Origin: Minisyncoccota bacterium
GTDB taxonomy: Bacteria; Patescibacteriota; Minisyncoccia; Moranbacterales; GCA-2747515
Length of the DNA: 64,000 bases
NCBI GenBank assembly: GCA_937936355.1
Contig: CALDDM010000020.1
Coordinates: 7,767 to 71,766 of the forward strand
Reading direction: 5' to 3'
The translations under genes were made by a program, and so were the position numbers. Positions within the stretch are counted from its first letter, which is position 1, and the number at the start of each line of letters is the position of its first letter. Under the pieces are notes generated by a model. The model did not search any database. It saw only the letters and a program-made list of their open reading frames with translations, and was not told where the DNA came from. Shown one piece after another: positions 1 through 64,000 of the stretch.

Positions 1-687
1 TCTTTTTGCGATGATTGATGGTTTTTTGCCAAGACTTCTTCCTGAAGGGTTGCACCACTGATCGTCATCAGTGCTTCCGTTGCCATTTCTGCTTGTATCT
101 ACAATGAATGTATATTTTGCGCCTACTTTCTTGCATATTTTGTTTCCGTATTTTTCACATTCTCTTGACGACACAAAGTTGCTTACGTTGATAGAAATGC
201 CCGCTAGGTTTTCTATGTCTATCTTTTCGAGCATAGTTTTAACATGTTCTGAGGTGTGCCAATGGGGGTGTCCAATGTCGAGAAACACTTTCACTTTTTC
301 AGGTCGGATAGAATGGAAGATTTCTGTAAATACCTCTGTGCGTTTTTGGCTGAAGTTGAGTGCGAAAGCATCAGGCTCAAAGATTGCTATTGAGTTCCTG
401 TGATGCATTTTGAAAAAATCTTGCACAGCATCTTTGTATTGTTTGTAATTTTTTGCGCCACCTTTACTGTGAGAGGCATTGTCTCTATCTGGAATCATGT
501 ACAGGACAAAAACGGGCACCTCATCTTTTGCTGACGATCTTTCAAGAATTTCCTCTACGATGAGCTTTGTTGCTGGTGACCAGTCATTGATCCAGTATGC
601 TTGCGGCTGGTCATTTATCGCCTGTAGCTCTGGGTGATTTTTTGTGTGTTTACTCACGCTTTGGTGTGGGTATCTATAGAGTTTCAT
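1..687 (-). CDS. glycoside hydrolase family 6 (cellulase-like); 3' end runs off the window
   Basis: Own minus-strand translation from ATG 685-687 (MKLYRYPHQ...). GH6-type blocks YMIPDRD..S.GG, FEPDA, LDIGHPHW, NVSNF, VDTSRNG, WCNPSGR. Absent from ORF track because there is no stop in the window. Confidence 0.8.
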   Translation of the reverse strand, partial: MKLYRYPHQSVSKHTKNHPELQAINDQPQAYWINDWSPATKLIVEEILERSSAKDEVPVFVLYMIPDRDNASHSKGGAKNYKQYKDAVQDFFKMHHRNSIAIFEPDAFALNFSQKRTEVFTEIFHSIRPEKVKVFLDIGHPHWHTSEHVKTMLEKIDIENLAGISINVSNFVSSRECEKYGNKICKKVGAKYTFIVDTSRNGNGSTDDDQWCNPSGRSLGKKPSIIAKR

Positions 688-718
688 GATGTCAGTGCTT
701 TAAACTTTTTTCAATAGG

Positions 719-1438
719 TCATAGCTTTTTGAATAAAAGCATGAAAAGCTTGCGTTGGAAATTTGCGATGCGTTCAGATGAGATGGTAAATGTCATTTGC
801 TGTGTATAATCTACAAATGCAACACGGTCTTCATAAATTACAAGAGAGATATCATCATCAAAGAGATCGGTTTTTGTAGGGATTACTTTCATCATGCGAT
901 CCATGTCTGGGTCTTTCTTTTTGCCTTTGACTTCACCAGTGATTACGTAACGACCAAAATTCTTTTTCTTACGGACTTGGAAATAGAGGTCGGATCGTGT
1001 CTCAGGATTATTTCCAACTTTTGACGAATAGCGATAATAGACCCCATCTTTGGGAAGTGCTTGCGCTAGATCATCAAATGTTTCTTTGATTCCTTTTGCC
1101 CCTTCGCGGAAGGTGATTGTTGGACGGCGATTTTTACGATTATATTGCTTCTTCAGCTGTAAGACACTGTCTTTGAATGTTTTTTGTTGTGCAATGAATC
1201 TTGCCTCAAGAAGTCCTGGATCAGATGCTCGATAGCGTTTACGTTTTCCATCAGGAACAGTGATGATTAAGTTATCTTCGTGCATTTCTGCAACGATTTT
1301 GTAGAGCGCGACGCGGTGAATTCGTGATTTTCGGGAGAGTTCTGAAAGTGAGAGGTCGCCGTATTCAATGAGTGTTACGTAGGTTCGTGATGTTTGATCA
1401 TCGAGACCCAGTGACTTTAAGAGCGCTAAATGATTCAT
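719..1438 (-). CDS. TrmB-family HTH transcriptional regulator
   Basis: 239 aa. N-terminal wHTH LKSLGLDDQTSRTYVTLIEYGDLSLSELSRKSRIHRVALYKIV is typical of TrmB-like regulators. Confidence 0.65.
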   Translation of the reverse strand: MNHLALLKSLGLDDQTSRTYVTLIEYGDLSLSELSRKSRIHRVALYKIVAEMHEDNLIITVPDGKRKRYRASDPGLLEARFIAQQKTFKDSVLQLKKQYNRKNRRPTITFREGAKGIKETFDDLAQALPKDGVYYRYSSKVGNNPETRSDLYFQVRKKKNFGRYVITGEVKGKKKDPDMDRMMKVIPTKTDLFDDDISLVIYEDRVAFVDYTQQMTFTISSERIANFQRKLFMLLFKKL

Positions 1439-1615
1439 AAGTGTAAATATTTTTTACATTTATAATATACATAAGTTGTCTTCAAAAATCAATCATAGAG
1501 TATATCCTTTGACATAACTGTTTGTATTTTATGCAATATTTTTTCAACAATAGTACAGTAAGAGTGTCGCTCATAAGGCGATCAAAATAGCACCTTTACA
1601 AAAGGAGATTTGCTC

Positions 1616-1879
1616 ATGACATACAATAACTGTACCCAATGCCAATACCATGCAGTCATAGCTGATCCAGACCCTTACGACTGGTTTTGTGACGATGATG
1701 TGGCAGTTGTGTGTACAAGAAGTAGGAATGAAGAGCGTGATGTGTCATCTGAATATGACGCAGATAAAAGTTTCTTCAAGCTTATCGTACGTAGCTGTCG
1801 GCCACATCGTGTTGCGAGGGAAGCAACGGTTCCTGTCTGGTGTCCACTTCGGAGTCAGGATAAACCTTTCAGGATCTAA
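1616..1879 (+). CDS. small Cys-rich hypothetical protein
   Basis: Track ORF 1610-1879. ATG 1616 lies 8 nt after AAGGAG (1602-1607). Contains CxxC and further Cys. Confidence 0.45.
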   Translation: MTYNNCTQCQYHAVIADPDPYDWFCDDDVAVVCTRSRNEERDVSSEYDADKSFFKLIVRSCRPHRVAREATVPVWCPLRSQDKPFRI

Positions 1880-2213
1880 GGCTTGATCCTACTGGTGTCT
1901 AGTTAGTTTCCAGTGACAGACGTTTGTATTATATGCAACTACTACTCTAGTGAGGAGAAGGATATGTTTAACAGATTTGACCCTAGTATTTTTTCGGTAC
2001 TTGTTGGGTTGGTGGTACGTGTGGTTTGCGAGCCTGGTATTTGCTATCAAGATCCTGATCGTTAGATGGCATCGGAGAGCGCAGAATAAAAATTGATAGC
2101 CTAAATTTATAGGTAAGTTGATTGAGGTAGACGTTATCAAACGTTTGCCTCTTCTTACTTTTCTGAGCTGGTTAAATATTTTCTACATCTCAATTAAGGA
2201 TTATGGAAACTAT

Positions 2214-2813
2214 ATGAGTATGAACAAGGTGCATCCAATGTATTTTTTGTGTGAAATTGTTGAGAATAATGTTGAAATCTTAAGTCTGCATTTTCGTAGG
2301 TATACGTATATTGCTGATAGCAATGGTGGTACATGCGAAGAGTTTGTGGTATCTAGAGCAAACTTTCATTTAGAGGCATTAAATCAAATGATTGATCATA
2401 CATCTGCAGACCAGGATTTGGCAATATCGTCGTCGATACAAGTAAAAGGGAATAGAATAGCACATATCCCAATGATTGATTTTCAGTGTTCCGTTCGTAA
2501 TATCCCAGAAGCTTTGCAGTCTCTTCGTAAACATATAACTCCTGAAATATTTAATTCGCTTACTCTCTATGCGTCAGGCAATTCTGTTCATGGATATTCA
2601 AGTGTACTAATCAGTGAGGAGGAATTATCGATTTTTTTAGGGCAGTTGCTTTGCTCAAATATTGATCAAGATGGTGGTTTTGTGCACTATATTGATACGA
2701 GATGGATTGGCCATAGGTTGCAAGGTCATTTCTGCTCGTTGCGCCTTTCCTGTAATCAAAAAAAATACCTCAAAATTCCAATGTTGCTTGGGATGGCAGT
2801 CGAATATATATAG
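2214..2813 (+). CDS. hypothetical protein
   Basis: Track ORF 2118-2813 starts at TTG; internal ATG 2214 follows AAGGA. Hairpin terminator follows at 2827-2855. Confidence 0.5.
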   Translation: MSMNKVHPMYFLCEIVENNVEILSLHFRRYTYIADSNGGTCEEFVVSRANFHLEALNQMIDHTSADQDLAISSSIQVKGNRIAHIPMIDFQCSVRNIPEALQSLRKHITPEIFNSLTLYASGNSVHGYSSVLISEEELSIFLGQLLCSNIDQDGGFVHYIDTRWIGHRLQGHFCSLRLSCNQKKYLKIPMLLGMAVEYI

Positions 2814-2826
2814 CAGTATAGGTTTT

Positions 2827-2855
2827 GCCCGAGTATTATTACTCGGGCTTTATTT
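2827..2855 (+). terminator. rho-independent terminator
   Basis: GCCCGAGT-ATTATT-ACTCGGGC followed by a T-rich run. Confidence 0.7.
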
Positions 2856-2948
2856 ATGTCTATTTATTTTGTTTGATTTTCTATGTAGCCCTGTCTTTGG
2901 TGAAGGTACTTCAATAAAAAATTCTTGATTCCCATCACAAAAAAATAG

Positions 2949-3008
2949 AGGTATTGGATAAATCCATACCTTTGTTAGTTTGGGTCAGGCAATGAACGAC
3001 GCTCGAAC
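2949..3008 (-). repeat. hairpin plus M2-type arm ending in a T-loop-like core (copy h, degenerate)
   Basis: AGGTATGG..CCATACCT hairpin, then TTTGGGTCAGGCAATGAACGACGCTCGAAC. Same layout as copies at 3852-3910 and 4547-4617. Confidence 0.5.
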
Positions 3009-3060
3009 TATGATATGCTTGAAAAACCGTTATTAAGTATAATTAATCCTATCCAGCAAC

Positions 3061-3792
3061 ATGCATAGTCAAGTATACACTTCTTTTAAAGATGCTCTTA
3101 CGAATAATGAGAAGTTAAAGATTGTCTATCTTGGAGACTCAATCACATCCTGTGAGTGGGTCCACCCAAATTGGCCGTCAATAGTGCGTTACGTCTTAGA
3201 GGAAGAGTTCACAAAGGATCTTGGCGACTGGAAGGGCCCCTCATGGGGATTGAGGATGTTTAACGCGGGCCTCAATGGTGGAACATCAGAGGATATGCTG
3301 GATTACCTTGGCGAGTATGTCTTAAGCCAGAAGCCTGCTATGCTCATGTATGTAATTAGTTCAAATGATAGACACTACGAGTTTGGTAATGAGCAGTTTG
3401 CAAATAACCTCCGCATACTCTTAGACAGGACAAAGGAGATTCCTCATCGTGTAGTGCTTTCGACCATATCCTCGCATGAGGAAACAAAGCAAGGTCAAAT
3501 GGATGGGTACTATGGCGAGCTGAGTGAAATTTTTCCTCAACCTGGTGTACAATTCGTTGATCTTTACTCACTTTCACATAATTTTCCAAAGGATCGTATC
3601 TATACCTTTAAGCTTTCAGAGGGTGAAGAATTTGGCGATCGAAAAGCTGGCGACATCGATCCATTTCATCCAAATCGCCTTGGCAATGCGTACATCGCAC
3701 ATGCTGTGCTTAAAGAAGTCTTTGGTGTTGATTTTGATCCAGAAAAGTTTATGAGAGATACTTTTGATGATTTAAAGTATCCGCAATATTAG
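3061..3792 (+). CDS. SGNH/GDSL-family hydrolase
   Basis: Block I YLGDSIT, block II GLNGGTS, block V DPFHPN. Confidence 0.8.
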   Translation: MHSQVYTSFKDALTNNEKLKIVYLGDSITSCEWVHPNWPSIVRYVLEEEFTKDLGDWKGPSWGLRMFNAGLNGGTSEDMLDYLGEYVLSQKPAMLMYVISSNDRHYEFGNEQFANNLRILLDRTKEIPHRVVLSTISSHEETKQGQMDGYYGELSEIFPQPGVQFVDLYSLSHNFPKDRIYTFKLSEGEEFGDRKAGDIDPFHPNRLGNAYIAHAVLKEVFGVDFDPEKFMRDTFDDLKYPQY

Positions 3793-3851
3793 ATTGGTAT
3801 TTATCTTAATGTGTGAAATTATAGTACAGTTTGATTTTAACTCTTAGTAAT

Positions 3852-3910
3852 AAAAACACCACATTCATGCAGTGTTTTTATTTGAGACAAAAAATGGATG
3901 ATGTTCGAAC
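3852..3910 (-). repeat. hairpin plus M2-type arm (copy i)
   Basis: AAAAACACCACATTCATGCAGTGTTTTT resembles the hairpin downstream of tRNA-Gly (5408-5434). Followed by TTTGAGACAAAAAATGGATGATGTTCGAAC. Confidence 0.6.
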
Positions 3911-3939
3911 TGATGTGATGGGAATTAGGTGATGAGGGG

Positions 3940-4278
3940 TTATGCTTGATTTTTAAATTTTGAGGGATGTGCTTCGATTAGATCTCGTATTGCACGTATC
4001 TGACCATATCGATTCATTCCTTCGTCAATATCAGCTTCAGTTGTATTGAGGTTATTGTTAATGGAGTCGACCAGAAGTCTTTTTGTTTGCATTATTCCTT
4101 CTATATCGCCATCTTCGAGTTTAATTTGAGCTTGCATAGAGGCTTCTTTGTACCCAGTATCAAAAAATTCATCATCAAAAAGAAGTGATGAGCCTTCTTC
4201 GTACGGTGGTATTTTGTCGGGTCGTGGATAACCACCATTACTTTCTCTTTCTTGATTTGGGATTTCATGATTCACCAT
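3940..4278 (-). CDS. hypothetical protein
   Basis: 112 aa ORF, isolated between two repeat copies. Confidence 0.5.
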   Translation of the reverse strand: MVNHEIPNQERESNGGYPRPDKIPPYEEGSSLLFDDEFFDTGYKEASMQAQIKLEDGDIEGIMQTKRLLVDSINNNLNTTEADIDEGMNRYGQIRAIRDLIEAHPSKFKNQA

Positions 4279-4496
4279 ATTTTCAGTTATCTATTTATTC
4301 TTTAATATCTTAGCATATTCGTGGAATGCGTTTGTTTGATTTTTGTTTAATATTTCTAAATATTCGGACCAAAAAACTGCTTAGGTCAGCAGTTTTTAAG
4401 GAGTAGATTTCAAATGAGCAAGCTATGGGAAATCTCGCATGCTGTAAACTCCTTTTAAGAACCCACGGTTCTCGAGTTTCTTCTCTGCAGGAAAAC

Positions 4497-4545
4497 TACG
4501 TTTTCCCAGTCCTCTTCCTCGTGTTCGATCCATCCATTCAGTTGG
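4497..4545 (+). pseudogene. decayed tRNA-Gly-like fragment (anticodon-arm to 3' end), inverted relative to the real tRNA-Gly
   Basis: TTTTCCCAGTCCTCTTCCTCGTGTTCGATCCATCCATTCAGTTGG versus tRNA-Gly sense TTACCCCAGCCTTCCAAGCTGGTGATGTGGGTTCGATTCCCATCGCTCGCTCAGATGG. By-eye alignment only. Confidence 0.35.
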
Positions 4546-4617
4546 AAATAAATACAGACCTCAGTGCAAAAATGAAGTCTGTATTTATTTGAGCTAGACA
4601 GTGAATGACGTTCGAAC
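4521..4617. repeat. composite M1-hairpin-M2 unit (copy j)
   Basis: GTGTTCGATCCATCCATTCAGTTGG, a 44-nt hairpin (4547-4590), then TTTGAGCTAGACAGTGAATGACGTTCGAAC. Right flank CTATTTTCGC resembles the tRNA-Asn 3' end. Confidence 0.6.
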
Positions 4618-4691
4618 TATTTTCGCACGATGAAAAGAAAGAGTTTAGTATTTTCTGAGGTTTTTTTTGATCTAGTATTCGGTGCACTTAA

Positions 4692-5363
4692 TTATCTTGT
4701 TGGGAATTGATCTAAAATCTTTTCTATATATAGATCAAGAAGATCCGAGCAGACTTTAAAAGTTGTAAAAACAACAAGAAGTGCGACGCTAGAGTCAGGA
4801 TTTATTATGTTGGTTGGAGTTACAAAGATCAATCCAAAAACTGGAATGAGGCGTAAGTATGGACGAAGCATTATCGGTGCCATTCTCACGTGTCTGTACT
4901 TTTTTACTTTGCCTTTTGCTTGTCTTTTTAATGTTTCAATTTTTTTGTGATAGACACCTCTGTGATGGAAAAAGTATGTACATATTGATGAAAAAATAGC
5001 CAATTGACCTATCAGGCTTTGTGGTAAGCCAACATTGATCTTATCGAGTATGACGCCTCCAAAAAACATTGTAAATACCAATACATGCAAAATCATAATA
5101 ATTCCTGCAGCGTTGTCTTTTGGTGCAGCATCTCCATTGATGTAAACTTTTCCGCCTTTACCTCTCAAGTCCAATCTACGTACTACGAGGAAGTAGAAGA
5201 ATATAATCACTAGTGACTCAAGGAGGTATGCAAGGAATATATCGCCCAAGTTCCAATCTGAAAAGAGGGCGATAGCAAGGATAGTTGCTTCTGCTATAAG
5301 AATTGAACGCACTTCCTCCTTTTTTTGCTTTGGACTATCTCTTTTTAAGACTCTTTTAGGCAT
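4692..5363 (-). CDS. integral membrane protein, unknown function
   Basis: 223 aa with several hydrophobic helices and a basic N-terminus. Confidence 0.6.
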   Translation of the reverse strand: MPKRVLKRDSPKQKKEEVRSILIAEATILAIALFSDWNLGDIFLAYLLESLVIIFFYFLVVRRLDLRGKGGKVYINGDAAPKDNAAGIIMILHVLVFTMFFGGVILDKINVGLPQSLIGQLAIFSSICTYFFHHRGVYHKKIETLKRQAKGKVKKYRHVRMAPIMLRPYLRLIPVFGLIFVTPTNIINPDSSVALLVVFTTFKVCSDLLDLYIEKILDQFPTR

Positions 5364-5441
5364 TGATTGAGTATGATTTAATATCGCTTACTAGAATTTT
5401 ATCACAAAAAAACACCGCATAAATACAGTGTTTTCCATCTG

Positions 5442-5514
5442 AGCGAGCGATGGGAATCGAACCCACATCACCAGCTTGGAAGGCTGGGGTAATAAGCCAT
5501 TATACGACGCTCGC
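5442..5514 (-). tRNA. trnG: tRNA-Gly (anticodon UCC)
   Basis: Sense strand GCGAGCG..CCTTCCAAG..GGGTTCGATTCCC..CGCTCGC-T. Acceptor, anticodon and T arms pair. No encoded CCA. Hairpin terminator at 5408-5434. Confidence 0.9.
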
Positions 5515-5622
5515 ATATCATATTTTTAATGTATTAGAAAGTATAGAGTAGTTTGACTACGTCGTCAATATGTCACTATGTTTTGTGCATTGCTCATCCC
5601 ATTTTTTTGTCGGCAAATATAA

Positions 5623-5652
5623 AAGGAGTTGTCAGTATTCTGACAACTCCTT
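5623..5652 (-). terminator. hairpin terminator downstream of ORF 5672-5908
   Basis: AAGGAGTTGTCAG-TATTC-TGACAACTCCTT. Confidence 0.55.
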
Positions 5653-5671
5653 CTACGTGAGCTACATTTCT

Positions 5672-5908
5672 CTATCTTAGCTGATTGACTAGCTCTTGCA
5701 GAGATTCCGGACGCTTTGTGGCGTTCGTTGCGGATTTTGATTTGCTGGAGATATCCCTATCAATGTAATTGAATCGTAAGACTCTTATTGACTTCCAGGT
5801 GCTCATCAATGATGAGAATGAGGGTAGTTTGTACCGACATTGCTTGCGTATCATGTTCTCCCACTTACTTTGCCAAGCTACTGTGGTAAAGTTGGTTGCT
5901 TCTAACAT
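5672..5908 (-). CDS. hypothetical small protein
   Basis: 78 aa, with GGAAGG upstream of the ATG and a hairpin downstream. Confidence 0.35.
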   Translation of the reverse strand: MLEATNFTTVAWQSKWENMIRKQCRYKLPSFSSLMSTWKSIRVLRFNYIDRDISSKSKSATNATKRPESLQELVNQLR

Positions 5909-6062
5909 TTTTTCCTTCCGATTTTTTGGTATAACTCTTACTTCTTCTGAAGCTTTTGGATGGTATCATTTTTTATTATGTATGTCAATTATTTGATTAT
6001 GTGATACGGGTTGATTTTATTGCGAGATCTTGTATGATAGGGATTAGTCGCAATTTGGGTTG

Positions 6063-6133
6063 CGGGATATAGTGTAATGGTAGCACGAGACGTTTGGGAC
6101 GTTTTAGTCAGAGTTCGAGTCTCTGTATCCCGA
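6063..6133 (+). tRNA. trnP: tRNA-Pro (anticodon UGG)
   Basis: CGGGATA..GTTTGGGAC..CAGAGTTCGAGTCTCTG-TATCCCG-A. Cloverleaf pairs. Terminator at 6139-6161. Confidence 0.9.
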
Positions 6134-6138
6134 CATAG

Positions 6139-6161
6139 AAATACCCTTTTGGGTATTTTTT
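6139..6161 (+). terminator. rho-independent terminator after tRNA-Pro
   Basis: AAATACCC-TTTT-GGGTATTTTTT. Confidence 0.7.
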
Positions 6162-6223
6162 GCTTTATTTGGTGTTCTATGGTAGGGTTGGGGTGAAGTT
6201 TAAAGATTCTATCTCGATAAAGT

Positions 6224-6433
6224 ATGGATAAAGGCATAGGCCAGCAGATCTCTGTCCTTTCATGGCAGAGAAAGCTAGAAGTTATCTTGCTCGTTTTCGC
6301 TGTTTTTCTTGCGGCCTTGTTTTTCTTTAGTGTTGGATTGCAGAGTGTTGATATGCGCAGTGTGTTTGTTGCTCTGACATTCACTTACATTGTCTTGTAT
6401 TTTTGGGAAAGGAGACTTGTGCAGAATTCTTAG
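6224..6433 (+). CDS. small membrane protein (hypothetical)
   Basis: 69 aa with two hydrophobic segments. Confidence 0.35.
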   Translation: MDKGIGQQISVLSWQRKLEVILLVFAVFLAALFFFSVGLQSVDMRSVFVALTFTYIVLYFWERRLVQNS

Positions 6434-6570
6434 AATCATTTTATTTTGTGAAATAAAATGATGTTTGTGGTTGTAGTATAAGTACAACCAGACAAAGTCC
6501 TTTTTAGAGGGCTCTTTTTTATACATGATTTCCTTTTTGCTTCAGATTATATTTTCTTTATTTTTACCTT

Positions 6571-8382
6571 GTGACTGATACCTCTCTTATTAAAGACCGC
6601 TTAGATATCGCCGAAATCGTGGGTGAGTATGTCCAGCTTAAGCGCATTGGATCCCACTTGAAGGCTTGTTGTCCTTTTCATGAGGAGAAAACTCCGTCCT
6701 TTATCGTTAATGAGGATCGTGGGACGTATCATTGTTTTGGGTGCCAAAAAGGCGGTGATGCTATTGCTTTTTTGATGGAGATTGAGGGTATGGATTTTCG
6801 TGAGGCGCTTACGATTCTTGCTGAACGTGCGGGTGTGGAACTGCAGGCATATACACCAGAGCAAAAGGCGCGTCATAGTCAGAAAGATCGTGCGCAGATT
6901 GCTATGACGGCAAGTGTTGATTTTTACCAGAAGCAGTTGTGGTCATCTTCTGGGCAAAAAGCTCTTGCGTATCTACGTGATCGTGGTTTGTCGGATGCAA
7001 CGATTAAGAAGTTTCATTTAGGGTATGCGCCTGACGCATGGCAAGCATGTGAGAATCACTTACTTTCAGGCGGCCATGGATTAGTATCGGAAGATCTTGT
7101 GCGTGCAGGACTTAGTGTGCAAAAAGATGGAGGCGGCACGTATGATCGTTTTCGCCATCGTGTCATGTTTCCGATTTTTGATGTGCTTGGTCGAGCGATT
7201 GGGTATAGTGCGCGTGTGATGCCTGGTCAAGACGATGCAGGTGCTAAGTATATCAATACACCGGAGTCACTTCTTTACCATAAGAGTGATATTCTCTATG
7301 GTATTGACCTTGCCAAGCAAGCGATTAAGAAGTCTGATCGCGTGGTACTTGTAGAGGGTAACGCTGATGTTATTGCAGCTCATGAAGGAGGTATAGATCA
7401 TGTTGTCGCGGTTAGTGGTACAGCTCTCACTGTGCAACACATCAAAATTCTTAAGCGATATACGCAGAATTTTACACTTTTTTTTGATGGTGATGCTGCG
7501 GGTCAGAATGCTGCCTACAAGAGTGCGCAGCTTTGCTTGGCGCACGATGTGCAATGCTTTTTGGTTGCACTTACATCAGGTAAGGATGCAGCAGATCTTG
7601 TGCAGGAGGATGCTACCCAACTCTTGCGTGTTGTAGATTCTGCTCGGGGAGCTATTGATTATTTCATCGACCAAGCAAAGGCGATGTATGATATTGCAGA
7701 TCCTCACGGTAAGAGGCAGGCGACTGATTATCTATTGGGTCTTGTGGCGAATGTTTCTCATCCCGTCGAGCGTGAAGAATGGATCAAAAAATGCGCACAT
7801 GCTTTGGAGGTGGAGGATAGGACGATGCACGCGATCCTTACTAAAGATTTTTCCTCTGACAAGGCTGTCGCATCGCATAGTTCTAGTGATCAGCCTGCAA
7901 AGACTTCGGCGCAGTCGCAGAGTGAAGATGTGGCTACCGCTTCTGATCGTGGTCCACTTGATAATATCGCGCGTGAAATGATGCGTCTTGCGCTCGCTTT
8001 CCCAGATGCATGGAAGATGCTCGTAGAAAATGCTCACACTTGGAGTGTTTTCGCTGAGCATAAGACATTACAGGTTCTTGTTCGTGGCGGCCCTGATGTT
8101 TCTTATGATGCACTTGCTTTCTTGCGGAAGTATTTTCCGGGAAGTGATGCACAATACCCTACAATCAGCGCTCATGGTGAGGCATATATGCGCATGCATG
8201 GAGGGGCTGAACAGGCACAGCGCGACATTATTGTTTTTGCTAAACGTGCACAAAGAGAATTTGATAAACAGCAATTAGCTGTTTTGACGAAGGCCTTGCG
8301 TGATGCTGAGACTTCTGGCGATGATGATCAGCGAGATCAGATTATGCAAAAAATTATCGTTTTGACGCAGGACTCATCGTAA
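6571..8382 (+). CDS. dnaG: DNA primase
   Basis: GTG start. Zinc finger CPFHEEKTPSF..CFGC, TOPRIM VLVEGNADV..DGDAAG. Sits immediately upstream of rpoD. Confidence 0.97.
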   Translation: MTDTSLIKDRLDIAEIVGEYVQLKRIGSHLKACCPFHEEKTPSFIVNEDRGTYHCFGCQKGGDAIAFLMEIEGMDFREALTILAERAGVELQAYTPEQKARHSQKDRAQIAMTASVDFYQKQLWSSSGQKALAYLRDRGLSDATIKKFHLGYAPDAWQACENHLLSGGHGLVSEDLVRAGLSVQKDGGGTYDRFRHRVMFPIFDVLGRAIGYSARVMPGQDDAGAKYINTPESLLYHKSDILYGIDLAKQAIKKSDRVVLVEGNADVIAAHEGGIDHVVAVSGTALTVQHIKILKRYTQNFTLFFDGDAAGQNAAYKSAQLCLAHDVQCFLVALTSGKDAADLVQEDATQLLRVVDSARGAIDYFIDQAKAMYDIADPHGKRQATDYLLGLVANVSHPVEREEWIKKCAHALEVEDRTMHAILTKDFSSDKAVASHSSSDQPAKTSAQSQSEDVATASDRGPLDNIAREMMRLALAFPDAWKMLVENAHTWSVFAEHKTLQVLVRGGPDVSYDALAFLRKYFPGSDAQYPTISAHGEAYMRMHGGAEQAQRDIIVFAKRAQREFDKQQLAVLTKALRDAETSGDDDQRDQIMQKIIVLTQDSS

Positions 8383-8427
8383 GTTGCATGTCGAGAATTA
8401 TTTGTATAGATATTAATCGTAAGATAT

Positions 8428-9774
8428 ATGGTAAAAAAAGTAGTTAAGAAAAAAGTAAAGAAAAAAGATGTGAAAAAAGCAGTGACAAAAAAGACTGTTC
8501 GAAAGACAGCAAAGAAGACTGCTAAAAAAATATCAAAAAAAGCTGTGAGCAAATCCAAGAGGCAAGTAAAAAAGATAGCAAAGAAGACTACGAAGAAGGC
8601 TGTAAAGAAAGCTGCGAAAAAAGCGGTGAAGAAGGCTGCGAAGCGTGCGTCGCGAAAGAAGAAGAATGAAGCTTCATCGCCACTTGATGAGTTGCTGACA
8701 CAGTCACGCCAGAGAGGTTTTGTCACCGAGGATGAGATCATTCACGTGATGCCTCAGGTTGAGACCAATGTGGAACTTTTGGAGAAATTTTATGGAGACC
8801 TCGCAGACTTTGGCATTGACATCGTTGCTTCGGATAGTGTGTTACATGTAGCCAAAGACAAAGCAAAAGGTCCAAAAAAGAAAGCTGAGATTCAACGAAA
8901 GAAAGATGTTCTCCTCGTTGAGAAGGCAGCAGATGCTGAAGGGAATGCTGGAGATCTTGTTCAGATGTATCTCAAGGAAATTGGGCGAACACCTCTTCTA
9001 AAAGGTCCTGAAGAGGTAGAGCTTGCGAAGGCTATTGAGAAAGGTGATAAGGCTGCTAAGCAAAAATTGACCGAAGCTAATTTACGACTGGTTGTCTCTA
9101 TCGCAAAAAAGTATGTTGGACGTTCGACCACTCTTTCTCTCCTGGATTTGATTCAGGAAGGTAATATCGGTCTTTTTCGCGCAGTTGAGAAGTTTGACTA
9201 TACCAAGGGATACAAGTTTTCTACATATGCAACATGGTGGATTCGTCAGGCGATTACACGTGCACTTGCTGATCAATCGCGAACCATTCGTATTCCAGTG
9301 CATATGGTAGAGACGATTAACAAATACATGCAAATTGTCAGGCGACTCGTGCAGGAGTTGGGTCGTGAGCCGCTTGCTGAGGAGGTTGCCGCTGAAATGG
9401 ACTTGCCAGTAGAAAAGGTGCGTAATATTCAAAAAATCTCACAGGAAACTGTCTCGCTTGAAACGTCTGTTGGTACCGATGATGATGATAGTGTTCTGGG
9501 TGACTTTATCGAGGATACAGATATGATTATGCCAAATCAAAGCGCATCGCAACTTCTTCTGTCCGAGCATGTTACAGAAGTCTTGGACGAACTTTCACCA
9601 CGTGAGCAAAAAATTCTCAAAATTCGCTTTGGTCTTGATGATGGCGTGACACATACACTTGAAGAAGTTGGTCAGGAGTTTGGTGTAACGAGGGAGCGTA
9701 TCCGTCAGATCGAGGCAAAAGCGCTTGAAAAGGTACGTCGTCATCATATTGTTGAAAAACTTCGTGACTACTAA
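8428..9774 (+). CDS. rpoD: RNA polymerase primary sigma factor with a Lys/Ala-rich N-terminal extension
   Basis: Region 2 [26 protein letters not shown] and region 4 [19 protein letters not shown]. About 80 aa of [10 protein letters not shown] repeats at the N-terminus. Confidence 0.97.
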
Positions 9775-9871
9775 GGACTTGTCCTATAGGAAAAGCAGAC
9801 GAAGTGCGATATCATATATGTACGAGTGTGATTTTTCACATTCGCGGGTGATATAAGCAGTAAAAAAACTT

Positions 9872-9991
9872 ATGTCAGCAATTCTCAGTCTGGCTACATT
9901 CTTTGGAAGGTGCCCGAGGTGCACTTCGTGGAATACCTATGCCTGGAGTAGCCATAAATCGGGATGCAATTCCTGTAGGAACTCATTTTAG
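9872..9991 (+). CDS. tiny zinc-ribbon-like ORF (hypothetical)
   Basis: 39 aa with CPRC..CNSC, followed by a terminator at about 10010-10042. Below the ORF-track size cutoff. Confidence 0.3.
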   Translation: MSAILSLATFFGRCPRCTSWNTYAWSSHKSGCNSCRNSF

Positions 9992-10009
9992 GAATTGTTA
10001 TACCCAACA

Positions 10010-10042
10010 AAAAGCCACTTGCATGAAAGATAGTGGTTTTTT
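10010..10042 (+). terminator. rho-independent terminator
   Basis: AAAAGCCACT..AGTGGTTTTTTG. Confidence 0.6.
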
Positions 10043-10118
10043 GTTACATTTTCTCAAAGATTGATTTCTTGTAGGTCTTGCGCTATAATCATCCTTGTAC
10101 ATAGTAAATATGTGCTAT

Positions 10119-10190
10119 TCCGCGGTAGCTCAGTGGTAGAGCAGTTGGCTGTTAACCAATTGGTCATAGGTTCGAATCCTATTCGCGGAG
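10119..10190 (+). tRNA. trnN: tRNA-Asn (anticodon GUU)
   Basis: TCCGCGG..GGCTGTTAACC..ATAGGTTCGAATCCTAT-TCGCGGA-G. Its last 12 nt overlap the stop and final codons of the minus-strand recombinase. Coordinates anchored on the ORF-track stop at 10179 (+/-1). Confidence 0.9.
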
Positions 10191-11792
10191 CAACATAGGA
10201 TTTTTGGCATGTATTTTGTCAAAAGTCCTTTTGTTTAGAGAAAAAACAGGTTCCAACCTTACATTATGCTCGTCCATTACCTTGCATGACTGTTGGATAG
10301 CGTATAATTGCTTTTTTGGCTCTATAACAACCTTTTTATCTAGGATGTAGCGGTTCCAACCTAAGTCCTTGATGACAGATCTTTTTGTAGGCGTGTCACC
10401 ATCCTTGAAGCGTTTTTTAGCAAACTCAGCAAAATCTAGATGCTCTTCAAGCTCCTCGATATAGGTTGTAGGTTCTTGCTCTAGACTTGTGAGTGACTTT
10501 TCAATCTTCGCTTTCTTTATTTCCATCTCTGACTGTTTCTTGCTAAACGCTTCTTTGGTAAGCTCGCCATCACTGCGCATATCAATGAGCTTACTAATCT
10601 GATTATCGATTTTGATAATTTGCTTTCGCATTGCATCTTTCTCTGACTCTTGGAGATCGCCTTTCTCTTCAAGTTTCTCTTTTGCTCGCTCTACAGCCCA
10701 CTGGGTAAACTCTGGTGGGATCCAAATGTCACCAAGCATCTTCTCAACCTTATCTTCGATGTCGCTCTCATGCACAGATCCCTGTGAGCATTTATATGAC
10801 TTAGATTTCTTTGTGCAGACATAGAATTTATACTCATGCACGTTGCCATTCTTTTGTTTCTTGGTTTTGTTGTGACCAGTGATGCCCATGTCGCACTCAC
10901 CACAGGCGAAAAGTTTCTTGTAGGGGAGATTATCGACCTTTACTTGGCTTGTTGGGGGTTTTTCGGAAAAGATCCCTTGAAGTTTTTCATATTCTCGCCA
11001 CGTAATCATTTTTTCATGTTTTCCTATATGCCAATTCCCAGATCCTTCTGGATACTCAAATTTTCCTGCATAGAAGGGTAGGGTAAAGATTTTATACAAA
11101 GTAGATCGTGAAAGTGGCTTGCGAGTCTTTGGGTTGATAAGCACACCTTTCTCCTGACTCTCTTTGAAGAGTTGTGCGATTGTTACCTCCTCATCAAGGA
11201 GTCGTCTGAAATATCCTTGAATGATAGGAAAAGCGATCGGATCCTTTTCGATAATTTTGAAACCCTTCTCCTTATCTGGCGTTGAGAGATAGCCTGGCAA
11301 GGCATGACCAGGACGCCACCCTTTCTCTGCCTTTTGAGAGAGTCCACGCTTTACGTCCTCACTTAATTCTTTGATAAATTGGTTTGCCATACCAAGCTCA
11401 ACTGCCATCATGAGAACGTTGTCAGTAGGATAGTAGCTTCTTCCAGGTGTTGAGATATGAGAAATGATGCTTTGCTGGATGTGCCAACTTACCTTTCCGC
11501 CATCGATAGGATTACGAGCGAGGCGATTAAGTTTCCAGCAGAGAATGCCATCTGCCTCACCTTTCTCGATACGAATGATCATCTCATTGAAAACTTCACG
11601 ACCAGGTGCTTTGGCAGATCGTGCTTCGCTAAGAATATCAAGAATTTCCAATCCTTCGTCTGTAGCAAACTTTTTCAGTGCAGTGATCTGATCGTTGATT
11701 GAAGCCATTTGACGATCTTCACTCTCGGATGACTTGCGAGCATACAGAAAGTATTTTTTTGCTTTCTTCATATATTTGATATTACCTCTCAC
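10179..11792 (-). CDS. large serine recombinase (resolvase/invertase N-domain, recombinase domain, zinc ribbon, coiled coil)
   Basis: YARKSSESEDRQ..SINDQ catalytic-Ser region, WKLNRLARN, CGECDMG..FYVCTKK zinc ribbon. ATG 11771 (MKKAKKYF) is the likelier start. Paralog of 24917-26557. Confidence 0.9.
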   Translation of the reverse strand: MRGNIKYMKKAKKYFLYARKSSESEDRQMASINDQITALKKFATDEGLEILDILSEARSAKAPGREVFNEMIIRIEKGEADGILCWKLNRLARNPIDGGKVSWHIQQSIISHISTPGRSYYPTDNVLMMAVELGMANQFIKELSEDVKRGLSQKAEKGWRPGHALPGYLSTPDKEKGFKIIEKDPIAFPIIQGYFRRLLDEEVTIAQLFKESQEKGVLINPKTRKPLSRSTLYKIFTLPFYAGKFEYPEGSGNWHIGKHEKMITWREYEKLQGIFSEKPPTSQVKVDNLPYKKLFACGECDMGITGHNKTKKQKNGNVHEYKFYVCTKKSKSYKCSQGSVHESDIEDKVEKMLGDIWIPPEFTQWAVERAKEKLEEKGDLQESEKDAMRKQIIKIDNQISKLIDMRSDGELTKEAFSKKQSEMEIKKAKIEKSLTSLEQEPTTYIEELEEHLDFAEFAKKRFKDGDTPTKRSVIKDLGWNRYILDKKVVIEPKKQLYAIQQSCKVMDEHNVRLEPVFSLNKRTFDKIHAKNPMLLRE

Positions 11793-11914
11793 TTAGCGGA
11801 TAGTCTGACTTACCCAGTCCACACAAAGGCGAAATGGCAGACTACCCACGAAGTGAGGCAATAAAAAATGCCATTGTATATTTAGACTAGGTAAGTAATT
11901 ACATTATACCATGC

Positions 11915-12052
11915 TTATCGGTAGTCTTCTGAGACTAAATCCACGATGAAATCTGAGTAGTATTCAAGAATATCAAACAACTCCTCATCCGTAAGGATGA
12001 TCTCATACTTCTTGCGAAGCAAGAAATTGAGTTGTTTGATATCGCTATTCAT
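11915..12052 (-). CDS. 45-aa protein conserved upstream of both recombinases (candidate directionality/accessory factor)
   Basis: Own translation MNSDIKQLNFLLRKKYEIILTDEELF... aligns by eye with the 50-aa ORF 26596-26748 (IKQ, L(T/D)DE). Same position in both elements. Confidence 0.4.
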   Translation of the reverse strand: MNSDIKQLNFLLRKKYEIILTDEELFDILEYYSDFIVDLVSEDYR

Positions 12053-12099
12053 TTTTTTAATTCCTGTGGTAAGTCATGATTTTTGAGTTCGAATATCAA

Positions 12100-12345
12100 C
12101 TAGTGAAGGTCATGCTTGTACACAAGGTGCTCGATGTAGCCCATTGCAGTTTCAATACTTTTAAAACGCAAATAACCTCCAGTGCAATTTTCCACATACT
12201 CTCCGTCAAGGGTATCTACTACGATGTACCTCTCAATTTTTTTCTCGTCATATTTAGATTTTTCATCTGGTTTTTTATCTTTATCTAATTCATATACAGT
12301 TGAATGACTCACTTCAACAAGGATTTCATAGTTTAGGTAGATCAT
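12100..12345 (-). CDS. hypothetical protein (element 1)
   Basis: 81 aa, tightly packed in the minus-strand operon. Confidence 0.5.
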   Translation of the reverse strand: MIYLNYEILVEVSHSTVYELDKDKKPDEKSKYDEKKIERYIVVDTLDGEYVENCTGGYLRFKSIETAMGYIEHLVYKHDLH

Positions 12346-12442
12346 AATTTTAGTAGTTAGTTATTATACGCAGTTTAAAAATACTTGTGGTTCAAATAGC
12401 TAATACACAAATATCAACCGAAATACATAGGGATAGCACATT

Positions 12443-13021
12443 TTATTCAAGTTTTATGGGGCGTTCTGATGAACCTGGCTCACCTATGAGCTTTAAGTAT
12501 CGGAGGTACTGTTTTGTGGGTTTTCCCTGGTAATACTCTTTTTTGACTCGCTTTTCGTAGTATCTGTCTGCCTTATCAAGCTGATCAAGACCTGATAGAA
12601 ACGTGTTCTTCGAAGGTTTTTTCTCGTTGCAACTCTCGTAGGTCAGATTATGGCAAGAGCGACACCGAAAGCGTGAGTCACGAAGGTAGAGGGTGTACAC
12701 TTTTTTCCCACAAAAGCTTCCATTTTCTTTGCGTCCGCATTGTAAGAACCATCTCTCGTTGCCAAAATGGCACTTCTGAGGAACGAGGTTAAGTTTGTAG
12801 TTCATGGAGTAAAAGTGCTCGCCACTGTGAAGAATATCGTAGCGAAAACTGATAAATGGATGCGGTAAGACCGTGTTGACTTTAACGCTAATTTCATCTG
12901 TATTGCAGTCAGACCAACTTATCTGAAAAGACGCTTCCTGATTTAGATTTAGCAGTCCATTTTCGGCGAGAAACTTGATGGAAATCGATCGCCTTTGATT
13001 TTCAATAAGAGATTTGCTCAT
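12443..13021 (-). CDS. hypothetical Cys-rich (zinc-finger-like) protein
   Basis: 192 aa with CHFG..C..CGKK..CRSCHN. Starts 5 nt after the upstream gene stop. Confidence 0.55.
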   Translation of the reverse strand: MSKSLIENQRRSISIKFLAENGLLNLNQEASFQISWSDCNTDEISVKVNTVLPHPFISFRYDILHSGEHFYSMNYKLNLVPQKCHFGNERWFLQCGRKENGSFCGKKVYTLYLRDSRFRCRSCHNLTYESCNEKKPSKNTFLSGLDQLDKADRYYEKRVKKEYYQGKPTKQYLRYLKLIGEPGSSERPIKLE

Positions 13022-13025
13022 AGAT

Positions 13026-14360
13026 TTAGTCGATTATGGGTATCTCATCAACGTACACATCATGCACATCGTACACATCATGCATCGTCTCATCGGTAAT
13101 GCCGTAGCGCTCTTTCCACATTTCGATCCTTTTTTCATTCAGTACAAAATTGATCACGATACCTTTGCTGATCCTCCTTGTTTGGAGTCTCAGTTTTTCT
13201 TTTAAACAATATCCAACTTTTCGAGGTGTGAGCTGGTCCCTTTCGTCATAATTTCGATTAACACAGTCTGTTATATCCTTGATGAGAACCTCTGGTAGAT
13301 TGCTATGAGTTCTTAGGTGGAGAATTGCCATAACAATGTCGCATTCCCACGACATATCTCGATGCTGAATAAGCGCATCATTGTACTGTGTGATAAACTC
13401 CGTTAAATCATTTCGTACATCAGGGCTCTTAATGATTGAGAATAGTGGGAGGACAATTTGTTGTAGGCGGGGATGTACGTCAGCAACAAGATCCTGAGAA
13501 AAGTTCATATCCTGAAAATAGTGATCCATCCGCCACTTGAGGAGTTTATTCCTTAGATTGAGACTTTCTTTGTAAAAATTATCATTAAGAGTTCGAGGTA
13601 TATCATCTCGTACCTTCCTTTCGCCCATCTCTTCCACAAGAAATCTACTTTCCAATGCTGTGTCAGCGTATCTTTCTCGTGTTGCGATAATTTTTGGACA
13701 AAATACGTCGAATGATTTTACATCAAAGGTTCCTTTACCTTCAGTTTTCAAGACAGGAACATTTTTTTGATAGCCAGAGTTTAAGACTTTGACCATATCA
13801 GTGGTCATATCAGAGGATCGTAAATCTGCCTCATCGACTATAAGCGTCCCCTTGAACTGTTGGATGATGCGAAATATGGGGCTAGAAGACGTTGCGCCAC
13901 CTGTAAACATTGGCTTGTAACAAACATTGCCGATGGTTTGTAAAAAACGAGATTTCCCACTTCCATAGTCACCCATTGCCCTGAGATATGGGATATCGTT
14001 GAATTTTTCGTAGAGCCATGTAAAGAGAACGTAATACGTTGCGATTTGCTCGTAAACTGGAGAGACATCGAGGTATTTGTGGATGTAATTTTTAATCTCT
14101 AGAAGCAATTCTTGCTCACTCCCATAGTCTTCTAGGCGCGAAGGCAGGCGAACTACATTGCACTCTAATAGGTTATGCTTACTGCTCATAGGGATATATG
14201 TCTCTTCATCAATTTCAACCTCTCTCAGGTTGGTTTTGAGAGCTCCAGAGCGGTTTATAGAGACAAACGACGTTGCTCTTGTCTTTTGATCAAAGACCAT
14301 TTCGTAAAGTGTGTTATGCGATCGTATGCAGGTTGTAGATATTGGCTTTTTTTCATTCAT
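13026..14360 (-). CDS. P-loop NTPase, putative element replication/helicase-like ATPase
   Basis: Walker A GDYGSGKS, Walker B LIVDEAD. C-terminal HDVYDVHDVYVDEI repeat. Confidence 0.55.
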   Translation of the reverse strand: MNEKKPISTTCIRSHNTLYEMVFDQKTRATSFVSINRSGALKTNLREVEIDEETYIPMSSKHNLLECNVVRLPSRLEDYGSEQELLLEIKNYIHKYLDVSPVYEQIATYYVLFTWLYEKFNDIPYLRAMGDYGSGKSRFLQTIGNVCYKPMFTGGATSSSPIFRIIQQFKGTLIVDEADLRSSDMTTDMVKVLNSGYQKNVPVLKTEGKGTFDVKSFDVFCPKIIATRERYADTALESRFLVEEMGERKVRDDIPRTLNDNFYKESLNLRNKLLKWRMDHYFQDMNFSQDLVADVHPRLQQIVLPLFSIIKSPDVRNDLTEFITQYNDALIQHRDMSWECDIVMAILHLRTHSNLPEVLIKDITDCVNRNYDERDQLTPRKVGYCLKEKLRLQTRRISKGIVINFVLNEKRIEMWKERYGITDETMHDVYDVHDVYVDEIPIID

Positions 14361-14391
14361 ATTTGTTCATTTACATTGTTATTTTCTTTAT

Positions 14392-14658
14392 TTATCTCTT
14401 CATGCTGTAGATGCGAGATTTGAGATTTTTGCGAGTATTCGAGTATTTGAGAGGTGGAACTTTTATGGTGTCGTCCCAAAACTTCGAAACAATTTTTGAT
14501 ATTCTGGCATTAGCCTCAAAATGGAACATTGCTCGATTGCCAGTCAGTGAAATTTTCATTAAGGAACAATTCTCACAAATCAGTGTTGAGGCAAGATCCA
14601 AGTCGTGAGTTTGATACGCCGCAGAAACCTGTGATCGTTCATTTTTTTTCATACGCAT
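14392..14658 (-). CDS. small phage/plasmid-type protein (DUF5659-like by recollection)
   Basis: 88 aa. The THDLDLASTLI..FHFE pattern recalls DUF5659. Not searchable here. Confidence 0.35.
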   Translation of the reverse strand: MRMKKNERSQVSAAYQTHDLDLASTLICENCSLMKISLTGNRAMFHFEANARISKIVSKFWDDTIKVPPLKYSNTRKNLKSRIYSMKR

Positions 14659-14783
14659 TGATAAATTGATTAAGAAAACATGTTTATGTTCTATATCATG
14701 TCATCCCACGCAGTTGGGAAGCAAAATAAAAAAAGCCCATAGAATTGGGCTTTTGTCTCTCAAGTAAGAGATCTGCGTGGGGG

Positions 14784-15860
14784 CTATGTGGGATCTTTAT
14801 ATAAATGTCGGTACTTAGAGTTGACATTTACAAATAAGATAGTCTTAACTTCGACTTTATGTGTAAACTCTATCTTTTCTTTGTTTAGTGATTTTTGAAC
14901 TATTTGCTTTTTCTGTAAGCTATTTTCTCTCATATATTTTTTGATAGAAGTGCGTTCATAAAATTCGTTATTGATGCTACGAACAACATTATGATCATAG
15001 TCACACAGAGAACTCTGTGAATTTTTTGCCAACATAAATAAGCTTTTCATATATGTTTCTGATTTATTCCAAGTCAGGTTGATAGGAATTGGTTTTTCAA
15101 AAACTTCATCCAAAACAATGTATACTCGCCCTTTAGGGTTTGTCGATATATGAACGAAAGTTATTGACTCTAGATGGCGTTTTTTAGTGCATTTTACGGG
15201 GACGCTAAAATCATCTTTTTTAGCAACTCCTATAGGTGTTTCAGTTAAGTAAGAAATTTCGTCTATTAAGGACTGATGATTGTGTATCTCTACTTTTATC
15301 AGCGAGGCTTTAGGCTTAAATTTTTCGACTTTGAAAAGTAAATTCTTGAATGATTTAGCTGGATCATATTTTTTTGATGTCCCTAATTTTGCCATTGAGA
15401 GCGAAGTGAAAGGGCGTTTATAGGCAGTCCACTTGATCGCGCCATTAAGAGTAATATCTTCTATGATTTCGAGGAGTGTGATGTACAAATCTTCATGACT
15501 TTTCTTGTCTAAATTTGGTGATTTGAAATAGCTATTGATAAGTTTGATCATTTGATCTGTGAGTACCCACAATTCAGCCACATCCTTTTCCTCATCAAGT
15601 CTTATATTGAAAAGGTCTTTATAGTCTGAAATCCAAAAGGTGTGCCCTTCCTTACGATCAATATGAATGTAGTTTTCCTCAGCCAGTTTTAAGACAATAC
15701 TTTTTTGATCATCTGGAGAAAAGTCGTAACTAACGGAGTCATCACGCACGATAAATCCGCTACAATAGTAGCGCACAGATCGTTTTGGATTTATCGCAAA
15801 AACTCCGTCGATATCTCGCTTTACATATTCGATTTTCTCTTCCGGGCTCATATATTTCAT
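14784..15860 (-). CDS. hypothetical protein (element 1)
   Basis: 358 aa. Hairpin AAAAAGCCCA..TGGGCTTTT downstream at about 14739-14757. Confidence 0.6.
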   Translation of the reverse strand: MKYMSPEEKIEYVKRDIDGVFAINPKRSVRYYCSGFIVRDDSVSYDFSPDDQKSIVLKLAEENYIHIDRKEGHTFWISDYKDLFNIRLDEEKDVAELWVLTDQMIKLINSYFKSPNLDKKSHEDLYITLLEIIEDITLNGAIKWTAYKRPFTSLSMAKLGTSKKYDPAKSFKNLLFKVEKFKPKASLIKVEIHNHQSLIDEISYLTETPIGVAKKDDFSVPVKCTKKRHLESITFVHISTNPKGRVYIVLDEVFEKPIPINLTWNKSETYMKSLFMLAKNSQSSLCDYDHNVVRSINNEFYERTSIKKYMRENSLQKKQIVQKSLNKEKIEFTHKVEVKTILFVNVNSKYRHLYKDPT

Positions 15861-16074
15861 CTACATGTACATAGTGTACATTGTGAACGTCTAGAGGGTA
15901 GATGTCAAAATATAGAAACCGAAATCTGGACTGGATCTTGAAAATATCATGATGAAATGCTAGTCTGAAAGTACAACTTAGCGAGCCCAACCGCCTATAT
16001 GGTGAGTGGTTCAAAAAAACCGACTAAAGTGAAAAACTCCTTGTGAGGGTTACTTTAGTCGGTCATATCCAGGA

Positions 16075-16494
16075 ATGGGTATGGAGCTAGCAATAGCTCG
16101 CCTTGCAGGGAGCTTTTTGTTTTTAAGAAAAAATATGTTCAAAAGACTTCGACTGATTTTAAGTGTTATTCTCATACTGTTGATTGTGTATACGACAATC
16201 CTCTACTTCATCGATCGATCAGCATTTCAAGCAATGAGAGATCATGATGAACTTTGCACAGACTATTTGGAAAGTGTTGATCAGTATTGGTCATCCGATC
16301 GAGATGATTGGTACAAAGAAAACTGCGAGCTAGATGGATCAAGGTATTCAGTTGCAGACTCCAAAACAACACGTTGGAAAGTAGTAGGTGCTAATCTGGA
16401 TAACGCTATAGCATATATTATGTATGTTGTCGGAGGGTTTATCATGCTCTACGTTGGTAAATGGATCGTCGCAGGAAAAGAAGAAAAGTATTGA
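16075..16494 (+). CDS. membrane protein, hypothetical
   Basis: 139 aa with N- and C-terminal hydrophobic helices. Alternative start ATG 16135. Confidence 0.5.
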   Translation: MGMELAIARLAGSFLFLRKNMFKRLRLILSVILILLIVYTTILYFIDRSAFQAMRDHDELCTDYLESVDQYWSSDRDDWYKENCELDGSRYSVADSKTTRWKVVGANLDNAIAYIMYVVGGFIMLYVGKWIVAGKEEKY

Positions 16495-16512
16495 TTTTAA
16501 GCCAAAAAAATG

Positions 16513-16578
16513 CTATACTGTGTATGTAAGTTAACAGCAAAACGTCAGTGCTGACGTTAACTGCACAGTATAGTTTTT
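16513..16578 (+). terminator. long nested hairpin terminator
   Basis: CTATACTGTG..(ACGTCAG-TG-CTGACGT)..CACAGTATAG followed by TTTTT. Confidence 0.65.
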
Positions 16579-16591
16579 CTCAAAAAAGATG

Positions 16592-16674
16592 GGTTCCTGG
16601 GAAATCTGCATGGACACCTTACGAACTATACTACTAACCCTACAAAGCGGTTGGGAGATTTCACCCAGTCACGA
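16592..16674. repeat. internal junction: degenerate M2-type arm followed by an M1-orientation arm
   Basis: CCTGGGAAAT...TTACGAACTAT (16592-16629), then GGTTGGGAGATTTCACCCAGTCACGA (16649-16674). CCCAGTCACGA is the exact reverse complement of TCGTGACTGGG in the 19827 and 30828 arms. Confidence 0.45.
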
Positions 16675-16790
16675 GGTATAAATCGTGAGGAGAGTTTAAG
16701 TACTCTTTATGTGTGAAAACTCTCAGTCGCTTTTTTGTGTGGTCGGTCCCAAAGAAGTGACCACCACATAAGCTAGTCAAAGAAAATACT

Positions 16791-17582
16791 ATGGAAAAAA
16801 AGATCAAAACATACACATACACAGATAGAGATGGCATGACACACAAAGCCAGTTTCCTCCCGGAAAATCTCTCATTTGCTATGGGTGAGGCAAAGGCATT
16901 GGGAGCAACCAAAATGGCAGACATCGAGACAGGTGACACGATCACATTTCAAAAATCACACACGTCTATCTACACGCCAAAGATCCAAAAGGCAATCAGA
17001 TTTGCTACAAGGGTCCATGAGGTAGACCAAAAGCAAAAAAGAAAAGGCAAAGATGAAGCATATATCTCACACCCTCTCATAGTAGGACTCATACTATCAC
17101 GAGCCACAGACGATGAAGATGTTATCACAGCAGGCATTCTTCATGACACAGTTGAGGATTGTCATCCAGATCACCCAGTTACACTTGAAATGATCGAAAA
17201 AGAGTTTGGTCCCAGAGTCGCAGATCTCGCCGTAAGCGTCACAGAAGAAAACCCAGACGCGTCATACGATGAAAGAAAGAAGCGAGCACTTGATCATGTT
17301 GCTCACATGACAGAGGATCAGATCCTTATAAAATCAGCGGATGTGATTGCCAATATGACAGAATTCATTCATGACTATGAGGAGATTGGAGATCAAGTTT
17401 TTGAAAGGTTTAACACGGATAAATTCAGTAAAATTAAAACACAACTATGGATGCTTTATGCTCTAATTGAAGGATGGTTCAAAAATCCACTCACCAATGA
17501 TCTCTCTAGTATGGTGCCGAAAATCTATGACATAGGCGGTACTAAGTTCATGAGAGAGTATCCTGCTCAGAGGTATAAATAG
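16791..17582 (+). CDS. HD-domain (p)ppGpp/alarmone hydrolase, SpoT/Mesh1-like (small alarmone hydrolase)
   Basis: RFATRVHEVDQKQKRKGKDEAYISHPL, GILHDTVEDC, ERKKRALDH. No synthetase domain. Confidence 0.75.
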   Translation: MEKKIKTYTYTDRDGMTHKASFLPENLSFAMGEAKALGATKMADIETGDTITFQKSHTSIYTPKIQKAIRFATRVHEVDQKQKRKGKDEAYISHPLIVGLILSRATDDEDVITAGILHDTVEDCHPDHPVTLEMIEKEFGPRVADLAVSVTEENPDASYDERKKRALDHVAHMTEDQILIKSADVIANMTEFIHDYEEIGDQVFERFNTDKFSKIKTQLWMLYALIEGWFKNPLTNDLSSMVPKIYDIGGTKFMREYPAQRYK

Positions 17583-17738
17583 AAAGTCTTTCACAGTACC
17601 TTGTATGCTACTAAGAAGGCAAATTATAGGGGTTCCTATGAAAATAGTTTGTAGCTTGAGTTATTCCACGACTAAGCAGCAAACATGATACAATCAAATT
17701 TGCGGGTAATTTTTATAGAAACTTTCGAAACTATTTGA

Positions 17739-19751
17739 ATGCAATCTCCTCAAAAAATTGAAACAAAAGAAGATGTTTTGAAAGAAATTGAAGGTCTTGT
17801 GCATGGGCCTGGCTTTATCTACGCCATTTCTACTATGATAGTGTCAGATACATTTATATCAGTAGAAGATATTGTTGAAGTAGATTGGAAAAAAAGATTA
17901 GGATTTCAAGAGATCTCAATTTTTATTGGATTTATGATACGAGAAGAGGTTGATATGAAAAGAGTTGGTCCAGAGAAAATTCAGGAATTATCCGAAAGGA
18001 TAAAGGATTTAACCACAAGATTTCATGAGGCACACCTAAAACCATTTCGAGATATAGTGGCGGATAAAGTCAGTGGGACTAATTCTGATGGAGATACATC
18101 ATCTAGGAGCTCTAGTAGCGTAGAGATAAGTGGAGAACTCATGACTGAGCCTATGTTCTACGGAGACTCGGGAGCATATGATTTCCAATATGCCGAGTTG
18201 GCTACTAAAAGGTATAAGGAAGATGCGATATGGCTAATGAAAAAAAAGTCTCTGGATATGGATAGAGTAAAGTTAGCTGTTGAAAAAATAAAGAACTTGC
18301 AAGAGAAAAAGCGAGTAGACTTATTTTCAAAACCGGATGTATTTAATCTTGATGACTTGTGTCTAGAAGCACTTTGTTTTAAAAGAGAAGATTTGGCATT
18401 TTTAAGTGATGAAGAATTTGAGTCATTTATAGCCAGCTTTGGAACAGAATTGGATAGCAATAGTCAATTTAGAGGGTACGGCGACTACAATGTAATTGAC
18501 TCACATCCAATCATTATCTTGGGGGATGGTAGATACTATTTACCAGTAGCCTTTAATTTATTTCAGTCAATTTATGAGAGTCCATTCTATTGGATGAATG
18601 AAGATGAGCAGTACATTGATCAAGCTTCCGAGAATAGAGGTAGTGCAACCGAAAACATCGTATTAGAAATGTTGGAAAATACATTTGGCTCAGAAAAAGT
18701 GTATAGAAGTGTAAATATCAAGAAAGGAAGAAATGTTTATACAGAGATTGATGTTTTAGTCTTGCTTGGAGATAAGGCAGTCATCTTTCAGATTAAATCA
18801 AAAAAGTTGACTGAGTTGTCTAAGAAAGGTGACAATGACGCATTGGTTAATGATTTTAATGCTGCTATTCAGCAGGCATATAATCAAGGACTCAAGTCTC
18901 GTGAGGGTATTCTAAATCAAGATAAATTTACCTTGGAGGGTGCTGATGGTAGCACCATTGAGGTAGAAGACACGATTACAGATACCCATATCATCTGTGT
19001 GACATTAGATAATTATCCTGCAACACTACAACAAGTTCATAGTTATTTGCGTATAGAAGATGGAGATCCACATCCTCTTGTGATAAATGTATTTGACTTA
19101 GATCTTATTCTGTTCTATTTAGATGATCTTTATACTTTTCTCTATTATTTGAGACTGAGAGAAATGCATCACAAGTATTTTCGCGCGGAGTCCGAAATTT
19201 CTTTATTGGCATATCATTTGAGGCATAAATTATGGCCGCTTGAGGGGACGGATGTGGCATTTATTGATAATAAGTTTGCACAAATGATTGATGCGCACTT
19301 TCTTTGGAGAAGAGGTGGTGCTCCTAGGCCGGAGGGTGTTGAAACTCTATTTAATACTTGGGAAAATAACGATTTTCGATCGTTGATTTTACAAATAAAG
19401 GAAATAGGTCCAGAAAATGGCTGTAAAATTATCTTTACACTTCTTGATCTAGAAGGTAAAGGTGCAGACGATTTAATGGAAGGCATTAGGAAGACTAAAT
19501 TGAAAATAAAAGCAGATAAAAAAGTTCATGACTTTTCAGTTTCCATTGGCACTGGTGAAATTGGGTTAACATTCATGTCGCTACCAGACAAGTCTAAAGA
19601 GTCAATAGACACGTTTAATGCAATTTGTTTATCTAGGATGCATAAAGAGAGAGCTGATGAATGGATTGGACTAGCATCTTTTTATGAAAGTAAAAATGTT
19701 ATAGATATTCTTTTTTTCAGTGATGCGCCACTAATTGAAGATTTAAAGTAG
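17739..19751 (+). CDS. large protein with central NERD/PD-(D/E)xK-like nuclease motif
   Basis: 670 aa. GSATENIVLEMLENTFG...TEIDVLVLLGDKAVIFQIKSKK fits the D..(E/Q)xK nuclease fold pattern. Confidence 0.45.
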   Translation: MQSPQKIETKEDVLKEIEGLVHGPGFIYAISTMIVSDTFISVEDIVEVDWKKRLGFQEISIFIGFMIREEVDMKRVGPEKIQELSERIKDLTTRFHEAHLKPFRDIVADKVSGTNSDGDTSSRSSSSVEISGELMTEPMFYGDSGAYDFQYAELATKRYKEDAIWLMKKKSLDMDRVKLAVEKIKNLQEKKRVDLFSKPDVFNLDDLCLEALCFKREDLAFLSDEEFESFIASFGTELDSNSQFRGYGDYNVIDSHPIIILGDGRYYLPVAFNLFQSIYESPFYWMNEDEQYIDQASENRGSATENIVLEMLENTFGSEKVYRSVNIKKGRNVYTEIDVLVLLGDKAVIFQIKSKKLTELSKKGDNDALVNDFNAAIQQAYNQGLKSREGILNQDKFTLEGADGSTIEVEDTITDTHIICVTLDNYPATLQQVHSYLRIEDGDPHPLVINVFDLDLILFYLDDLYTFLYYLRLREMHHKYFRAESEISLLAYHLRHKLWPLEGTDVAFIDNKFAQMIDAHFLWRRGGAPRPEGVETLFNTWENNDFRSLILQIKEIGPENGCKIIFTLLDLEGKGADDLMEGIRKTKLKIKADKKVHDFSVSIGTGEIGLTFMSLPDKSKESIDTFNAICLSRMHKERADEWIGLASFYESKNVIDILFFSDAPLIEDLK

Positions 19752-19826
19752 ATTGCTAATGCCACATCAATGATTTAGCTTGTGGCGATATTGGGCTTGT
19801 ATAGAGTTTACATCTTACCTAAGCGG

Positions 19827-19858
19827 TTTTTTCGTGACTGGGAATAGGGTGTTGGAAC
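19827..19858 (-). repeat. M2-type arm (copy c), right end of element 1
   Basis: TTTTTTCGTGACTGGGAATAGGGTGTTGGAAC. The ATG of the next ORF (19859) abuts the core directly. Confidence 0.7.
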
Positions 19859-20209
19859 ATGTATACTAGAACTATGAATTACTGGGATACACTTCAAAAA
19901 CTAGTTGAGGACAGTGAAATCGTGATTGATCGTCCAAAAGGATCGGCGCACCCTCGCTATCCAGAATATATCTACCCATTTGATTACGGGGAATTGAAAG
20001 ACACCTCATCACAGGATGGGGCTGGCATTGATATTTGGGTTGGTTCTATTGGCGGGGAAGAAGTCGTCGGCATCATAAATGTAATTGATCCTGTTAAGAA
20101 AGATAGCGAAATCAAAATACTTCTCGGATGTACAAGTGAGGATATGGATGTTATCCTCGAATGTCACAATAGAGGTGAGATGAGTGGAATATTAATCACA
20201 AAGCAATAG
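19859..20209 (+). CDS. small inorganic-pyrophosphatase-like protein (tentative)
   Basis: 116 aa. The DRPKGSAHPRYPEYIYPFDYGEL..DGAGIDIWV pattern is recalled from short PPase-like proteins. Confidence 0.4.
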   Translation: MYTRTMNYWDTLQKLVEDSEIVIDRPKGSAHPRYPEYIYPFDYGELKDTSSQDGAGIDIWVGSIGGEEVVGIINVIDPVKKDSEIKILLGCTSEDMDVILECHNRGEMSGILITKQ

Positions 20210-20211
20210 AT

Positions 20212-20718
20212 ATGAATTATCAAAACTACATCAAGAAATTTGATCTTCCTAAAGACTTCAAAGCACCAACAAAGTTAGAGTATGAAGACCTTATCGCAAA
20301 GCCACTTACAAGGGATGATTTAAAAGAGGATCTCAATGCAGTAAATTCAAGCATGGAAATCATCAGGGAAACACGAGGTGGATCATGGCCAGAAGAAGAG
20401 TTGAGTGAAGATTTTAACCTACTTGATCTTGCTTGGCATGAGAGGGAGTTTAGAGACTCAGAATCATTTGCATATGTAGTCTACACGAGTGAGAATGTTT
20501 ATGTCGGATGCTTTTACATCTACCCAATGGGTGCAAGAACTACGCTGACAGAAAACTTGTTACAATTCGATGCTGATATTAGTTGGTGGGTTAGTGCAAG
20601 TGCTCATGAAAAGGGCTATTATGAAAAACTCTATAGTGCAATCAAAGGATGGGAATCAGAATTTCCATTTACAGAGATATACTATTCAAATGCTGATATA
20701 CCAATGCTAGAAGAATGA
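20212..20718 (+). CDS. GNAT-like acetyltransferase (tentative)
   Basis: 168 aa. Weak GNAT-like layout (FAYVVY..VGCFYIYP). Confidence 0.35.
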   Translation: MNYQNYIKKFDLPKDFKAPTKLEYEDLIAKPLTRDDLKEDLNAVNSSMEIIRETRGGSWPEEELSEDFNLLDLAWHEREFRDSESFAYVVYTSENVYVGCFYIYPMGARTTLTENLLQFDADISWWVSASAHEKGYYEKLYSAIKGWESEFPFTEIYYSNADIPMLEE

Positions 20719-20719
20719 T

Positions 20720-21175
20720 ATGTACAAGTCATCAATACATTTTGAAAGAACACCAGAAGAGCGAAGAGATCAAATGCTAGCGTGGAAAAGAAGTGATGAG
20801 GCATTTTTTGGTGCTGGAGCATGTCATATACTCGCCTATACGTTTAAGTGGCTTCATGAAGACAGAAACTATGACATCGTTTTCGTTAAGCCGAAAGAGC
20901 CATTTACACACGGAAATCATGTTTATGTAACTGATGGAGAGTGGGCATTTGATTTTAATGGATGGACAAGAGAAAAAGAATTGCTCGCAGAGGCAGAAAA
21001 GGCATATGGAGGGAAGTACCCAGGATGGAAATATGAGAGAATTATCTTGGAGTGTGACTTAGAAACGTTTTGTAAAGAAAACTATCATCGCCCTCCAGCA
21101 TACTACGCATATCTTCCATGGGAGAGGACATATGCATTTATAGAAAAATTTGAAGGTATGCCTCCAAAAAAATGA
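20720..21175 (+). CDS. hypothetical protein
   Basis: 151 aa, translationally coupled to both neighbours. Confidence 0.5.
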   Translation: MYKSSIHFERTPEERRDQMLAWKRSDEAFFGAGACHILAYTFKWLHEDRNYDIVFVKPKEPFTHGNHVYVTDGEWAFDFNGWTREKELLAEAEKAYGGKYPGWKYERIILECDLETFCKENYHRPPAYYAYLPWERTYAFIEKFEGMPPKK

Positions 21176-22065
21176 TAGATATGAAATCACAACGCACTAA
21201 GGGAGTAATCGCTCTCGCAATCTTGGCCTGGGTTTTTGCAACGATGGGAGTTTTTGCACGTTATCTCGGGACAGAATTTGAACTTTTTGAACAAACGTAT
21301 CTTCGTATTGGTTTGGCTTTTCTCATAGGCTCAGCTATCTTTTTTAAATTTATAAATTGGAAAAAATACTTTTCCATAAGTAAAAAAGATATCTATATAC
21401 TTGTCTTTCGTACTATATGCCTATATTTGGGCGTTGCACTTATCACCGAAGGACTGCTGAATACGAACTACGCAAATGCATCACTGATAGCTGTACTACC
21501 AATTATGCCTCTTATGGCATATTTTCTCTTGGGGGAAAGATTGCAACGGAAGACTGTGGGGTTTATCCTCTTTGGATTTTTTGGTGTGGCACTTCTTTCA
21601 CTTGATGGACTGAGCTTTTCTAGTTTTGGTTATGGGGAGTTAATGGCGTTTATCTCTCTCATCTTTTTTGATCTGAGCTATATCGCAAGGAAGTGGCACT
21701 CAGATTATCTCAATAATTACGAGACAGCAGTATTCATGTTCGGCATTGGTTCATTCTTTCTTTTTGCAACATCGATCATGCTCGGAGAGGGCTTGCCTAC
21801 TGGAAGTCAATTTCTTTCGTGGACGATATTCCTCGCTCTTCTTGGCGGAGCTGTATTTAACGTGATAAACCTGGTGCTCACAAATTATGGATTTCAACAT
21901 GTCAAAGCGTCGGTAGCTAGTAACATTCTTACGATTGAAGCAGTCTTTGCATTGGGATATGGACTTTTCTTGTTTAAAGAAATCCCAGTGTTCTATGAAA
22001 TTCTGGGTGGTATCATCATTCTGTGTAGCGTGTATTTTGTGAATAAGATTGAGAATAGTGCATAG
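21172..22065 (+). CDS. EamA/DMT-family transporter
   Basis: 297 aa, about 10 TM helices, duplicated EamA-like halves. Confidence 0.75.
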   Translation: MIDMKSQRTKGVIALAILAWVFATMGVFARYLGTEFELFEQTYLRIGLAFLIGSAIFFKFINWKKYFSISKKDIYILVFRTICLYLGVALITEGLLNTNYANASLIAVLPIMPLMAYFLLGERLQRKTVGFILFGFFGVALLSLDGLSFSSFGYGELMAFISLIFFDLSYIARKWHSDYLNNYETAVFMFGIGSFFLFATSIMLGEGLPTGSQFLSWTIFLALLGGAVFNVINLVLTNYGFQHVKASVASNILTIEAVFALGYGLFLFKEIPVFYEILGGIIILCSVYFVNKIENSA

Positions 22066-22271
22066 TTTGGTAGCTTGAATTAGATTTATAGTTACGGATA
22101 GTAAGAAGTTCTATGAAGTTGGATATTATCGTAACTAGTAATAGGACATCAAAATCTATTTAGAGTGTTTAGCACTACTTCTGTATATGGTTACAATTCT
22201 ATACTAAATTTATAATTTAGCTCATATGAGCATTGACTCTATATTTTTAATGCTCGGACTATAGGCAATAT

Positions 22272-24221
22272 ATGACAGATAAAAAAGTTAAGTTTTTCAA
22301 CATTGGTGACCTCTCCACAGGGTTTTATTTAGATAGAATAAAAGAGGTAATTGATTTGGAGCTTCCCAATCTAGATAGTGATATAAATACCATTCTTGAA
22401 TTGGTAAATATTATTAAGTTCATTGAAAATGGTATTTACGACAAGCAATGGTCAGAGAAATTCCGCAAAAAATCTGAAAATACAAAGTCTGATTATTACA
22501 AAATTGTCGGTATCTATTTTAGTAATTTATCCCCTAAAAATATACATGATAAATTGGTAAATCTTGATGATGAATATATTGAGGACTTTGTAGATCAATT
22601 CGAAAAATATGATTTAGGGTCAAAGATCCAAAAAGAAGACTTTGATAAGATTATTAAGGATTTGAATATACCCTATAAACAACTTGCAAAAACGAAGTAT
22701 CTAGCTCAAAAATATCCAGAGACAATGAAGAGTATTTTTCTATCAAATCCTGGGTATTTTCAAGTTTTTCTTGGAAATTTTACGTCGGATCGTGGTAATA
22801 AAATCCTAGTACCCGCCACAGTCTCAAAGGAGGAGATGTTAATTTTTTGTAATGAATACATTGATTCTGATGATGCAAATATTAATTACCTCAGAATACT
22901 TACTGAGCCAATAAAAGGTATTGAAGAACATTTGCATGTTGATGCAAAAACAAAACTGAAAGCTAAAAATAGAATTAATATACTCAGAAATGAGATGTTT
23001 AAAGATGGCATGGGTGGAACCACAGAAATAAATATGACAGTGACGACTTCAAGATCTGAGTATGACAAAGCCATTTCTGATAGAAATGATGGAGATGTAG
23101 TCGGCTTAGTTGATGAACAGTGGATTGACGATCATCATGATTTCCCAACATTATTGAATAACATTCAGAATCTATACGATCTTTTTTCATCTGATCTGAT
23201 ATCTCAGCTTCCAAGTTTCCCCAAGCAGGAAATGGGAGTTCTGGAAACACATTTGGTTGGAATTAATACAAATAATTCATACACAATAGGTCAATTCTTT
23301 ACAATTAAACAACAAATGGCCGTGGGGAAAATGTATGCTTTCTCAAGCTTTCTATCAAAGCATGGCATTAGGATCGAAGGTATAATCGATTGGTTTTTTA
23401 CAACTTATTCAAAGGAAGAGTTCGGTGTAGAGTGGCTACCCCTTCACATGCCTTCAAAAGATGAGTCTAAAGGCAATCAGACTGCTACTTTACTGAGGAT
23501 AGAAGAGCATGTCAGAACCCAATACAGCATTTTGGTATCTAATGGATCCATAAGTCGAGATCTGGTTGAGATGTCAAACACACCTTTTTTTAGAGAACTT
23601 CAGAGCCATGCTAAAAATAAGTATGTATACCTTATTGAATCAGATGATATGAGGACTATCGTGAATCTTTTATTTTCTGACCAATCCTCTATAGCTTACA
23701 TCAACGAAACATTTAAAGGCCAACACTTCGTTGATTTGATTGAAAATTGTGATGTAAAGTTATCAGATCTTCATGAATATCAAATCCCTAGAGTGGAATA
23801 TCTCATTAATGAAGGTTTCGTTAGTGAGGGAGGAGATGGTGTCCTTCGATTGGAAAAAAGACTAGAGATCAAATTGCTAAGCATTTTGTATACAGTTGGA
23901 GTCATTGGTTACAATCATATTCCAGACAATAATCGGCCAACCATAGATGCTATGGCAAAAAAGGGTATGGTTTCATTTGGTGCCACACTATACTCATTAC
24001 AAGAGCAAGACTATTTAAATTTTATACTGAACAACTCTGTTTTTGATAATAGCTGGGGATTAAGAAATAGCTATCAACATGGATTACCAAATTACGATGA
24101 TCCTAATCATTATGACTTTGACAATATGATAGTCATGCTTATTCTCCTAACGCATGTAGTAAAAATTAATGAGGAGCTTACTCTAAGAGAAGTCGCTTCT
24201 GATAATGAAGATGTAGATTAG
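22272..24221 (+). CDS. large hypothetical protein with C-terminal HEPN-like Rx4H motif
   Basis: 649 aa. WGLRNSYQHGLPN near the C-terminus matches the HEPN RNxxxH(G) signature. Confidence 0.4.
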   Translation: MTDKKVKFFNIGDLSTGFYLDRIKEVIDLELPNLDSDINTILELVNIIKFIENGIYDKQWSEKFRKKSENTKSDYYKIVGIYFSNLSPKNIHDKLVNLDDEYIEDFVDQFEKYDLGSKIQKEDFDKIIKDLNIPYKQLAKTKYLAQKYPETMKSIFLSNPGYFQVFLGNFTSDRGNKILVPATVSKEEMLIFCNEYIDSDDANINYLRILTEPIKGIEEHLHVDAKTKLKAKNRINILRNEMFKDGMGGTTEINMTVTTSRSEYDKAISDRNDGDVVGLVDEQWIDDHHDFPTLLNNIQNLYDLFSSDLISQLPSFPKQEMGVLETHLVGINTNNSYTIGQFFTIKQQMAVGKMYAFSSFLSKHGIRIEGIIDWFFTTYSKEEFGVEWLPLHMPSKDESKGNQTATLLRIEEHVRTQYSILVSNGSISRDLVEMSNTPFFRELQSHAKNKYVYLIESDDMRTIVNLLFSDQSSIAYINETFKGQHFVDLIENCDVKLSDLHEYQIPRVEYLINEGFVSEGGDGVLRLEKRLEIKLLSILYTVGVIGYNHIPDNNRPTIDAMAKKGMVSFGATLYSLQEQDYLNFILNNSVFDNSWGLRNSYQHGLPNYDDPNHYDFDNMIVMLILLTHVVKINEELTLREVASDNEDVD

Positions 24222-24234
24222 AGTACTTCAAAAT

Positions 24235-24855
24235 TTACCTTGCATACCTTGCTCTCCTTGAAAATTGGAGTAACTCCAGACTTCCTAGTAGAGTCGTTTT
24301 TAAGCGAATCGATCGACTTAGTTCATATCCGTGATCGTTTGCAAATGTGACCAATTCATCTCTTGTATAGAAATGATCGAAGTAGTAATCCTCAGGACAT
24401 CCAAACTTATTGATGAAATATCGGTGGATGGGATTTATTGTGAAGTAATCAACAATTATAAGATTTCCATTTGTGGCGAGTAGTCTAGCGCACTCCTTAA
24501 GGAATGTGCCAGGCTCATCAATATGATGTAGTGTGAGAGAACTTATAAGCACTTCAAACTTCCCAATCTCGAAGTTCGTATCTAGCACGCTTTGATTACT
24601 GAGGTTAATTCCAGAATCTTGCAGTGCAAAGCTTGCTTTCGACAAAGAATCTTCGGCAACATCAATGCCATACAAATTACTGTGACCATTTTCAAATAAT
24701 ATATTGAGTAGTTCACCTTCGCCACACGATGTATCAAGTAATTGCGTATCTTTGGGAATGTCTAGATTTGCATAAATGCTCCGAGCAATATTAGTACGAT
24801 ACTTTTTCGTATTGAGCAGTGATGATAGTATTCGCTTGAATGACTTTAAGAGCAT
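24235..24855 (-). CDS. class I SAM-dependent methyltransferase
   Basis: Motif I LLDTSCGEGELL, motif II-like LYGIDV, post-I acidic residues. Confidence 0.75.
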   Translation of the reverse strand: MLLKSFKRILSSLLNTKKYRTNIARSIYANLDIPKDTQLLDTSCGEGELLNILFENGHSNLYGIDVAEDSLSKASFALQDSGINLSNQSVLDTNFEIGKFEVLISSLTLHHIDEPGTFLKECARLLATNGNLIIVDYFTINPIHRYFINKFGCPEDYYFDHFYTRDELVTFANDHGYELSRSIRLKTTLLGSLELLQFSRRARYAR

Positions 24856-24907
24856 TGTATAAATGATATGTATTGCAGTCTTTGAATTTTAACACTATTG
24901 ATAAATC

Positions 24908-24936
24908 GGTTCCAACCTAGTCCCATTGCGGGAGCA
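24908..24936 (+). repeat. M1-type arm (copy b)
   Basis: One mismatch over 28 nt to the copy at 34317. Encodes the last codons (LLPQWD*) of the recombinase on the opposite strand. Confidence 0.75.
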
Positions 24937-26557
24937 AGTCAGGAAACACCTCATACGAAGGGGTGTTTTTTGCTTTTGTTAAGCGGTTTTCAGAGGTTCG
25001 AACGACTAATTTCTCGTCTTTGAGGATTTGTGATGCTATTTTTATCTCAGCAAGTGGTTTGTGTAGTTCTACACTGACTATTCCATCTTTTAGTGTGAGG
25101 TCCGAAGCGAAGCTACGGATAAGCTTCTTTATTGCACTGTCGTCTTGCGTTGTCTCGAACTTTCTCTTCGCAGTCTCTGCAACAGCAAGTCTTTCCTCGA
25201 CTTCATCGAGCCAGCTCGATACAGAGTTACTCGTGTTTTTCATGAGGCTATCAAGGTGCTCTTTCTGCTCTTCCAGTGGTTTACGTTTACGCTTCAAGTC
25301 ATCAGCAGAGATTGTGCCATCAGCACAGAGGTCAATCAAGTTATCAATCTTTGTTATACATTTATCGTACAAATTCCTTTGTTTCTTGATAACTTCTGTG
25401 CGTGAGGAAATCATATCAGCGTTTTCTTGCTTAATGATTCCAAGTGACCACTGCACAAAATCATCTGGTATTTCTATGGACGCTGTTTCTCTTGCGAGTT
25501 GCTTGTGTATGTCTTTGCCATGCACTACTCCTTGTGAGCAGATGGTCTTATTTGGGGCTGTGCAGTGATAATGGACATAGTGTCGGACTTTACCATTCTT
25601 TTGTTTTTTGTACCTGTTTTCGGCCGTCACAGTACGTCCACACTCACCACAGCTCATTACACCAGTAAATGGGAAGGAGTGTGTGACTCTTTTGTTTTTT
25701 TGCTTTCCTCCGAGAATGATTTGTATTTTGTTAAATTCATCCTTTGTAATCATTGGTACATGGGACCCTTTGTATGTTTGTCCTCCATAATCAAATTCTC
25801 CGTAGTAAAAAGGGTTGTGGAGCATGTTGTACCAGCATGAGCGTGAAATCTTTTTGCCATTGGACTTTCTTACGCCCCAATCATTTGTCGCAATCTCTAG
25901 GACCTGTTTTGCTGAGTGCGTACATTCTAGTACCTCATGAAACATCTTTTGTATGAGCGTAAAGTTTTCCTCATCAATCTCTATTGTCTTGTAGCCTTTG
26001 AGCTTGTCTGGTGTGTTTACATAGCCTGGGAGAGCTGGACCTGGGAGCCATCCTTGTTTAGCCTTTTTCTTCATGCCACGTTTTACATCCTTTCCTTTGT
26101 TATCATTCTCTAGCTTTGCTTGTGAGCAGTACAGAGAGAGTAAAAACTTATGATGTGGGTCATCATGAAATGTTTGAGATGGTGTCCTGACTTCATGAAG
26201 CAAGCCTCTGTCCATTAAGTCAATCACCATACCTGCATCTCCCGCATTCCTAGAGAGGCGGTTTATATCCCAGAGTAAAATGGCATTTGCTTCTCCGTCC
26301 TCAATCAATCGGAGCATTTCATTAAAACCCTTTCGTTGACCGCACCTCTTTGCAGAGTGTGATTCTTCAATGGGACCACTGGAAATGATAGTGAGATTCT
26401 CACCAATAATCATTTTTTCACCAGCATCTCTTTGTGAGTCAATGGATAGAGCTTGTTTGTCGTCTTGCTCGCTTGATTTGCGGTAGTAAGGGATGTAAAT
26501 GATTTTTATATCTTGCTTCATGGCTAAACTATTACGACATACTATATTGCTTGGCAT
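24917..26557 (-). CDS. large serine recombinase (paralog of 10179-11792)
   Basis: YYRKSSEQDDKQALSIDSQ, WDINRLSRN, CGECGR..YHCTAP zinc ribbon, coiled-coil tail. Alternative start ATG 26521. Confidence 0.9.
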   Translation of the reverse strand: MPSNIVCRNSLAMKQDIKIIYIPYYRKSSEQDDKQALSIDSQRDAGEKMIIGENLTIISSGPIEESHSAKRCGQRKGFNEMLRLIEDGEANAILLWDINRLSRNAGDAGMVIDLMDRGLLHEVRTPSQTFHDDPHHKFLLSLYCSQAKLENDNKGKDVKRGMKKKAKQGWLPGPALPGYVNTPDKLKGYKTIEIDEENFTLIQKMFHEVLECTHSAKQVLEIATNDWGVRKSNGKKISRSCWYNMLHNPFYYGEFDYGGQTYKGSHVPMITKDEFNKIQIILGGKQKNKRVTHSFPFTGVMSCGECGRTVTAENRYKKQKNGKVRHYVHYHCTAPNKTICSQGVVHGKDIHKQLARETASIEIPDDFVQWSLGIIKQENADMISSRTEVIKKQRNLYDKCITKIDNLIDLCADGTISADDLKRKRKPLEEQKEHLDSLMKNTSNSVSSWLDEVEERLAVAETAKRKFETTQDDSAIKKLIRSFASDLTLKDGIVSVELHKPLAEIKIASQILKDEKLVVRTSENRLTKAKNTPSYEVFPDLLPQWD

Positions 26558-26595
26558 CTCAGCACTTATTTTTTCTATTTTAGCACTTAATGAAC

Positions 26596-26748
26596 TTAGT
26601 GCTTTTTGACATCTTCACCATTTTTGACCACCTCACGAACATATCCAAGAACTTGCTCAGCGTACACTTTCGCTGTCTCATCATCAAGCATAACGCCTGT
26701 GCGCTTCTCGTAGAGCTTCTGGAATTGTTTAATATGGGTGAGTGTCAT
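26596..26748 (-). CDS. 50-aa protein conserved upstream of both recombinases (candidate directionality/accessory factor)
   Basis: Own translation MTLTHIKQFQKLYEKRTGVMLDDETAKVYAEQVLGYVREVVKNGEDVKKH. Positional and weak sequence match to 11915-12052. Confidence 0.4.
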   Translation of the reverse strand: MTLTHIKQFQKLYEKRTGVMLDDETAKVYAEQVLGYVREVVKNGEDVKKH

Positions 26749-26786
26749 TTTGTTTTATATGGTGCTGTAAGGCTCGCATGTAGTTT

Positions 26787-27611
26787 CTAGACCTGACCTC
26801 TTAACGGCTCAATATTTGGATTGTCGTAGAGTGCATCGTATTCATCTACTTCATTCTCTGTACCATTTTTACTTTGTATCATCTGCTTTTTCATCTCTGC
26901 AAGTCGTGCAAGACCATCTGTATTTTCTGGCATAGCTATTACTTCCTTCTCTTCACTGGACCGCATACCATACTCTCGATTGAGAAAGTCTCGCATAAGA
27001 GCATCACCACTTAGTGTGATTTTTTCTTGTGATTTGATGAACTTGATGGCCTCTACCATTTTCTTTTCAACTTGCTGTATGGTAGCGTTAAAATCGGCGG
27101 ACCATTTCTGTATCTGGGACATGGGGGCAGCCTGGATAAAGGTGAGTGCCTCCTCTTTTTTACTGGTTGAACCCACATTCTGTTTGTCAGTCTTATCAGT
27201 CTTATCATTGTTGTTTGTGTATGGTCTTGCGTTCTCTTTTACGTCTCTATTACTACTGTTTGTTGTATTGTCTGATGCTTCACCTGCTTGCTCTTCATCG
27301 TAAGAAAGTAAGTGGATAAGCCGTATGGGCTTTGTATTTTTATGCTTTATGTAGCCATTTTTTTCAAGAAAGATTAAGTAGCGGTCTACTTTGCCTCGTG
27401 ACCATTTCCATCTCTTAGCGAGAGTTTCTTTTGCCCATCCTACATGACCACGGGGGACCAACATTCGCATACCTTTCACATTGATGAAGTTGTCAGAAAA
27501 GTTTGCAATCAGATGTAAGTCTTGTAGCGCTTGCATATCTGTAAATTTCTGAGAATGATAGAGGGGGTCTTCTTGTATGTGACGGTGTGTTTTGATAAAT
27601 CCCTGTGACAT
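26787..27611 (-). CDS. putative replication-initiator / winged-helix DNA-binding protein
   Basis: The N-terminus GWAKETLAKRWKWSRGKVDRYLIFLEKNGYI resembles phage/plasmid replication organizer wHTH. Inference only. Confidence 0.4.
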   Translation of the reverse strand: MSQGFIKTHRHIQEDPLYHSQKFTDMQALQDLHLIANFSDNFINVKGMRMLVPRGHVGWAKETLAKRWKWSRGKVDRYLIFLEKNGYIKHKNTKPIRLIHLLSYDEEQAGEASDNTTNSSNRDVKENARPYTNNNDKTDKTDKQNVGSTSKKEEALTFIQAAPMSQIQKWSADFNATIQQVEKKMVEAIKFIKSQEKITLSGDALMRDFLNREYGMRSSEEKEVIAMPENTDGLARLAEMKKQMIQSKNGTENEVDEYDALYDNPNIEPLRGQV

Positions 27612-27876
27612 AGTATTGTGCTATATTTTTGTATTGGTTACTTCTAACGTTAGTGTTAGTCATAAGGAAATGTATTGCGGTTTATTGCAGTAGTCTCTGT
27701 CAATAATTCATCCTGTTGTTATGACCCACCCCTGTCTACTCATTGTCATATTTTATTTTTGCAACACCCTCACTGAGGTGATTGTTTGCTGTATTGCATA
27801 AAAATAGACCAACCTTTCGGTTAGTCTTAGTGTGGCAGATATGTGTGTGAGTCACATGCAGAAAAAAGTGACTCAA

Positions 27877-28458
27877 CTAGAAGTTTCGTCGCACAGATTT
27901 TCTTGTAAACTCAAAAAATACTTCTTTTGAATTTAGCTCGTCTTGTATTTTTTTGTTTAGTCTTTGTGTAGCATCGTATATGCTTCTCATGCCTTTCTCT
28001 GTATTCTCTGGCTCCATGCCGTGCGCTTCTTCATAGATTTCATCCCACGACAAAAGAGCGCATACTTTCCTTTTGGCTGTCATTTTACATATGGCATTCA
28101 TGAGGGAGTTGTGTGGAATATATATTCTGATTGCATTTTCTTTGGTAAATTGCACTATTGATGTTTCCGCGTCAAAGAACAGCTCAAAGCATTTGGCATC
28201 TTGGGCTGAGCTATTCAGTTGTGATTGTTTTTGAGTGGAGGGAAGTATTTTTTTAATGCCGTTAGCCACCGCTTTCTCAATACTCTTCGTCATTCCTGGA
28301 GTGATTTCTCCCTCATCTGACTTATATGTCTCTGAGGGGGTTTTATGAGGCTTCTTTAGATTTGTGATACGATTGAACACAAGCTTTGACTGCCACGATT
28401 TCCTGATAAAGTCTTCGTCGGAAGATTGCTTGTTATTATATTTTCCAGGAGATTTCAT
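27877..28458 (-). CDS. hypothetical protein (element 2)
   Basis: 193 aa. Hairpin GAGTCAC..GTGACTC downstream at 27851-27876. Confidence 0.5.
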   Translation of the reverse strand: MKSPGKYNNKQSSDEDFIRKSWQSKLVFNRITNLKKPHKTPSETYKSDEGEITPGMTKSIEKAVANGIKKILPSTQKQSQLNSSAQDAKCFELFFDAETSIVQFTKENAIRIYIPHNSLMNAICKMTAKRKVCALLSWDEIYEEAHGMEPENTEKGMRSIYDATQRLNKKIQDELNSKEVFFEFTRKSVRRNF

Positions 28459-28754
28459 AACATTTTGAAGCTAATACAATATATCATTTGCGCATCGCAT
28501 AAATGGCACGACACACTAGGGCGAAACAGTTCAATTGGTAGGTTTTGTCGGTGATTCTCAGTATTTGACAAGAAATTATATCACAATACACAGTATTTTT
28601 CCATGCTCGCGACCTGTGATAACCATACATTATATGCTTTGTAGTGGGAATTTTGCATGAATACTGCTTTCTGTAGAATTGATAGTAAGGTATATTATGT
28701 GTATAAAGTCTCTTGCCTACTATATCGTGTAAGAAATATGGACACTCCTAACCT

Positions 28755-30074
28755 TTGAGCAGTATGAATACAAAAATAAATGTTTTTGATTTGAGTGGCA
28801 GTTTCGCCAGTCTTCGAGATAATCCTTATATAAATTATGCAACGAGCGAAGGTAATGATGCTCTTGATGGCATAGCAGAGGCAGATATTTTTGTAGGTGA
28901 CTTGAGTGATATCGACCAAGAAGTTTTGGCATCTATTGAAAAAAATAAGGAAACTATAAGGAGAATGTTGCTTAAAAGTTCGTCTATGTTTTTTATATCT
29001 GAGCTTGATGGTCCATTAAAAGGTGCTATGTTCGATGGTGTCATACCTCATATTGGTAGGTATCTCGTGGGAGTAAAGCCTTTGAGCGGGAGCTATGAGG
29101 GTGCAAAAAAGGAGGATGACTCCACAATTTCGATGTTACGAGCGAAAGGTCTTGTAAAAAAATATTCTGGAATAATTAAGTTGCATAGTGTTGGTCAATC
29201 ATTATTTCATGATGGTAGCATGTATCCAAAAGGAACCGTTCCTGGGTATGTACGCCGCGTTGCTGATTGCTATCCACTGCTTGTCATAAAGTCTGGCGAA
29301 AGCACGGCACTTAAGATTGAGTATACTCATGGCAAAGTACACATACTGACATGTATAGAAGAGCAGGTAGAAATAGTTGAGGCGTATGTAAGTAGTTTTA
29401 CTGGCGGACTTGAGAAAGAGCCAGATTTTCTTGTTGATATAAAGATTTTTGGACAAGTTGCCATAGAAGAAAGTTTGACAAGTATCGTTAAGGAGATTGA
29501 AGAGCGGAAAATTGCGCTTGCAAATAAAAGAAGGGAGTATGAAGAGCTTGGGACTTGGAAGGAGCTACTATGGCAGTCGGGAGACAGGCTTGAGGAAATT
29601 GTGAAAAAATTCTTTGCAGAATATTTTCAGTTGAATATGAACGTGTATATTTATGGAGAGCATGATGATGAGGCGGATTTGAAAGGTGAAAAAGATGGTA
29701 TGACAATTATTGCAGAGGTCAAAGGTGTGAAGGGTGCTATCAATACAAAGGACCATGTCTCACAGGCTGTAAGAAGAGTGTTGGACCTCACAGAGCAATT
29801 TGATGATAAATTAAAGGTGGTGTTGGTAGGGAATGGCTTTAAGGATAAGCCCTTGTGCGAAAGACTTGCTACTGGAGATGGAGGGATGATTGATGATAGA
29901 GCAATAGAGTTTGCACGGAACAATGGAGTTTGTGTGGTTTTGTCAAAAGATATATTTGAGATAGTCCAAAAATCGGAGAGTGGTGAGTTGACGCAAGAGG
30001 ATAGGGATAATTTTCTAAAACAAATTTTAGCAACTGATGGTCTCTGGCAACTAACAGATACAGAAAGTGATTAG
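28755..30074 (+). CDS. protein with coiled coil and C-terminal PD-(D/E)xK (Mrr-like) nuclease motif
   Basis: GDRLEEIVKKFFAEYF...EADLKGEKDGMTIIAEVKGVKG. Track start is TTG 28755; ATG 28764 is likelier. Confidence 0.45.
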   Translation: MSSMNTKINVFDLSGSFASLRDNPYINYATSEGNDALDGIAEADIFVGDLSDIDQEVLASIEKNKETIRRMLLKSSSMFFISELDGPLKGAMFDGVIPHIGRYLVGVKPLSGSYEGAKKEDDSTISMLRAKGLVKKYSGIIKLHSVGQSLFHDGSMYPKGTVPGYVRRVADCYPLLVIKSGESTALKIEYTHGKVHILTCIEEQVEIVEAYVSSFTGGLEKEPDFLVDIKIFGQVAIEESLTSIVKEIEERKIALANKRREYEELGTWKELLWQSGDRLEEIVKKFFAEYFQLNMNVYIYGEHDDEADLKGEKDGMTIIAEVKGVKGAINTKDHVSQAVRRVLDLTEQFDDKLKVVLVGNGFKDKPLCERLATGDGGMIDDRAIEFARNNGVCVVLSKDIFEIVQKSESGELTQEDRDNFLKQILATDGLWQLTDTESD

Positions 30075-30234
30075 TTGGAGGATAAAATATATCAGTCCAA
30101 GCAGTACTCACCATTCCAATTTGTATCCTTCTTTACATGACAAGTGTGAGAAATCAATCATCTCTGTGGGTGGTAGGGTAGGGTTTGTGATAGGTGTGGA
30201 TAAGTAAAGATGTGAGGTGATGAGTAATTTTTAA

Positions 30235-30825
30235 TTGAGAAAAATGAAAAACCGAAATGATTACTCTGAATACTTGAATAGTGAGTGGTACTTTATTTGC
30301 ATGGAGTTCAAGGAGGTTATGGAAATGATTGGTAAGGAGGAGGGTTATATTGTTCCAGTACCATATCATTGGGGTTGTAAGAAGATTATGAGATTGTGTG
30401 AGAGTCTATATAGTTTTGGAGAAAAAGCCTCAAAGGATGAAGACGTGAATAAAAGCGCTAAGGAACGTGCTCCAAGATTTTTTGAGAAGGAAGACGCGCA
30501 ATTGTGTATGCAAATGTGTCGTGACCTTGCTAATCTTGGTAAGCATAGAGTCCTCAATGAGGGAGCAAATGATTCAGGTATACATTGGCTTGAGACAGGC
30601 TCGATATTTACAGTTTCGATGAGCAAATTAGACTATGCTTTTGAGAATAATGTAACGCATCACGCATTAGATTCTGATGAAGAGTATTGTGGAGATTATA
30701 TTGTAGTATTTAAGGGTAATGAGTATAACATGCGAGATGTCTTGCAAGATTGCTATGTCATTTGGAGTAATTATTTGGAGGATAATCAGTTATTGATTCC
30801 AAACTTTTCCTCACATGCGACTTAG
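30235..30825 (+). CDS. hypothetical protein (element 2 cargo)
   Basis: 196 aa. Its stop lies 2 nt before the M2 arm. ATG 30244 is a possible start. Confidence 0.5.
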   Translation: MRKMKNRNDYSEYLNSEWYFICMEFKEVMEMIGKEEGYIVPVPYHWGCKKIMRLCESLYSFGEKASKDEDVNKSAKERAPRFFEKEDAQLCMQMCRDLANLGKHRVLNEGANDSGIHWLETGSIFTVSMSKLDYAFENNVTHHALDSDEEYCGDYIVVFKGNEYNMRDVLQDCYVIWSNYLEDNQLLIPNFSSHAT

Positions 30826-30827
30826 GA

Positions 30828-30860
30828 TTTTTTCGTGACTGGGAATGGGATGCTGGAACC
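30828..30860 (-). repeat. M2-type arm (copy d), right end of element 2
   Basis: TTTTTTCGTGACTGGGAATGGGATGCTGGAACC. The first 21 nt are identical to copy c. Confidence 0.7.
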
Positions 30861-30898
30861 GATGATATACTTATTATCTAATCAGTCAATTTGCATTT

Positions 30899-31888
30899 AT
30901 GAAGGAAAGAGATATTTTGCATCTGATTGCATCTGACGATGAGATGATGGCTGCCTTGAGAGCTGTTGAAACTTTAAGTTTACCTGACTGGATGATTGGA
31001 GCGGGCTTTGTTCGCAATAAGGTGTGGGACTACTTACATGATTTTGATAAGAAAACAGTATCGAGTGAAATCGATATTGATGTTGTCTATCTAGATGGTG
31101 AAAATCAAGATGAGGCTCTTGAAGCTGGCTATGAGAAAAGACTGGACGCACTGTGTCCTGGAAACTGGTCTGTAACAAATCAAGTAAGAATGGCGAAGAT
31201 ACATGGTCACGAACCGTATAAGTCATCAGAAGAGGCTATATCATATTGGCCTGAAACGGCGACGTGTTTAGGTGTGAAAATTGAAGATGGTGAGCTGAAT
31301 GAAGATCTATTCCAACTAGTCTTTCGACAAGTACTAGAGATTATAATGAGGCATTATTGTGAAGAAGATATTATAAGTGATGTCGAGGAAGTTTGGAAGA
31401 AATGTCTGGAAGAGATAAAGAATGGAGTAGAAGGTCTTCCGCATGATAAAGATAAGTTTGTTTTTCTGAAAGAATATGTTGAAAAAAGGTGCTCAGAAAA
31501 AGAGTGTCGCTGCTATAAGCGCGGAAAAATGTTTCACAGTGCAAGGTGTTATGTGTATGGCGAGCTAAGGCGTTTTTATTCGCCGTACTTAGCAAGAAAA
31601 TCATGTAGTGATAGTTTTGACTGCATGTTTGAAGTTGTTAAGGCGGTTCTTGACGAAAATATAAAGAATATTACTTACAGCAAACAAGTAAAATTTCTCC
31701 AAAAAAGGATTAGGGATGTTGATATTGTCACATATTATGAATCACTGAGTGGAACGGTCCATGTTGGAGGGGGAAACTATAATAAAAGTGCAGATGAGGA
31801 TGTTGAGCAGTCTGAGGTAACTCTTGTTGATAAGTCAGTCTTCTTTAAGAAAATACAGATAATTAGAAAAATTATTAACATTTACTAG
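30899..31888 (+). CDS. nucleotidyltransferase-family protein (NTP_transf_6/DUF925-like N-domain) with a C-terminal extension
   Basis: ALRAVETLSLPDWMIGAGFVRNKVWDYLH..IDIDVVYLD pattern. Confidence 0.55.
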   Translation: MKERDILHLIASDDEMMAALRAVETLSLPDWMIGAGFVRNKVWDYLHDFDKKTVSSEIDIDVVYLDGENQDEALEAGYEKRLDALCPGNWSVTNQVRMAKIHGHEPYKSSEEAISYWPETATCLGVKIEDGELNEDLFQLVFRQVLEIIMRHYCEEDIISDVEEVWKKCLEEIKNGVEGLPHDKDKFVFLKEYVEKRCSEKECRCYKRGKMFHSARCYVYGELRRFYSPYLARKSCSDSFDCMFEVVKAVLDENIKNITYSKQVKFLQKRIRDVDIVTYYESLSGTVHVGGGNYNKSADEDVEQSEVTLVDKSVFFKKIQIIRKIINIY

Positions 31889-32077
31889 CGCTAAGCAATT
31901 CGCAGTAAATTTGAGACAAGGCTATCTTAGGGTGGTAGAGCAGATCTGAATATCAGAAAAAGGTAGTGGCTAATTCCTAAATATACTTCGTTAGAGGCTT
32001 AGATTTTACGATAAATACTTTACACAATAATATAAATGTGATAACGTATATCCACCTCATTTTAAGGAGTAGCACAA

Positions 32078-32758
32078 ATGGCTACAGCAAGTATTGTTCC
32101 AGTGTTTCATGCAAGCAATGGTGACCTGATTAGTCCAAATATGTATTCTCATACGGATTGGGCAGTACTAAGACATGTGACAGAAAACTCAGTTGTAATA
32201 TTGGAGGGTCACGCATCAGAAAAGAGAGTTCCACCGAGCCACAAGAAATACCCCTTGATTAGTCGCCAGTTAGGACCTTCCTTTAAGAGAGTGCAAAGTT
32301 TACCCGAGCTGTATATGGGTGATGCTACTGGGGTTATCTACAAAAATCTCAAAGCGCTCATAAAAGACAATGAGCTAAGAGCTAAGGCGCAAGAAAAAGC
32401 TGCTGATCTTGTGAGGCACAATCGCATCCCTGCATCATGGGAAGAGTTTGTTCAAATGACCAAGGATGATGAATTTGACTTCGAGATCACTGGAAAGCTT
32501 GCCTCTAAGTGGCGACCCATTTTCCATAGGTGGCGAAGGGTCACTCACCAGAGAGATGAATCAATGGCGAAAGCAATCAGCTTGAATCTAGATAAAGGCA
32601 AGGATGTTTTCCTCATTGTGGGAGCTATGCACGTATTTGAAATACACAAAAAAGGGGGTTGGCCAATTGCATTCTATGAAATTAGTGATAATGAGCACAT
32701 TGGAAAAGTCTTCAAGGAGTGGTTTTTAGTCTACAAGGCAATAGACCACATTACGTAA
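32078..32758 (+). CDS. hypothetical protein
   Basis: 226 aa. AGGAG precedes the ATG. Confidence 0.55.
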   Translation: MATASIVPVFHASNGDLISPNMYSHTDWAVLRHVTENSVVILEGHASEKRVPPSHKKYPLISRQLGPSFKRVQSLPELYMGDATGVIYKNLKALIKDNELRAKAQEKAADLVRHNRIPASWEEFVQMTKDDEFDFEITGKLASKWRPIFHRWRRVTHQRDESMAKAISLNLDKGKDVFLIVGAMHVFEIHKKGGWPIAFYEISDNEHIGKVFKEWFLVYKAIDHIT

Positions 32759-33034
32759 GCAATATTTACTCACAGGGCGAAAATTCGCTTTGTGAGTTTT
32801 CGTTTTCTTTTAAAAGAAATTACTTCCACACACACCCTTACAACTTCTCCATATCTATATATAAAACAGGGCAAGAAAAAATCATCTGGTGGGGCGTAGG
32901 GTGGGCGGGCGGTAGTACTGCTTTATGATTGGAGATGACAGTATAAAGTTTGATCAACTGTCCTTATTGTCACCAAGGTTCTTTAACAAATCTTCCTGAT
33001 ACTCTAACCTCTTCGCAATACTGGACCAATCAAT

Positions 33035-33121
33035 AGTTCTGAACTTGTTCTTCTCACGGAGCCAGTAAAAAAGTCCCATCAAATGGGGCTTTTTTGTGAC
33101 TGGTAATAGGACGTTGGAACC
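33035..33121. repeat. composite M1-hairpin-M2 unit (copy e)
   Basis: AGTTCTGAACTTGTTCTTCTCACGGAGCC, then AGTAAAAAAGTCCCATCAAATGGGGCTTTTTT, then GTGACTGGTAATAGGACGTTGGAACC. The hairpin is nearly identical to copy f. Confidence 0.65.
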
Positions 33122-33186
33122 TCCTTGTACAATGCAATTTTATATGTTAATTTTACGCTGCTTGAATAAACTCATACATTGATCTT

Positions 33187-33720
33187 ATGCTGTTTAAAGA
33201 ATCGCTAGCTACAAAGATAATCATAATTTTTGCTATTGTTGGGAGCTTTCTATTTGGTATGTTTTCGGAAAAGCTAAATGTAAGTACGCATTTGGCATGT
33301 AATGGTGTGAGTGGGGAAAGTCCTAATGCTGGCTCTTACCTCTACCACTCCGATGGCAAAGAAGTGTGTTATAAGTATGATCATGATGATCCTGGTGCAT
33401 TTTTCTGGTCTCTCATTACACTTGGATTAGGGAATGAGAAAATTATTCTAGAAGATGTTGATCCTAAAACATTTTTTGCGCCAACTAATAGTGGAATTGT
33501 CTATGATAAAGATTATATTTGGACTGATAGAGGAAGGAATAGAATGAAGATATCTGAGATTTGGGGATTTGTCCATACGATGGATGCAAAATGTATTGAC
33601 GGAAAAGAATTTGATACGAGTAACAGGAAAAATGAATTAGGCTTCGATTTTTTTTGTGAGCCTTATCGGGAAAATTTTGGCGAGAGCTATTCTGGTGACA
33701 AAAGCTACTTGCTCTGGTAG
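33187..33720 (+). CDS. membrane-anchored hypothetical protein
   Basis: 177 aa with an N-terminal TM helix. Confidence 0.5.
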   Translation: MLFKESLATKIIIIFAIVGSFLFGMFSEKLNVSTHLACNGVSGESPNAGSYLYHSDGKEVCYKYDHDDPGAFFWSLITLGLGNEKIILEDVDPKTFFAPTNSGIVYDKDYIWTDRGRNRMKISEIWGFVHTMDAKCIDGKEFDTSNRKNELGFDFFCEPYRENFGESYSGDKSYLLW

Positions 33721-33777
33721 ATCGGTAGATTTCTGCTTAGCTCTGCTCTGTGGTCTGTTAGTATTGACGATCTGAAC

Positions 33778-34278
33778 ATGACTATTATTCATACGTTAAA
33801 ACATATGGAAAGAACAATAAGGTCCATTCTTGGAGGATTATTTCTTGGGGCTGTTGCACTTACTCTTCTGCCGATTTTCATATTTGGAGGCATCTACTTC
33901 ATGGAGCAAAGGGACATCAAGCAGATGGGTAAAGTAGAGCCTGGTGACCCATGCTATATGAGGAAGAAATTTATCGGAAAGGGTGGGCATGATATGGATT
34001 ATGAGGTTAGAGGGGATCGTGTGTGTATACTGTTTCACCAAAGTGGATCATTTGCGTATTTTAAAACACTAGAAGATGCAGACTCTGCTACATTTACTAA
34101 AATTGATGGTGGCTATTTTATAGATAGGAATAGAGTGTATTACGATCAAGGGAATATCGTAGTTGGCGCAAATCCTCTTATGTTTAAATCTGTTGGGAAT
34201 GGTTATTACACAGATGATGTTCATTATTTTTATGATGGACGAAAGGTTGATGTAGATTTTGATGAGAACCACGATTGA
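33778..34278 (+). CDS. membrane-anchored DKNYY-like repeat protein
   Basis: FIDRNRVYYDQG..GYYTDDVHYFYDGRKV motifs. Confidence 0.55.
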   Translation: MTIIHTLKHMERTIRSILGGLFLGAVALTLLPIFIFGGIYFMEQRDIKQMGKVEPGDPCYMRKKFIGKGGHDMDYEVRGDRVCILFHQSGSFAYFKTLEDADSATFTKIDGGYFIDRNRVYYDQGNIVVGANPLMFKSVGNGYYTDDVHYFYDGRKVDVDFDENHD

Positions 34279-34316
34279 GGTGATCTCCTTATTGATGATC
34301 AGTTATCTGGATAGGT

Positions 34317-34403
34317 GGTTCCAATCTAGTCCCATTGCGGGAGCTAGTAAAAAAGTCCCATCAAATGGGGCTTTTTTTGTGGGCGTGAATAGGACGCTTG
34401 AAC
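34317..34403. repeat. composite M1-hairpin-M2 unit (copy f)
   Basis: GGTTCCAATCTAGTCCCATTGCGGGAGCTAGTAAAAAAGTCCCATCAAATGGGGCTTTTTTTGTGGGCGTGAATAGGACGCTTGAAC. Confidence 0.75.
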
Positions 34404-34429
34404 TATTGTCATTTTATGGATAAATTTTC

Positions 34430-34460
34430 TTGACATGGGTGTCAGGCCCATGTGTATAAT
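34430..34460 (+). promoter_or_regulatory. MerR-type promoter P1 (19-bp spacer with operator dyad)
   Basis: TTGACA, 19 bp, TATAAT. Perfect dyad ACATGGG (34433-39) / CCCATGT (34447-53) inside the spacer. Confidence 0.7.
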
Positions 34461-34504
34461 TCTAGGTATGGTACCTCGTATCACTAAATAATAATAAAAC
34501 AAGA

Positions 34505-34702
34505 ATGAAGAATACATTTCTTGCTGCTGTGCTGGTCGTTGGAGCTGTCACCCTCACAGGTTGTGGGTCTGGTGAAAAAGCAATGACTGAGGCAGAGCAT
34601 GCAGCATCACTTGGTCTCACAGAGGAGGAGTATCAAGAGAATAAAGAGGCAGCAGCTCGTATGAATATGGATGTCGACGAGCATGTGAAAATGGGACACT
34701 AG
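34505..34702 (+). CDS. small lipoprotein, Met/His/acidic-rich (possible metal-binding)
   Basis: Lipobox LTGC. Tail MNMDVDEHVKMGH. Downstream of P1. Confidence 0.6.
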   Translation: MKNTFLAAVLVVGAVTLTGCGSGEKAMTEAEHAASLGLTEEEYQENKEAAARMNMDVDEHVKMGH

Positions 34703-34765
34703 TCACTATCTCATGTGATAAAGGCGCACACTTTAAGTGCGCTTTTTGTATTGTGCATAATTTAC

Positions 34766-34796
34766 TTGACATGGGTGTTAGACCATACTTTACACT
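34766..34796 (+). promoter_or_regulatory. MerR-type promoter P2 (19-bp spacer)
   Basis: TTGACA-TGGGTGTTAGACCATACTT-TACACT. The left half-site is identical to P1. Confidence 0.6.
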
Positions 34797-34843
34797 ATGA
34801 GATATTAATGCAACATACAGCACATATTGAAAAACGCAACCAT

Positions 34844-36133
34844 ATGAACTATCCCAAGATAAAAAATGCGAGCAGGAAGAATAAGGTGATTTTGTTTTTG
34901 GCTTTCGTACTGTTAGCTGTGATCATAGTTTTTGGAATATATTTTGTAAAAGGCGATACTAGTACATCTTCCCAAATGATGGTTGGTGACAGCATGCAAG
35001 ATAAGATGGTAAAGAAAGAGATTGCAACTGTGAGTCCTGTGGAGCGCAAGAACGCAAACTCTCTCATGCTTGTGGGTACAGTGATCTCCAATGAGTCAGC
35101 GATGATCTATCCCCGACGTGAGGGTATTGTCAAAGACATCTATGTAGATATTGGGGACACTGTAGAAGCTGGAGAGGTGATCGGAACACTTTTCCCTCGT
35201 GGCGTTGAGGGTCAGGCTGATGCAGTCATTTATGAGGCGCAGAAAAAGAGAGACTTGGCGGATACTATTGTGGATGCAAGAGAAGATCTGGGTGATGCAG
35301 CGAGGGATGCAGCAGACGAAAGAGACATTTCAGATGAAGAGGAGGAGTTGGTAGACGAGGAGCAGGATTTACTGGAAGCAACTGCACTTGAAAACTTGAT
35401 CATTGCAGAGGCAAATCTCAGCAAAGAAATCATTATCCAAGGACATACAAAGTTGATCTCTCCATTCTCGGGAACGATTGCAAAGCGCTATGTTGCCGTC
35501 GGTGAAAGCATTACACCATCAAAACCAGTGTTTAGCTTGGTTGACGTGCCAACGCATTTAGCTCATAAGGCCGAGAATGAAATACATTTTAGTGTGTCAG
35601 AAGATCTCATGGATGAGCTAAGTATCGGTGATGAAGTAGCGTTTTTCCTTGGGAAAGATGAGTCAAAGGTACACACTGCTAAGGTCACACGGATCAGTCC
35701 GCAAATTGATAAGATGACACATCAATTTTCTGTGCAAGCTGCAGTGCCAGATGATCTAAACGTTCCACACAATGCAAAGGTTCGTGTGCGTTTTGTGACA
35801 TCTGACGAGCGCATTTACAGTATTCCATCATCGAGTATCAAGCGAATTGATGATGAGAATTTTGTATGGATTTTGGATAGTGATGATAGCACTACTAGGA
35901 CAACGGTCCATGTGTTTGGAGATGATGGAGAATTTGCAGAGGTGACAGGCAGTATCGACTCTACGTCAAAAATCATAAAGCGTGTGACATCGGAAATGAT
36001 GGAGAGTGCGAAGGATGTAGAGATGATGCAGATGAATGATGAAGAAGTGATTACTGATGATGCGGATATGGAGATGACTGCAGAGAAAGGCAAGGGACCG
36101 ATTACAATAGAGGGTAACATGCAAGCACCATGA
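34844..36133 (+). CDS. efflux RND periplasmic adaptor (membrane fusion protein)
   Basis: Track ORF starts at 34715, but P2 lies inside that extension. ATG 34844 gives MNYPKIKN.. plus a TM anchor. Lipoyl/beta-barrel-like VGDTVEAGEVIG. Stop overlaps the RND start. Confidence 0.7.
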   Translation: MNYPKIKNASRKNKVILFLAFVLLAVIIVFGIYFVKGDTSTSSQMMVGDSMQDKMVKKEIATVSPVERKNANSLMLVGTVISNESAMIYPRREGIVKDIYVDIGDTVEAGEVIGTLFPRGVEGQADAVIYEAQKKRDLADTIVDAREDLGDAARDAADERDISDEEEELVDEEQDLLEATALENLIIAEANLSKEIIIQGHTKLISPFSGTIAKRYVAVGESITPSKPVFSLVDVPTHLAHKAENEIHFSVSEDLMDELSIGDEVAFFLGKDESKVHTAKVTRISPQIDKMTHQFSVQAAVPDDLNVPHNAKVRVRFVTSDERIYSIPSSSIKRIDDENFVWILDSDDSTTRTTVHVFGDDGEFAEVTGSIDSTSKIIKRVTSEMMESAKDVEMMQMNDEEVITDDADMEMTAEKGKGPITIEGNMQAP

Positions 36134-39100
36134 TTGATTTTCTCATAAAAAAAGCCCTTGATAATGCCTTTCTTACAATCATTGCATTTGCCGTCATCAT
36201 CGGAGCAGGCATCGTTGTACTAGGAAAGACACCTGTGGATGCCCTTCCTGATCTCAGTGAAAATCAGGTTGTAATCATGACACAGTGGTCAGGGCAAAGT
36301 CCACGTAATATCGAGGATCAAGTGACGTACCCACTGACAGTGAGTATGCAGGGGCTAGCTGGTGTACGTGATGTGAGAGCAATGTCGCAGGTCGGTATTT
36401 CGATGGTGACCGTGATCTTTGAGGATAACATCGACATCTATTTCGCACGTGATCGTGTGTCAGAGAGACTGGCTACAGTCAGGGCAGATTTGCCTGGTGG
36501 TGTGACGCCAGTTCTTGGTCCAGATGCGACAGGGCTTGGACAGATTTTCATGTATACACTTGAGAGTGATGCGCATACACTTACGGAGCTTAGATCATTG
36601 CAAGACTTCACGGTCCAGTACGCTCTTGAGAGCATCTCTGGTGTTGCAGAAGTAGCGCCTGTTGGCGGTTATGTGAAGTCCTATCAGGTGGTGCTAGATC
36701 CTGTGAAGCTTTCACAATATGGTATTAGCATCTCTACTGTCATGCAGGCAATTCAAGGTGGCAATAATAATGTCTCTGGAAAAGTTATCGAAGTCGGTGA
36801 TGAAGAGATTGCTGTAGAGGGAGTAGGTTTCTTCACATCTTTAGAAAGCCTTGATAACCTCACTCTCCGTGCAGGGGGAGACGGTGCAGTTGTAAAAATA
36901 TCAGATGTGGGACGTACTCGACTCTCGGGAAATGTCAGACGGGCAGTCCTTGCTGACGAAGAGGAAGAAAAAGTTGGTGGCATTGTCGTCATGCGCTACG
37001 GAGAGAATCCACTTGAAGTCATTGAGAGTGTGAAGGCTCATATTGCTGAGACCCAGAAAACATTGCCAGAGGGTGTGACAATCGTTCCATTCTATGATCG
37101 CACCACACTCATCGAAGCTGCAATTGATACTCTCCGCAGTGTTTTAACCTTGGAGATCATCATTACAGCACTTATTCTCGGAGTCTTTTTGTGGCATTTT
37201 GGATCGACAATTATCGTGGTACTTTCCCTTCTTGTGGGTGTGCTTCTGACGTTTATCTTTATGTATGCATTTGGCATACCATCCAATATCATGAGCCTTG
37301 GTGGTATCGCTATTGCGATTGGGACGATGGTGGATAGTGCGATCGTGATCAGTGAAAACGCCTACAGAAAACTCCTTGAGCAAAAAGCAAGGACACTTGC
37401 AGATCGTGTACGTATCGTAAAAGAAGCGACGCTTGAAGTGGGTAAGCCTGTTGTTTTTGCAATCCTCATCATCATCATTTCCTTTCTCCCAATCTTTAGC
37501 CTCGAAGGCATGGAAGGAAAACTCTTTGCGCCACTTGCCTTTACCAATGTCTTTGCAATGCTTGGCGCTCTCATCGCAGCACTCTTTCTTGTGCCACTTC
37601 TGAGCACCTATTTCCTCAGAGGAAAGCTACGTGAGGATCATGAAATATGGGTAGTGGTTACGCTACAAAAACTCTACAGACCTCTGCTTGCAAAAGCACT
37701 TCACTTCCGCAAAGTGACACTAGGGATCGCTGGAGGACTCCTCGTCATTGGTGGCATACTTTTCACACAGCTCGGCTCAGAGTTTATGCCAGAACTCGAT
37801 GAAGGATCGATCATGTATATGCCTATGACCGTGCCTGACGTATCTGAGGCACGTGCCACTGAACTTCTTCTCGAAACCAATGAGATCATTGCCTCTATCC
37901 CAGAAGTAGAAAAAGTTGTGGGAAAAGCAGGTCGTGCAAACTCAGCAACCGATCCAGCACCGCTTGCAATGCTTGAGACGTTTATTACACTCAAGCCACG
38001 AGATCAGTGGCGAGAGGGATATAGCAAGGGTGACATCATCAGAGAGATGAATCGTAATATCAAGATCGATAATCTCTGGAGTGGATTTACACAACCCATT
38101 ATTGGAAGGATTGATATGCTCTCTACTGGGATACGTGCGCAAGTCGGTATCAAGATCTTTGGTGATGATCCGCTTGTATTGGAAGAGCTTGCTATTGAGG
38201 CGGAAGACCTCATGGGTGAGATCCGTGGTGGTCTTGGGATTGCAGCAATCCGCACGACAGGCCTCAGGTATCTCGATATTGAATTGAATGATGAGCGTCT
38301 TGCACTCTACGGTGTTCAGAGGAAAGATGTGCTGCAAGCGATTGCTGTAGGTGTAGGAGGTGCTACTGCTGCAGTGACGGTTGACGGGCGTGAGCGATAC
38401 AACATCGAAGTGAAACTGGCGCAAGAGTATAGACAGGACATCGAAGACATCAAATCACTGACGGTACCAAGCGTGTCAGGTGGTGATATTCTCCTGGGTA
38501 GTGTCGCTGATATTGAGCTGACCAACGGTCCTGCAACAATTAACAGTGAGAATGGCGTCATCAGAAGTGCTGTGCAGATGAATGTCTCTGGTCGTGATCT
38601 CGTATCATTTGTAGATGAGGGTCGCATGCATCTTGAAAAAAACCTTGCATTACCTGATGGGTATTATGTTGAGTGGGCTGGTCAGTATGAAAACCAATTA
38701 CGTGCCAAAGAGCGGCTCATGATCATCGTGCCGATTGTGATCGGCATCATTTTTCTCCTCCTTTATCTTGCGTATAGGGATTTTGGACTAGTATCAATTG
38801 TGGCGGTAAGTATTCCTTTGAGTTTTGTGGGAGGGATCATTGCATTGTTCGCTGCAGATTTCAATCTCTCGGTAGCAGTGTGGGTAGGGTTTATTGCGCT
38901 GTTTGGCAATGCAGTGGAGACCGGTGTCGTCATCGTTGTATATCTTGAAAATGCTTACAAAAAACGCTTTGGGAAGTTGGAAGAAAATGACGATGGGAGT
39001 GATGATGTATTACCTATAACACGTGAAGGTATCTATGAAAGTGTTATGGAGGGAGCGACACTTCGCTTGCGCCCCGTTCTCATGACAGCGTTTACCTCAG

Positions 39101-39264
39101 TACTGGGTCTGTTACCGATGATTACGGCGACAGGCGTAGGGGCGGAAGTGCAGAAGCCACTTGCTCTTGTCGTTGTGGGAGGCTTGATCACTTCCATACT
39201 CCTGACACTTGTCGTGATCCCTGTGCTTTTCTCATATCTACGAGAAAGGCAGATATATAAGTAA
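36130..39264 (+). CDS. heavy-metal-efflux type RND permease (CusA/CzcA family)
   Basis: 1044 aa with 12-TM RND architecture. Length and context (MFP, MerR) fit the HME-RND family. Confidence 0.85.
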   Translation: MIDFLIKKALDNAFLTIIAFAVIIGAGIVVLGKTPVDALPDLSENQVVIMTQWSGQSPRNIEDQVTYPLTVSMQGLAGVRDVRAMSQVGISMVTVIFEDNIDIYFARDRVSERLATVRADLPGGVTPVLGPDATGLGQIFMYTLESDAHTLTELRSLQDFTVQYALESISGVAEVAPVGGYVKSYQVVLDPVKLSQYGISISTVMQAIQGGNNNVSGKVIEVGDEEIAVEGVGFFTSLESLDNLTLRAGGDGAVVKISDVGRTRLSGNVRRAVLADEEEEKVGGIVVMRYGENPLEVIESVKAHIAETQKTLPEGVTIVPFYDRTTLIEAAIDTLRSVLTLEIIITALILGVFLWHFGSTIIVVLSLLVGVLLTFIFMYAFGIPSNIMSLGGIAIAIGTMVDSAIVISENAYRKLLEQKARTLADRVRIVKEATLEVGKPVVFAILIIIISFLPIFSLEGMEGKLFAPLAFTNVFAMLGALIAALFLVPLLSTYFLRGKLREDHEIWVVVTLQKLYRPLLAKALHFRKVTLGIAGGLLVIGGILFTQLGSEFMPELDEGSIMYMPMTVPDVSEARATELLLETNEIIASIPEVEKVVGKAGRANSATDPAPLAMLETFITLKPRDQWREGYSKGDIIREMNRNIKIDNLWSGFTQPIIGRIDMLSTGIRAQVGIKIFGDDPLVLEELAIEAEDLMGEIRGGLGIAAIRTTGLRYLDIELNDERLALYGVQRKDVLQAIAVGVGGATAAVTVDGRERYNIEVKLAQEYRQDIEDIKSLTVPSVSGGDILLGSVADIELTNGPATINSENGVIRSAVQMNVSGRDLVSFVDEGRMHLEKNLALPDGYYVEWAGQYENQLRAKERLMIIVPIVIGIIFLLLYLAYRDFGLVSIVAVSIPLSFVGGIIALFAADFNLSVAVWVGFIALFGNAVETGVVIVVYLENAYKKRFGKLEENDDGSDDVLPITREGIYESVMEGATLRLRPVLMTAFTSVLGLLPMITATGVGAEVQKPLALVVVGGLITSILLTLVVIPVLFSYLRERQIYK

Positions 39265-39277
39265 TAAATAAAACACT

Positions 39278-39775
39278 ATGAAAAAAACAACATTGGCTAT
39301 AGCCATGGGAACAGTTCTGCTTGTTGGTTGCACTACAAAAAAAGAAGTTTCGACTCAAAAAGAATTAGAGGGGTTGGCACCAGAAACAATTGCTCGTGTG
39401 GAAAGTCAGAATAAAGAGACAGCAGAACTTGCACAAAATGACTTCCGTGATGACATAAAAAACGAAACGAGCACGGTCAGTGGCGAATACACAGGAGACG
39501 GATACTACGAAGTTCACGATGGTACAGTAAAAGAGGATATTGATTTTAAGTTCGTCATTGAAAATGATGTGGTTGCATCTTTTGAAATGCTTGGGGAGGC
39601 TAGCGTGCCTGACAGTGCGTGGCATCAGGAGCTTTTTATGGAGAAAGCAACACCAAAAATTGTTGGGAAGGACATCGCAACACTTGAGATTGACGTGGTC
39701 TCAGGTGCTTCAGCAACAACAGAAGGTTTCAGAAAGGCACTTCAGGACGTGAGAGAGCAAGTGTCAAAGAGCTAA
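39278..39775 (+). CDS. lipoprotein with FMN-binding-like domain
   Basis: Lipobox LVGC. C-terminal VVSGASATTEGFRKAL. Confidence 0.55.
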   Translation: MKKTTLAIAMGTVLLVGCTTKKEVSTQKELEGLAPETIARVESQNKETAELAQNDFRDDIKNETSTVSGEYTGDGYYEVHDGTVKEDIDFKFVIENDVVASFEMLGEASVPDSAWHQELFMEKATPKIVGKDIATLEIDVVSGASATTEGFRKALQDVREQVSKS

Positions 39776-40152
39776 ATTTTTAGCTTTGTGGGCTTTACTC
39801 TACAATCACGCTTCTCAAAATCTTCGATCAGTTTTTTGTGATGTTTCTGGATTTTCTTTAATTCTGTGATTTTCTCGGAGATATTTACAAGGTTCTCCCT
39901 GAGGTGTGGAAGCATTGATTGGTGTTTGCACGAGGACCACGAAAACTTCTCTTGGAGGTCCTTGATCTCCTCGAGGCTAAATCCTAAGTGACGTGACCCT
40001 ACGATGAAAAGAATTTTATCGAGATCTTCTTCAGAAAAAACTTGATAACCATTTGAGGGATCTTTCTCAGGAGACACAAGACCTTGCTTGATATAATGGC
40101 GAAGAGTATCTCGTGAGATGTGCGCCTTTTCTTGGATTTCTTTACTGAGCAT
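39772..40152 (-). CDS. MerR-family transcriptional regulator
   Basis: ISRDTLRHYIKQGLV..GYQVFSEEDLDKILFIVGSRHLGFSLEEIK, followed by a coiled-coil dimerization helix and Cys residues. Confidence 0.85.
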   Translation of the reverse strand: MLSKEIQEKAHISRDTLRHYIKQGLVSPEKDPSNGYQVFSEEDLDKILFIVGSRHLGFSLEEIKDLQEKFSWSSCKHQSMLPHLRENLVNISEKITELKKIQKHHKKLIEDFEKRDCRVKPTKLKI

Positions 40153-40173
40153 AGAGATTTTTTTAGAGAAAGA

Positions 40174-40204
40174 TTGACATGGGAGTAAGACCCACCTATA
40201 TAAT
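40174..40204 (+). promoter_or_regulatory. MerR-type promoter P3 (19-bp spacer), divergent from merR
   Basis: TTGACA-TGGGAGTAAGACCCACCTA-TATAAT. Confidence 0.6.
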
Positions 40205-40226
40205 GACTATAACATATAAAAAAACT

Positions 40227-40754
40227 ATGGATAAAAAACAGAACGTGCACTATGCGCCAGGAATACATCCTGTGAAAGAAAGGTGCTCTATAAAGGACTT
40301 TACGCCACTGATCATCGTGGCGATTGTAGTGACAGCATTCTCAGCTGTCATAATGTATGTGACAAATGGAGGATGGGAAATCTTTATGCGCATGTTTATG
40401 GCTGCATTTTTCCTCATCTTTGGTGGCTTGAAGCTTCTCAAGTTGTCACACTTTGCAACTGCCTATAGAAAGTATGATCTCATTGCAAAACACTCTCGAG
40501 TATATGCTCTGGCATACCCCTTTATTGAAATTGCTTTAGGAATTGGATATTTTGCAAATTTCATGCCAGCTATGGTGAATCTGGTGACTTTCATCATTAT
40601 GAGTATCGGTGCTTTTGGCGTGCTGCGAGTCCTCTATCGTGGTGAAAAGATTGTTTGTGCATGTATGGGGGCAGTATTCAAGATCCCGATGACAGGTGTA
40701 ACCCTTGGAGAGAATCTTCTTATGGCAGGAATGGCACTCATGACGATTATGTAA
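40227..40754 (+). CDS. MauE/DoxX-like membrane protein
   Basis: Four to five TM helices, with a CACMG motif near the C-terminus. Start moved to ATG 40227, downstream of P3. Confidence 0.55.
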   Translation: MDKKQNVHYAPGIHPVKERCSIKDFTPLIIVAIVVTAFSAVIMYVTNGGWEIFMRMFMAAFFLIFGGLKLLKLSHFATAYRKYDLIAKHSRVYALAYPFIEIALGIGYFANFMPAMVNLVTFIIMSIGAFGVLRVLYRGEKIVCACMGAVFKIPMTGVTLGENLLMAGMALMTIM

Positions 40755-40757
40755 TTT

Positions 40758-40852
40758 GGTTCGAACCTAGTCCCACTCAGGGAGCTAGCAATAAAAACAG
40801 CCCTATAGGGGTTGTTTTTTGTTGCTTACTTTGTAGCGCATAGGATTCGAGC
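40758..40852. repeat. composite M1-hairpin-M2 unit (copy g), right edge of the accessory region
   Basis: GGTTCGAACCTAGTCCCACTCAGGGAGCTA, then AAAAACAGCCCTATAGGGGTTGTTTTTT, then GCGCATAGGATTCGAGC. The reverse complement of the last part, CTCGAATCCTATGCGC, resembles the tRNA-Asn 3' end. Confidence 0.6.
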
Positions 40853-40896
40853 AGGGAAAGGGTCGGAAAACGATAGTTTTCCGTCTTAAAAAAGCT

Positions 40897-41517
40897 TTAC
40901 TTCAGAGCTCGTCTAACTACTTTTTGTATTTCAGGAACAAGGTTTTTTTCAAACCACAAGTTTTTTGCAAGCCAGATGTTGTTTCTAGGTGATGGATGGG
41001 GAAGAACACAGAATTCAGGCGCATAAGATTTCCAGTTCTTTACAGTATTTGTCAGATTTTCTTTGCATCGCTCATTCAGGAAGTACTTTTGTGCATACTG
41101 ACCAACGAGAATTGTAGTTTGAATTTGTAATAGTTCATCTAGAATTTCATTCATCCACGTTTCTGCGCATATGGGTCTGGGTGGAAGGTCGCCCGACTTG
41201 CCTTTTCCTGGGTAACAGAAGTCCATAGGAACTATGGCAACTTTATTGGCATCATAGAATTCATCATCGGATAGATCTAGCCATTCTCTTAGTCTTTCGC
41301 CGCTTTTATCGTTCCACGGCTTTCTTGATGTGATTGCTTTTAAGCCAGGAGCTTGTCCGACAATGAGGATTTTAGAATGTGCTGAAAAATTGAGGAGCGG
41401 TTTTGCGTCTTTAGGCTCAGTCCCTTTGCATATATCTGAGGACTGTATTCTCTTTAAGAGCATATCTGCGGAGGTAGCTTTGTTCTTCATAAAATCTCTT
41501 TTTGATGAAGTAATCAT
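40897..41517 (-). CDS. uracil-DNA glycosylase family protein (family 4/5-like)
   Basis: GQAPG and HPSPRN motifs. Confidence 0.75.
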   Translation of the reverse strand: MITSSKRDFMKNKATSADMLLKRIQSSDICKGTEPKDAKPLLNFSAHSKILIVGQAPGLKAITSRKPWNDKSGERLREWLDLSDDEFYDANKVAIVPMDFCYPGKGKSGDLPPRPICAETWMNEILDELLQIQTTILVGQYAQKYFLNERCKENLTNTVKNWKSYAPEFCVLPHPSPRNNIWLAKNLWFEKNLVPEIQKVVRRALK

Positions 41518-41744
41518 ATCATGGAATAATATTTAGGCGATATGAAAGTTGAAGTAACGTCTAGTACGTGGATCTAGCGATGATCCACTCGGAGAGTAAA
41601 TTTAAAAACAGCATTGTAAGCTGTTTTTAGGTAGGTAAGTTATATTTTGGTATTATAGACCACCAAGAGAATATGTTATTGCATTGCTAGCAGCATCTTC
41701 TGAAACTTGATTGAATGAATATCCTATTTCCTTTAATTTTGCAT

Positions 41745-41921
41745 TTATTTCTCCGCACTTTCCTCCCATCCGTCAGTGCCTTTTTCAATTCTCACTGCAG
41801 GCTCTCCATTTATTATCTCAAACGAAAGATCCGATATAGTATCAGGCAAATTCTCCGAAGCTTGAGTGATGAGATTTTCTATGCTTGAAAACTCTCCACG
41901 CTCTGGCTGAGATTCATTCAT
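41745..41921 (-). CDS. small acidic hypothetical ORF
   Basis: Own translation MNESQPERGEFSSIENL... (58 aa). Below the track cutoff. Confidence 0.25.
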   Translation of the reverse strand: MNESQPERGEFSSIENLITQASENLPDTISDLSFEIINGEPAVRIEKGTDGWEESAEK

Positions 41922-42122
41922 AGTACCTTTTTTATTATTAGTGTATTAGTATATCGTATGCCACTACCACAGACTATGTCTTGACTGATACGTTGCATGA
42001 AAAGAGGCTTGAGTAGCCTCTAAGGCACGGAGTAAGTCTTGAAAAGATCTTATATAAGGATTTTATATTATTGACAAATATTATTATTTGTATTATTATG
42101 ATAAAGCGTGACGTGGAGGAAG

Positions 42123-42521
42123 ATGATGAAAAAATTACGCTTAGCAGTTCTTATCCCACTATTTTTTGTTTCTTCGCATACTTATGCGGATGTGATGCAT
42201 CTAAACACTGACTTTTGTCTGAAGCGATGGGAGGCTTCTCTTGGTCAGAGTATCGTCGATGAAAGTCTCACCAATCGTGTGCAACACGCAGATGCACAGT
42301 GTGCGCTTGCGGGTTTGCTTAAAAAAATGAACATTCCTTTTGCAAGTGTTCTTGCATCGAGTATCGGATACTCAAAGGAGCGGTTGATGGATAGAAATGT
42401 TAGTTACGGAGATCTGGCATTTTCATATACAATGCCGAATAAGGACAATATGTCTGTGTTGCACTTTGGTATGGCGGGAGATGGTTCGTATTTTAATCTT
42501 TCGTATATAGTTAGATTCTGA
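42123..42521 (+). CDS. secreted hypothetical protein
   Basis: GGAGGA RBS, signal peptide MMKKLRLAVLIPLFFVSSHTYA. Confidence 0.55.
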   Translation: MMKKLRLAVLIPLFFVSSHTYADVMHLNTDFCLKRWEASLGQSIVDESLTNRVQHADAQCALAGLLKKMNIPFASVLASSIGYSKERLMDRNVSYGDLAFSYTMPNKDNMSVLHFGMAGDGSYFNLSYIVRF

Positions 42522-42729
42522 CACAGAACATCAGTGGCCCTTCTCTTATGGGGGGCCATTTTTATATTTGTTATTTAGTTAATATTTTTGAGGTTTGTTG
42601 ATGGTGGTAGGCTTTAAAAGTGGTTATTATGCCGCTAACCAGATCTGAATAAGTTGATTTTCTTGTGCCTGTAGTATAATGAGATTAAAGATTTTTAGTT
42701 GATTTTTTATTTATACGTTTTTTCATCAT

Positions 42730-44307
42730 ATGAAAAAAAAGATCATTTTTCCTATTATATTACTTTCAATTACAGCTTTTTTCGTTGTTTTGCAGACAAC
42801 GGATTTTGGCTTGATGAACATTGATGTTTTAAAGGCTGACTCTTACAATAATGTGTCCGTTCGCGGATTAATTGTTCCTGAGCAACCGGCTGGAACATAC
42901 AATGGTCCAGTTCTGTTGAAGTTTTTAGATTTACAAAAAGGTAGCTTCTTACGCTACACCACCAATGCTGCTGCTACACTCACGTGTCGTTCGGGTAAGA
43001 AATATGCCGATCCTATTCGTATCTTTAAGTCGGTTGATATGAAAGTTGTTGTGTGTGATAAGAATTATCAGGTGCAAGAGGCTAAGACACTTTCTTATGT
43101 TATTGAGAAGTGTGATTATCAGAAACAATTAAATCCTGATGGTGTGCGTCATAAAAAGAAGGCTCAGGGTTGTTGGTCTGCGAAGGCTCTGGATAATTCT
43201 CAGGCAGATCGGTGGAAGGTATTTCGCTTTGCGCCACCCCCTACAGCTGTAACGAAAGATCGATATATTCATCACCCAACGAAGGATGCGGTGACACAAC
43301 ATAAGCAGGTACTTGTGCAAGAAGACGGTGTGCATGCATGGGGTGTAAATAAATATGCCTATGTCTGGGTAAATCGTTGTCATCCGACTGCGGGCTCGAT
43401 TGATGGCTGTGGCGATAGTAAACACAGAGAAGGGAATCCGGTTTTTAACACTGTTGACTCTACGCACTATCGTGCATTCTTTAGTACGCGAGAAAAGGCG
43501 CATCATTGTACGATCGCACAAACACAAGCGATAGCAGGTACGCATAAGCAGGCTGTAGAAAACCGTTTGTTGCGATATGGTCTTTCTATGGCAACAAATG
43601 ATGCGATGCTCGTGGCTTCAGCTCAAAAATTTAATACTGCAAATGATCGCATAGCCTGGCTTGGATCGCAGGATCTTTATGGCTTGTACCTTGCACATCC
43701 TATGAACGCGAAGATGCCGTGGATTGTTGACACGTGTTATGTGCCAGAGCTTGATGATGTTGACGATACGTTGCGTGATTTAGGTTCGCATGTTCGTGGT
43801 ATTTTGTTTGACTGGGAAGTTGCTGATCGTCGTACATCGCATGAATCTATTGCCCTTATGCGTGCGATCAATCGTGAAGCTAAGAGACATCAACCACTTG
43901 AGACTGTTTTCTTTACCAATGATTTGCGATCTCCAAGTATACAGTATTCAGGCATTGATGCTGTAAGTGCACCTGTTGCGTTGGATTTATTTGATTATGT
44001 AAGTATTTGGGCGACACCAGGTTGGCATTGTATGTTTCGGCCTGATGGTATGATCAATCATTTGAATGATCAGCTGTCTATTTATGGGGCAACTGGTAAT
44101 GCGCTGCAAAAAGTATTTGTTTTGTATGATTTACTCAATGATGAGAATCATGGCGTTGCGGTGCGTAATTTTATTCAGAAAAAAAATATGGCAGGTGTCT
44201 TTTTGCATCGGAATAACTCAATACAGGATCACTGTACTTTAGATGATGCATCTCCGGTGGCGCATATATATGATCTACTTGGTATGCCAGAACCGCAAAA
44301 TCCTTAG
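42730..44307 (+). CDS. secreted/membrane-anchored hypothetical protein
   Basis: 525 aa with an N-terminal signal/anchor. Confidence 0.6.
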   Translation: MKKKIIFPIILLSITAFFVVLQTTDFGLMNIDVLKADSYNNVSVRGLIVPEQPAGTYNGPVLLKFLDLQKGSFLRYTTNAAATLTCRSGKKYADPIRIFKSVDMKVVVCDKNYQVQEAKTLSYVIEKCDYQKQLNPDGVRHKKKAQGCWSAKALDNSQADRWKVFRFAPPPTAVTKDRYIHHPTKDAVTQHKQVLVQEDGVHAWGVNKYAYVWVNRCHPTAGSIDGCGDSKHREGNPVFNTVDSTHYRAFFSTREKAHHCTIAQTQAIAGTHKQAVENRLLRYGLSMATNDAMLVASAQKFNTANDRIAWLGSQDLYGLYLAHPMNAKMPWIVDTCYVPELDDVDDTLRDLGSHVRGILFDWEVADRRTSHESIALMRAINREAKRHQPLETVFFTNDLRSPSIQYSGIDAVSAPVALDLFDYVSIWATPGWHCMFRPDGMINHLNDQLSIYGATGNALQKVFVLYDLLNDENHGVAVRNFIQKKNMAGVFLHRNNSIQDHCTLDDASPVAHIYDLLGMPEPQNP

Positions 44308-44489
44308 CTTTGTGTATGGAATTTTGTGTATTGAGGAGGGGGTGATAGCTGCACAACTTTCTTTTTCTGACATAGTTACAATCAAGTTTGGAATGGCTTA
44401 GGTGATTACATCGTTACTATGATCGGTGTGAGGTCTTGATACATCTTTTGGCTTATAAATATATTTAGAAAATTATTATCGTTACACAT

Positions 44490-45029
44490 ATGAAAAAATA
44501 TGTAGCGCTTTTGCGCGGTATCAATGTTGGGGGAAATAATACGATTAAAATGGATGATCTGAAAGTGAGCTTTACATCTGCGGGCTTTGTTAATGTTTTA
44601 ACGTATATTAATTCTGGTAATGTGATCTTTGATACTGATTTTTCACGTGAGGATGAGATTATTTCTGCTATAGAGGAATTAATTAAAAAGGATTTTGCGC
44701 TTGATATTCCCGTGGTCGTTCGAGACATTGATAATATACAAAAAATTTGTGACACAGTTCCATCTGCATGGCGCAATGATAAAGATCATAAAACAGACGT
44801 GATGTTTTTGTGGGATGAGTATGCTGATAAGCGCGTTTTGGATAAATTGCCAATCAAAAAGGGGGTAGATGTCGTTCGGTATATTGACCGAGCATGTGTT
44901 TGGCATTTGGATAAGAGTGCGCATACTCAGAGCGGCATAGGTGATATTGTTGGCACGAAGCTTTATAAGAAAATGACTGTTCGCAACATCAATACCGTGC
45001 GCAAGTTGGGGGAGCTTATGGGGGAATAG
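44490..45029 (+). CDS. DUF1697-family protein
   Basis: YVALLRGINVGGNNTIKMDDLK is a hallmark N-terminus. Confidence 0.8.
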   Translation: MKKYVALLRGINVGGNNTIKMDDLKVSFTSAGFVNVLTYINSGNVIFDTDFSREDEIISAIEELIKKDFALDIPVVVRDIDNIQKICDTVPSAWRNDKDHKTDVMFLWDEYADKRVLDKLPIKKGVDVVRYIDRACVWHLDKSAHTQSGIGDIVGTKLYKKMTVRNINTVRKLGELMGE

Positions 45030-45052
45030 GTTTTGTTGTGTGATGCTATGAT

Positions 45053-46759
45053 TTACCAGCTACCGCCGCCACCGCCGCCACCGCCACCGCCAGATCCGCC
45101 ACCAGAAAATCCACTCCCGCCAGACGATGAGGATGATGGTTGTGACATTGCCACTGCTCCAGCGGCAGCTGCAAAGCTTTTTGTGGAGTTGGAGATGCTA
45201 CCTGTCGATAGGTTTTTGCCTGCGCCGTGATACCATGATGGCTCACCACCCTTGTAAATGTCCTTGAATTGCTGAGCCCATTTATCTTCAACATTTAGAA
45301 TCATTGCATATGGCAAATATCTTTCAAATGTCGCAGTTGTTTGGGGAGGTAGCTTGTCAGGATCATTGAACATCTTGATGCGTCTTTCTTCTGCTGTCTC
45401 CATGTACATCTTTAGTCCCAAAATCTGATCGCGAACTTGTACACCTTTTTTGGTGCGCTTTGGCATAATTAAGCCAAAGAGAAAGATGATGATGCCACAT
45501 ACAAAAACTGATCCGATTCCGATTGGGCCTGCAGCTGCGCCGATAATACCGTTTAAGAACACACTCCCGAATGAGGTTATGAAGCCAGTGATCATGTAAA
45601 TTCCACGTACTGTTTGTGGGTTTTTCACGAAATAACCATTTTGTGACATGTTTTTGTATGCTTCTTCAGTAATCTCGCTTGTGACTTTGTAGAAGGTGTT
45701 TTTGAGTGTGGATAATTTTGTCTCATCTCCTTTTTTAAATAGTCCTTCGAGGAACAGTTTTTCAGATTTTGTCACTTCACTTTTCCATTCTTTTATTTTC
45801 TCGAGCGTGAAGTCTTCTTTTCTAAAAAGTCCCTTTTTGGCAATTTTTTCAATTGAGAAATAACCCTTGATTGCTAAGTCGATAAAGAGTGAGGATATAT
45901 CGTTGCGATGCACTTTTTCATCGATCAGTAGTCCACACTCGAGTGGTGTGAGGTTGTCAGGGATTTCCCACTGTGGCACAACTGTTCCAGATCGCGGGTC
46001 TTTTCCGCGACGCCACCAGTGACCCAGCATGAGAATACTGACCCCAACGGGTAGGAGGAGGATGAGGTTGTCTTTTATGGTGCGAAGAATTTTTTTCGTC
46101 AGAGATGGCTGTGTGACGAGTCCTTTTTTTATACTTGCGACGACTGTGAATCCTTCTCCTGGTGTGAGTGTGCGAGCGGTGAATATTTGATTGATGCCTG
46201 TGTCCTCACTGACTTTACATGACTCTGTCGCCCCGTATTTTCCCACAAAGCACGTGCTTTCTTTGAGTAGGGTGTTATTTGGTGACTTCACGATTGCAGA
46301 GGATTGTATGATTGGGATTGACCATTCGTCTCCTGTAATGTTCCAATATAGTTCATCGTGATTTTCGAAGTAATTGAGAGCCTCATCGACGCGGTACTGA
46401 ATTTTATAGATTTCTTTTTTGTTTGCGATGACGTCAGCCTTTCCTATTTTTATCTTTACTGCACCGCTGTGACGTGAAATATCTGTATTGCGTACTGCGC
46501 CATTCTCATCTGTCACGGAGATATCTGATATTTTGAGAGAAAATCGTCCACCGCGTGCAGAGTATTTGTATGGTATTTCCCTGTAGATTCCATGGGGATT
46601 TGTGCGATTCCCAAAATCATATGATATTGTCTCTATCACATCTATGCTTGCATCAGCGTTGATTGCAATTTCGACGTCAAAATTTGTGATTTGTTCTTGT
46701 GCATGTGCAAAGAGTGGCACAAATACTGACAAGATGATACTTGTAAGTACTTTTTTCAT
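45053..46759 (-). CDS. DUF2207-family membrane protein with poly-Gly/Ser tail
   Basis: Signal peptide from MKKVLTSIIL (ATG 46759), central TM helices, C-terminal SSGGSGFSGGGSGGGGGGGGGGSW. Confidence 0.7.
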   Translation of the reverse strand: MKKVLTSIILSVFVPLFAHAQEQITNFDVEIAINADASIDVIETISYDFGNRTNPHGIYREIPYKYSARGGRFSLKISDISVTDENGAVRNTDISRHSGAVKIKIGKADVIANKKEIYKIQYRVDEALNYFENHDELYWNITGDEWSIPIIQSSAIVKSPNNTLLKESTCFVGKYGATESCKVSEDTGINQIFTARTLTPGEGFTVVASIKKGLVTQPSLTKKILRTIKDNLILLLPVGVSILMLGHWWRRGKDPRSGTVVPQWEIPDNLTPLECGLLIDEKVHRNDISSLFIDLAIKGYFSIEKIAKKGLFRKEDFTLEKIKEWKSEVTKSEKLFLEGLFKKGDETKLSTLKNTFYKVTSEITEEAYKNMSQNGYFVKNPQTVRGIYMITGFITSFGSVFLNGIIGAAAGPIGIGSVFVCGIIIFLFGLIMPKRTKKGVQVRDQILGLKMYMETAEERRIKMFNDPDKLPPQTTATFERYLPYAMILNVEDKWAQQFKDIYKGGEPSWYHGAGKNLSTGSISNSTKSFAAAAGAVAMSQPSSSSSGGSGFSGGGSGGGGGGGGGGSW

Positions 46760-46899
46760 GTTCTTATTGTGGCATATATTGATGTAGATGACCACCACCA
46801 TGCCATGGACATGTATGACATTAGCTTCAAGAACCGCTTGGCTTTTTGGGAATCCTTACTTTTCTTTGTATACTGGGATAGTAAGCAATAATACAATTT

Positions 46900-47478
46900 A
46901 TGGATTTACAAAAAATTATACAGAATTATGTTGGCGGTATGGTTGCGGAGAAGATTGGACAAAAAATGGGTCTTTCGGGGAATCAGGCGCAAACATTAGC
47001 TGCAAGGATTATGCTACTGTTACTTGGTGGTATGGTGAAGAATGCGACGAGTAGCTCTGATGGCGCTGCATCTCTAGTGGGTGCATTGACCAAGGATCAC
47101 GATGGAAGTATCTTTGAAAATATTGAGACGCTTGTTTCATCTCCTGAGCAGTTCAAAGGTGCTAAAATTCTCCAGCACATTCTTGGTGATAAGGAGGTTA
47201 CTTTGGAAAAAGCCCTTGCTCAAGAGGAGGGTTTAGAGCAGGAAAAAGTGAAAGGTATGATGACGATGCTTGCACCCCTTGTCATGGGTGCGCTTGGCAA
47301 AGAGCAAAGTAAGCAGTCACTTGGCATGGGAGATTTTATGGAAATGTTCGATAAGCAGAAAGCAGAGCAGAAAAAAGTGCAAAACCCTCTTCTTGGGTTG
47401 TTAGATTCTGACGGAGACGGTTCAATGGCAAATGATATCCTGGGTTTGGGTATGGATATGCTTAAAAAGAAAATGTAA
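46900..47478 (+). CDS. DUF937-like protein
   Basis: LLDSDGDGSMANDILGLG and ILQHILG motifs. Confidence 0.55.
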   Translation: MDLQKIIQNYVGGMVAEKIGQKMGLSGNQAQTLAARIMLLLLGGMVKNATSSSDGAASLVGALTKDHDGSIFENIETLVSSPEQFKGAKILQHILGDKEVTLEKALAQEEGLEQEKVKGMMTMLAPLVMGALGKEQSKQSLGMGDFMEMFDKQKAEQKKVQNPLLGLLDSDGDGSMANDILGLGMDMLKKKM

Positions 47479-47555
47479 ATAGTTTTTCATCTTTGTGCAG
47501 TTGCTCAGTTAATTTGTTTGTATAGGTAATTTGTGAGATTTATGTGGTGCTAATT

Positions 47556-47583
47556 AAACTCAGAAATATTTCTGAGTTTTTTA
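47556..47583 (+). terminator. rho-independent terminator
   Basis: ACTCAGA-AATATT-TCTGAGTTTTTT. Confidence 0.7.
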
Positions 47584-47607
47584 GCACTTTTCATTTGATA
47601 CTATTTC

Positions 47608-47620
47608 GCAACTTGGTTGC
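47608..47620. promoter_or_regulatory. candidate Zur/Fur operator palindrome
   Basis: GCAAC-TTG-GTTGC about 70 nt upstream of zur. A second GTTGCAAC lies at 47649-47656. Confidence 0.35.
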
Positions 47621-47688
47621 ATATTTTTTACATAGGTGTTACATTAATGTTGCAACTAAGTTGTACTAATATAGCCATTTAGATTTGT

Positions 47689-48066
47689 ATGACGTCACTT
47701 CAAAGGAATATAGAGGAGATTCTTACCACATCACAGGAACCTGTGTCAGTACCCAGCCTTGTGCGATTGCTTGGTGAGGGTGGACATGCGCCACACAAGA
47801 CATCGGTTTATAGGAATCTAGAGAGAATGGTTGCTCATGGTTCTGTGGAAGAAGTCTTTCTTGATGCGGGAACTGTTTATTATGAGTACAAGCAGTCGCA
47901 TCATCATCATGCTCAATGTAGTGTTTGTCGTGCGGTTGTGTGTATTGCAAATGATTTACTTGAGAAGAGTATAAAGCACCTTGAGCGTGCAGTCCAGAAA
48001 AATGGTTTTATGCCAACTGATCACCATGTTGTTTTGCGAGGTGTGTGCGCTTCTTGTCAGGGTTAG
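47689..48066 (+). CDS. zur: Fur-family regulator (Zur-like)
   Basis: HKTSVYRNLERMV wHTH, HHHAQCSVC and CASC metal sites. Heads the znu cluster. Confidence 0.75.
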   Translation: MTSLQRNIEEILTTSQEPVSVPSLVRLLGEGGHAPHKTSVYRNLERMVAHGSVEEVFLDAGTVYYEYKQSHHHHAQCSVCRAVVCIANDLLEKSIKHLERAVQKNGFMPTDHHVVLRGVCASCQG

Positions 48067-48099
48067 GGGTTATCTTTTATTATATATTTTTTAGAGCTT

Positions 48100-49080
48100 A
48101 TGAAACAGATTTTTATTGCGGCTTCTTGTGTTTTAGTTTTTGCTGGCTGTAGTCCTTCGAATTCTCCTTCGCCTGCAGAAGAATCGCAAAACGTGTCTCA
48201 CGTAAATCAAGAGAAAGCCGGTGGTAAGGGGTTGGGTGTTGTTGTGAGCTTTTACCCACTTGCGTATATGGCAGAACGTGTGGGTGGCGATGCTGTGCGT
48301 GTTACAAACATTGTCGGTGCTAGTGATCCGCATGATTACACCTTGAGCCCTCGAGATATTCAAACCTTTCAAGATGCTGATGTCGTACTTTTGCAGGGCG
48401 CAGAGTTGGAACCATGGGGTGATGATATCGTACAGCAACTAAGTGATCAAGGTACCGTGACAATTGCTACAGAAAATATTGCTTTGATCGAGGTGGATGA
48501 TGATCACGGTGATGCAGATAAACATGGTGACGAGCATGAGGGAGAAGATGAGCACGGTCATGGGGCATTTGATCCGCACACATGGCTTGATCCTGTCCTT
48601 GCTCAAGGTATGGTTAGTTCAGTTCAGTCCGCTCTTATTGCTGCAGATCCAGAGAATGCAGACTTATATACTGCTAATGCTACGGCACTTACTACAGAAT
48701 TTGCGGAACTTGATAGCGCTTACACGCAAGCTCTGCAAAATTGTGCACGAAGGGATGTCATTTTTTCACATGATGCGTTTGGATATTTGGCAAAGCGGTA
48801 CAATTTTACTGCGCATGCTATAGCTGGCATCTCAAGTCAAGATGAGCCGTCAGCGAAAACTCTTGCAACCCTCAAGGAGGAGGCTGCAGAGGGTATTACC
48901 CATATTCTCGCAGAGGAGACTTCTGTGAATCGTTTTGCGCAGACATTGTCTGATGAGGCCGGACTTGCGATGCTCCCTATTAGTGCGCTTGCATCACCTG
49001 ACGAGGATGGTGGTGATTTCATTGAGCGTTCTCGAGACAATCTTGTGCAGATCCAAACAGCGCTTAATTGCACTCTGTAA
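48100..49080 (+). CDS. znuA: zinc ABC transporter substrate-binding lipoprotein
   Basis: Lipobox FAGC. His/Asp-rich loop DDDHGDADKHGDEHEGEDEHGHG, then FDPHTWLDP. Confidence 0.85.
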   Translation: MKQIFIAASCVLVFAGCSPSNSPSPAEESQNVSHVNQEKAGGKGLGVVVSFYPLAYMAERVGGDAVRVTNIVGASDPHDYTLSPRDIQTFQDADVVLLQGAELEPWGDDIVQQLSDQGTVTIATENIALIEVDDDHGDADKHGDEHEGEDEHGHGAFDPHTWLDPVLAQGMVSSVQSALIAADPENADLYTANATALTTEFAELDSAYTQALQNCARRDVIFSHDAFGYLAKRYNFTAHAIAGISSQDEPSAKTLATLKEEAAEGITHILAEETSVNRFAQTLSDEAGLAMLPISALASPDEDGGDFIERSRDNLVQIQTALNCTL

Positions 49081-49838
49081 TATATTTTATGCATCAGAAT
49101 ATAAATCGAGATATTCTTGTGGAGGCGCGGAATCTTACCGTAACATTTGATGAGGTTTCTGTTCTTGAAGATATTTCTTTTTCTATTGTGCGGGGTTGTT
49201 TTGTTGGGCTTATTGGTCCAAATGGCGCTGGTAAGTCAACACTGCTCAAAGCTCTTCTTGGACTCGTTAAGCCTACAAGTGGCACATGTATCCATGCGCC
49301 AGGATTGACGGTGCGTTATGTTCCGCAGCACTATGTTTTATCTTCTTTTGTTCCCATTTCCGTTTCTGAGGTGGTGCAAATGGGATCGGATGAACGTGTT
49401 ACTGCTCAAGTTATTATTGATGCTTTGGAAGATGTTGGTCTTGAAATGGGATGTGCCAAAAAAAACTATCACACACTTTCCGGTGGTCAAAAGCAACGTG
49501 TCATGATTGCGCGCGCATTAATAGAAATGCCTGATATAATCTTTTTTGATGAGCCGTTGTCTGGTGTTGACCTTGAAACCAAGGAGCAAATCTATGCTTT
49601 TCTTAAAGAGTTAAATCAAAAAGGTGTCACGATCTTTTTTGTTTCGCATGATGTTGATCACATTGTAGATGCTTGTGATTTTGTTCTTTGTCTTGATCGC
49701 TCGCTCCATCAAGGTTGTCATCCTGTTGCATTTGCGCAGGGTGAGCGCATCAAAAATACTGCATTAGCTACGAGTTCAGTTTGTTTGTCTGAGAAGGAGG
49801 TCCAATCACACAAACAAGTTGTTCATCATCACCATTAG
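49068..49838 (+). CDS. znuC: zinc ABC transporter ATP-binding protein
   Basis: Walker A GPNGAGKST, signature LSGGQKQR, Walker B IIFFDEP. Alternative start ATG 49089. Confidence 0.85.
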   Translation: MHSVIYFMHQNINRDILVEARNLTVTFDEVSVLEDISFSIVRGCFVGLIGPNGAGKSTLLKALLGLVKPTSGTCIHAPGLTVRYVPQHYVLSSFVPISVSEVVQMGSDERVTAQVIIDALEDVGLEMGCAKKNYHTLSGGQKQRVMIARALIEMPDIIFFDEPLSGVDLETKEQIYAFLKELNQKGVTIFFVSHDVDHIVDACDFVLCLDRSLHQGCHPVAFAQGERIKNTALATSSVCLSEKEVQSHKQVVHHHH

Positions 49839-49843
49839 ATTTT

Positions 49844-50656
49844 ATGTTGGAACTATTTTCTTATGATTTTATTGTACGTGCATTAATTGCTGGCTGTGCA
49901 ACGGCCGTCACTGCTGCACTTGTTGGTAATTTTCTTGTTGCTGCGCGGCAATCAGTCATTAGTGATATGCTTGCGCATGCTGCGCTCGCTGGTGTTGGCC
50001 TTGGTATTTTTCTTCAGCTTTCACCATCATTTCTTGCAGGTATTGCAGCGGTTGCAACGAGTATTCTTTTGTGGTTTTTGACCCGTGGAGGTAAGCGAGC
50101 TCCAGAAGCTGTTTCGATGCTTTTGCTTGCGGGCGGTCTTGCAATTGCGCTTTTGCTTGCACATCAGGCTAAGGATAATCCAGTGTCTTTTGAGTCATTT
50201 CTCTTTGGTTCAATCCTTACAATATCACAGACAGAAGTATTTTCTTTTGTCATTTTGTGTGTTGTTATCTGCATTTTTATGATTATTTTTTGGCGTAAGA
50301 TTCTTTTGAGTGTTTTTGATGCGGATTTTGCGCGCGTGCAAATGCGCCATGCTGCCTTATACGAGATTTTTCTTCTTGTTGTCACGGGTTTTCTTGTTGC
50401 GATCGCACTTAAGGTAATCGGTGGTTTGCTTGTGGGAGCTCTTCTTGTGATCCCAGTCCTTGCTGCGCAAAATATCACACATAGCTTTCGTGCTAATGTT
50501 TTATGGAGTGTTGTGTTTGGAGTTTTCGGAGCGGTTAGTGGTATTGTCATGTCATTCTATCTTGATATACCAACAAGTAGTGGTATTGTTCTCAGTCTGA
50601 TTGGTTTTTTTGTTTTGACTTATGTATATAGTATAGTGAAAGGAATAAAAAAATAG
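49844..50656 (+). CDS. znuB: zinc ABC transporter permease
   Basis: 270 aa, 8-TM ABC-3 type permease. Confidence 0.85.
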   Translation: MLELFSYDFIVRALIAGCATAVTAALVGNFLVAARQSVISDMLAHAALAGVGLGIFLQLSPSFLAGIAAVATSILLWFLTRGGKRAPEAVSMLLLAGGLAIALLLAHQAKDNPVSFESFLFGSILTISQTEVFSFVILCVVICIFMIIFWRKILLSVFDADFARVQMRHAALYEIFLLVVTGFLVAIALKVIGGLLVGALLVIPVLAAQNITHSFRANVLWSVVFGVFGAVSGIVMSFYLDIPTSSGIVLSLIGFFVLTYVYSIVKGIKK

Positions 50657-50659
50657 TTT

Positions 50660-51733
50660 ATGAAAAATAACACACCGTCGCCTTTTTTGGAATCTGTTGA
50701 GTCTGCATCGATAGAAGGAGGTAAAGAGGTTGTGGATGCGAAGGTTTTTGTTCCTTCGGTTAAGCAAAGAAAGACTGATCTTTTGCGAGATCAAATACCT
50801 GTGACCGTTTTCACGGGTTATCTTGGTGCAGGTAAGACGACAGTAATAACTCATCTGATCAAGCAAATGCCTGATGGTTATAATGTTGCGTGGCTTAAGA
50901 ATGAAATGGGTAATACTGCTGTTGATACCGCTCTTGCTGGAGATGGACATACCGCAACTGTTAAAGAGATGTTGCAGGGCTGTATTTGCCATGTGATGAT
51001 TGGCCAACTGAGCGATGCTCTCGATGAACTTGTTGCTACAAAGCCCCAGCGCATTATCATTGAAGCGTCCGGCTCTGCTACACCTGCACCGGTTGTGTGG
51101 CAGATTCGAGAGCATGATCGCCTGTTTGTTGATGGTGTTGTTACGGTTGTTGATGCCGAAAATTTCTCAGGCTATGTCGATAAAAGTCCAGCGCTTAAGA
51201 TGCAGGCAAAGTATACGGATCTGATCCTTATCAATAAGCATGAAAATCTTTCAGAGTCTGACCTAGAGCAAAATCTTGATGATCTCTATGAGATAAATCT
51301 TGATACACCTAAGGTGAAGACGCAAAAGGGTTTTGTGTCCGCCGATGTTGTCTTTGGCTTGGATAGTCAGCTTTTTCTCACGGAAGCTTCAGTGGAGCTC
51401 GAAGAGAAGGATGCTGATAAAAATCATTATCGACGTGAGGTTGAGCTTCTCGAAATGCGACCAGATAAATTTTTTGCCATAGAGGATTTGACGAAATTCG
51501 TTGAGTCTTTGTCGGGGACTGATTTTTATCGTATTAAGGGGGTGCTATGTGATGAGCAATCGGACTACATCCTTAACTGCGCATTTGGAAAGTCTACTAC
51601 GACACGACTCACATCGAGCAAAGAAGAATCACGTATCGTTTTTATGGGTGAGAACTTGCAGGGGCATAAAGAAAAAATTGCTGATTTTTTTGGTCTCACG
51701 CAGGATCAGATTACCTACACACCCAAATACTAG
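50660..51733 (+). CDS. COG0523/CobW-family GTPase (metallochaperone)
   Basis: GYLGAGKTT P-loop, GCICH metal motif, CobW C-terminal domain. Follows znuB. Confidence 0.85.
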   Translation: MKNNTPSPFLESVESASIEGGKEVVDAKVFVPSVKQRKTDLLRDQIPVTVFTGYLGAGKTTVITHLIKQMPDGYNVAWLKNEMGNTAVDTALAGDGHTATVKEMLQGCICHVMIGQLSDALDELVATKPQRIIIEASGSATPAPVVWQIREHDRLFVDGVVTVVDAENFSGYVDKSPALKMQAKYTDLILINKHENLSESDLEQNLDDLYEINLDTPKVKTQKGFVSADVVFGLDSQLFLTEASVELEEKDADKNHYRREVELLEMRPDKFFAIEDLTKFVESLSGTDFYRIKGVLCDEQSDYILNCAFGKSTTTRLTSSKEESRIVFMGENLQGHKEKIADFFGLTQDQITYTPKY

Positions 51734-51826
51734 CTTTTTGAGTCCAAAATTTGTATGATTCATTTGTGCCAAGCGTTGTGAAGCAAAATCTTTTATACTG
51801 CGTATACGCTTGGGTAGGTGATGTGA

Positions 51827-51940
51827 TTTTTCCTTGGTTTATGTATAATTTTATTTCTCAGTGTAACGTGTTTTTGTGGATTTTACTCTGAATGGCGTGC
51901 ATCGAAGTTTGACCTTATGGAAGTACTTCGCTACGAGTAA
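51827..51940 (+). pseudogene. 3'-terminal remnant of an FtsX/MacB-type ABC permease gene
   Basis: Own translation ..LCIILFLSVTCFCGFYSEWRASKFDLMEVLRYE*. This is the characteristic FtsX C-terminus (..PA.RAS..P.EALRYE) with an in-frame TGA just upstream and no N-terminal part. Confidence 0.45.
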
Positions 51941-51978
51941 GTTTGTTTTAGTTTTTTGAGTATGTATCATAAGATTTT

Positions 51979-52233
51979 ATGTCGTATTTTGTTTATATAG
52001 TTCGCTGTGCTGATAATACCCTCTACACAGGGATTACTATTGACCCTACGCGACGCGAGTATGAGCATAATACCGATAATTTACGTGGGGCAAAATATAC
52101 GCGCATGCGGCGACCAGTTACTCTTGTGTATCAGAGACTCTATGCATCTCGCTCGCTTGCTTGCAAGGAAGAGTCACGCATTAAAAAGCTCACTCGCTCA
52201 GCTAAAGATTGTTTGATCGATGATTTATGTTGA
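51979..52233 (+). CDS. GIY-YIG nuclease-superfamily protein (YhbQ-like)
   Basis: YFVYIVRCADNTLYTGIT..RREYEHN. Confidence 0.85.
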   Translation: MSYFVYIVRCADNTLYTGITIDPTRREYEHNTDNLRGAKYTRMRRPVTLVYQRLYASRSLACKEESRIKKLTRSAKDCLIDDLC

Positions 52234-52328
52234 CGTATTTGTGAAACTGCGTATAATCTAAAGATTCAAGACGTTCCTCTTGTAGGTGCGTTTTCTTTTT
52301 TTGTCATTCATTCTCTCTTATATACTCC

Positions 52329-53885
52329 ATGCAAAAGATTCTTTCATATCTCTCTCCGCAAACATATCGGGCAGATATTCTTTCTGGTATTACGGTTGCA
52401 CTTGCACTTGTTCCTGAGGCAATTGCTTTTGCCTTGGTTGCACAGGTTGATCCTATTGTTGGTTTGTACGCTGCATTTATGGTTAGCATTATCACTGCTG
52501 TGCTTTCAGGTCGTCCTGGGATGATTTCTGGTGCGACAGGTGCACTTGCTGTTGTGATGGTGTCGCTTGTTGCGCGTTATGGTGTTGAGTATTTGTTTGC
52601 GACAGTGGTTTTGATGGGTCTGATTCAATTGCTTGTGGCGTTTTTTCGATTGGGAAAGTTTTCTCGTATTATTCCGTATCCGGTTATGCTTGGCTTTGTA
52701 AATGGACTTGCGGTTGTGATATTTCTTGCCCAATTGCCTCAATTCCAATCATCAACACCTGAGGGTCATTTTGGCTGGATTTATGGTACATGGCTTGAGG
52801 GTAGTGCTCTTTTTACTATGCTTCTTCTGGTGGGTATTACAATGGCGATTATCTATTTTCTCCCAAAGATTACAAAAGTTATACCTTCTTCACTGGCTGC
52901 TATAGGCGGAGTCACCACTGCTGTGCTTTTGTTCGGTATTGATACACCGACAGTACGTGACATGCTTACGACAGGATCTATGGCAGCTGGACTGCCAACA
53001 TTTCATTTTCCGTCAGTGCCATTTACACTTGAGACCCTCTTTATAATATTGCCTTATGCGATTGTCCTTGCTGCTATTGGTCTCATAGAATCTTTGATGA
53101 CGCTCTCTTTGATTGATGAAATGACCGATACGCGTGGCAAGAGTGATCGAGAGTGTTTTGCGCAGGGTACTGCAAACATTGTTACCGGATTTTTTGGTGG
53201 CATGGGTGGGTGTGCGATGGTAGGTCAGAGTATGATCAATATTAATTCTGGTGGACGCGGCCGCCTTAGTGGTATTGTTGCCGGTGTCGCGCTGCTATTG
53301 TTTATTCTCTTTGGATCTTCAATTATAGAGCGCATTCCACTTGCAGCTCTTATTGGAGTTATGTTTATGGTTGTGATTGGTACGTTTGCATGGTCGAGCC
53401 TGCGCCTCGTGGGTAAGATTCCTGGTGTCGATCTTATTGTTCTTGCCACGGTTTCCATTATTACGGTGTTCAAGGATCTTGCGATTGCTGTATTGGTAGG
53501 GATTATCATGTCTTCTCTCGCATTTGCTTGGAAAAAGGCAAGTAAAATAGCTGCACGTACATGGTTTGATACAGAAGGCGGAAAGCATTATGAGTTGAGT
53601 GGTTACTTATTTTTTGCTTCTACAACTAATTTTTCTGAGCTTTTTATCCCTTCGGAAGATCCGGTGGAGGTTTACATTGACTTTAAGGATGCTCGTGTTT
53701 TAGATCATTCTGGTATCGAGGCTATCAACTCATTGACGGTAAAGTATTCTAATGTTGGTAAAAAACTCCATCTTTATCATTTGAGTGAGGATTGTCGTAG
53801 ACTACTTAAAAATGCTGATAAGATTATCGAAGTTAATTTGAAGGAGGATCCTCACTATGAAGTTGCTGATGATCGCTTAGACTAG
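52329..53885 (+). CDS. SulP-family anion permease with C-terminal STAS domain
   Basis: 518 aa, multi-TM. STAS tail YELSGYLFFAST..DHSGIEAI. Confidence 0.9.
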   Translation: MQKILSYLSPQTYRADILSGITVALALVPEAIAFALVAQVDPIVGLYAAFMVSIITAVLSGRPGMISGATGALAVVMVSLVARYGVEYLFATVVLMGLIQLLVAFFRLGKFSRIIPYPVMLGFVNGLAVVIFLAQLPQFQSSTPEGHFGWIYGTWLEGSALFTMLLLVGITMAIIYFLPKITKVIPSSLAAIGGVTTAVLLFGIDTPTVRDMLTTGSMAAGLPTFHFPSVPFTLETLFIILPYAIVLAAIGLIESLMTLSLIDEMTDTRGKSDRECFAQGTANIVTGFFGGMGGCAMVGQSMININSGGRGRLSGIVAGVALLLFILFGSSIIERIPLAALIGVMFMVVIGTFAWSSLRLVGKIPGVDLIVLATVSIITVFKDLAIAVLVGIIMSSLAFAWKKASKIAARTWFDTEGGKHYELSGYLFFASTTNFSELFIPSEDPVEVYIDFKDARVLDHSGIEAINSLTVKYSNVGKKLHLYHLSEDCRRLLKNADKIIEVNLKEDPHYEVADDRLD

Positions 53886-53969
53886 TAATTTCTTTTTTGT
53901 ATAAAACATTTCTTCGTCGGGCTATATCGACACATGATATACTTACCATGTAATCTTTGATTATATATT

Positions 53970-54155
53970 ATGAAAACTGTACAATGTGATCTTTGTGATC
54001 GTGAGGTTTCTGCTGATACATTTGAAGAGTGGATGGAGGCTTTGAAGCCGCATTACTCTAAGGAGCATGCTGAGGTGATGTCTGATCCAACAAAAACTCG
54101 TGAAGATATGCTGAAATGGATGGAGGTAAATAAGGCACGTTTTGAGGAAGCTTAG
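53970..54155 (+). CDS. small hypothetical protein
   Basis: 61 aa with a CDLC motif. Confidence 0.45.
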   Translation: MKTVQCDLCDREVSADTFEEWMEALKPHYSKEHAEVMSDPTKTREDMLKWMEVNKARFEEA

Positions 54156-54291
54156 TAGTTTTTATTTTGAAAACGTGACAAAAGTTCATTTTTCGTGTAG
54201 GCTTATATTGTATAGTCCAAACATATAGCTTAGTCGAACTTTTCTTGCTTGAACAATATATACATTTACAATAGATTTTTTTAGACCAAAC

Positions 54292-54492
54292 ATGGAAACT
54301 GGAACAATCGCTCGTAAAACTGACAAAGGATTCGGATTCATCTCTCGTGAGGGACATGACAAAGACCTTTTCTTCCACGCTAATGAACTACAAGGTGTAG
54401 AGTATGATGACCTTCAAGAAGGTGATACTGTAACATTTGACGTGGCAGACAGTGATAAAGGACAAAACGCAGTAGGCGTTTCCCGAGCATAA
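54292..54492 (+). CDS. cold-shock protein (CspA family)
   Basis: RNP1-like KGFGFI and RNP2-like LFFH. 66 aa. Confidence 0.9.
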   Translation: METGTIARKTDKGFGFISREGHDKDLFFHANELQGVEYDDLQEGDTVTFDVADSDKGQNAVGVSRA

Positions 54493-54495
54493 ACA

Positions 54496-54523
54496 GAAAA
54501 AAGCCCCATCTGGGGCTTTTTTT
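54496..54523 (+). terminator. rho-independent terminator
   Basis: AAAAAAGCCCCA-TC-TGGGGCTTTTTTT. Confidence 0.8.
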
Positions 54524-54583
54524 GTTTGTCTTTTTCCTATGATGCTATACTGATAAATATCTGATTATCCCTGAATTCTTTTT

Positions 54584-55843
54584 ATGCTGATTTTCTCTAA
54601 ACCTTTCTCTGGATTCTTCCTTTTTGCTATTTTTTTTCTTTTTTCTCCTGTTGCACACGCACAAGATCTTTACAGATTCTATAGCCCTGTTTTTAAGGGT
54701 CACTTTTATACCGTCTCTGTTACTGAAAGGGATCGTCTTTTTTCTGATTCAGCGTGGCGTTATGAGGGAGTGGCTTATAGCGTCCAAAATCAAGAAGATA
54801 ATGTCCCCGTTTATCGTTTTTGGAGTCCGCAATATAAGCGTCATTTTTTTACATCAAGTATCTCTGAGCGAGATCGGGTTATTGCAGGGGATCCGAATTG
54901 GATATACGAAGGTCGTGCATTTGATGTTTCGTCTGAGGGGTTTCCTGTCTATCGCTTTTGGAGCTCTCAATTTCGTAGCCATTTTTATACGACGTCAGTG
55001 AGTGAGAGGAATTCTCTTATAGCTGGTGATATAAACTGGAGATACGAAGGAGTTGCGTGGCGCGTCTCTGAGCTCGCCGCGACTGATGTAGCTCTGGACT
55101 CTGTCTATGCAGGCGTTGATCGCCAATCTGTAATTTTTGAGCAAGTTGATTTATCTGATTATCCTACAGAGGATTTACTGCTAACCTTTTCTGTGGTTGA
55201 TGATGATCTTGAGGAGGGTGCATCTGTATTGGATCAGCAGGTGTGGGATTTGGTTCGCGGACTTGCACCTACACCAGAGATTGCTTCGCAGCTTGTTGAG
55301 TTTTCTGCTTACTATGAAGAAGGTGCGTATGCTGGGTATGTGCAGAGTCTTGGTGGAACTTTAGAACAATGGCGCATGCAGCTGAACTATAGTCTTTTGG
55401 AGGATATGAACCTCTTTGTGCAGACAGTTGTTCATGAATACGCACATATCATGGCTGTCCAGGACTCTCAGGTTACGACAATCATAGATGATCGTAATAT
55501 TGAGAATACGTGTGAGACGTATTATCAACCAGGCATTTGTTATAATAAGCAATCATATTTACAGGCATTTTACGAGTTTTGGCAGGCTGATGAGGCGTTA
55601 CTGAGCGATAATCGTGACTATGCTGCTCGTGTGGTGTATTATGATGACCATCGGGATATGTTTGTTAGTGAGTATGCGACGCGTAATCTCGAGGAGGATT
55701 TTGCTGAGACACTTGAGTATAGTGTTTTTGGGGACATTTCTGATTTGGGTGATCGCGCGCAGGAAAAAGTGCGGCGTGTGCTTGCTTTTCCCAAGCTTGC
55801 TCAATATAGGCGCGATGTGCGGCAATTAATAGCTTCGTGGTAG
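54584..55843 (+). CDS. secreted protein with four YRF..HFYT..W.YEG repeats (DUF5648-like) and an HExxH-containing C-domain
   Basis: Repeats YRFYSPVFKGHFYT / YRFWSPQYKRHFFT / YRFWSSQFRSHFYT. HEYAH motif. Confidence 0.55.
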   Translation: MLIFSKPFSGFFLFAIFFLFSPVAHAQDLYRFYSPVFKGHFYTVSVTERDRLFSDSAWRYEGVAYSVQNQEDNVPVYRFWSPQYKRHFFTSSISERDRVIAGDPNWIYEGRAFDVSSEGFPVYRFWSSQFRSHFYTTSVSERNSLIAGDINWRYEGVAWRVSELAATDVALDSVYAGVDRQSVIFEQVDLSDYPTEDLLLTFSVVDDDLEEGASVLDQQVWDLVRGLAPTPEIASQLVEFSAYYEEGAYAGYVQSLGGTLEQWRMQLNYSLLEDMNLFVQTVVHEYAHIMAVQDSQVTTIIDDRNIENTCETYYQPGICYNKQSYLQAFYEFWQADEALLSDNRDYAARVVYYDDHRDMFVSEYATRNLEEDFAETLEYSVFGDISDLGDRAQEKVRRVLAFPKLAQYRRDVRQLIASW

Positions 55844-56090
55844 TTTTGGTTATTTTATTGACTTTTTTTTCATTTTGGCGTATAGTTAGGTTTCGTTATT
55901 GATGAATCTTGGTAGAGGAGATTTTCCAGGTCCCAGAGAAGAAGTTACCTCGTTATTATTCATCTGTGATATTGCAGTTATTCGAGTGGTTATCACAAGG
56001 TATCGAGTGTAATTTTTTCTTTATGAGCTTTTACAGCTCTTCTCATCGTATGTGGTGAGTGTTGCTGTAGCTGTTCATCACAAGGTTTTT

Positions 56091-57557
56091 ATGGTTTATA
56101 GTCAATCGCGACCATCTGTTGGTCGCTCTTCACGGGCTGCGCATTCTGGCGGAAATCGTCGTTTCTCATCCCATTCTCGTCGTCGTTTCTCAGGTGGAGG
56201 CGGTCGAAAAAATAAGAAAGAAAATATCCACCCATCAAAATTTATCTGTGCTGCTAAGCCGGATATAAAAGAAGAGGTTTATGTTGCAAAGCATACTTTC
56301 TCCGATTTTGATATTTTACCTGTTCTTGAGCGAAATATTCGTGCAAAAAAATTTGTCACACCATCACCTATTCAAGATCAATCAATTCCTGTTGGCTTGC
56401 AAGGTAGGGATGTGATTGGTATTGCGAATACTGGCACTGGTAAGACGGTTGCTTTTGCGATACCTGCTTTAAATAAGTTGATGTTGAATCGTACGTCAAA
56501 GGTTTTGATTATGGCGCCAACTCGTGAGTTAGCAAGTCAGATTCTTGATGAGATCAAAACGCTTACACGTGGGACGAAATTGTACTGGGCACTTTTGATT
56601 GGTGGAAGTCCTATGCGTTTTCAGCTTAACGATTTGCGTCGTAGCCCTCGCATAGTTATAGGTACGCCAGGTCGTATTAAAGATCATATTGAAAGAGGGA
56701 GTTTGTCGCTGAGCCAATTTGATACTGTTGTCCTCGATGAGGTTGATCGTATGCTTGACATGGGCTTTGTGAATGATATGCGTACTATTCTGGGTAAACT
56801 TCCAGATAAGCGACAATCTTTTTTCTATAGTGCAACGATGGTTGGTGATGTTTCACGTCTCATCGGAGAGTTTGCGCTGGATCCTGTAACTGTTTCTGTT
56901 AAGACTGGAGATACTAGCGATCGTGTAGATCAAAATATTGTTACATATTCTACGCCCGAAGAGCGTAAATCAAAACTTGTTGATCTTCTGCAGCATGATA
57001 CGTCACATAAGTTTATTATTTTTGACGAAACAAAGCGTGGCGTTGATCGTTTGAGTCGTACTTTGCGTGCTGAGGGGATACACAATGAAGCAATTCATGG
57101 TGATAAAACGCAAGGTCAGCGGCAGCGAGCTCTCGATCACTTTAAGCGTGGCAAGTCTCGCGTTTTGATTGCGACGGATGTCGCTGCGCGCGGTATTGAT
57201 GTTCCTGATGTGACACATGTTATTAATTATGCAACACCGCAGAGCTACGCTGACTATGTTCATCGTATTGGTCGTGCTGGTCGTGCTGGTCGGACAGGTT
57301 TTGCATTGACCTTCATTGAAGAGAGTGCGATGCATGCGTCAGCACGATCGGTTAGTTCTAGTTCATCTCGACAGCGAGCACATGTGCGACCTGCTCGGTC
57401 GAAATCACGCACACACCAAGCTCCTCGCTCACGGTCAGCCTCTCCTCATAATAGGAAATCTTCTGGCAGATCTCGCACACAACAGGCACATAATTCGCCC
57501 CAGTATTCAGGCTCTTCTCGTTTGTCACCTGCTACTACTGAATGGCAATCGCACTAG
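56091..57557 (+). CDS. DEAD-box RNA helicase with Arg/Ser-rich termini
   Basis: Q motif F..L, AxTGTGKT, DEVD, SAT, HGD, HRIGRAGRAG. Confidence 0.95.
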   Translation: MVYSQSRPSVGRSSRAAHSGGNRRFSSHSRRRFSGGGGRKNKKENIHPSKFICAAKPDIKEEVYVAKHTFSDFDILPVLERNIRAKKFVTPSPIQDQSIPVGLQGRDVIGIANTGTGKTVAFAIPALNKLMLNRTSKVLIMAPTRELASQILDEIKTLTRGTKLYWALLIGGSPMRFQLNDLRRSPRIVIGTPGRIKDHIERGSLSLSQFDTVVLDEVDRMLDMGFVNDMRTILGKLPDKRQSFFYSATMVGDVSRLIGEFALDPVTVSVKTGDTSDRVDQNIVTYSTPEERKSKLVDLLQHDTSHKFIIFDETKRGVDRLSRTLRAEGIHNEAIHGDKTQGQRQRALDHFKRGKSRVLIATDVAARGIDVPDVTHVINYATPQSYADYVHRIGRAGRAGRTGFALTFIEESAMHASARSVSSSSSRQRAHVRPARSKSRTHQAPRSRSASPHNRKSSGRSRTQQAHNSPQYSGSSRLSPATTEWQSH

Positions 57558-57581
57558 TGGAAAAGATTTTTTGATCTATCA

Positions 57582-57604
57582 AGCCACCCTTTGGGTGGCT
57601 TTTT
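57582..57604 (+). terminator. rho-independent terminator
   Basis: AGCCACCC-TT-TGGGTGGCTTTTT. Confidence 0.8.
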
Positions 57605-57662
57605 GTCATCTCACTATATGGCTTATCTTTTTTTTCCTTATAAATTACTGTATTATGCGTGT

Positions 57663-58721
57663 ATGTATAAATTTCTCTTTTTTGGTCTCGTCTCTTTTTT
57701 AGCTCTTTTTACTGGGTTTTTCTTCTTACGGTCGTCTTATTTTGGTGGTTTGACTCAAGATTCTGTTCAGTCAGCTACTAAAAAAACGGCTCAAGACGTC
57801 CCTGTGTGGGAGCGCAAACGTCTTGATGCTGCACCTCTTCGTGTTGGTCTTATCACAGATACGCATGTTGATTCTGTTCGTCCGCCGTCACGTATTTTGG
57901 AAGAGCGCACAATCCCTGTGAAGTATACCCGGCCAGTGGCAAATTTTGTCGCACAGATGGAAATGTTTAATCCATCTTTTGTTGTTCATTTGGGTGATGT
58001 GATTGAAGGGACGGGTGTTGATCTCGATGTTGGTAAGTTTGAGCTTCAAAAAACGCGTGAAGGATTTAGTTCTCTCACTGTCCCAATGTATTGGGTTATA
58101 GGAAATCATGATTTACGATCTGTTGCGCGTAAGCATTTTCATCAAGAGTTGGGTATAGATTATAGCAATCACTACTTCGATGAAGGCGCGTATCGGTTTG
58201 TTATTGTTGATACAAATTATCGCACTGATGGCGTTCCTAATCACCCTCATTCAGGTGATCCTGTTTCTGGTTTTGTGCCACGTGAGACATTGCACTGGCT
58301 TGAGAATGTGCTTGCGACAGATCGTCATGTCTATGTATTCTTGCACCACAGTGTGGTTCCGCGAGAGCTTACCAATAAAAAACAGATCGGTAATGATGAG
58401 GAGGTGCGTCATCTTTTCGCCCGGTATAATGTCGCAGCTGTTTTTAGTGGACATATTGAAAAGCGTTTTCAGGGTGATTTTGATGGAGTGCGTTATTATA
58501 CATTACCTGGTATTCTTAAGAATCCACTCTATCCTGGTGCCTTTTATGCCCTCGACCTTCTTGGAAAATCATCTGATCTTACGATGTTTTATACTGGAAT
58601 GAACGAAACGATAGTGCAGGAACCTTTTTATGTTGATGGCAAGATGATTGATCAGATCTTGCAAGAAAAAAATGCTCAAGAGGTGAGGGAGTTGGAGTCA
58701 GAAGATTCGTTAGAGAAATAG
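57663..58721 (+). CDS. calcineurin-like metallophosphoesterase, membrane-anchored
   Basis: DTHVD, GDVIEG, GNHD, LHH, GH motifs. The track start 57591 lies inside the preceding terminator, so ATG 57663 is preferred. Confidence 0.8.
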   Translation: MYKFLFFGLVSFLALFTGFFFLRSSYFGGLTQDSVQSATKKTAQDVPVWERKRLDAAPLRVGLITDTHVDSVRPPSRILEERTIPVKYTRPVANFVAQMEMFNPSFVVHLGDVIEGTGVDLDVGKFELQKTREGFSSLTVPMYWVIGNHDLRSVARKHFHQELGIDYSNHYFDEGAYRFVIVDTNYRTDGVPNHPHSGDPVSGFVPRETLHWLENVLATDRHVYVFLHHSVVPRELTNKKQIGNDEEVRHLFARYNVAAVFSGHIEKRFQGDFDGVRYYTLPGILKNPLYPGAFYALDLLGKSSDLTMFYTGMNETIVQEPFYVDGKMIDQILQEKNAQEVRELESEDSLEK

Positions 58722-58753
58722 ATGTGTAGCTAACTATTTTGAGTCTGTATGTT

Positions 58754-60151
58754 ATGAAAGAATATGATGTTATTGTTGTTGGCGGCGGCGGTGGTACAAA
58801 GTTTGTGCGACCTGCTGTTGCAATGGGATTGAGCGTTGCAATTGTAGAGAAAGAGGATTTGGGTGGAACATGTCTCAATCGTGGATGTATCCCCTCTAAG
58901 ATGTTGATTCATCCAGCGAATATGCTGGAATCTGCCAAGAATCTACAAAAATATGGAATCTCTGGCGGTAAGGATTTTGCCGTCGATTTTTCGGGTCTTG
59001 TTGAACGTGTCAGTCAGACTGTGGATTCCGATAGTGCTGGCATTGCAGAGAGTTATAGTGGGTCAGATGTGATTGATTATTATCATGATCATGCGCGCTT
59101 TGTTTCTGACAAGGTTTTAGAGGTTGGGGGTGAGCAAATTACTGGACAGGCCATTTTTATAGCGACGGGTTCACGCCCTCTGATCCCCGATATTCCAGGA
59201 ATTGTTGGGCACGCTCCTGGAGATTCTGCAATGCCGTATATGACGAGTCGCGAGGCTTTGCGTCACACTTCTTTGCCAGAGAAGCTTCTTGTGATCGGGG
59301 GTGGGTATATCGGGTGTGAATTGGGGCATGTTTACCACACCTTTGGTGCGCAAACGAGATTCTTTGTTCGCAGCAAGTATGTGCAATCTGAAGATGAGAC
59401 GCTGCAGAATATTTTTCAAGAACGTTTTTGCACTCAGCATCAAACACACTTCGGCACTAAGGACCTTGCTGTAGATTATGCAGGTGATAAATTTACACTT
59501 TCTGGTGTTGGTCCTTCTGGTCAGAAAATTCAAGAAGCGGGAGATGCACTTCTTGTTGCGACGGGAGTTATTCCAAATACTGATGACCTAGGCCTTGAAC
59601 ATACGAGTATTACTGTAGATGATCGTGGTTATATCCATGTAAACGAATATCTTGAAACTGCGGTGGAGGGTGTTTTTGCTTTGGGCGATTGTATTGGGAA
59701 GTACCTTTTTCGTCACAGTGTGAATTTTGAAGCAGAATATCTGGTTGAAAGTTTGTTTGAAAATCCTGATGATATTCAGCCAATTAGCTATCCGCCAATG
59801 CCACATGCAATGTTTACCTCTCCTGAAATGGCTGGCGTTGGTCTGACAGAACAAGATGCGCGTGAGCGAGGTGTTGAGTATGTTGTTGCTACGCATGAAT
59901 ATGAGAAATCTGCTCAGGGCATGGCACGCTTACCGGAGTCAGGCATAGTTAAGCTTATTTTTGATAGGGAGAGTCGCCAGCTTATTGGCGCACATATTTT
60001 GGGTGAGGAGTCTGCAACGATGCTTCATCAGCTTATTCAGGCAATGACCCTGCAGGCGACTGTTGATGATTTGCTCAAGATGATCTATATTCATCCTGCG
60101 CTACCAGAGATCGTTCGCAATGCAGCCCGTACAGCCAAAGAGCAGTGGTAA
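58754..60151 (+). CDS. class I pyridine nucleotide-disulfide oxidoreductase (dihydrolipoyl dehydrogenase / mycothione reductase-like)
   Basis: GGGGGT FAD motif, redox-active GGTCLNRGCIPSK, NAD GGGYIG, C-terminal HPALPE. Confidence 0.85.
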   Translation: MKEYDVIVVGGGGGTKFVRPAVAMGLSVAIVEKEDLGGTCLNRGCIPSKMLIHPANMLESAKNLQKYGISGGKDFAVDFSGLVERVSQTVDSDSAGIAESYSGSDVIDYYHDHARFVSDKVLEVGGEQITGQAIFIATGSRPLIPDIPGIVGHAPGDSAMPYMTSREALRHTSLPEKLLVIGGGYIGCELGHVYHTFGAQTRFFVRSKYVQSEDETLQNIFQERFCTQHQTHFGTKDLAVDYAGDKFTLSGVGPSGQKIQEAGDALLVATGVIPNTDDLGLEHTSITVDDRGYIHVNEYLETAVEGVFALGDCIGKYLFRHSVNFEAEYLVESLFENPDDIQPISYPPMPHAMFTSPEMAGVGLTEQDARERGVEYVVATHEYEKSAQGMARLPESGIVKLIFDRESRQLIGAHILGEESATMLHQLIQAMTLQATVDDLLKMIYIHPALPEIVRNAARTAKEQW

Positions 60152-60236
60152 CCGGTTGTCATGTCACTAACATTTATTATCGACATACTATTGACAATAT
60201 AGCAAATATCTGATAATATATTTAGTTATATATTAG

Positions 60237-60503
60237 ATGATGTTTATGCAACAGGAAATAAAGGTGATTTCATGGGATTTACTCTCTTTTGTCGTGCGTC
60301 GTGTCGCATATGCGCTCTATGCATTTGCCATAGCGGTTTTGGTGCTTATGGTCCTTCTAAGTTTTAAGGGTGTTATGCCTCTGACTTTTGGTGCGATGTA
60401 TGCAAATTATGCTATTGGTATTGTGATGCTTTTTGCTGGCTACCGCCTCGCAATTTTTCATCGCGATTTCTTTGGTGATGTGATGGCAAGGTTTGATGTA
60501 TAG
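60237..60503 (+). CDS. small membrane protein
   Basis: 88 aa with two or three TM helices. Confidence 0.45.
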   Translation: MMFMQQEIKVISWDLLSFVVRRVAYALYAFAIAVLVLMVLLSFKGVMPLTFGAMYANYAIGIVMLFAGYRLAIFHRDFFGDVMARFDV

Positions 60504-60599
60504 CTTGCTTTATTTTTGTGGGAGGGGATGGTTACTTTGTGACTACCCCTCTTTTTTTTGGTGGGGTATAATAATCACATATTAATTATTTGTGATTTT

Positions 60600-61166
60600 A
60601 TGGATTTGATACAGTTTTCCACGATCGTGACTGTGTGCGTGATGACTCTTTTTGGATTTTTGTTCCTTGGATTATTGGGATATGTTTTTTTGCCCAGAGT
60701 GCGGGGATGTATAGCGCGCAATACATCGCACTTTTATCTCATGTTGTCTGGACTCATTGCAGCAGTCTCTACAATCTTGGTCTTGGTGTATCAATTTATT
60801 TATCACTTAGATGTTTGTGTTTTGTGTTGGTGGCAGAGAATTTTCATGTTTCCAATTGAGGCTGTTGTCTTTGTTGCGTTGTGGTACCAGCAGCGTTATG
60901 CGCATGTAACAGTTGCTGTGCTTGCTTTCGTTGGAAGTCTCTTTGCGCTGTATCATTATTGGAATCACTTCCAAAATCTCGTCCTTGGCAAGGAGGTTGT
61001 ATTGCCGTGTGGTGAGATTGGCCTTGTTCCCTCATGTAGCGAATTTTCATTTACAATATTTGGTTTTATGACAATTCCTGGTATGGCACTTCTTGCATTC
61101 ATCTCAATTCTGATTTTGTGCTTCTTTGCACACGTGCAGCAGAAAACAGAGACTTCTGCAAAGTAA
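60600..61166 (+). CDS. disulfide bond formation protein (DsbB/BdbC-like)
   Basis: 4 TM, with CVLCWWQR and a second Cys pair CGEIGLVPSC. Confidence 0.65.
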   Translation: MDLIQFSTIVTVCVMTLFGFLFLGLLGYVFLPRVRGCIARNTSHFYLMLSGLIAAVSTILVLVYQFIYHLDVCVLCWWQRIFMFPIEAVVFVALWYQQRYAHVTVAVLAFVGSLFALYHYWNHFQNLVLGKEVVLPCGEIGLVPSCSEFSFTIFGFMTIPGMALLAFISILILCFFAHVQQKTETSAK

Positions 61167-61204
61167 AATTGTCGTTTAATCTGATTTCAAATAATACAGC
61201 CTTT

Positions 61205-62551
61205 ATGTCACAAGGCCCTCCTGCATCCGCAAAATTTGATCCATCCCGCACGCATCGTGGAGCTCTCTTTCGTCGCAAGATGCGTCGCTATCGTGGCAAA
61301 ATATTTTTGTTTGCTGCTCTTTTTCTTGGGGGAGTTGCATTTTTTGCTCGCAGTTCCGATGAGGTTATCGTTGCACAAGTCCGTGCTCGCGAAGAAGTTA
61401 TTGTCCAGGAAGAACCGACTGGTGGCGCTCCTGTGGACGTAGGCCTTGCTCAAACTGATGATAGCACAGTTCGTTATCAGGTCTCTGAAGGAGATATTCC
61501 TGCTGATATTTTTCTTGAGTATGGTGGTTACGATGCAAACGACGTGGCTGCACTTCTTGCGTCTGCCTCAGATATCTATGATTTTACTCGTATGCGAGTG
61601 GGAAAAGAGGTGGTATTTTCTTTCGACGGGGAAGATTCGCGTGCTCGAGAAGTGCGCTACGAGCCAGATGGTTCACGTATGATCGTCGCTGTGCGTGATA
61701 ATGATGATTTTTTGGTCACTGAGCAGAGCATTGAATATGAGATTGTGCCAGAGGTTGCTGAGGTGACGATTGAAAATTCGTTGTACCAAGACGCTCTTCG
61801 TGACGGCCTCTCTGAAGCAACGATTATTGGTGTTGGGGAAGTTTTCTCATATTCACTTGATTTTGCGAGTGAAGTCAGAAAAGGCGATACACTGAAGGTT
61901 CTTTATGAGAAACGTTTACGCGATGGCGTGCCAACTAAGGATGGCAAGGTGCTTGCTGCAGTTTTCACGGCAAGTGGTGAAAAGAATTTTGCATATTATT
62001 TTGAAACAAGTGATCGTGATTCTGATGTGGTAGATTTTGGGTATTATGATGATGAGGCCCGCGTTTTGGAGCGACAGTTTCTCAAGGCTCCAATGGACTT
62101 TTTTCGCATCACTTCAGGATATACAGGAAAGCGATTCCATCCTATCCTTAAGAAGAATACTGCACATTATCAGATAGACTACGCCGCACCCTCAGGAACG
62201 CCAACCTATTCAACTGCGCATGGCACTGTGGTGAGTGCGCGTTTTGAGAAAGGGTGGGGGAATATTGTACGTATCAAGCATAGCGGTGGATATACGACGC
62301 ATTATGCACATTTGAGCGCTTTTGCCAGGGGTATGGTGCCTGGTAAGAGAGTGGAACAGGGTCAGACTATAGGTTTTGTTGGTTCAACTGGATGGTCGAC
62401 TGGTCCACACCTCGATTATGGTATGCGTCTTAATGGAAATCCGGTTAATCCACTTACACTGGATTTGCCAAAAGGTGCTCCTATTGCAGACTCACAAAGA
62501 AAGTCTTTTGATGATCAAAAATCTCAGTATGATTCGTTACTCGGTCTATAA
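61205..62551 (+). CDS. M23-family (LytM) peptidoglycan metalloendopeptidase
   Basis: HYQIDYAAPSGTP, HSGGYTTHYAHLS, GSTGWSTGPHLDY. ATG 61205 is preferred to the track start 61118, which overlaps the previous gene. Confidence 0.9.
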   Translation: MSQGPPASAKFDPSRTHRGALFRRKMRRYRGKIFLFAALFLGGVAFFARSSDEVIVAQVRAREEVIVQEEPTGGAPVDVGLAQTDDSTVRYQVSEGDIPADIFLEYGGYDANDVAALLASASDIYDFTRMRVGKEVVFSFDGEDSRAREVRYEPDGSRMIVAVRDNDDFLVTEQSIEYEIVPEVAEVTIENSLYQDALRDGLSEATIIGVGEVFSYSLDFASEVRKGDTLKVLYEKRLRDGVPTKDGKVLAAVFTASGEKNFAYYFETSDRDSDVVDFGYYDDEARVLERQFLKAPMDFFRITSGYTGKRFHPILKKNTAHYQIDYAAPSGTPTYSTAHGTVVSARFEKGWGNIVRIKHSGGYTTHYAHLSAFARGMVPGKRVEQGQTIGFVGSTGWSTGPHLDYGMRLNGNPVNPLTLDLPKGAPIADSQRKSFDDQKSQYDSLLGL

Positions 62552-62568
62552 TTTTTTGTAATATATAC

Positions 62569-63147
62569 ATGATGCAATTTTTTAAAAAATATTTAAGTAT
62601 TATTTCGTATTATGTGCTCCCACTTCTTTTGATCGGATTAAGCTTCATTTTCTCTGAGAGAGGGATTGCTGCTGAGAATGATTTTTATGGCACGTTAGGC
62701 TCTTTTTCAATGCTTTTGATTGTTGTGATAGTTTTTGCGAAGCCGCTTTCGCAAATTTTTTCCTGGAAAATTTTTAAATACATTGTGGCTTTTCGTCGCC
62801 AGCTAGGTGTTGCGAGTTTTTGGCTTGCTCTTTTTCATGGCGTTCTTTATATTCGATTGTATGACCTCTTTGGCATAGAGTCCTTTGTTGGATCGAATAA
62901 CACTCTCTATCTTTTGGGTCTGGTGGGTTTGGTGGGTATCGCTTTGCTTGGTATTACGTCTAATAATATTTCAGTTAAACTGCTAGGAAAAAAATGGAAA
63001 ACATTACACAGGATTGTTTATGTGCTCTTTTTTGTAATTCTTGCTCATTATGTAGTTGCTGAGGGTTCTGTTTTTCCTGCTGTTTTTGTAGGTTTTCTTT
63101 TTGTAGCTTTGAAGTTTGTGGCTTGGCGTGGCGTGCGCTTATGGTAG
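62569..63147 (+). CDS. ferric-reductase-like / MsrQ-like transmembrane protein
   Basis: 192 aa, 5-6 TM, conserved His in FWLALFHG and ILAHY. Confidence 0.5.
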   Translation: MMQFFKKYLSIISYYVLPLLLIGLSFIFSERGIAAENDFYGTLGSFSMLLIVVIVFAKPLSQIFSWKIFKYIVAFRRQLGVASFWLALFHGVLYIRLYDLFGIESFVGSNNTLYLLGLVGLVGIALLGITSNNISVKLLGKKWKTLHRIVYVLFFVILAHYVVAEGSVFPAVFVGFLFVALKFVAWRGVRLW

Positions 63148-63304
63148 GTTTTTATAGGTACTTTTGACGTCTTGCGTATAATTGCATTTTGTGTTTTTTT
63201 GCTTGTTATTTTGACAAGCCTTTTTTTATCTGAAATAATAGCTAGTTATTTTTTAATATATGAACTTTCTTAGCTTATCCTCATTGTATGGAATAAGAGT
63301 AAGA

Positions 63305-64000
63305 ATGTTTAAGAAATGTGCTATGCGTTATATTGCTGCAAGACTGAATGCTTTCCTTGCTTCGTTTGTGGGGATTTTCTTGTTTGGTTTTATTTCTTTG
63401 TTTGGTTTTTTTGTTGGCACGCAACAGTTGCATGCTGCGGATGTCTTGGTTGATGGGTTTGATGTTGAGTATGTTGCAGGTGGCCTTAACCGTCCGACTG
63501 CAATGTCTTTTGCGCCTGATGGGCGAATTTTTGTAGCTGAAAAGTCTGGTAGTGTTCGTATTTTTTCTTCAGATCTTACGCTTCAAGGAGATCCATTTAT
63601 TACACTGACTGATGTTAATGATTTTGGTGACCGTGGCTTGATAGGTATAGCGCTTGATCCTGATTTTGCATCAAATCGATATGTGTACCTTGCGTATACA
63701 CATGAAAATGATCCTAGTGACTATGAAGGAAAAAAGACCGCACGTGTTGTGCGCTTTACAGAGTCTGGAGGGCAAGCGGTTCCTGGTAGTGCTTCAGTTA
63801 TTATCGGTTCAATTTCTGGTACTCCAATCCTGCCTTCTTGCGCAGACTATCCGTCTGGCAGTGACTGTGTTGCATCTGACTCCTCAAGTCATACGATTGG
63901 TGGCTTACGTTTTGGGCCAGATGGAAAGCTCTATATCTCGACAGGGGATGGCGCTCGCTTTGATATAAGTGATCCTCATGCATTTCGTGCACAAGACCTT
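63305..64000 (+). CDS. PQQ-dependent sugar dehydrogenase-like beta-propeller (5' part; runs off the window)
   Basis: Own translation MFKKCAMRY..GLNRPTAMSFAPDGRIFVAEKSGSVRIF..GLIGIALDPDF..HTIGGLRFGPDGKLYISTGDG. Not in the track because there is no stop. Confidence 0.8.
   Translation, partial: MFKKCAMRYIAARLNAFLASFVGIFLFGFISLFGFFVGTQQLHAADVLVDGFDVEYVAGGLNRPTAMSFAPDGRIFVAEKSGSVRIFSSDLTLQGDPFITLTDVNDFGDRGLIGIALDPDFASNRYVYLAYTHENDPSDYEGKKTARVVRFTESGGQAVPGSASVIIGSISGTPILPSCADYPSGSDCVASDSSSHTIGGLRFGPDGKLYISTGDGARFDISDPHAFRAQDL

What the first reader, a model, noticed from the sequence alone, without database searches (positions are those of the whole stretch)
10119..40860. About 30 kb accessory array split into cassette-like blocks by a T-loop-core repeat tied to large serine recombinases
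I found at least 10 copies of one repeat family between tRNA-Asn and 40.86 kb. The M1 form is GGTTC(C/G)AACCTAGTCCCATTGCGGGAGC. The M2 form is its imperfect reverse complement, TTTTTTCGTGACTGGGAATRGG..GTTGGAAC. Far-apart M1/M2 pairs bracket the two recombinase-bearing segments (10169-19858 and 24908-30860). Close M1/M2 pairs occur as roughly 90 bp M1-hairpin-M2 units at 33035, 34317 and 40758. The blocks between sites carry 1 to 6 unrelated genes each: a PPase-like to methyltransferase block, an NTase block, a DKNYY block and a MerR-RND block. Genes start soon after the M2 core; at 19859 the ATG abuts it directly. The layout resembles an integron cassette array, but the only recombinases present are serine-type and the core mimics a tRNA T-loop. 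I do not know of a described platform like this, so it may be a new gene-capture or decay architecture.
Basis: partly seen in the sequence, partly recalled or inferred. Interest (0 to 1): 0.85.

Follow-up and report, generated by a model that had tools for sequence, protein, structure and literature searches.

The report
tRNA-Asn island built by serine recombinases

Summary
The repeat family is real and confined to 10.2-40.9 kb. M1 is a 28-nt stand-in for the tRNA-Asn 3' end (GGTTC-N18-GGAGC; the tRNA has N13). M2 is an inverted tRNA-3'-like box placed after a terminator hairpin and just before a -10 box. A relative (L112) has the nearly empty locus: its tRNA-Asn is followed directly by the sequence found in the window at 40781-40846. 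So 10192-40785 is inserted DNA, in four blocks that each end in an M1. All ten recombinases sampled from this clade (32-73% identical to one another) abut a tRNA-Asn 3' end or an M1, with the same junction layout. The 5-bp length difference between M1 and the tRNA matches the published attP/attB half-site offset of serine integrases. A related contig has at least 10 units in 10.3 kb around single genes. There is no tyrosine integrase and no attC-like covariation, so this is not an integron. Best reading: tandem accretion at tRNA-Asn driven by serine recombinases, like tycheposons or SCC composite islands, with promoter-bearing cassettes that lack their own recombinase. Movement of these cassettes by the recombinases in trans is inferred, not shown.

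The parts
10119..10191 (+). tRNA-Asn(GTT). Its last 23 nt (10169-10191, GGTTCGAATCCTATTCGCGGAGC) form the host-type (short, attB-like) half-site and the left boundary of the island.
   Evidence: empty-site comparison with L112
10179..11792 (-). Large serine recombinase LSR1. Its ORF ends ...LLRE* inside the tRNA: the stop codon TAG is the reverse complement of CTA in the T-stem.
10192..10258 (+). Left-end (P'-side) module of block A: terminator-like hairpin at about 10197-10229, then the palindrome-like motif GGTTCCAACC at 10249-10258, 57 nt after GGAGC. A second copy of the motif is at 10352.
10192..24935 (+). Block A (14.7 kb). Contains the LSR1 module (LSR1, three unknown ORFs, LOOT RNA, HD and NERD proteins), then M2 at 19827, then cargo: PPase-like, GNAT, a 151-aa ORF, EamA, degenerate M2 at 22121, a 649-aa ORF and a SAM methyltransferase on the - strand. 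Ends in M1 at 24908.
19827..19867 (+). M2 (T-run + GTGACTGGGAATAGGGTGTTGGAAC) followed by TGTATACT, an extended -10 box. The likely start of the PPase-like gene is 19874.
22121..22147 (+). Degenerate M2 copy between EamA and the 649-aa ORF.
   Evidence: family D7; E=3, weak
24908..24935 (+). M1 type A (28 nt). It is the right end of block A and the surrogate tRNA 3' end next to which LSR2 sits.
24917..26557 (-). Large serine recombinase LSR2. The stop codon lies inside M1. The sequence right after GGAGCA (AGTCAGGAAACACCTCATACGAAGGGGTGTTTTT...) matches the one that follows the true tRNA-Asn in L097 and L098.
24936..33062 (+). Block B (8.1 kb). Contains hairpin 24940-24972, inner motif GGTTCGAAC at 24995-25003, the LSR2 module, M2 at 30828-30859, nucleotidyltransferase (NTP_transf_6), a 226-aa ORF and a terminator at 32768-32797. 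Ends in the diverged M1 at 33035-33062.
33063..34344 (+). Block C (1.3 kb). Contains hairpin 33067-33095, M2 at 33089-33120, a 177-aa ORF and a DKNYY-domain ORF. Ends in M1 at 34317-34344.
34345..40785 (+). Block D (6.4 kb). Contains hairpin 34349-34377, M2 at 34372-34403, MerR-type promoters, a 66-aa ORF, HlyD, an RND pump, FMN_bind, MerR on the - strand and MauE. Ends in M1 at 40758-40785. The block is conserved next to this locus in L108.
40786..40885 (+). Native flank downstream of tRNA-Asn (B' side): long hairpin AGCAATAAAAACAGCCC...GTTGCT, then the 5' part of a tRNA-Asn-like inverted-repeat structure, cut off just before the UDG gene.
   Evidence: L112 3597-3662 matches window 40781-40846 at 86%. 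The same flank follows M1 in the related contig, in L097 and in L098.

Best explanation
The region 10192-40785 is a genomic island anchored at tRNA-Asn. It was built by repeated site-specific insertion, most likely catalysed by a clade of large serine recombinases (LSRs) that is specific for the 3' end of tRNA-Asn.

Shown:
- The host site is the last 23 nt of the tRNA (GGTTC-N13-GGAGC) plus its native terminator hairpin.
- Every inserted block ends on its right in M1, a 28-nt surrogate of that sequence (GGTTC-N18-GGAGC).
- Every block starts on its left, directly after GGAGC, with a terminator-like hairpin. A second GGTTSSAACC-type motif follows 50-60 nt further on. In LSR elements this motif lies inside the 3' end of the recombinase gene. 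In recombinase-less cassettes it is the outer end of M2, which sits just upstream of an extended -10 box that would drive the cargo.
- An M1-hairpin-M2 unit is therefore the junction between the right end of one block and the left end of the next.

Inferred:
- M1 is the attP-type (long) half-site and the tRNA end is the attB-type (short) half-site of the LSRs. The exact 5-bp difference is the offset described for serine integrases.
- New blocks enter at the GGAGC junction and push older ones away from the tRNA.
- The small cassettes without a recombinase are moved in trans by the resident LSRs. Alternatively they are gained and lost by recombination between M1 copies.

Net effect: a co-oriented array of accessory genes, each with its own terminator and promoter, that differs between close relatives.
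For: (1) Empty site. In L112 the tRNA-Asn ...GGAGC is followed directly by CAGCAATAAAAACAGCCC...GTTGCT plus a minihelix. The same sequence lies at window 40781-40846 (86% identity), directly after M1 at 40758.

(2) Further boundary cases.
- The related contig CALIRC010000030.1 carries MauE (91% aa identity) and an identical M1. It then has one extra NUDIX cassette [hairpin-M2-gene-M1 type B] before the same native flank.
- In L098 a PPase-like cassette with M2 upstream lies in a different context, and the native flank again follows an M1.

(3) Link to the LSRs.
- LSR1, LSR2, P0002-P0006, P0122, P0058 and P0141 are 32-73% identical to one another. All abut a tRNA-Asn(GTT) 3' end, a pseudo-3' end or a 28-nt M1, including one case outside the rpoD neighbourhood.
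- LSR2-type elements have the same left-end sequence after a true tRNA (L097, L098) and after M1 (window). So M1 substitutes for the tRNA end, and the crossover lies at or near GGAGCA.

(4) Geometry.
- All 18 or so M1 copies are exactly 28 nt, although types A and B have very different middles. All tRNA copies are 23 nt.
- In about 200 kb of loci the 28-nt spacing gives 23 matches, against 6-10 at neighbouring spacings.
- Rutherford et al. 2013 place the zinc-ribbon-domain motif 5 bp nearer the centre in attB than in attP (PMC3783163).
- The LSR C-terminal domains match the A118 integrase (6DNW, E=2e-6).

(5) Junction layout. The hairpin plus the second motif at a fixed 57-60 nt is conserved in 9 of the 10 junctions (the tenth, L098, has the diverged GGTCCGAAC at the same place). 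The motif sits in two different reading frames (VRT versus RLEP), so it is conserved as DNA, not as protein.

(6) The repeats are absent from the 33 kb of core flanks in the window. They are rare in public data: one 10-kb contig among 185,579 species genomes and two short JGI contigs.

(7) The related contig has at least 10 units in 10.3 kb, all co-oriented, around single unrelated genes (NUDIX, EamA, NTase, membrane proteins).
Against: - There is no direct evidence of recombination: no circular junctions and no population variants.
- Serine integrases as characterised recombine only attP with attB. Tandem accretion here would need the enzyme to use attL- or attR-like hybrid sites, as the Ccr recombinases of SCC are thought to do.
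- I could not find a symmetric half-site at normal distance on the P' side. The only conserved motif there is 50-60 nt from the junction, too far for a standard 50-bp attP.
- M2 also occurs inside blocks A and B, and at 22121, without an M1 in front. M2 may simply be a promoter module.
- More distant relatives (L101, L103, L108, L110, L111) have the LSR next to tRNA-Asn but show no 28-nt M1 within the fetched flanks. The M1 rule is shown only for the window's near relatives and L105.
- Only two cassettes (MauE, PPase-like) are shared with other loci. The boundary evidence therefore rests on few comparisons.
- Homologous recombination between repeats could produce the same gains and losses.
Confidence: 0.7

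Rival explanations
1. Passive scars. M1, M2 and the other tRNA-like pieces are decayed leftovers of old integrations (any integrase, including tyrosine types) and of duplications of the tRNA-Asn 3' end. The blocks are now immobile, and differences between relatives come from ordinary homologous recombination and deletion between repeats.
For: True 23-nt partial tRNA-Asn copies exist in the minihelix structures downstream of the tRNA. L108 has a tyrosine recombinase inside its LSR element. Several copies are degenerate (33035, 22121). The RND block is conserved in L108, which points to old, stable content.
Against: All M1 copies keep exactly 28 nt and both end motifs while their middles diverge into types; decay should not preserve this. 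M1 is not a partial tRNA copy, because it is 5 nt longer. Intact LSR genes sit precisely on two of the junctions. The hairpin-M2 module is highly conserved between different cassettes.
Confidence: 0.15
2. Generic intergenic repeat. The unit of about 87 bp is a MITE/REP-like or terminator-promoter element of this lineage that spreads on its own between genes. The LSR elements merely use it, or the tRNA it resembles, as a landing site.
For: The unit combines a bidirectional terminator hairpin with a -10 box. It has inverted-repeat ends. M2-promoter modules occur inside blocks without M1 (19827, 30828, 22121).
Against: No copies occur in the 33 kb of core sequence in the window. Differences between relatives involve a whole gene plus a unit, never a unit alone. 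Solo M1 copies mark block ends. There are no target-site duplications. The family is nearly absent from 596 Gb of genomes and from the JGI metagenomes.
Confidence: 0.1
3. A true integron cassette array, or a cluster of attC sites without an integrase (CALIN). The units are attC sites (R'' about TTCCAAC, R' about GTTGGAA) recombined as folded single strands by an IntI encoded elsewhere.
For: Cassettes are co-oriented and of 0.4-2.6 kb in the related contig. The outer boxes resemble RYYYAAC/GTTRRRY. Unit length of about 87 bp falls in the attC range.
Against: No tyrosine recombinase in the 64 kb. M1:M2 pairing is no better than column shuffles and shows no compensatory change. Predicted folds contain only the central hairpin. 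Type-B M1 copies do not pair with M2. The boundary between relatives is at the 3' end of M1, not at G|TT of the R'-like box. Cassettes carry their own -10 boxes.
Confidence: 0.03

Closest known systems
Tycheposons and other tandem islands at tRNA genes (Hackl et al., bioRxiv 10.1101/2020.12.28.424599; Islander-type tDNA islands, PMC4383910)
   Same: Site-specific integration beside a tRNA gene. Newer elements push older ones further into the island. tRNA-like repeats and recombinase-less remnants are scattered through the island. Cargo differs between close relatives. A minority of tycheposons (27 of 937) carry a large serine recombinase.
   Different: In this window the recombinases are serine type throughout. 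The tRNA is not split and restored: the junction is at its very 3' end. The repeats are 28-nt surrogates, 5 nt longer than the tRNA segment, not partial tRNA copies. Many units bound single-gene cassettes that carry a standard terminator-promoter module. The host is a CPR bacterium.
SCCmec / Enterococcus cassette chromosome composite islands (Ccr large serine recombinases at rlmH; PMC6222049, PMC10581047 appear; details from my own knowledge)
   Same: Large serine recombinases insert elements at the 3' end of a conserved gene. Composite arrays are separated by short direct repeats of the integration site. Recombinase-less pseudo-elements are thought to be moved in trans. The recombinases tolerate hybrid sites.
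   Different: The target is a tRNA, not rlmH. The recombinases are not shown to be Ccr relatives; the closest solved structure is the A118 integrase C-terminal domain. Units are much smaller, down to single genes. The left end carries a hairpin plus a second motif.
Integrons and CALINs
   Same: A co-oriented array of small, unrelated, mostly single-gene cassettes separated by imperfect inverted-repeat units of about 60-140 bp. Content varies strongly between relatives. There is a fixed primary insertion point: attI in integrons, the tRNA-Asn end here.
   Different: No IntI. No evidence of a folded single-strand site. The junction is at the 3' end of M1. Each cassette has its own promoter. The associated enzymes are serine recombinases.
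Serine integrase att-site model from LI/A118 integrase (Rutherford et al. 2013, PMC3783163)
   Same: Two-motif half-sites in which the outer motif lies 5 bp nearer the centre in the host site than in the element site. Here GGTTC lies 23 nt (tRNA) or 28 nt (M1) from the end of GGAGC.
   Different: No standard symmetric partner half-site was found. A terminator hairpin and a distal palindromic motif (57-60 nt away) occupy the other side. The recombinase ORF itself crosses the junction.

Membership tests
Large serine recombinase (LSR) | N-terminal resolvase catalytic domain, followed by a recombinase domain and a zinc-ribbon domain with a coiled-coil insert | tested here: met
   PF00239 + PF07508 + PF13408 in both proteins. 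YxRxSS motif at the N-terminus (alignment). Match to the A118 integrase C-terminal domain 6DNW.
LSR integrative element | The recombinase gene lies next to one end of the element, at a specific chromosomal site that recurs in other genomes | tested here: met
   10 of 10 sampled clade members abut a tRNA-Asn 3' end or an M1 surrogate.
LSR integrative element | attP x attB recombination at a central dinucleotide, with directionality controlled by an RDF | not testable with these tools
   Only the junction position (at or near GGAGCA) could be inferred from comparisons. HTH_17/MerR-like small genes are present in the L102 and L103 elements but not in the window.
Tandem tRNA-linked island (tycheposon-like) | Integration at a tRNA gene, with tandem elements separated by tRNA-derived repeats | tested here: met
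   Four blocks between tRNA-Asn and its displaced native flank, each ending in a tRNA-3'-like M1.
Tandem tRNA-linked island (tycheposon-like) | The repeats are true partial copies of the tRNA, and a replication module (primase/helicase) is present | tested here: not met
   M1 is 5 nt longer than the tRNA segment and diverged in the middle. No primase was found in the window's elements. Toprim primase genes occur in the related elements L101 and L103.
Integron / CALIN | IntI tyrosine integrase with attI and Pc next to the array | tested here: not met
   No Phage_integrase hit in any of the 40 window ORFs scanned against Pfam; these include nearly all long non-nested ORFs.
Integron / CALIN | attC sites: imperfect palindromes that fold, with R''/L''/L'/R' boxes and pairing kept through sequence change | tested here: not met
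   70.2% of cells paired against 70.3% in shuffles; 2 compensatory cells against 4.7 expected. MFE folds show only the central hairpin.
Integron / CALIN | Co-oriented, mostly single-gene cassettes | tested here: met
   Related contig: at least 10 units in 10.3 kb, with most ORFs on the same strand. Blocks C and D in the window.
MITE/REP-type dispersed repeat | Many copies dispersed through intergenic regions genome-wide, and target-site duplications | tested here: inconclusive
   None in the 33 kb of core flanks, and no duplications seen. The whole genome was not available.
SCC-type element | Ccr recombinases and integration in rlmH | tested here: not met
   The target is tRNA-Asn. No relationship to Ccr was established.

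The most novel reading that the evidence does not exclude
CPR bacteria carry a serine-recombinase counterpart of the integron. Resident LSRs specific for tRNA-Asn would capture and release promoter-bearing, recombinase-less single-gene cassettes in trans. The att site would be unusually long and composite: a 28-nt tRNA-mimic half-site, the crossover at GGAGC, an embedded terminator hairpin, and a distal palindromic GGTTSSAACC box 50-60 bp away. The tRNA-Asn end would play the role of attI.
Probability: 0.35. Interest if true: 0.85.

Novelty: new variant of a known kind. Interest (0 to 1): 0.66.

Why it matters
Integrons are the only well-understood system that stockpiles single-gene cassettes at a fixed chromosomal site, and they depend on a tyrosine recombinase acting on folded single strands. 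This locus shows the same outcome apparently reached with serine recombinases and a tRNA end. It lies in CPR/Patescibacteria, whose routes of gene exchange are poorly known.

It also provides a natural series of site variants for one recombinase clade: a 23-nt host type and a 28-nt element type, the latter in sequence types A and B. These variants fit the structural attP/attB offset model. They could be tested directly, or used to find new tRNA-targeting integrases for genome engineering.

If the distal motif and the hairpin are part of the functional site, that would extend what a serine-integrase att site can look like.

Tried and rejected
- Integron/attC reading: rejected. No IntI, no covariation, and the boundary is at M1, not at the R'-like box.
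- Known RNA families: Rfam finds only tRNAs and LOOT RNA in the window; the units match nothing.
- Hairpin-extrusion idea (M1 and the distal motif brought together if the hairpin loops out): not favoured. Across 10 junctions the linear distance is constant at 57-60 nt, whereas the distance with the hairpin removed varies from 21 to 30 nt.
- Crossover inside the T-loop (GGTTC|SAAC): rejected. LSR2-type elements keep the same sequence after GGAGCA while the 23- or 28-nt segment before it differs.
- Insertion into the hairpin itself: rejected. The order of the hairpin halves around M1 and M2 is wrong for that.
- Exact-pattern scans: the genome collection gave 92 stretches, almost all single chance matches, and only one related contig. 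The metagenome collection gave two short real contigs. The viral collection gave none.
- Exact-protein look-ups for LSR2 and UDG returned only contigs from one other sample (ERR9287626) with the same arrangement. RpoD was not on record at the ORF start I used.
- PADLOC found no defence system in the unknown ORFs of the two recombinase modules.
- A search for 28-nt M1 copies at the right ends of more distant LSR elements (L101, L103, L108, L110, L111) found none within the fetched flanks.
- The M1-like match at window 1828-1855 has no hairpin or M2 after it and is at chance level: 5 matches against 1.8 expected, 4 of them the true copies.
- Organism names could not be obtained for the window's own proteins.

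Full report
**1. The observation**

The window reads dnaG (6571-8382), rpoD (8428-9774), tRNA-Asn(GTT) (10119-10191), about 30 kb of mixed genes, then a uracil-DNA glycosylase gene on the minus strand (40897-41517) and housekeeping genes.

The repeat family is real.
- M1 lies at 24908, 33035 (diverged), 34317 and 40758.
- M2 lies at 19827, 30828, 33089 and 34372, with a weak copy at 22121.
- All copies are on the + strand.
- Shuffled sequence gives no matches to either consensus.
- No further copy lies in the 33 kb outside 10-41 kb.

Two complete units of about 87 bp (M1, an A-run/stem/T-run hairpin, M2) are at 33035-33120 and 34317-34403. Both recombinases are typical large serine recombinases, LSRs. 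They are only 34% identical to each other. No tyrosine recombinase was found among the 40 window ORFs scanned against Pfam.

**2. What M1 is**

M1 aligns with the last 23 nt of the tRNA (GGTTCGAATCCTATTCGCGGAGC). It shares the outer GGTTC(S)AA and inner (C)GGAGC blocks but is 5 nt longer.

Every M1 I could collect is exactly 28 nt from GGTTC to GGAGC. That covers about 18 copies from the window, a related contig, L097, L098 and L105. The middle falls into very different sequence types:
- type A: CTAGTCCCAYTS
- type B: TAGAGTYCAYGAC
- others

Every true tRNA-Asn copy is 23 nt. In about 200 kb of collected loci the 28-nt spacing gives 23 matches, against 6-10 at neighbouring spacings.

**3. Link to the recombinases**

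I fetched the surroundings of eight further members of the clade. They are 40-73% identical to their nearer window LSR and come from different samples and organisms. With the two window LSRs, all ten genes end directly against one of three things:
- a tRNA-Asn 3' end (LSR1 in the window, L097, L098, L103, L108, L110, L111; L111 is in a different gene neighbourhood);
- a pseudo-3' end 100 nt after the intact tRNA (L101);
- a 28-nt M1 (LSR2 in the window, L105).

The junction has one layout throughout:
- GGTTC-N13 or N18-GGAGC, then A;
- a terminator-like hairpin of about 30 nt;
- a palindrome-like GGTTSGAACC starting 57-60 nt after GGAGC (recognisable in nine of the ten; in L098 it is diverged to GGTCCGAAC).

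Each recombinase ORF runs across this region. Eight of the ten end ...LLR(E/G/R)*. The LLR is encoded by the reverse complement of the acceptor strand, and the TAG stop comes from the T-stem.

The distal motif lies in two different reading frames: V-R-T in LSR2-like proteins and R-L/F-E-P in LSR1-like proteins. It is therefore conserved as DNA, not as protein.

LSR2-type elements carry the same sequence after GGAGCA whether a true tRNA (L097, L098) or M1 (window 24908) precedes it. So M1 stands in for the tRNA end, and the exchange point is at or next to GGAGCA, not in the T-loop.

**4. Where the blocks end**

Three comparisons bear on this.

(a) L112, a relative with 90% identical RpoD, has the nearly empty locus.
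- Its tRNA-Asn is interrupted by a group I intron-like insertion homologous to the Rfam-confirmed intron of L098, here with an HNH-like ORF.
- It ends ...GGAGC and is followed at once by a long hairpin (CAGCAATAAAAACAGCCC...GTTGCT) and a tRNA-Asn-like minihelix.
- That flank is 86% identical to window 40781-40846, which follows M1 at 40758.
- Hence everything from 10192 to 40785 lies between the tRNA and its native flank.

(b) The contig CALIRC010000030.1 is labelled Ca. Pacebacteria. It was the only real hit among 185,579 species genomes.
- It has MauE (91% aa identity) with an identical M1.
- One extra cassette follows (hairpin, M2, NUDIX gene, M1 type B), and then the same native flank.
- The contig holds at least 10 units in 10.3 kb. 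All are co-oriented and spaced 0.4-2.6 kb apart, around unrelated small genes.

(c) In L098 the PPase-like gene lies in a different context. Its M2 is upstream and an M1-like end is downstream. The native flank again follows an M1.

The window therefore divides into four blocks, each starting with a hairpin and ending with an M1:
- A: 10192-24935
- B: 24936-33062
- C: 33063-34344
- D: 34345-40785

In A and B the recombinase module sits between the left hairpin and an internal M2. Block D (MerR, RND pump, MauE) is also present next to the tRNA-Asn locus in L108, so it is old.

**5. What M2 is**

M2 is a near-complete inverted copy of the tRNA 3' segment: reversed, it reads GGTTCCAA-CG-TCCTATTC.... 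In 12 of 14 copies TA(T/C)A(A/C)T follows 3-9 nt after its GGAAC end, usually with TG upstream. In several cassettes the start codon is 6 nt after that box, which suggests leaderless transcripts.

The hairpin and M2 together are the best conserved part of the units. Pairing between M1 and M2 within a unit is no better than expected from column composition and shows no compensatory change. Single-strand folds contain only the central hairpin. So the inverted symmetry is better read as two copies of a protein-recognition motif than as a folded attC-like site.

M2 corresponds in position to the distal motif of the recombinase elements (50 nt against 57-60 nt from the junction). I cannot tell whether it serves recombination, transcription or both.

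**6. Mechanism**

- Shown: insertion at the tRNA end; the standard block ends; the constant association with this LSR clade.
- From published knowledge: in serine integrases the outer (zinc-ribbon-domain) motif lies 5 bp nearer the centre in attB than in attP half-sites (Rutherford et al. 2013, PMC3783163). The C-terminal domains of these LSRs resemble the A118 integrase.
- Inferred: the tRNA end (23 nt) is the attB-type half-site and M1 (28 nt) the attP-type half-site carried at the right end of each incoming piece. Successive pieces enter at the GGAGC junction. Pieces without a recombinase are moved in trans, or are lost and gained by recombination between M1 copies.
- Weak points: characterised serine integrases do not use hybrid sites. 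No ordinary symmetric partner half-site is visible. M1 was not found at the right ends of the more distant elements within the fetched flanks.

**7. Comparison with known systems**

The closest described concept is tandem integration at tRNA genes with tRNA-derived repeats, as in tycheposons, a few of which carry LSRs. Among serine-recombinase systems the closest are the SCC/ECC composite islands. Integration into tRNA genes is usually ascribed to tyrosine integrases (PMC4383910). The array resembles an integron in layout only; it fails the integron tests.

A paper on gene exchange in Patescibacteria that I checked mentions neither recombinases nor tRNAs. I found no description of this system in the held library, but that search was limited.

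The host is probably a Moranbacteria-like CPR bacterium. The best named RpoD relatives and many LSR relatives carry such names. This is an inference from names given by the sources.

**8. Verdict**

The repeats are real and are not chance. The feature is best described as a serine-recombinase-built island at tRNA-Asn with integron-like cassettes: a new variant of a known kind. Whether it is an active gene-capture system for single cassettes remains open.

Noticed in passing
window 15984-16099 (+); also L097 6441-6558 (-) and L105 8093-8208 (-): LOOT RNA (Rfam RF03000, 63-70 bits against a gathering score of 46) lies inside three different serine-recombinase elements of this clade. In L097 and L105 it sits next to an RDD-domain gene; in the window it sits next to an unannotated 358-aa ORF. 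This orphan RNA motif therefore appears to be cargo of these CPR integrative elements.
   Followed up: partly
L098 6708-7044; L112 about 3006-3562; probably L099 and L103: In several relatives the tRNA-Asn gene that serves as the integration site is interrupted in the anticodon loop by a group I intron. Rfam RF00028 scores 59.9 bits in L098. L112 has a homologous insertion at the same position with an HNH-like 101-aa ORF. The window's tRNA-Asn has no intron.
   Followed up: partly
L112 3640-3716; L101 (rc) after the tRNA; related contig rc 1245-1330; L097/L098 distal ends; truncated copy at window 40826-40885: A conserved tRNA-Asn 'minihelix' lies downstream of the tRNA: an inverted copy of the acceptor/T-stem, a loop of about 36 nt (or a longer variant of about 95 nt), then a direct 23-nt pseudo-3' end. 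It serves as a second insertion point (L101, the related contig, L098). Its origin and any RNA-level role are unexplained.
   Followed up: partly
window 34430-34460, 34766-34796, 40174-40204: Three copies of a promoter-like repeat, TTGACATGGG-N4-AG-N-CCCA..TATAAT, with a long palindromic spacer. They lie in front of the small ORF/HlyD-RND genes and of MauE, next to a divergent MerR gene. This looks like a MerR-type operator set. It is conserved in L108.
   Followed up: no
window 10352-10361: A second exact GGTTCCAACC lies inside the LSR1 coding region, 103 nt beyond the one at 10249. Purpose unknown.
   Followed up: no
L097 1872-5377: The LSR2-like element in L097 carries a Gabija-like gene pair (an AAA_15/OLD-type TOPRIM ATPase plus a UvrD helicase). 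These elements therefore carry anti-phage defence cargo in relatives.
   Followed up: no
L098 561-839 (rc orientation: just upstream of M2 of the PPase-like cassette): A GIY-YIG endonuclease ORF is inserted between the minihelix region and M2. Its stop codon lies inside the M2 box. It is possibly a homing-type insertion into the array.
   Followed up: no
window 719-2813 and tRNA-Gly/tRNA-Pro at 5441-6134: An AEP-like primase gene (2118-2813) and a TrmB-type regulator lie upstream of two further tRNA genes. This may be another small integrated element. An M1-like 28-mer at 1828 has no hairpin or M2 after it and is at chance level.
   Followed up: partly

Follow-up and report, generated by a model that had tools for sequence, protein, structure and literature searches.

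We found that the 3′ end of a tRNA-Asn gene is the attachment site of serine-recombinase elements in a Minisyncoccota bacterium, as an initial annotation of the same DNA had supposed. The window, a stretch of 64,000 nt, probably contains a tandem array of integrative elements that large serine recombinases (LSRs) docked at the 3′ boundary of the host tRNA-Asn gene, with the tRNA kept host-encoded throughout. The initial annotation had the element supply the tRNA 3′ end; the dependence is the reverse. LSR1, the first recombinase, owes its stop and its three final codons to the host tRNA. The element contributes at most the last 1–4 nt of the tRNA, over which the two partners do not differ. The recombinases belong to a large serine integrase family that docks mobile islands on tRNA 3′ ends and has apparently gone undescribed so far.

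The ending of LSR1 inside the tRNA gene can be read directly from the sequence. Its 3′ codons are the stop TAG (CTA at 10179–10181), E (10182–84), R (10185–87), L (10188–90), and L (10191–93), and the stop and last three codons fall in the 3′ T-stem and acceptor strand of tRNA-Asn. The overlap reported earlier thus stands, although it covers 13 nt (10179–10191) rather than 12 nt (10179–10190). The longest LSR1 ORF has 537 aa from a GTG at 11792, and the product in public assemblies has 530 aa from an ATG at 11771. The tRNA is intact, in agreement with the initial annotation: ARAGORN calls it, it scores 72.4 bits with the Rfam tRNA model against a gathering score of 29, and its sequence is the same in a relative (L082). 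LSR2, a paralog with 34% identity to LSR1, ends in the same manner, with the C terminus ..LLPQWD* and a stop (24917–24919) inside the arm M1 (GGTTCCAACCTAGTCCCATTGCGGGAGC), which codes for its last six codons plus stop. In both elements, therefore, the att arm and the recombinase C-terminal codons are the same DNA, as had been claimed. Both proteins have the makeup of large serine recombinases: a catalytic-serine Resolvase domain (PF00239; E = 6.5e-18 for LSR1 and 1.4e-17 for LSR2) together with Recombinase (PF07508) and zinc-ribbon (PF13408, Zn_ribbon_recom) domains above curated cut-offs, and R12, K13, and S14 are invariant in alignment A2 (35 sequences). For those island ORFs of the window that were scanned with Pfam, there was no Phage_integrase match indicative of a tyrosine integrase (coordinates of all features are collected in the table).

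Table. Features of the tRNA-Asn-docked array in the window.
Feature	Coordinates	Strand	Basis and remarks
tRNA-Asn(GTT)	10119..10191	+	intact, host-derived, target gene; ARAGORN; Rfam RF00005
B half-site, attL junction J0: 23-nt GGTTCGAATCCTATTCGCGGAGC, T-loop to discriminator + C	10169..10191	+	compared with the 28-nt P arms
Inferred crossover zone, core GGAGC	10187..10191		J0–J3 aligned with the native flank
LSR1, large serine recombinase	10179..11792	-	ORF call, Pfam domains, alignment A2
Segment E1, about 14.7 kb	10192..24935		LSR1, hypothetical genes, LOOT RNA, HD, NERD, GNAT, EamA, methyltransferase; Pfam
M1, 28-nt P half-site (pseudo-tRNA arm), junction J1 (P of E1 + P′ of E2)	24908..24935	+	18/23 at +5
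LSR2, 546-aa paralog of LSR1	24917..26557	-	P-type tail: LL + 5 codons + VGT on read-through
Segment E2, about 9.4 kb	24936..34344		LSR2, hypothetical genes, NTP_transf_6, DKNYY; bounded by M1 and M2; Pfam
M2, second 28-nt P half-site, junction J2	34317..34344	+	18/23 at +5
Segment E3, about 6.4 kb	34345..40785		HlyD, AcrB, FMN_bind, MerR, MauE; Pfam
M3, third 28-nt P half-site, junction J3 between array and native flank	40758..40785	+	best +5 match, 19/23
Native tRNA-Asn 3′ flank (B′ side)	40786..40853	+	terminator hairpin, then an inverted copy of the tRNA 3′ arm

Three M-bounded segments, together ∼30.6 kb (10192–40785), separate tRNA-Asn from its own terminator. Compared with the tRNA arm, M has the same outer motif (GGTTCSAA), a similar inner motif, and 5 extra bp between them. 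When the tRNA outer 8-mer and inner 15-mer were searched over the window with 0–10 nt inserted, the top scores were the three M copies (18, 18, and 19 of 23, all at k = 5), followed by a score of 16. Against the three copies of M observed, shuffles gave an expectation of zero, and all three retain both the 28-nt length and the motifs. Since neither ARAGORN nor Rfam gave a match at 24908, 34317, or 40758, we discarded the idea that M is part of a tRNA that had escaped notice or of another known RNA. Direct and inverted copies of a displaced tRNA-Asn 3′ end were sought across the whole window, and none was found (best match, 15/24). The third M copy and the absence of a second tRNA-Asn 3′ end had both been overlooked in the initial annotation. 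E1 has a GC content of 0.30–0.42, and its left 11.6 kb also occurs on an independent contig (L001). The HlyD/AcrB part of E3 is likewise found after the smaller island of L082 (blastn of L082 against the window), and M2 is followed by a terminator and then an inverted arm-like module.

A GGAGC core is common to all four junctions (J0–J3), and no pair of B and P arms in the family shares a block shorter than 5 nt. We infer from these alignments that the crossover lies within the last 5 nt of the tRNA gene. The exact dinucleotide is probably G10188–A10189, judging from this shortest shared block and from the symmetry of a dyad, AATCCTAT (10175–82)/ATAGGATT (10195–202), whose center is G10188|A10189. 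In serine integrase systems, strands are exchanged at a central dinucleotide of 2 bp, and the reaction of attP with attB runs one way unless an RDF reverses it; no RDF was identified here. The P′ half-site is formed by the last ∼25 coding nucleotides of LSR1, from 10192 to about 10216 (..NPMLL), and the corresponding coding motif in the family is ..IYSQNPxLL. On sequence, the attP half-site is ∼5 bp longer than the attB half-site (28 vs. 23 nt) and has its outer motif shifted; the ZD motif of LSR attB sites is known to lie 5 bp closer to the center than that of attP (Rutherford et al. 2013, PMC3783163). Over the related loci, arm lengths peak at 28 nt with 11 matches, other lengths giving four or fewer and the opposite-strand control one at 28 nt; Ile, Lys, Leu, Asn, and Ser are among the tRNA targets that have them. 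No convincing mirror of the outer motif GGTTCGAA was found in P′ or B′, and the sites are thus asymmetric.

An island-free counterpart was found in a relative whose RpoD is 90% identical (L084), in which tRNA-Asn is present and no LSR is. Its positions 3597–3662 match window positions 40781–40846 (86% identity over 66 nt, E = 1.5e-15). The match begins at the GGAGC of M3 (40781), and it is M, not native tRNA sequence, that lies to the left. None of the metagenome matches listed for the 17-mer AGCAATAAAAACAGCCC contained an extended native flank, the matches being due to chance. The UDG gene (40897–41517) was rejected as a host anchor for locating other empty sites, since it is most similar to Bacteroidota-like homologs (70%) and has no near relative in the CPR.

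The ending of LSR1 inside the tRNA is not due to chance, because 41 of 80 related genome loci have an LSR ORF that ends inside the antisense 3′ end of a tRNA or tmRNA gene (16 Asn, 11 His, 3 Gln, 2 Lys, 2 Ala, and 1 each of Ile, Leu, Gly, Trp, Tyr, Ser, and tmRNA). Three further related loci have an intron-split tRNA-Asn. In five loci (L002, L009, L014, L018, and L045), tRNA similarity ends at the anticodon loop; a crossover there was considered and abandoned in favor of group I introns in tRNA-Asn, with Rfam RF00028 matches in L014 and L018 and the 5′ exon located in L002. In 21 of 21 loci, representing six tRNA species, conserved coding halts at the same nucleotide beside the tRNA end. Among 120 homologs, 37 proteins stop ≤3 aa past LL, at least 37 carry a ..DSN(P/L)RP tail (tRNA antisense), and at least 17 have LL + 5 aa + [VILF]RT, the antisense of a P arm. 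About 20% of the proteins in the family continue through the P arm, always in the same register. Clusters of ≥90% identity contain both tail types, split directly after LL, and their tRNA-type tails vary between hosts. That recombinases this similar have different tRNA-antisense tails from one host to the next identifies the T-arm as host DNA.

For one related element, all three kinds of junction were recovered. On L233, attL consists of the 23-nt B half-site followed by P′, and attR consists of the 28-nt P half-site followed by the host terminator. L232, a contig of 11,185 nt whose ends overlap by 30 nt, carries attP and is circularly permuted relative to the integrated element; the recombinase tail reads ..LLRLLDNVRT.. 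there vs. ..LLRE* on L233. A tandem duplication, and not a free circle, could be the source of the terminal overlap. The P-type contigs L229–L231, which have no tRNA, were rejected as circles, since they also have no terminal overlap. Among circular phage-like forms in IMG/VR, the family is nearly absent, with a best match of 35% identity. The island of L082 has a tyrosine integrase on board and the same tRNA target.

We propose that the tRNA segment from T-loop to discriminator (23 nt) would serve as the left (B) half-site of the bacterial site. The element site would combine the 28-nt pseudo-tRNA arm M, as P, with the recombinase's own last ∼25 coding nucleotides, as P′, and strand exchange would take place in GGAGC at 10187–10191. 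With a crossover at the last tRNA nucleotides, the tRNA would remain host-encoded and intact and need no rebuilding. The recombinase ORF would be open at the crossover and closed by whatever sits across the junction. In the integrated state, the antisense tRNA closes LSR1 as ..LLRE*; at junctions inside the array and in an excised circle, antisense M would give the ending ..LLPQWD*, which is predicted for LSR1. The E1 circle joint is predicted to read ..GGTTCCAACCTAGTCCCATTGCGGGAGC|AACATAGGATTTTTGGCATG, with M1 in place of the tRNA's own GAATCCTATTCGCGGAGCA; the site lacking E1, with the tRNA joined to LSR2, should read ..CCTATTCGCGGAGC|AAGTCAGGAAACACC, and the fully empty site, ..CCTATTCGCGGAGC|TAGCAATAAAAACAGCCC. 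Of these products of the window element, neither an E1 circle junction nor a same-strain empty site was observed. What is shown is the anatomy of the array, the flank of the empty site, the arms and tails of the family, and the attL/attP/attR trio; present activity of LSR1 and LSR2 and any order of array assembly are presumptive. A simple array model does not account for E3, whose cargo comes without a recombinase, or for the right side of J2, which resembles a B′-type terminator module. Array growth is also at odds with the standard LSR rules, which forbid attP × attL and attP × attR.

The initial annotation had placed the crossover in the T-loop, with an element-carried 3′ T-stem and acceptor strand rebuilding the tRNA. 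On this model, the original 3′ end would have moved to the opposite end of the island. Such is the standard logic for tRNA-gene islands (the Islander paper) and that of many tyrosine-integrase islands. It would also predict the exact direct copies of the tRNA end, starting from the T-loop, that occur in two relatives and count against a crossover in GGAGC: a 16-nt repeat, GAATCCCACCCCCGGA, ∼10.4 kb from the tRNA in L046 and a similar 17-nt copy downstream of the tRNA in L084. Nevertheless, we consider this reading improbable. The window contains no displaced tRNA-Asn 3′ end, and the sequence that adjoins the native flank at J3 is M, not the native 3′ end TCCTATYCGCGG, which speaks against a tRNA rebuilt by an element-borne arm. 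The distal 28-nt pseudo-arms of the family match the tRNA only in their last 5–8 nt and contain a 5-nt insertion, contrary to a T-loop crossover, and the host-specific tails of LSRs ≥90% identical tell against a T-arm brought in by the element. In L046, moreover, a 28-nt P arm with a terminator lies ∼190 nt inside the exact repeat, so exact repeats may be scars of other elements; tyrosine integrases use tRNA-Asn too, as in L082.

Could the M arms instead be decayed or gene-converted tRNA 3′ ends, displaced by successive tyrosine-like integrations, with the +5 spacing an accident? They resemble the tRNA-Asn 3′ end, with GGTTCSAA and an inner part that matches at 11/16, and lie where displaced fragments would be expected. 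We regard this as very improbable given the constant length and motifs of the three copies, the recurrence of the 28-nt length in unrelated genomes and at other tRNA species (11 matches vs. 1 in the control), the presence of the arm in the attP form on L232, and the fixed register in which about one-fifth of family proteins read through it. There is equally little chance that the overlap is incidental, LSR1 and LSR2 being inactive relics or resolvases, the island having arrived otherwise, and the ORF simply running to the first stop in the tRNA. The tail after LL is short, variable, and probably functionless, no excision product of E1 was seen, and the L082 island also has a tyrosine integrase, all of which would fit an incidental overlap. 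Against it stand the full length of LSR1 and LSR2, with three domains and the invariant R-K-S motif, the exact junction register in 21 of 21 loci and six tRNA species, the related element seen in integrated and circularly permuted forms, and the absence of a tyrosine integrase among the island ORFs of the window.

A literature search returned no report of LSRs or serine integrases targeting tRNA genes, although an earlier description may exist. It has been stated as a generalization that tRNA genes are not targeted by serine integrases (PMC4383910), which the tRNA-Asn-docked LSR islands contradict. Tentatively, and with slightly more doubt than belief, we suggest that this is the first recognized tRNA/tmRNA-specific serine integrase family, with thousands of members, mostly in Patescibacteria (CPR). 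Such a family would read the near-universal T-loop GGTTCGAA as its outer motif and the acceptor end as its inner motif, cut at the last nucleotides of the gene without tRNA repair, use a 28-nt attP pseudo-arm stretched by half a helical turn, and have C-terminal codons that double as P′. If so, a universal outer motif would mean that the family could switch tRNA species by retuning inner contacts only; 12 targets are seen. Boundary cutting with attP mimicry would be a second landing-pad mode for tRNA genes, as opposed to splitting and restoring. It would also explain oddities of CPR metagenome bins, such as contigs that break just after LSR genes and spurious ..GWDSNPRP or ..DDVRT tails, and island finders that rely on duplicated tRNA fragments will miss LSR islands. 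With type III R-M, NERD, and RND efflux, the cargo brings defense and resistance functions into genomes that are very small. Genome engineering could draw on the family for candidate integrases whose natural attB sites lie in conserved tRNA genes, and specificity could be learned from its many natural attP/attB pairs.

Like the LSRs of phages and ICEs (A118/LI, Bxb1, phiC31, and SPbeta SprA), the recombinases described here combine Resolvase, Recombinase, and Zn ribbon domains and have att sites with a short shared core. The outer motif of attP again lies 5 bp farther from the center than that of attB (PMC3783163), here as 28 vs. 23 nt. Where those systems use a protein-coding gene or an intergenic site, the family described here targets tRNA and tmRNA genes at their 3′ boundary; B is the tRNA T-arm plus acceptor strand, P is a pseudo-tRNA arm, and P′ lies within the integrase coding sequence. 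With Islander-class tyrosine islands, the array shares its location at a tRNA 3′ end, an integrase gene on board that adjoins the tRNA, a functional tRNA, and tandem arrangement. It differs in having serine recombinases and no tyrosine integrase, and no tRNA fragment is duplicated or displaced; a restoring fragment and a displaced repeat are both missing, and the gene is presumably kept by a crossover at its last nucleotides and not through restoration by the element.

In streptococcal rumA ICEs with a single serine integrase, att lies inside the integrase gene, and the C terminus differs between integrated and excised states (Ambroset et al. 2016; PMC4701971). The same holds for intP/intX of Myxococcus phage Mx8, and here, a C terminus that changes with integration or excision is found in the family, in the clusters of ≥90% identity and in the L232/L233 pair, and is predicted for LSR1. 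In contrast to rumA ICEs and Mx8, however, the ORF is closed by an antisense tRNA, and the swapped tail comprises only 2–40 residues; such short, poorly conserved tails argue for little effect on integrase activity. The target gene is unaltered here, whereas the 3′ end of rumA is exchanged. SCCmec and other SCC elements, mobilized by the serine recombinases CcrAB, are islands at the extreme 3′ end of the housekeeping gene rlmH, which they do not inactivate, and composite tandem SCC arrays split by repeated att-like sequences are common. The array shares with them serine recombinases, a conserved gene whose 3′ end is spared, and tandem organization with repeated att-like sequences; the SCC systems differ in their protein-coding target, their two recombinase subunits, and their lack of a pseudo-target arm with +5 geometry.

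The tRNA-Asn gene that ARAGORN calls downstream of dnaG and rpoD scores 72.4 bits with the Rfam tRNA model (gathering score, 29), and a recombinase gene, LSR1, ends inside it, as the initial annotation had proposed. LSR1 was assigned to the large serine recombinases (LSRs) because it carries Resolvase, Recombinase, and Zn_ribbon_recom domains; starting from the ATG at 11771, it yields a 530-aa product that is present in public assemblies. Read directly, its TAG stop lies as CTA at 10179-10181 within the 3′ T-stem, its E, R, and L codons occupy 10182-10190, and the L before them is encoded by 10191-10193. The overlap is thus 13 nt; the earlier 10179-10190 had the place right but the length short. 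The paralog at 24917, LSR2, likewise ends in the first copy (M1) of the 28-nt pseudo-tRNA arm M, as had been noted. The sequence GGTTCCAACCT also occurs twice within the 3′ coding region of LSR1: the copy at 10249-10259 codes for an RLEP motif conserved across the family, and that at 10352-10362 is in a different frame (..LGWNR..). Judged by its RpoD homologs, the host belongs with Moranbacteria-like Patescibacteria. The RpoD protein has an N-terminal extension of ∼80 residues rich in lysine and alanine (8428-8700), which is variable, since relatives align only over ∼81-84% of the protein.

Coordinates of the tRNA, recombinase genes, junctions, and associated elements (positions without a contig name are those of the window)
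Feature	Location	Strand	Remarks
tRNA-Asn(GTT)	10119-10191	+	ARAGORN
LSR1 ORF	10179-11792	-
LSR2	24917-26557	-	34% identical to LSR1; ends ..LLPQWD* within M arm
M arm GGTTCCAACCTAGTCCCATTGCGGGAGC	24908-24935		holds LSR2 3′ end
J0	10169-10191 and onward		read as B joined to P′ of E1
J1	24908		read as P of E1 joined to P′ of E2
J2	34317
J3	40758		read as P joined to native B′
LOOT RNA	15984-16099	+	within E1
LOOT RNA	L002 7568-7682
LOOT RNA	L013 7253-7371
LOOT RNA	L024 7362-7481
LOOT RNA	L046 6288-6406
Repeated intergenic module	19827-19858, 30828-30859, 33058-33120, 34340-34403
Group I intron in tRNA-Asn	L084 2973-3601		relative with 90% RpoD identity
Group I intron in tRNA-Asn	L002 11585-11855	-
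Group I intron in tRNA-Asn	L014 11611-11816
Group I intron in tRNA-Asn	L018 11636-11984

The arrangement recurs across the family. At E ≤ 1e-20, the homologs of LSR1 number 2903 and come in the main from Patescibacteria. At 41 of 80 genome loci, a count in which many contigs stop at the junction itself, the LSR ORF ends within an antisense tRNA or tmRNA 3′ end; the targets are Asn (16), His (11), Gln (3), Lys and Ala (2 each), Ile, Leu, Gly, Trp, Tyr, and Ser (1 each), and tmRNA (1). Three seeming exceptions among the 80 are tRNA-Asn genes split by introns, which go undetected by ARAGORN. Such group I introns occupy the anticodon loop of tRNA-Asn in several Patescibacteria, between a 5′ exon ending ..GGCTGT and a 3′ exon beginning TAACC..; the intron region of the related contig L084 holds a 101-aa ORF (3036-3341). 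The codon aligned to L527 of LSR1 finishes at the 3′-most nucleotide of the tRNA at 15 of 21 loci and 2 nt inside it at 6, where the ARAGORN call includes CCA. On the element side, arms defined by a GGTTCGAA-like motif plus the last 7 nt of the tRNA measure 28 nt overall in 11 cases, with at most 4 cases at each other length; the opposite-strand control gave 1 case at 28 nt.

M occurs three times in the window (24908, 34317, and 40758; 0 expected by chance), and a search throughout the window for another tRNA-Asn 3′ end found none; the initial annotation had missed both points. The tRNA segment from T-loop to discriminator plus C spans 23 nt (GGTTCGAATCCTATTCGCGGAGC) vs. 28 nt for M; their inner 16 nt align ungapped with 11 matches, and the outer GGTTCSAA motif lies 5 nt farther out in M. 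When the window was searched with the tRNA outer 8-mer and inner 15-mer, allowing 0-10 nt inserted between them, the best matches were the three M copies, all at +5 (18, 18, and 19 of 23), followed by a match of 16. In serine integrases, attP half-sites differ from attB half-sites by a zinc-ribbon-domain motif placed 5 bp outward (Rutherford et al. 2013, PMC3783163). Because the +5 shift equals this difference, we read the tRNA arm as a B half-site and the M copies as P half-sites. The left side of every junction (J0-J3) ends in GGAGC and the right sides diverge, which bounds the crossover to 10187-10191 rather than to the T-loop, where it had been placed before. An 8-bp inverted repeat, AATCCTAT (10175-82) and ATAGGATT (10195-202), is centered at G10188/A10189, and its 12-nt spacing recurs in three related loci (L046, L076, and L026); GA is thus the likely central dinucleotide.

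The initial annotation also had the element-borne arm rebuild the tRNA, a claim at odds with the native flank. In L084, tRNA-Asn is split by its intron and no recombinase lies downstream; the tRNA 3′ flank (GGAGCCAGCAATAAAAACAGCCCTTGTAGGGCTGTTTTTTGTTGCTTACTTTG...) matches window 40781-40846 (86% identity, E 1.5e-15), so that the tRNA’s own terminator now lies 30.6 kb off. This homology begins at the GGAGC closing the third M copy and is preceded in the window by M, not by the native ...TCCTATCCGC..., and the window has no second tRNA 3′ end. Rebuilding would not be required; the exchange would involve no more than the last 1-4 nt of the tRNA, which both partners have in common. Beyond its terminator, the native flank repeats the tRNA 3′ arm in inverted orientation (window 40836-40853). 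Both L084 (3650-3715) and L046 have an extra exact direct copy, 16-17 nt long, of the tRNA end starting in the T-loop, in L046 ∼10.2-10.4 kb downstream in tRNA sense; such repeats may belong to attB or may be scars left by other elements of a T-loop type.

Relatives show the site in other states. L082 and L083 (RpoD 94% identical) have an identical tRNA-Asn; the LSR that ends alike in it (..SLLRE*) shares 49% identity with LSR1, and beyond their island of only ∼6 kb lie the same HlyD/AcrB genes as in the window. Since the L082 island also holds a tyrosine integrase (Phage_integrase, 13962-15041) beside the LSR, both recombinase families may use tRNA-Asn. For a further related element, all sites can be read in tRNA sense: a 119-kb scaffold (L233) has attL as ..GGTTCGAATCCTACTCGCGGAGC/AACTCAGGAAGAG... 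and attR as ..GGTTCGAACATTGTCCAACTCGCGGAGC/CCACTCCCC.., then the host terminator, and an 11,185-nt contig (L232) has attP as ..GGTTCGAACATTGTCCAACAGGCGGAGC/AACTCAGGAAAGG.... L232 has a terminal overlap of 30 nt and a gene order that is a circular permutation of the ∼11.2-kb integrated element; it is an excised circle or a tandem copy, and the P-P′ joint is visible in both cases. An independent assembly of E1 (L001, Logan ERR9287626, 13,147 nt) breaks at 11619 in the tRNA-Asn anticodon loop, the position of the intron in relatives. Contig ends right after the LSR gene are frequent in the family and, with this break, suggest population heterogeneity or repeats at the site.

Protein tails vary with the junction. 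Among the 120 best homologs of LSR1, 37 stop at most 3 residues past LL, at least 37 run on as ..(R/P)G.DSN(P/L/R)RP, the antisense of a T-arm, and at least 17 have 5 residues followed by [VILF]RT, which corresponds to GGTTCGAAC read antisense in the +5 register. Clusters of ≥90% identity contain both kinds, which split directly after LL (..SPAVL/RGWDSNPRPAG vs. ..SPAVL/ALADDFRT.. and ..FPELL/RE* vs. ..FPELL/RLLDNVRT..). Because tRNA-type tails also differ among members of such clusters (RGWDSNPRP, RGQDSNLQP, and RRQDSNLQP), the T-arm is the host’s, not the element’s. One cluster (P0407 vs. P0097 and P0406, ≥90% identity) ends in ..DWLRGRDSNPRPTG, antisense to tRNA-Asn, or in ..DWLGD*, the tail found at tRNA-His junctions such as L013; from these tails, a single recombinase may use two tRNA species. 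We propose that integration joins the tRNA (B) to the 3′ coding end of the recombinase (P′). Because no stop codon precedes the crossover, the ORF is closed by the tRNA read antisense, which supplies R, E, and TAG. In the predicted excised form of E1, M1 would give P-Q-W-D-stop; for neither E1 nor E2 was an excised form seen. LSR2 currently reads into the P arm of E1. The short and variable tail probably has no functional consequence. The proposed P′ half-site coincides with the conserved protein end ..IYSQNPxLL, where protein and DNA constraints are thus confounded.

From the tRNA to ∼34.3 kb, genes are mostly hypothetical and G+C is lower; an RND efflux cluster that includes MerR and MauE then reaches 40754, and segment E3 (34345-40785) has no recombinase. 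Just past the array, a uracil-DNA glycosylase (40897-41517, minus strand) has its nearest homologs (∼70% identical) in Bacteroidota-like genomes and none among close CPR relatives; it was probably acquired horizontally. The orphan structured LOOT RNA (Rfam RF03000) occurs inside E1 and four other elements of the family (69.6-84.5 bits; gathering score, 46.4), and may be a component of such elements; in all five, it lies 2.4-4.2 kb upstream of the recombinase start, on the other strand, and it is not present in L026, L076, L232, and L233. In a repeated intergenic module, a degenerate M-like arm occurs together with a terminator hairpin and with GTGACTGGGAATAGGRYGYTGGAAC, the inverse of the tRNA-like arm GGTTCCAAC..CCTATT. 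The right side of J2, like other module copies, resembles this arm-terminator-inverted-arm unit, and one copy stops directly at the ATG of ORF 19859. The modules may have a regulatory role or be fossil junctions.

A literature search, of incomplete coverage, found no account of tRNA-targeting LSRs in CPR bacteria. The proteins share the domain content of ordinary LSRs, and their sites obey LSR geometry. In rumA-targeting streptococcal ICEs and in Mx8, the att site lies inside the integrase gene, and the C-terminus is swapped on integration (PMC4701971).

What the first reader, a model, noticed from the sequence alone, without database searches (positions are those of the whole stretch)
33035..34403. 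Two roughly 87 bp M1-hairpin-M2 mini-units flank a two-gene block, and their left half is homologous to the recombinase 3' end
Units e (33035-33121) and f (34317-34403) share an almost identical hairpin, AGTAAAAAAGTCCCATCAAATGGGGCTTTTTT. The M1 part of f differs from the rec2-embedded arm (24908-24935) at one of 28 positions. The following hairpin plus T-run mirrors AAACACCTCATACGAAGGGGTGTTTTTT inside the rec2 coding sequence. The minis therefore look like collapsed or miniaturised derivatives of recombinase elements (MITE-like), or like foldback recombination sites. M1 and M2 can pair, so each unit could form a roughly 90 nt imperfect hairpin. That hairpin would also work as a bidirectional terminator.
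Basis: partly seen in the sequence, partly recalled or inferred. Interest (0 to 1): 0.8.

Follow-up and report, generated by a model that had tools for sequence, protein, structure and literature searches.

The report
Serine-recombinase attachment-site junctions beside tRNA-Asn
The two 87-base units are most likely junctions left where gene modules were spliced one after another next to a tRNA gene by large serine recombinases, in a candidate-phyla (Patescibacteria) bacterium; they are not miniature jumping elements.

Summary
Units e and f exist and share a near-identical terminator hairpin. The left arm of f matches 24908-24935 at 27 of 28 bases. The left arms of e and f are unrelated, and M1-M2 foldback pairing is marginal.

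The two "recombinases" are large serine recombinases (LSRs) of a large Patescibacteria family. In 36 of 60 related loci the gene ends against the 3' end of a convergent tRNA gene. The element boundary, a dyad centre and three homology breakpoints in the window all fall in GGAGC, at the tRNA 3' terminus.

"M1" has a T-loop-like octamer 15 nt from GGAGC; real tRNAs have 10 nt. This is the published 5-bp shift between LSR attP and attB half-sites. The pattern occurs 21 times against about 2 expected, including at the far ends of LSR elements elsewhere.

So each unit is a junction. M1 is the right-end half-site of the module on its left. The hairpin plus M2 is the left end of the module on its right. 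The two-gene block (33060-34341) is one recombinase-less module in a tandem island, 10.2-40.8 kb, at tRNA-Asn.

The MITE reading and whole-unit homology to the recombinase 3' end are not supported. The role of M2 is unresolved.

The parts
10119..10191 (+). tRNA-Asn(GTT). Its last ~22 nt (10169-10188) form the B-type left half-site of the attachment site.
   Evidence: ARAGORN and Rfam. The gap from the T-loop octamer GGTTCGAA to GGAGC is 10 nt.
10175..10202 (.). attL of the rec1 element. Dyad AATCCTAT TCGCG-GA-GCAAC ATAGGATT, with its centre between 10188 and 10189.
   Evidence: Read from the sequence. The same centre shows 0.50 complementarity in 27 LSR-adjacent tRNA junctions, against a background of about 0.25.
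10179..11792 (-). rec1, a large serine recombinase (537 aa). Its 3' end overlaps the tRNA by 13 nt.
   Evidence: Pfam domains Resolvase, Recombinase and Zn_ribbon_recom.
10249..10361 (.). Two GGTTCCAAC(C) palindromic boxes inside rec1 (10249 and 10352), called motif 2 and motif 3 here.
   Evidence: The equivalents are conserved in 38 related genes in three different reading frames.
19790..19858 (+). Hairpin-less unit: a decayed tRNA-Asn-like arm, then a T-run, then the M2 box (19827-19858).
   Evidence: Repeat family D4 and alignment to the tRNA. M2 and the first ~20 nt after it are conserved in L087/L089.
24908..24935 (+). M1-A, a P-type left half-site abutting the rec2 end. The crossover is inferred between 24932 and 24933.
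   Evidence: (gap 15). Homology to the P0003 locus L083 starts at 24931.
24917..26557 (-). rec2, a large serine recombinase (546 aa). Its left-end arm carries a terminator hairpin (about 24942-24971) and motif 2 (24995-25003).
30795..30860 (+). Hairpin-less unit: a P-type arm (GATTCCAA, gap 14, GCGAC), then the rec1-type sequence CTTAGGATTTTTT, then the M2 box (30834-30860).
33035..33062 (+). Unit e, M1-B: a P-type left half-site (AGTTCTGA, gap 15, GGAGC). It is the inferred right end of the module 30820-33059.
33067..33095 (.). Unit e hairpin, A6-GTCCCAT-CAA-ATGGGGC-T6, an intrinsic-terminator-like structure that could act in both directions.
33096..33121 (+). Unit e M2 box, GTGACTGGTAATAGGACGTTGGAACC. 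It resembles an inverted tRNA 3' end and lies about +55 nt from the core.
   Evidence: (D4).
33187..34278 (+). Two-gene cargo: a 177-aa protein (33187-33720) and a 166-aa DKNYY-family protein (33778-34278).
34317..34344 (+). Unit f, M1-A: a P-type left half-site, the inferred right end of the two-gene module 33060-34341.
34349..34403 (+). Unit f hairpin (34349-34378) and M2 box (34379-34403). This is the inferred left end of the efflux-pump module 34342-40782.
40758..40852 (+). Unit g: an M1-A-type P arm (40758-40785), a hairpin (about 40790-40820) and the inverted tRNA-like sequence ATAGGATTCGAGC (40840-40852). It is the last junction seen in the window.
   Evidence: The right flank 40840-40879 is 84% identical to the flank of the far-end junction in L082.

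Best explanation
e and f are recombinant attachment-site junctions inside a tandem genomic island. The island was built at the 3' end of tRNA-Asn by large serine recombinases (LSRs).

Proposed mechanism:
- LSRs of this Patescibacteria family recombine an element site (attP) with a chromosomal site (attB).
- The left half of attB is the last ~22 nt of a tRNA gene, from the T-loop octamer GGTTCGAA to the acceptor end. The crossover lies in GG|AGC, so the tRNA stays intact.
- The recombinase gene ends up convergent with the tRNA and reads into it.
- The left end of the element (P') brings a new terminator for the tRNA.
- The right end of the element (P arm) is a tRNA-end mimic whose octamer lies 5 bp further from the crossover.
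- Repeated integrations push older modules rightwards. Each junction then reads: P arm of the nearer module, GGAGC, left end (hairpin, then the M2 box) of the older module.

Reading of the units on this model:
- M1 of f is the right end of the two-gene module 33060-34341.
- The hairpin and M2 of e are the left end of that same module.
- M1 of e belongs to the module before it, and the hairpin and M2 of f belong to the efflux-pump module after it.
- Only two of about seven modules still carry a recombinase.

What is shown: the domain content of the recombinases, their adjacency to tRNAs, the position of the boundary, the half-site geometry, and the mosaic structure of the units.

What is inferred: the order of integration events, that the recombinase-less modules are or were mobilised in trans, and any role of M2 as an accessory binding site or promoter.
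For: 1. rec1 and rec2 are LSRs. They belong to a family with more than 5,600 hits, named in Patescibacteria where a name is given.
2. In 36 of the first 60 related loci a convergent tRNA (Asn, Gln, His, Lys, Ser, Trp, Ala, Glu, Arg or Leu) abuts the gene's 3' end.
3. The element boundary is at the tRNA 3' terminus. Comparing L005 (tRNA-Gln) with L006 (tRNA-Asn), identity is 50% upstream, 61% in the tRNA and 86% in the first 100 nt downstream. L014 versus L015 behaves likewise.
4. There is a dyad centre 19.5 nt after the start of the T-loop GGTTC.
5. Three window breakpoints coincide at GGAGC: rec2 versus L083, f versus rec2, and e versus f.
6. The gap from octamer to GGAGC is 10 nt in tRNAs and 14-15 nt in M1 of rec2, e, f, g and 30795. 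L009, L026, L037, L058 and L079 show the same +5. This matches the published 5-bp shift of the ZD motif between LSR attP and attB half-sites (PMC3783163).
7. The P-type pattern occurs 21 times in 1.01 Mb, against 2 in controls. Twenty of the 21 are in the same orientation relative to the LSR. They include the far ends of elements in L027, L028, L052, L062 and L082.
8. In L082, the closest relative with both ends, the far-end junction is a P arm followed by a terminator hairpin and then a flank 84% identical to the right flank of g.
9. Tandem LSR elements also occur in L062 and L052.
10. The genes between 10 and 41 kb are accessory-type.
Against: - No empty site and no presence/absence polymorphism of any module was found. 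Only one sample holds this sequence.
- The right halves of e and f show no half-site symmetry next to the core, so they may be inactive relics.
- M1-A is 27/28 identical at two junctions although rec1 and rec2 share only about 31-34% identity (31% in the alignment; 34% in the tblastn). This needs arm exchange between modules or a shared specificity.
- M2 also occurs in a relative next to an IS200-like gene and upstream of an operon that is outside the island in this window. Part of the unit may therefore be regulatory rather than recombinational.
- The exact crossover dinucleotide is inferred from symmetry, not observed.
Confidence: 0.65

Rival explanations
1. The units are scars of decayed recombinase genes. 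Each recombinase-less module once carried its own LSR gene reading into the unit. The gene was later deleted and only its last ~65 nt (hairpin to motif 2) remain.
For: The hairpin and the M2 octamer lie at +55 to +63 nt from the core, as does motif 2 in LSR genes (coordinates). The minus-strand reading of e and f gives an F..K..F..P pattern reminiscent of the family C-terminus. Older LSR genes do sit to the right of far-end junctions in L062 and L052.
Against: tblastn with nine family members finds no LSR fragment in the window other than rec1 and rec2. The 3'-end profile does not hit e, f or g. Five independent deletions would all have had to stop at the same box. The same hairpin+M2 end is joined to different cargo in the window and in L087.
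Confidence: 0.2
2. One reading: the 87-bp M1-hairpin-M2 units are MITE-like non-autonomous elements. They are bounded by the inverted repeats GGTTCCAAC...GTTGGAACC and move as whole units.
For: The termini are inverted copies of one octamer. There are several copies. A cargo-less segment of about 114 nt lies between the tRNA and the LSR in L002.
Against: e and f are mosaics: their left arms are unrelated and their right parts are 97% identical. No target-site duplication is seen. All copies in the window lie in the tRNA-linked island. There were no hits in viral contigs and only five stretches in JGI metagenomes for the M2 box. Serine recombinases of this type perform site-specific recombination, not transposition.
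Confidence: 0.07
3. The units are ordinary intergenic punctuation. A bidirectional terminator closes the upstream gene and M2 is part of the promoter or operator of the downstream gene. They look alike because of shared regulation, and have no recombination role today.
For: Every unit lies after the upstream plus-strand genes, most of them directly after a stop codon. The hairpin is terminator-like. M2 is followed within 3-10 nt by TATACT, TATGAT or TACAAT, and stays linked to the downstream gene in relatives. This includes one place next to an IS200-like gene, upstream of an operon homologous to 47.65-51.73 kb.
Against: It does not explain the P-type half-site geometry of M1, its recurrence at the ends of LSR elements in other genomes, or the breakpoints at GGAGC. 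The promoter scan finds no sigma-70-type site at M2. This reading is compatible with the best explanation for the hairpin and M2 parts.
Confidence: 0.15

Closest known systems
Tandem genomic islands at tRNA genes, with displaced tRNA fragments marking old junctions (Islander/TIGER islands; Prochlorococcus tycheposons)
   Same: Successive integrations at one tRNA gene push older elements inward. Partial tRNA-like sequences and integrase-less remnants are scattered through the island, which carries accessory cargo (PMC7192596; bioRxiv 10.1101/2020.12.28.424599).
   Different: Those systems use mainly tyrosine integrases that cross over inside the tRNA and carry a copy of its 3' end. Here the enzyme is a large serine recombinase. 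The boundary is at the tRNA 3' terminus, so the tRNA is not replaced. The 'partial tRNAs' are mimics 5 nt longer than the real end.
attP/attB sites of large serine integrases (Listeria A118/LI integrase model)
   Same: An enzyme with the Resolvase, Recombinase and zinc-ribbon domains of a large serine recombinase. A quasi-symmetric site around a central position. A distal motif of about 8-9 bp placed 5 bp nearer the centre in attB than in attP (PMC3783163). Here the octamer lies at about positions 13-20 in the tRNA and 18-25 in M1.
   Different: The target is the 3' end of tRNA genes of many specificities. The recombinase ORF runs across the crossover. The element arm contains a terminator and one to two further copies of the octamer palindrome 63 and 166 nt away. 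No activity has been shown.
Integron gene-cassette arrays (attC sites)
   Same: Cargo blocks alternate with imperfect inverted-repeat sites of 60-100 nt that end in ...AAC and GTT... boxes. Each site in the array is a hybrid of two partners. Some blocks have no recombinase of their own.
   Different: No IntI tyrosine recombinase, no attI and no Pc promoter. The blocks are multi-gene. The half-sites mimic a tRNA end. Mobility of the blocks is not shown.
MITEs and other short dispersed palindromic repeats (REP/BIME-like)
   Same: Short, non-coding, with terminal inverted repeats and a central hairpin.
   Different: No target duplication. Not dispersed within the window. Copies are mosaic rather than unit-like.

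Membership tests
Large serine recombinase attachment sites | A cognate recombinase with Resolvase, Recombinase and zinc-ribbon domains encoded next to the site | tested here: met
   rec1 and rec2. The site abuts or overlaps the gene's 3' end in the window and in related loci.
Large serine recombinase attachment sites | Quasi-palindromic half-sites around a central crossover position | tested here: inconclusive
   Met for the tRNA|rec1 junction and on average for 27 related junctions. Not evident for the right halves of e and f, as read from the sequence.
Large serine recombinase attachment sites | Distal (ZD) motif shifted by 5 bp between attB-type and attP-type half-sites | tested here: met
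   Gap of 10 nt in tRNA-Asn against 15 nt in M1 of rec2, e, f and g (14 nt at 30795). The same +5 appears in five other loci. The rule is taken from PMC3783163.
Large serine recombinase attachment sites | Recombination between attP and attB catalysed by the enzyme | not testable with these tools
   Needs an in vitro or in vivo assay.
Displaced tRNA 3' fragment (classical attR of a tRNA-integrating island) | A direct repeat identical to the 3' part of the intact tRNA | tested here: not met
   No copy of the tRNA-Asn 3' end within 3 mismatches elsewhere in the window. M1 is 5 nt longer and 56-68% identical.
MITE | Terminal inverted repeats | tested here: inconclusive
   The octamers at both ends are inverted copies. 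Pairing of the whole arms gives z -2.0 for e and +0.2 for f.
MITE | Target-site duplication and unit-like copies dispersed in the genome | tested here: not met
   The flanks differ with no duplication. Copies are mosaic. All lie in the island within this window. The rest of the genome was not available.
Integron attC | An IntI-type tyrosine recombinase with attI next to the array | tested here: not met
   Only serine recombinases were found in the island.
Intrinsic terminator | A G+C-containing stem-loop followed by a T-run (here also preceded by an A-run) | tested here: met
   Termination itself was not measured.

The most novel reading that the evidence does not exclude
The recombinase-less blocks would form a serine-recombinase counterpart of integron cassettes. 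Each block has a shared left end of about 64 nt (terminator plus M2 box), then variable cargo, then a P-type tRNA-mimic half-site. They would be non-autonomous cargo modules that resident LSRs stack at tRNA 3' ends in trans. The extra GGTTCGAACC palindromes (M2, and motifs 2 and 3 inside LSR genes) would be accessory binding sites for the zinc-ribbon domain, something not known for large serine integrases.
Probability: 0.2. Interest if true: 0.8.

Novelty: new variant of a known kind. Interest (0 to 1): 0.55.

Why it matters
Patescibacteria have tiny genomes, and how they gain accessory genes is poorly known. A very large LSR family (more than 5,600 relatives) appears to dock at the 3' end of many different tRNA genes without cutting the tRNA. 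That would be a main route of island building in this phylum.

It would also provide natural attB/attP pairs whose half-site logic can be read directly from sequence, which is useful for integrase prospecting. I found no paper describing this in the searchable library. That is not proof that it is undescribed.

For the finding itself, the result replaces a 'new MITE' reading with an explainable junction structure. It leaves two real puzzles: the M2 box, and the octamer palindromes inside the recombinase genes.

Tried and rejected
1. Crossover in the T-loop, with the element carrying a replacement tRNA 3' end (my first model). I rejected it because closely related elements sit beside different tRNAs whose 3' ends match their own 5' halves, and homology starts only after ...GAGCCA.
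2. M2 as the right half-site of the same att site. Its octamer lies 55-63 nt from the core (26-34 nt in the hairpin-less units), which does not fit positions 13-25. Motifs 2 and 3 show no symmetry beyond the 8-10 bp palindrome.
3. Whole-unit homology to LSR 3' ends, tested with an nhmmer profile. It gave no hit on e, f or g.
4. A structured-RNA reading. Rfam has nothing at the units and there are too few copies for covariation analysis.
5. An empty-site test through the uracil-DNA glycosylase gene next to g. Its best relatives are Bacteroidota at 68-70% identity, so it gives no syntenic relatives.
6. A presence/absence test through exact-protein look-ups. Only the same sample (ERR9287626) holds these proteins, and its contigs simply break at the 32-nt exact repeat shared by e and f.
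7. Pattern scans of viral contigs for M1-A and M2 gave no hits.
8. A sigma-70-type promoter at M2. None was called by the scan.
Full report
**What is in the sequence**

- Their blocks 33058-33095 and 34340-34377 are 97% identical.
- The first 28 nt of f match 24908-24935 with one mismatch, and no such match occurs in 100 shuffles.
- The repeat search adds further copies. These are a third full unit g (40758-40852) and two units without the hairpin (30795-30860 and about 19790-19858). The right-hand box M2 is present four times (19827, 30828, 33089, 34372).
- Fuzzy searches find no copy before 19.8 kb or after 40.9 kb.

**The recombinases and their family**

- ORFs 10179-11792 and 24917-26557, both on the minus strand, have Resolvase, Recombinase and Zn_ribbon_recom domains. 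They are therefore large serine recombinases, LSRs.
- The rec1 ORF overlaps the 3' end of tRNA-Asn (10119-10191) by 13 nt.
- rec2 has more than 5,600 relatives at E below 1e-20. Where a source names them, the organisms are Patescibacteria.
- I fetched 80 related loci from species-representative genomes. In 36 of the first 60, a convergent tRNA gene abuts the recombinase 3' end: Asn, Gln, His, Lys, Ser, Trp, Ala, Glu, Arg or Leu. Several more have a tRNA-Asn that ARAGORN misses, or a contig that ends there.
- The arrangement is stereotyped: the tRNA end, then about 60 nt that often form a terminator hairpin, then a box GAGGTTC(G/T)AAC, all inside the C-terminal codons of the recombinase.
- The closest relatives, P0003 (70% identity) and P0002 (73%), sit beside tRNA-Asn. 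For P0003 this is downstream of dnaG and rpoD, as in the window.

**Where the element ends**

My first idea was a crossover in the T-loop, with the element carrying a spare tRNA 3' end. The data do not support it.
- L005 (tRNA-Gln) and L006 (tRNA-Asn) carry closely related elements. Identity is 50% upstream of the tRNA, 61% within it and 86% in the first 100 nt after it. Each tRNA 3' strand matches its own 5' strand. L014 versus L015 behaves the same way.
- In 27 LSR-adjacent junctions there is dyad symmetry centred 19.5 nt after the first G of the T-loop GGTTC. This is between the last two bases of the acceptor 3' strand. Complementarity there is 0.50 against a background of about 0.25.
- At rec1 the site reads AATCCTAT TCGCG-GA-GCAAC ATAGGATT (10175-10202).
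- The site is therefore centred in GG|AGC at the tRNA 3' terminus, and the tRNA is left intact.

**What M1 is**

- In tRNA-Asn the T-loop octamer GGTTCGAA is 10 nt from GGAGC. In M1 next to rec2, in e, in f and in g the gap is 15 nt, and at 30795 it is 14 nt.
- Where related recombinases have no tRNA beside them (L009, L026, L037, L058, L079), the same octamer lies 5 nt further out than in their tRNA-adjacent cousins.
- This matches the rule for large serine integrases. Their distal zinc-ribbon-domain (ZD) motif is 5 bp closer to the centre in attB than in attP (PMC3783163). With the centre in GG|AG, the octamer occupies about positions 13-20 in the tRNA and 18-25 in M1.
- The pattern [AG]GTTCN[AG]A-N14-16-GGA[GA]C occurs 21 times in the 1.01 Mb held. 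Reversed sequences give 2 and shuffles give a mean of 2.0. Twenty of the 21 have the same orientation relative to the recombinase.
- Besides sites directly next to a recombinase 3' end, the pattern marks the far end of elements several kb upstream of the recombinase start, in L027, L028, L052, L062 and L082.
- In L082, the P0002 element, the far end reads: P arm, GGAGC, A-run/T-run terminator hairpin. It is built like e and f. It then continues into a flank 84% identical to 40840-40879 at g.
- M1 is therefore the right-end (P-type) half-site of an LSR element, not a piece of a recombinase gene. The rec2 ORF simply runs across the core into it. Its tail changes from ...PDLLRG* in P0002 and P0003 to ...PDLLPQWD*. 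Other members read into the antisense of the tRNA in the same way, giving tails such as ...LLRGSDSN.

**e and f are mosaics**

I took the G|A of GGAGC as the origin.
- e versus f: 52% identical in the 25 nt to the left (z 0.0), and 97% in the first 35 nt to the right (z 7.5).
- rec2 versus f: 96% to the left (z 6.3), then 71% and 45% to the right.
- Homology between rec2 and the P0003 locus starts at 24931.

These three independent breakpoints coincide at the position predicted from the symmetry. This is the signature of junctions made by site-specific recombination. Each unit combines the right end of the module on its left with the left end of the module on its right.

**Map of the island**

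| Segment | Content |
|---|---|
| 10119-10191 | tRNA-Asn |
| 10189 to about 19826 | rec1 module |
| about 19827-24932 | recombinase-less: GNAT, EamA, methyltransferase |
| 24933-30819 | rec2 module |
| 30820-33059 | recombinase-less: nucleotidyltransferase, TraB-like |
| 33060-34341 | recombinase-less: the two-gene block |
| 34342-40782 | recombinase-less: HlyD/AcrB efflux pump, MerR, MauE |
| after 40782 | right part of g |

- Tandem LSR elements also occur in L062 and L052, where the far-end junction runs into an older recombinase gene.
- L026 has a 1.5-kb recombinase-less module of the same build next to its LSR.
- L002 has a cargo-less segment of about 114 nt between the tRNA and the LSR.
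- The window holds no recombinase pseudogene fragments apart from rec1 and rec2.

**Hairpin and M2**

- Any element that docks at a tRNA 3' end separates the tRNA from its own terminator. A terminator at the element's left end is therefore expected. The e/f hairpin is terminator-like.
- M2 resembles an inverted tRNA 3' end: AATAGGAcgTTgGAACC is the reverse complement of GGTTcCAAcgTCCTATT.
- Its octamer lies 55-63 nt from the core, as does motif 2 of the recombinase genes. In the two hairpin-less units it lies 26-34 nt away, shorter by about the length of the hairpin.
- M2 is too far out to be the right half-site. Motifs 2 and 3 show no symmetry beyond 8-10 bp.
- In the recombinase genes the same 11-mer, GAGGTTCGAAC, is read as F-E-P, as V-R-T or as G-S-N depending on the copy and the lineage. 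This argues for conservation at the DNA level.
- M2 keeps its downstream partner in relatives. L087/L089 have an e-like hairpin+M2 (88% identity) in front of an HD-domain gene. L088/L091 have M2 after an IS200-like gene and 570 nt upstream of an operon homologous to 47.65-51.73 kb.
- M2 is followed by TATACT, TATGAT or TACAAT, but the promoter scan does not call a site there.
- I leave its role open. It could be an accessory binding site, a promoter element, or both.

**What is not supported**

- Pairing of M1 with M2 is marginal for e (z -2.0) and absent for f (z +0.2).
- A profile of 27 LSR 3' ends does not detect e, f or g.
- There is no target duplication.
- No evidence of present-day mobility could be obtained. 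Exact-protein look-ups return only contigs from one sample, and those break at the 32-nt exact repeat shared by e and f.

**Comparison with known systems**

- Tandem islands at tRNA genes, with tRNA-like remnants and integrase-less pieces, are well known. They are described mainly for tyrosine integrases that cross over inside the tRNA.
- Here the enzyme is a large serine recombinase, the tRNA is not cut, and the remnants are attP-type mimics.
- I found no description of this in the searchable library.
- I therefore rate the finding a new variant of a known kind, of moderate interest.
- The more novel possibility is a serine-recombinase cassette system with accessory sites. It is not excluded, but it is unproven.

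Noticed in passing
window 15984-16099 (+): A full-length match to the Rfam LOOT RNA family (RF03000; 69.6 bits against a gathering score of 46.4). It lies inside the rec1 module, between divergent genes of unknown function.
   Followed up: no
window 10249-10258, 10352-10361 and 24995-25003; L002-L081 at about 7412 and 7515: Recombinase genes of this family carry two copies of the palindrome GAGGTTCGAAC(C), about 103 nt apart, near their 3' ends. The copies are read in three different frames (F-E-P, V-R-T, G-S-N). Within rec1 both copies have the same variant, GGTTCCAACC. The sequence equals the T-loop-like octamer of the half-sites. Its function is unknown.
   Followed up: partly
L083 6700-7150 (also L084, L085; similar sequence shape in L008, L028, L029): The tRNA-Asn next to the P0003 recombinase is split after anticodon position 35 by an insert of about 374 nt. 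The insert has group-I-intron R and S boxes (GGTTCAGAGACTA, GATATAGTCC), and ARAGORN misses the gene. This matches the group I introns at position 35/36 of Patescibacteria tRNA-Asn reported in PMC13011429.
   Followed up: partly
L004, L008, L015, L027, L032, L034, L045, L047, L062, L068, L078 (locus ends): Many contigs stop within about 50-120 nt after the recombinase 3' end. This is as expected if assemblies break at the attachment site or tRNA because of population heterogeneity or repeats.
   Followed up: no
window 40897-41517 (-): The uracil-DNA glycosylase gene just beyond unit g has its best relatives (68-70% identity) in Bacteroidota and Flammeovirga, not in Patescibacteria. This suggests horizontal acquisition, so the island may extend past g.
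   Followed up: partly
window 34423-34448 and 34759-34784: A 26-nt box, AATTTTCTTGACATGGGTGTCAGGCC, occurs twice (88% identity) in front of the HlyD/AcrB efflux genes. It contains TTGACA followed about 19 nt later by TATAAT, and a MerR-family regulator lies at 39772-40152. It looks like a MerR-type long-spacer promoter, duplicated.
   Followed up: no
L002 7590-7680 and L082 200-330 (minus strand): Two distant genomes share a small relic built as: terminator, inverted tRNA end (CTCCG..ATAGGATGAGAA), then a partial tRNA-Asn 3' end in which GGTTCGAATCC is replaced by GGGTAAATCC. This is a B-type arm that lacks the octamer.
   Followed up: no
L091 485-973 (-), L088: An IS200-like (Y1_Tnp) transposase gene with its end hairpin sits directly upstream of an M2 box in a relative from two JGI metagenomes.
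   Followed up: partly
window 8502-8634: Degenerate 12-nt periodic lysine/alanine-rich repeats lie in the N-terminal part of the sigma-70 (rpoD) gene.
   Followed up: no
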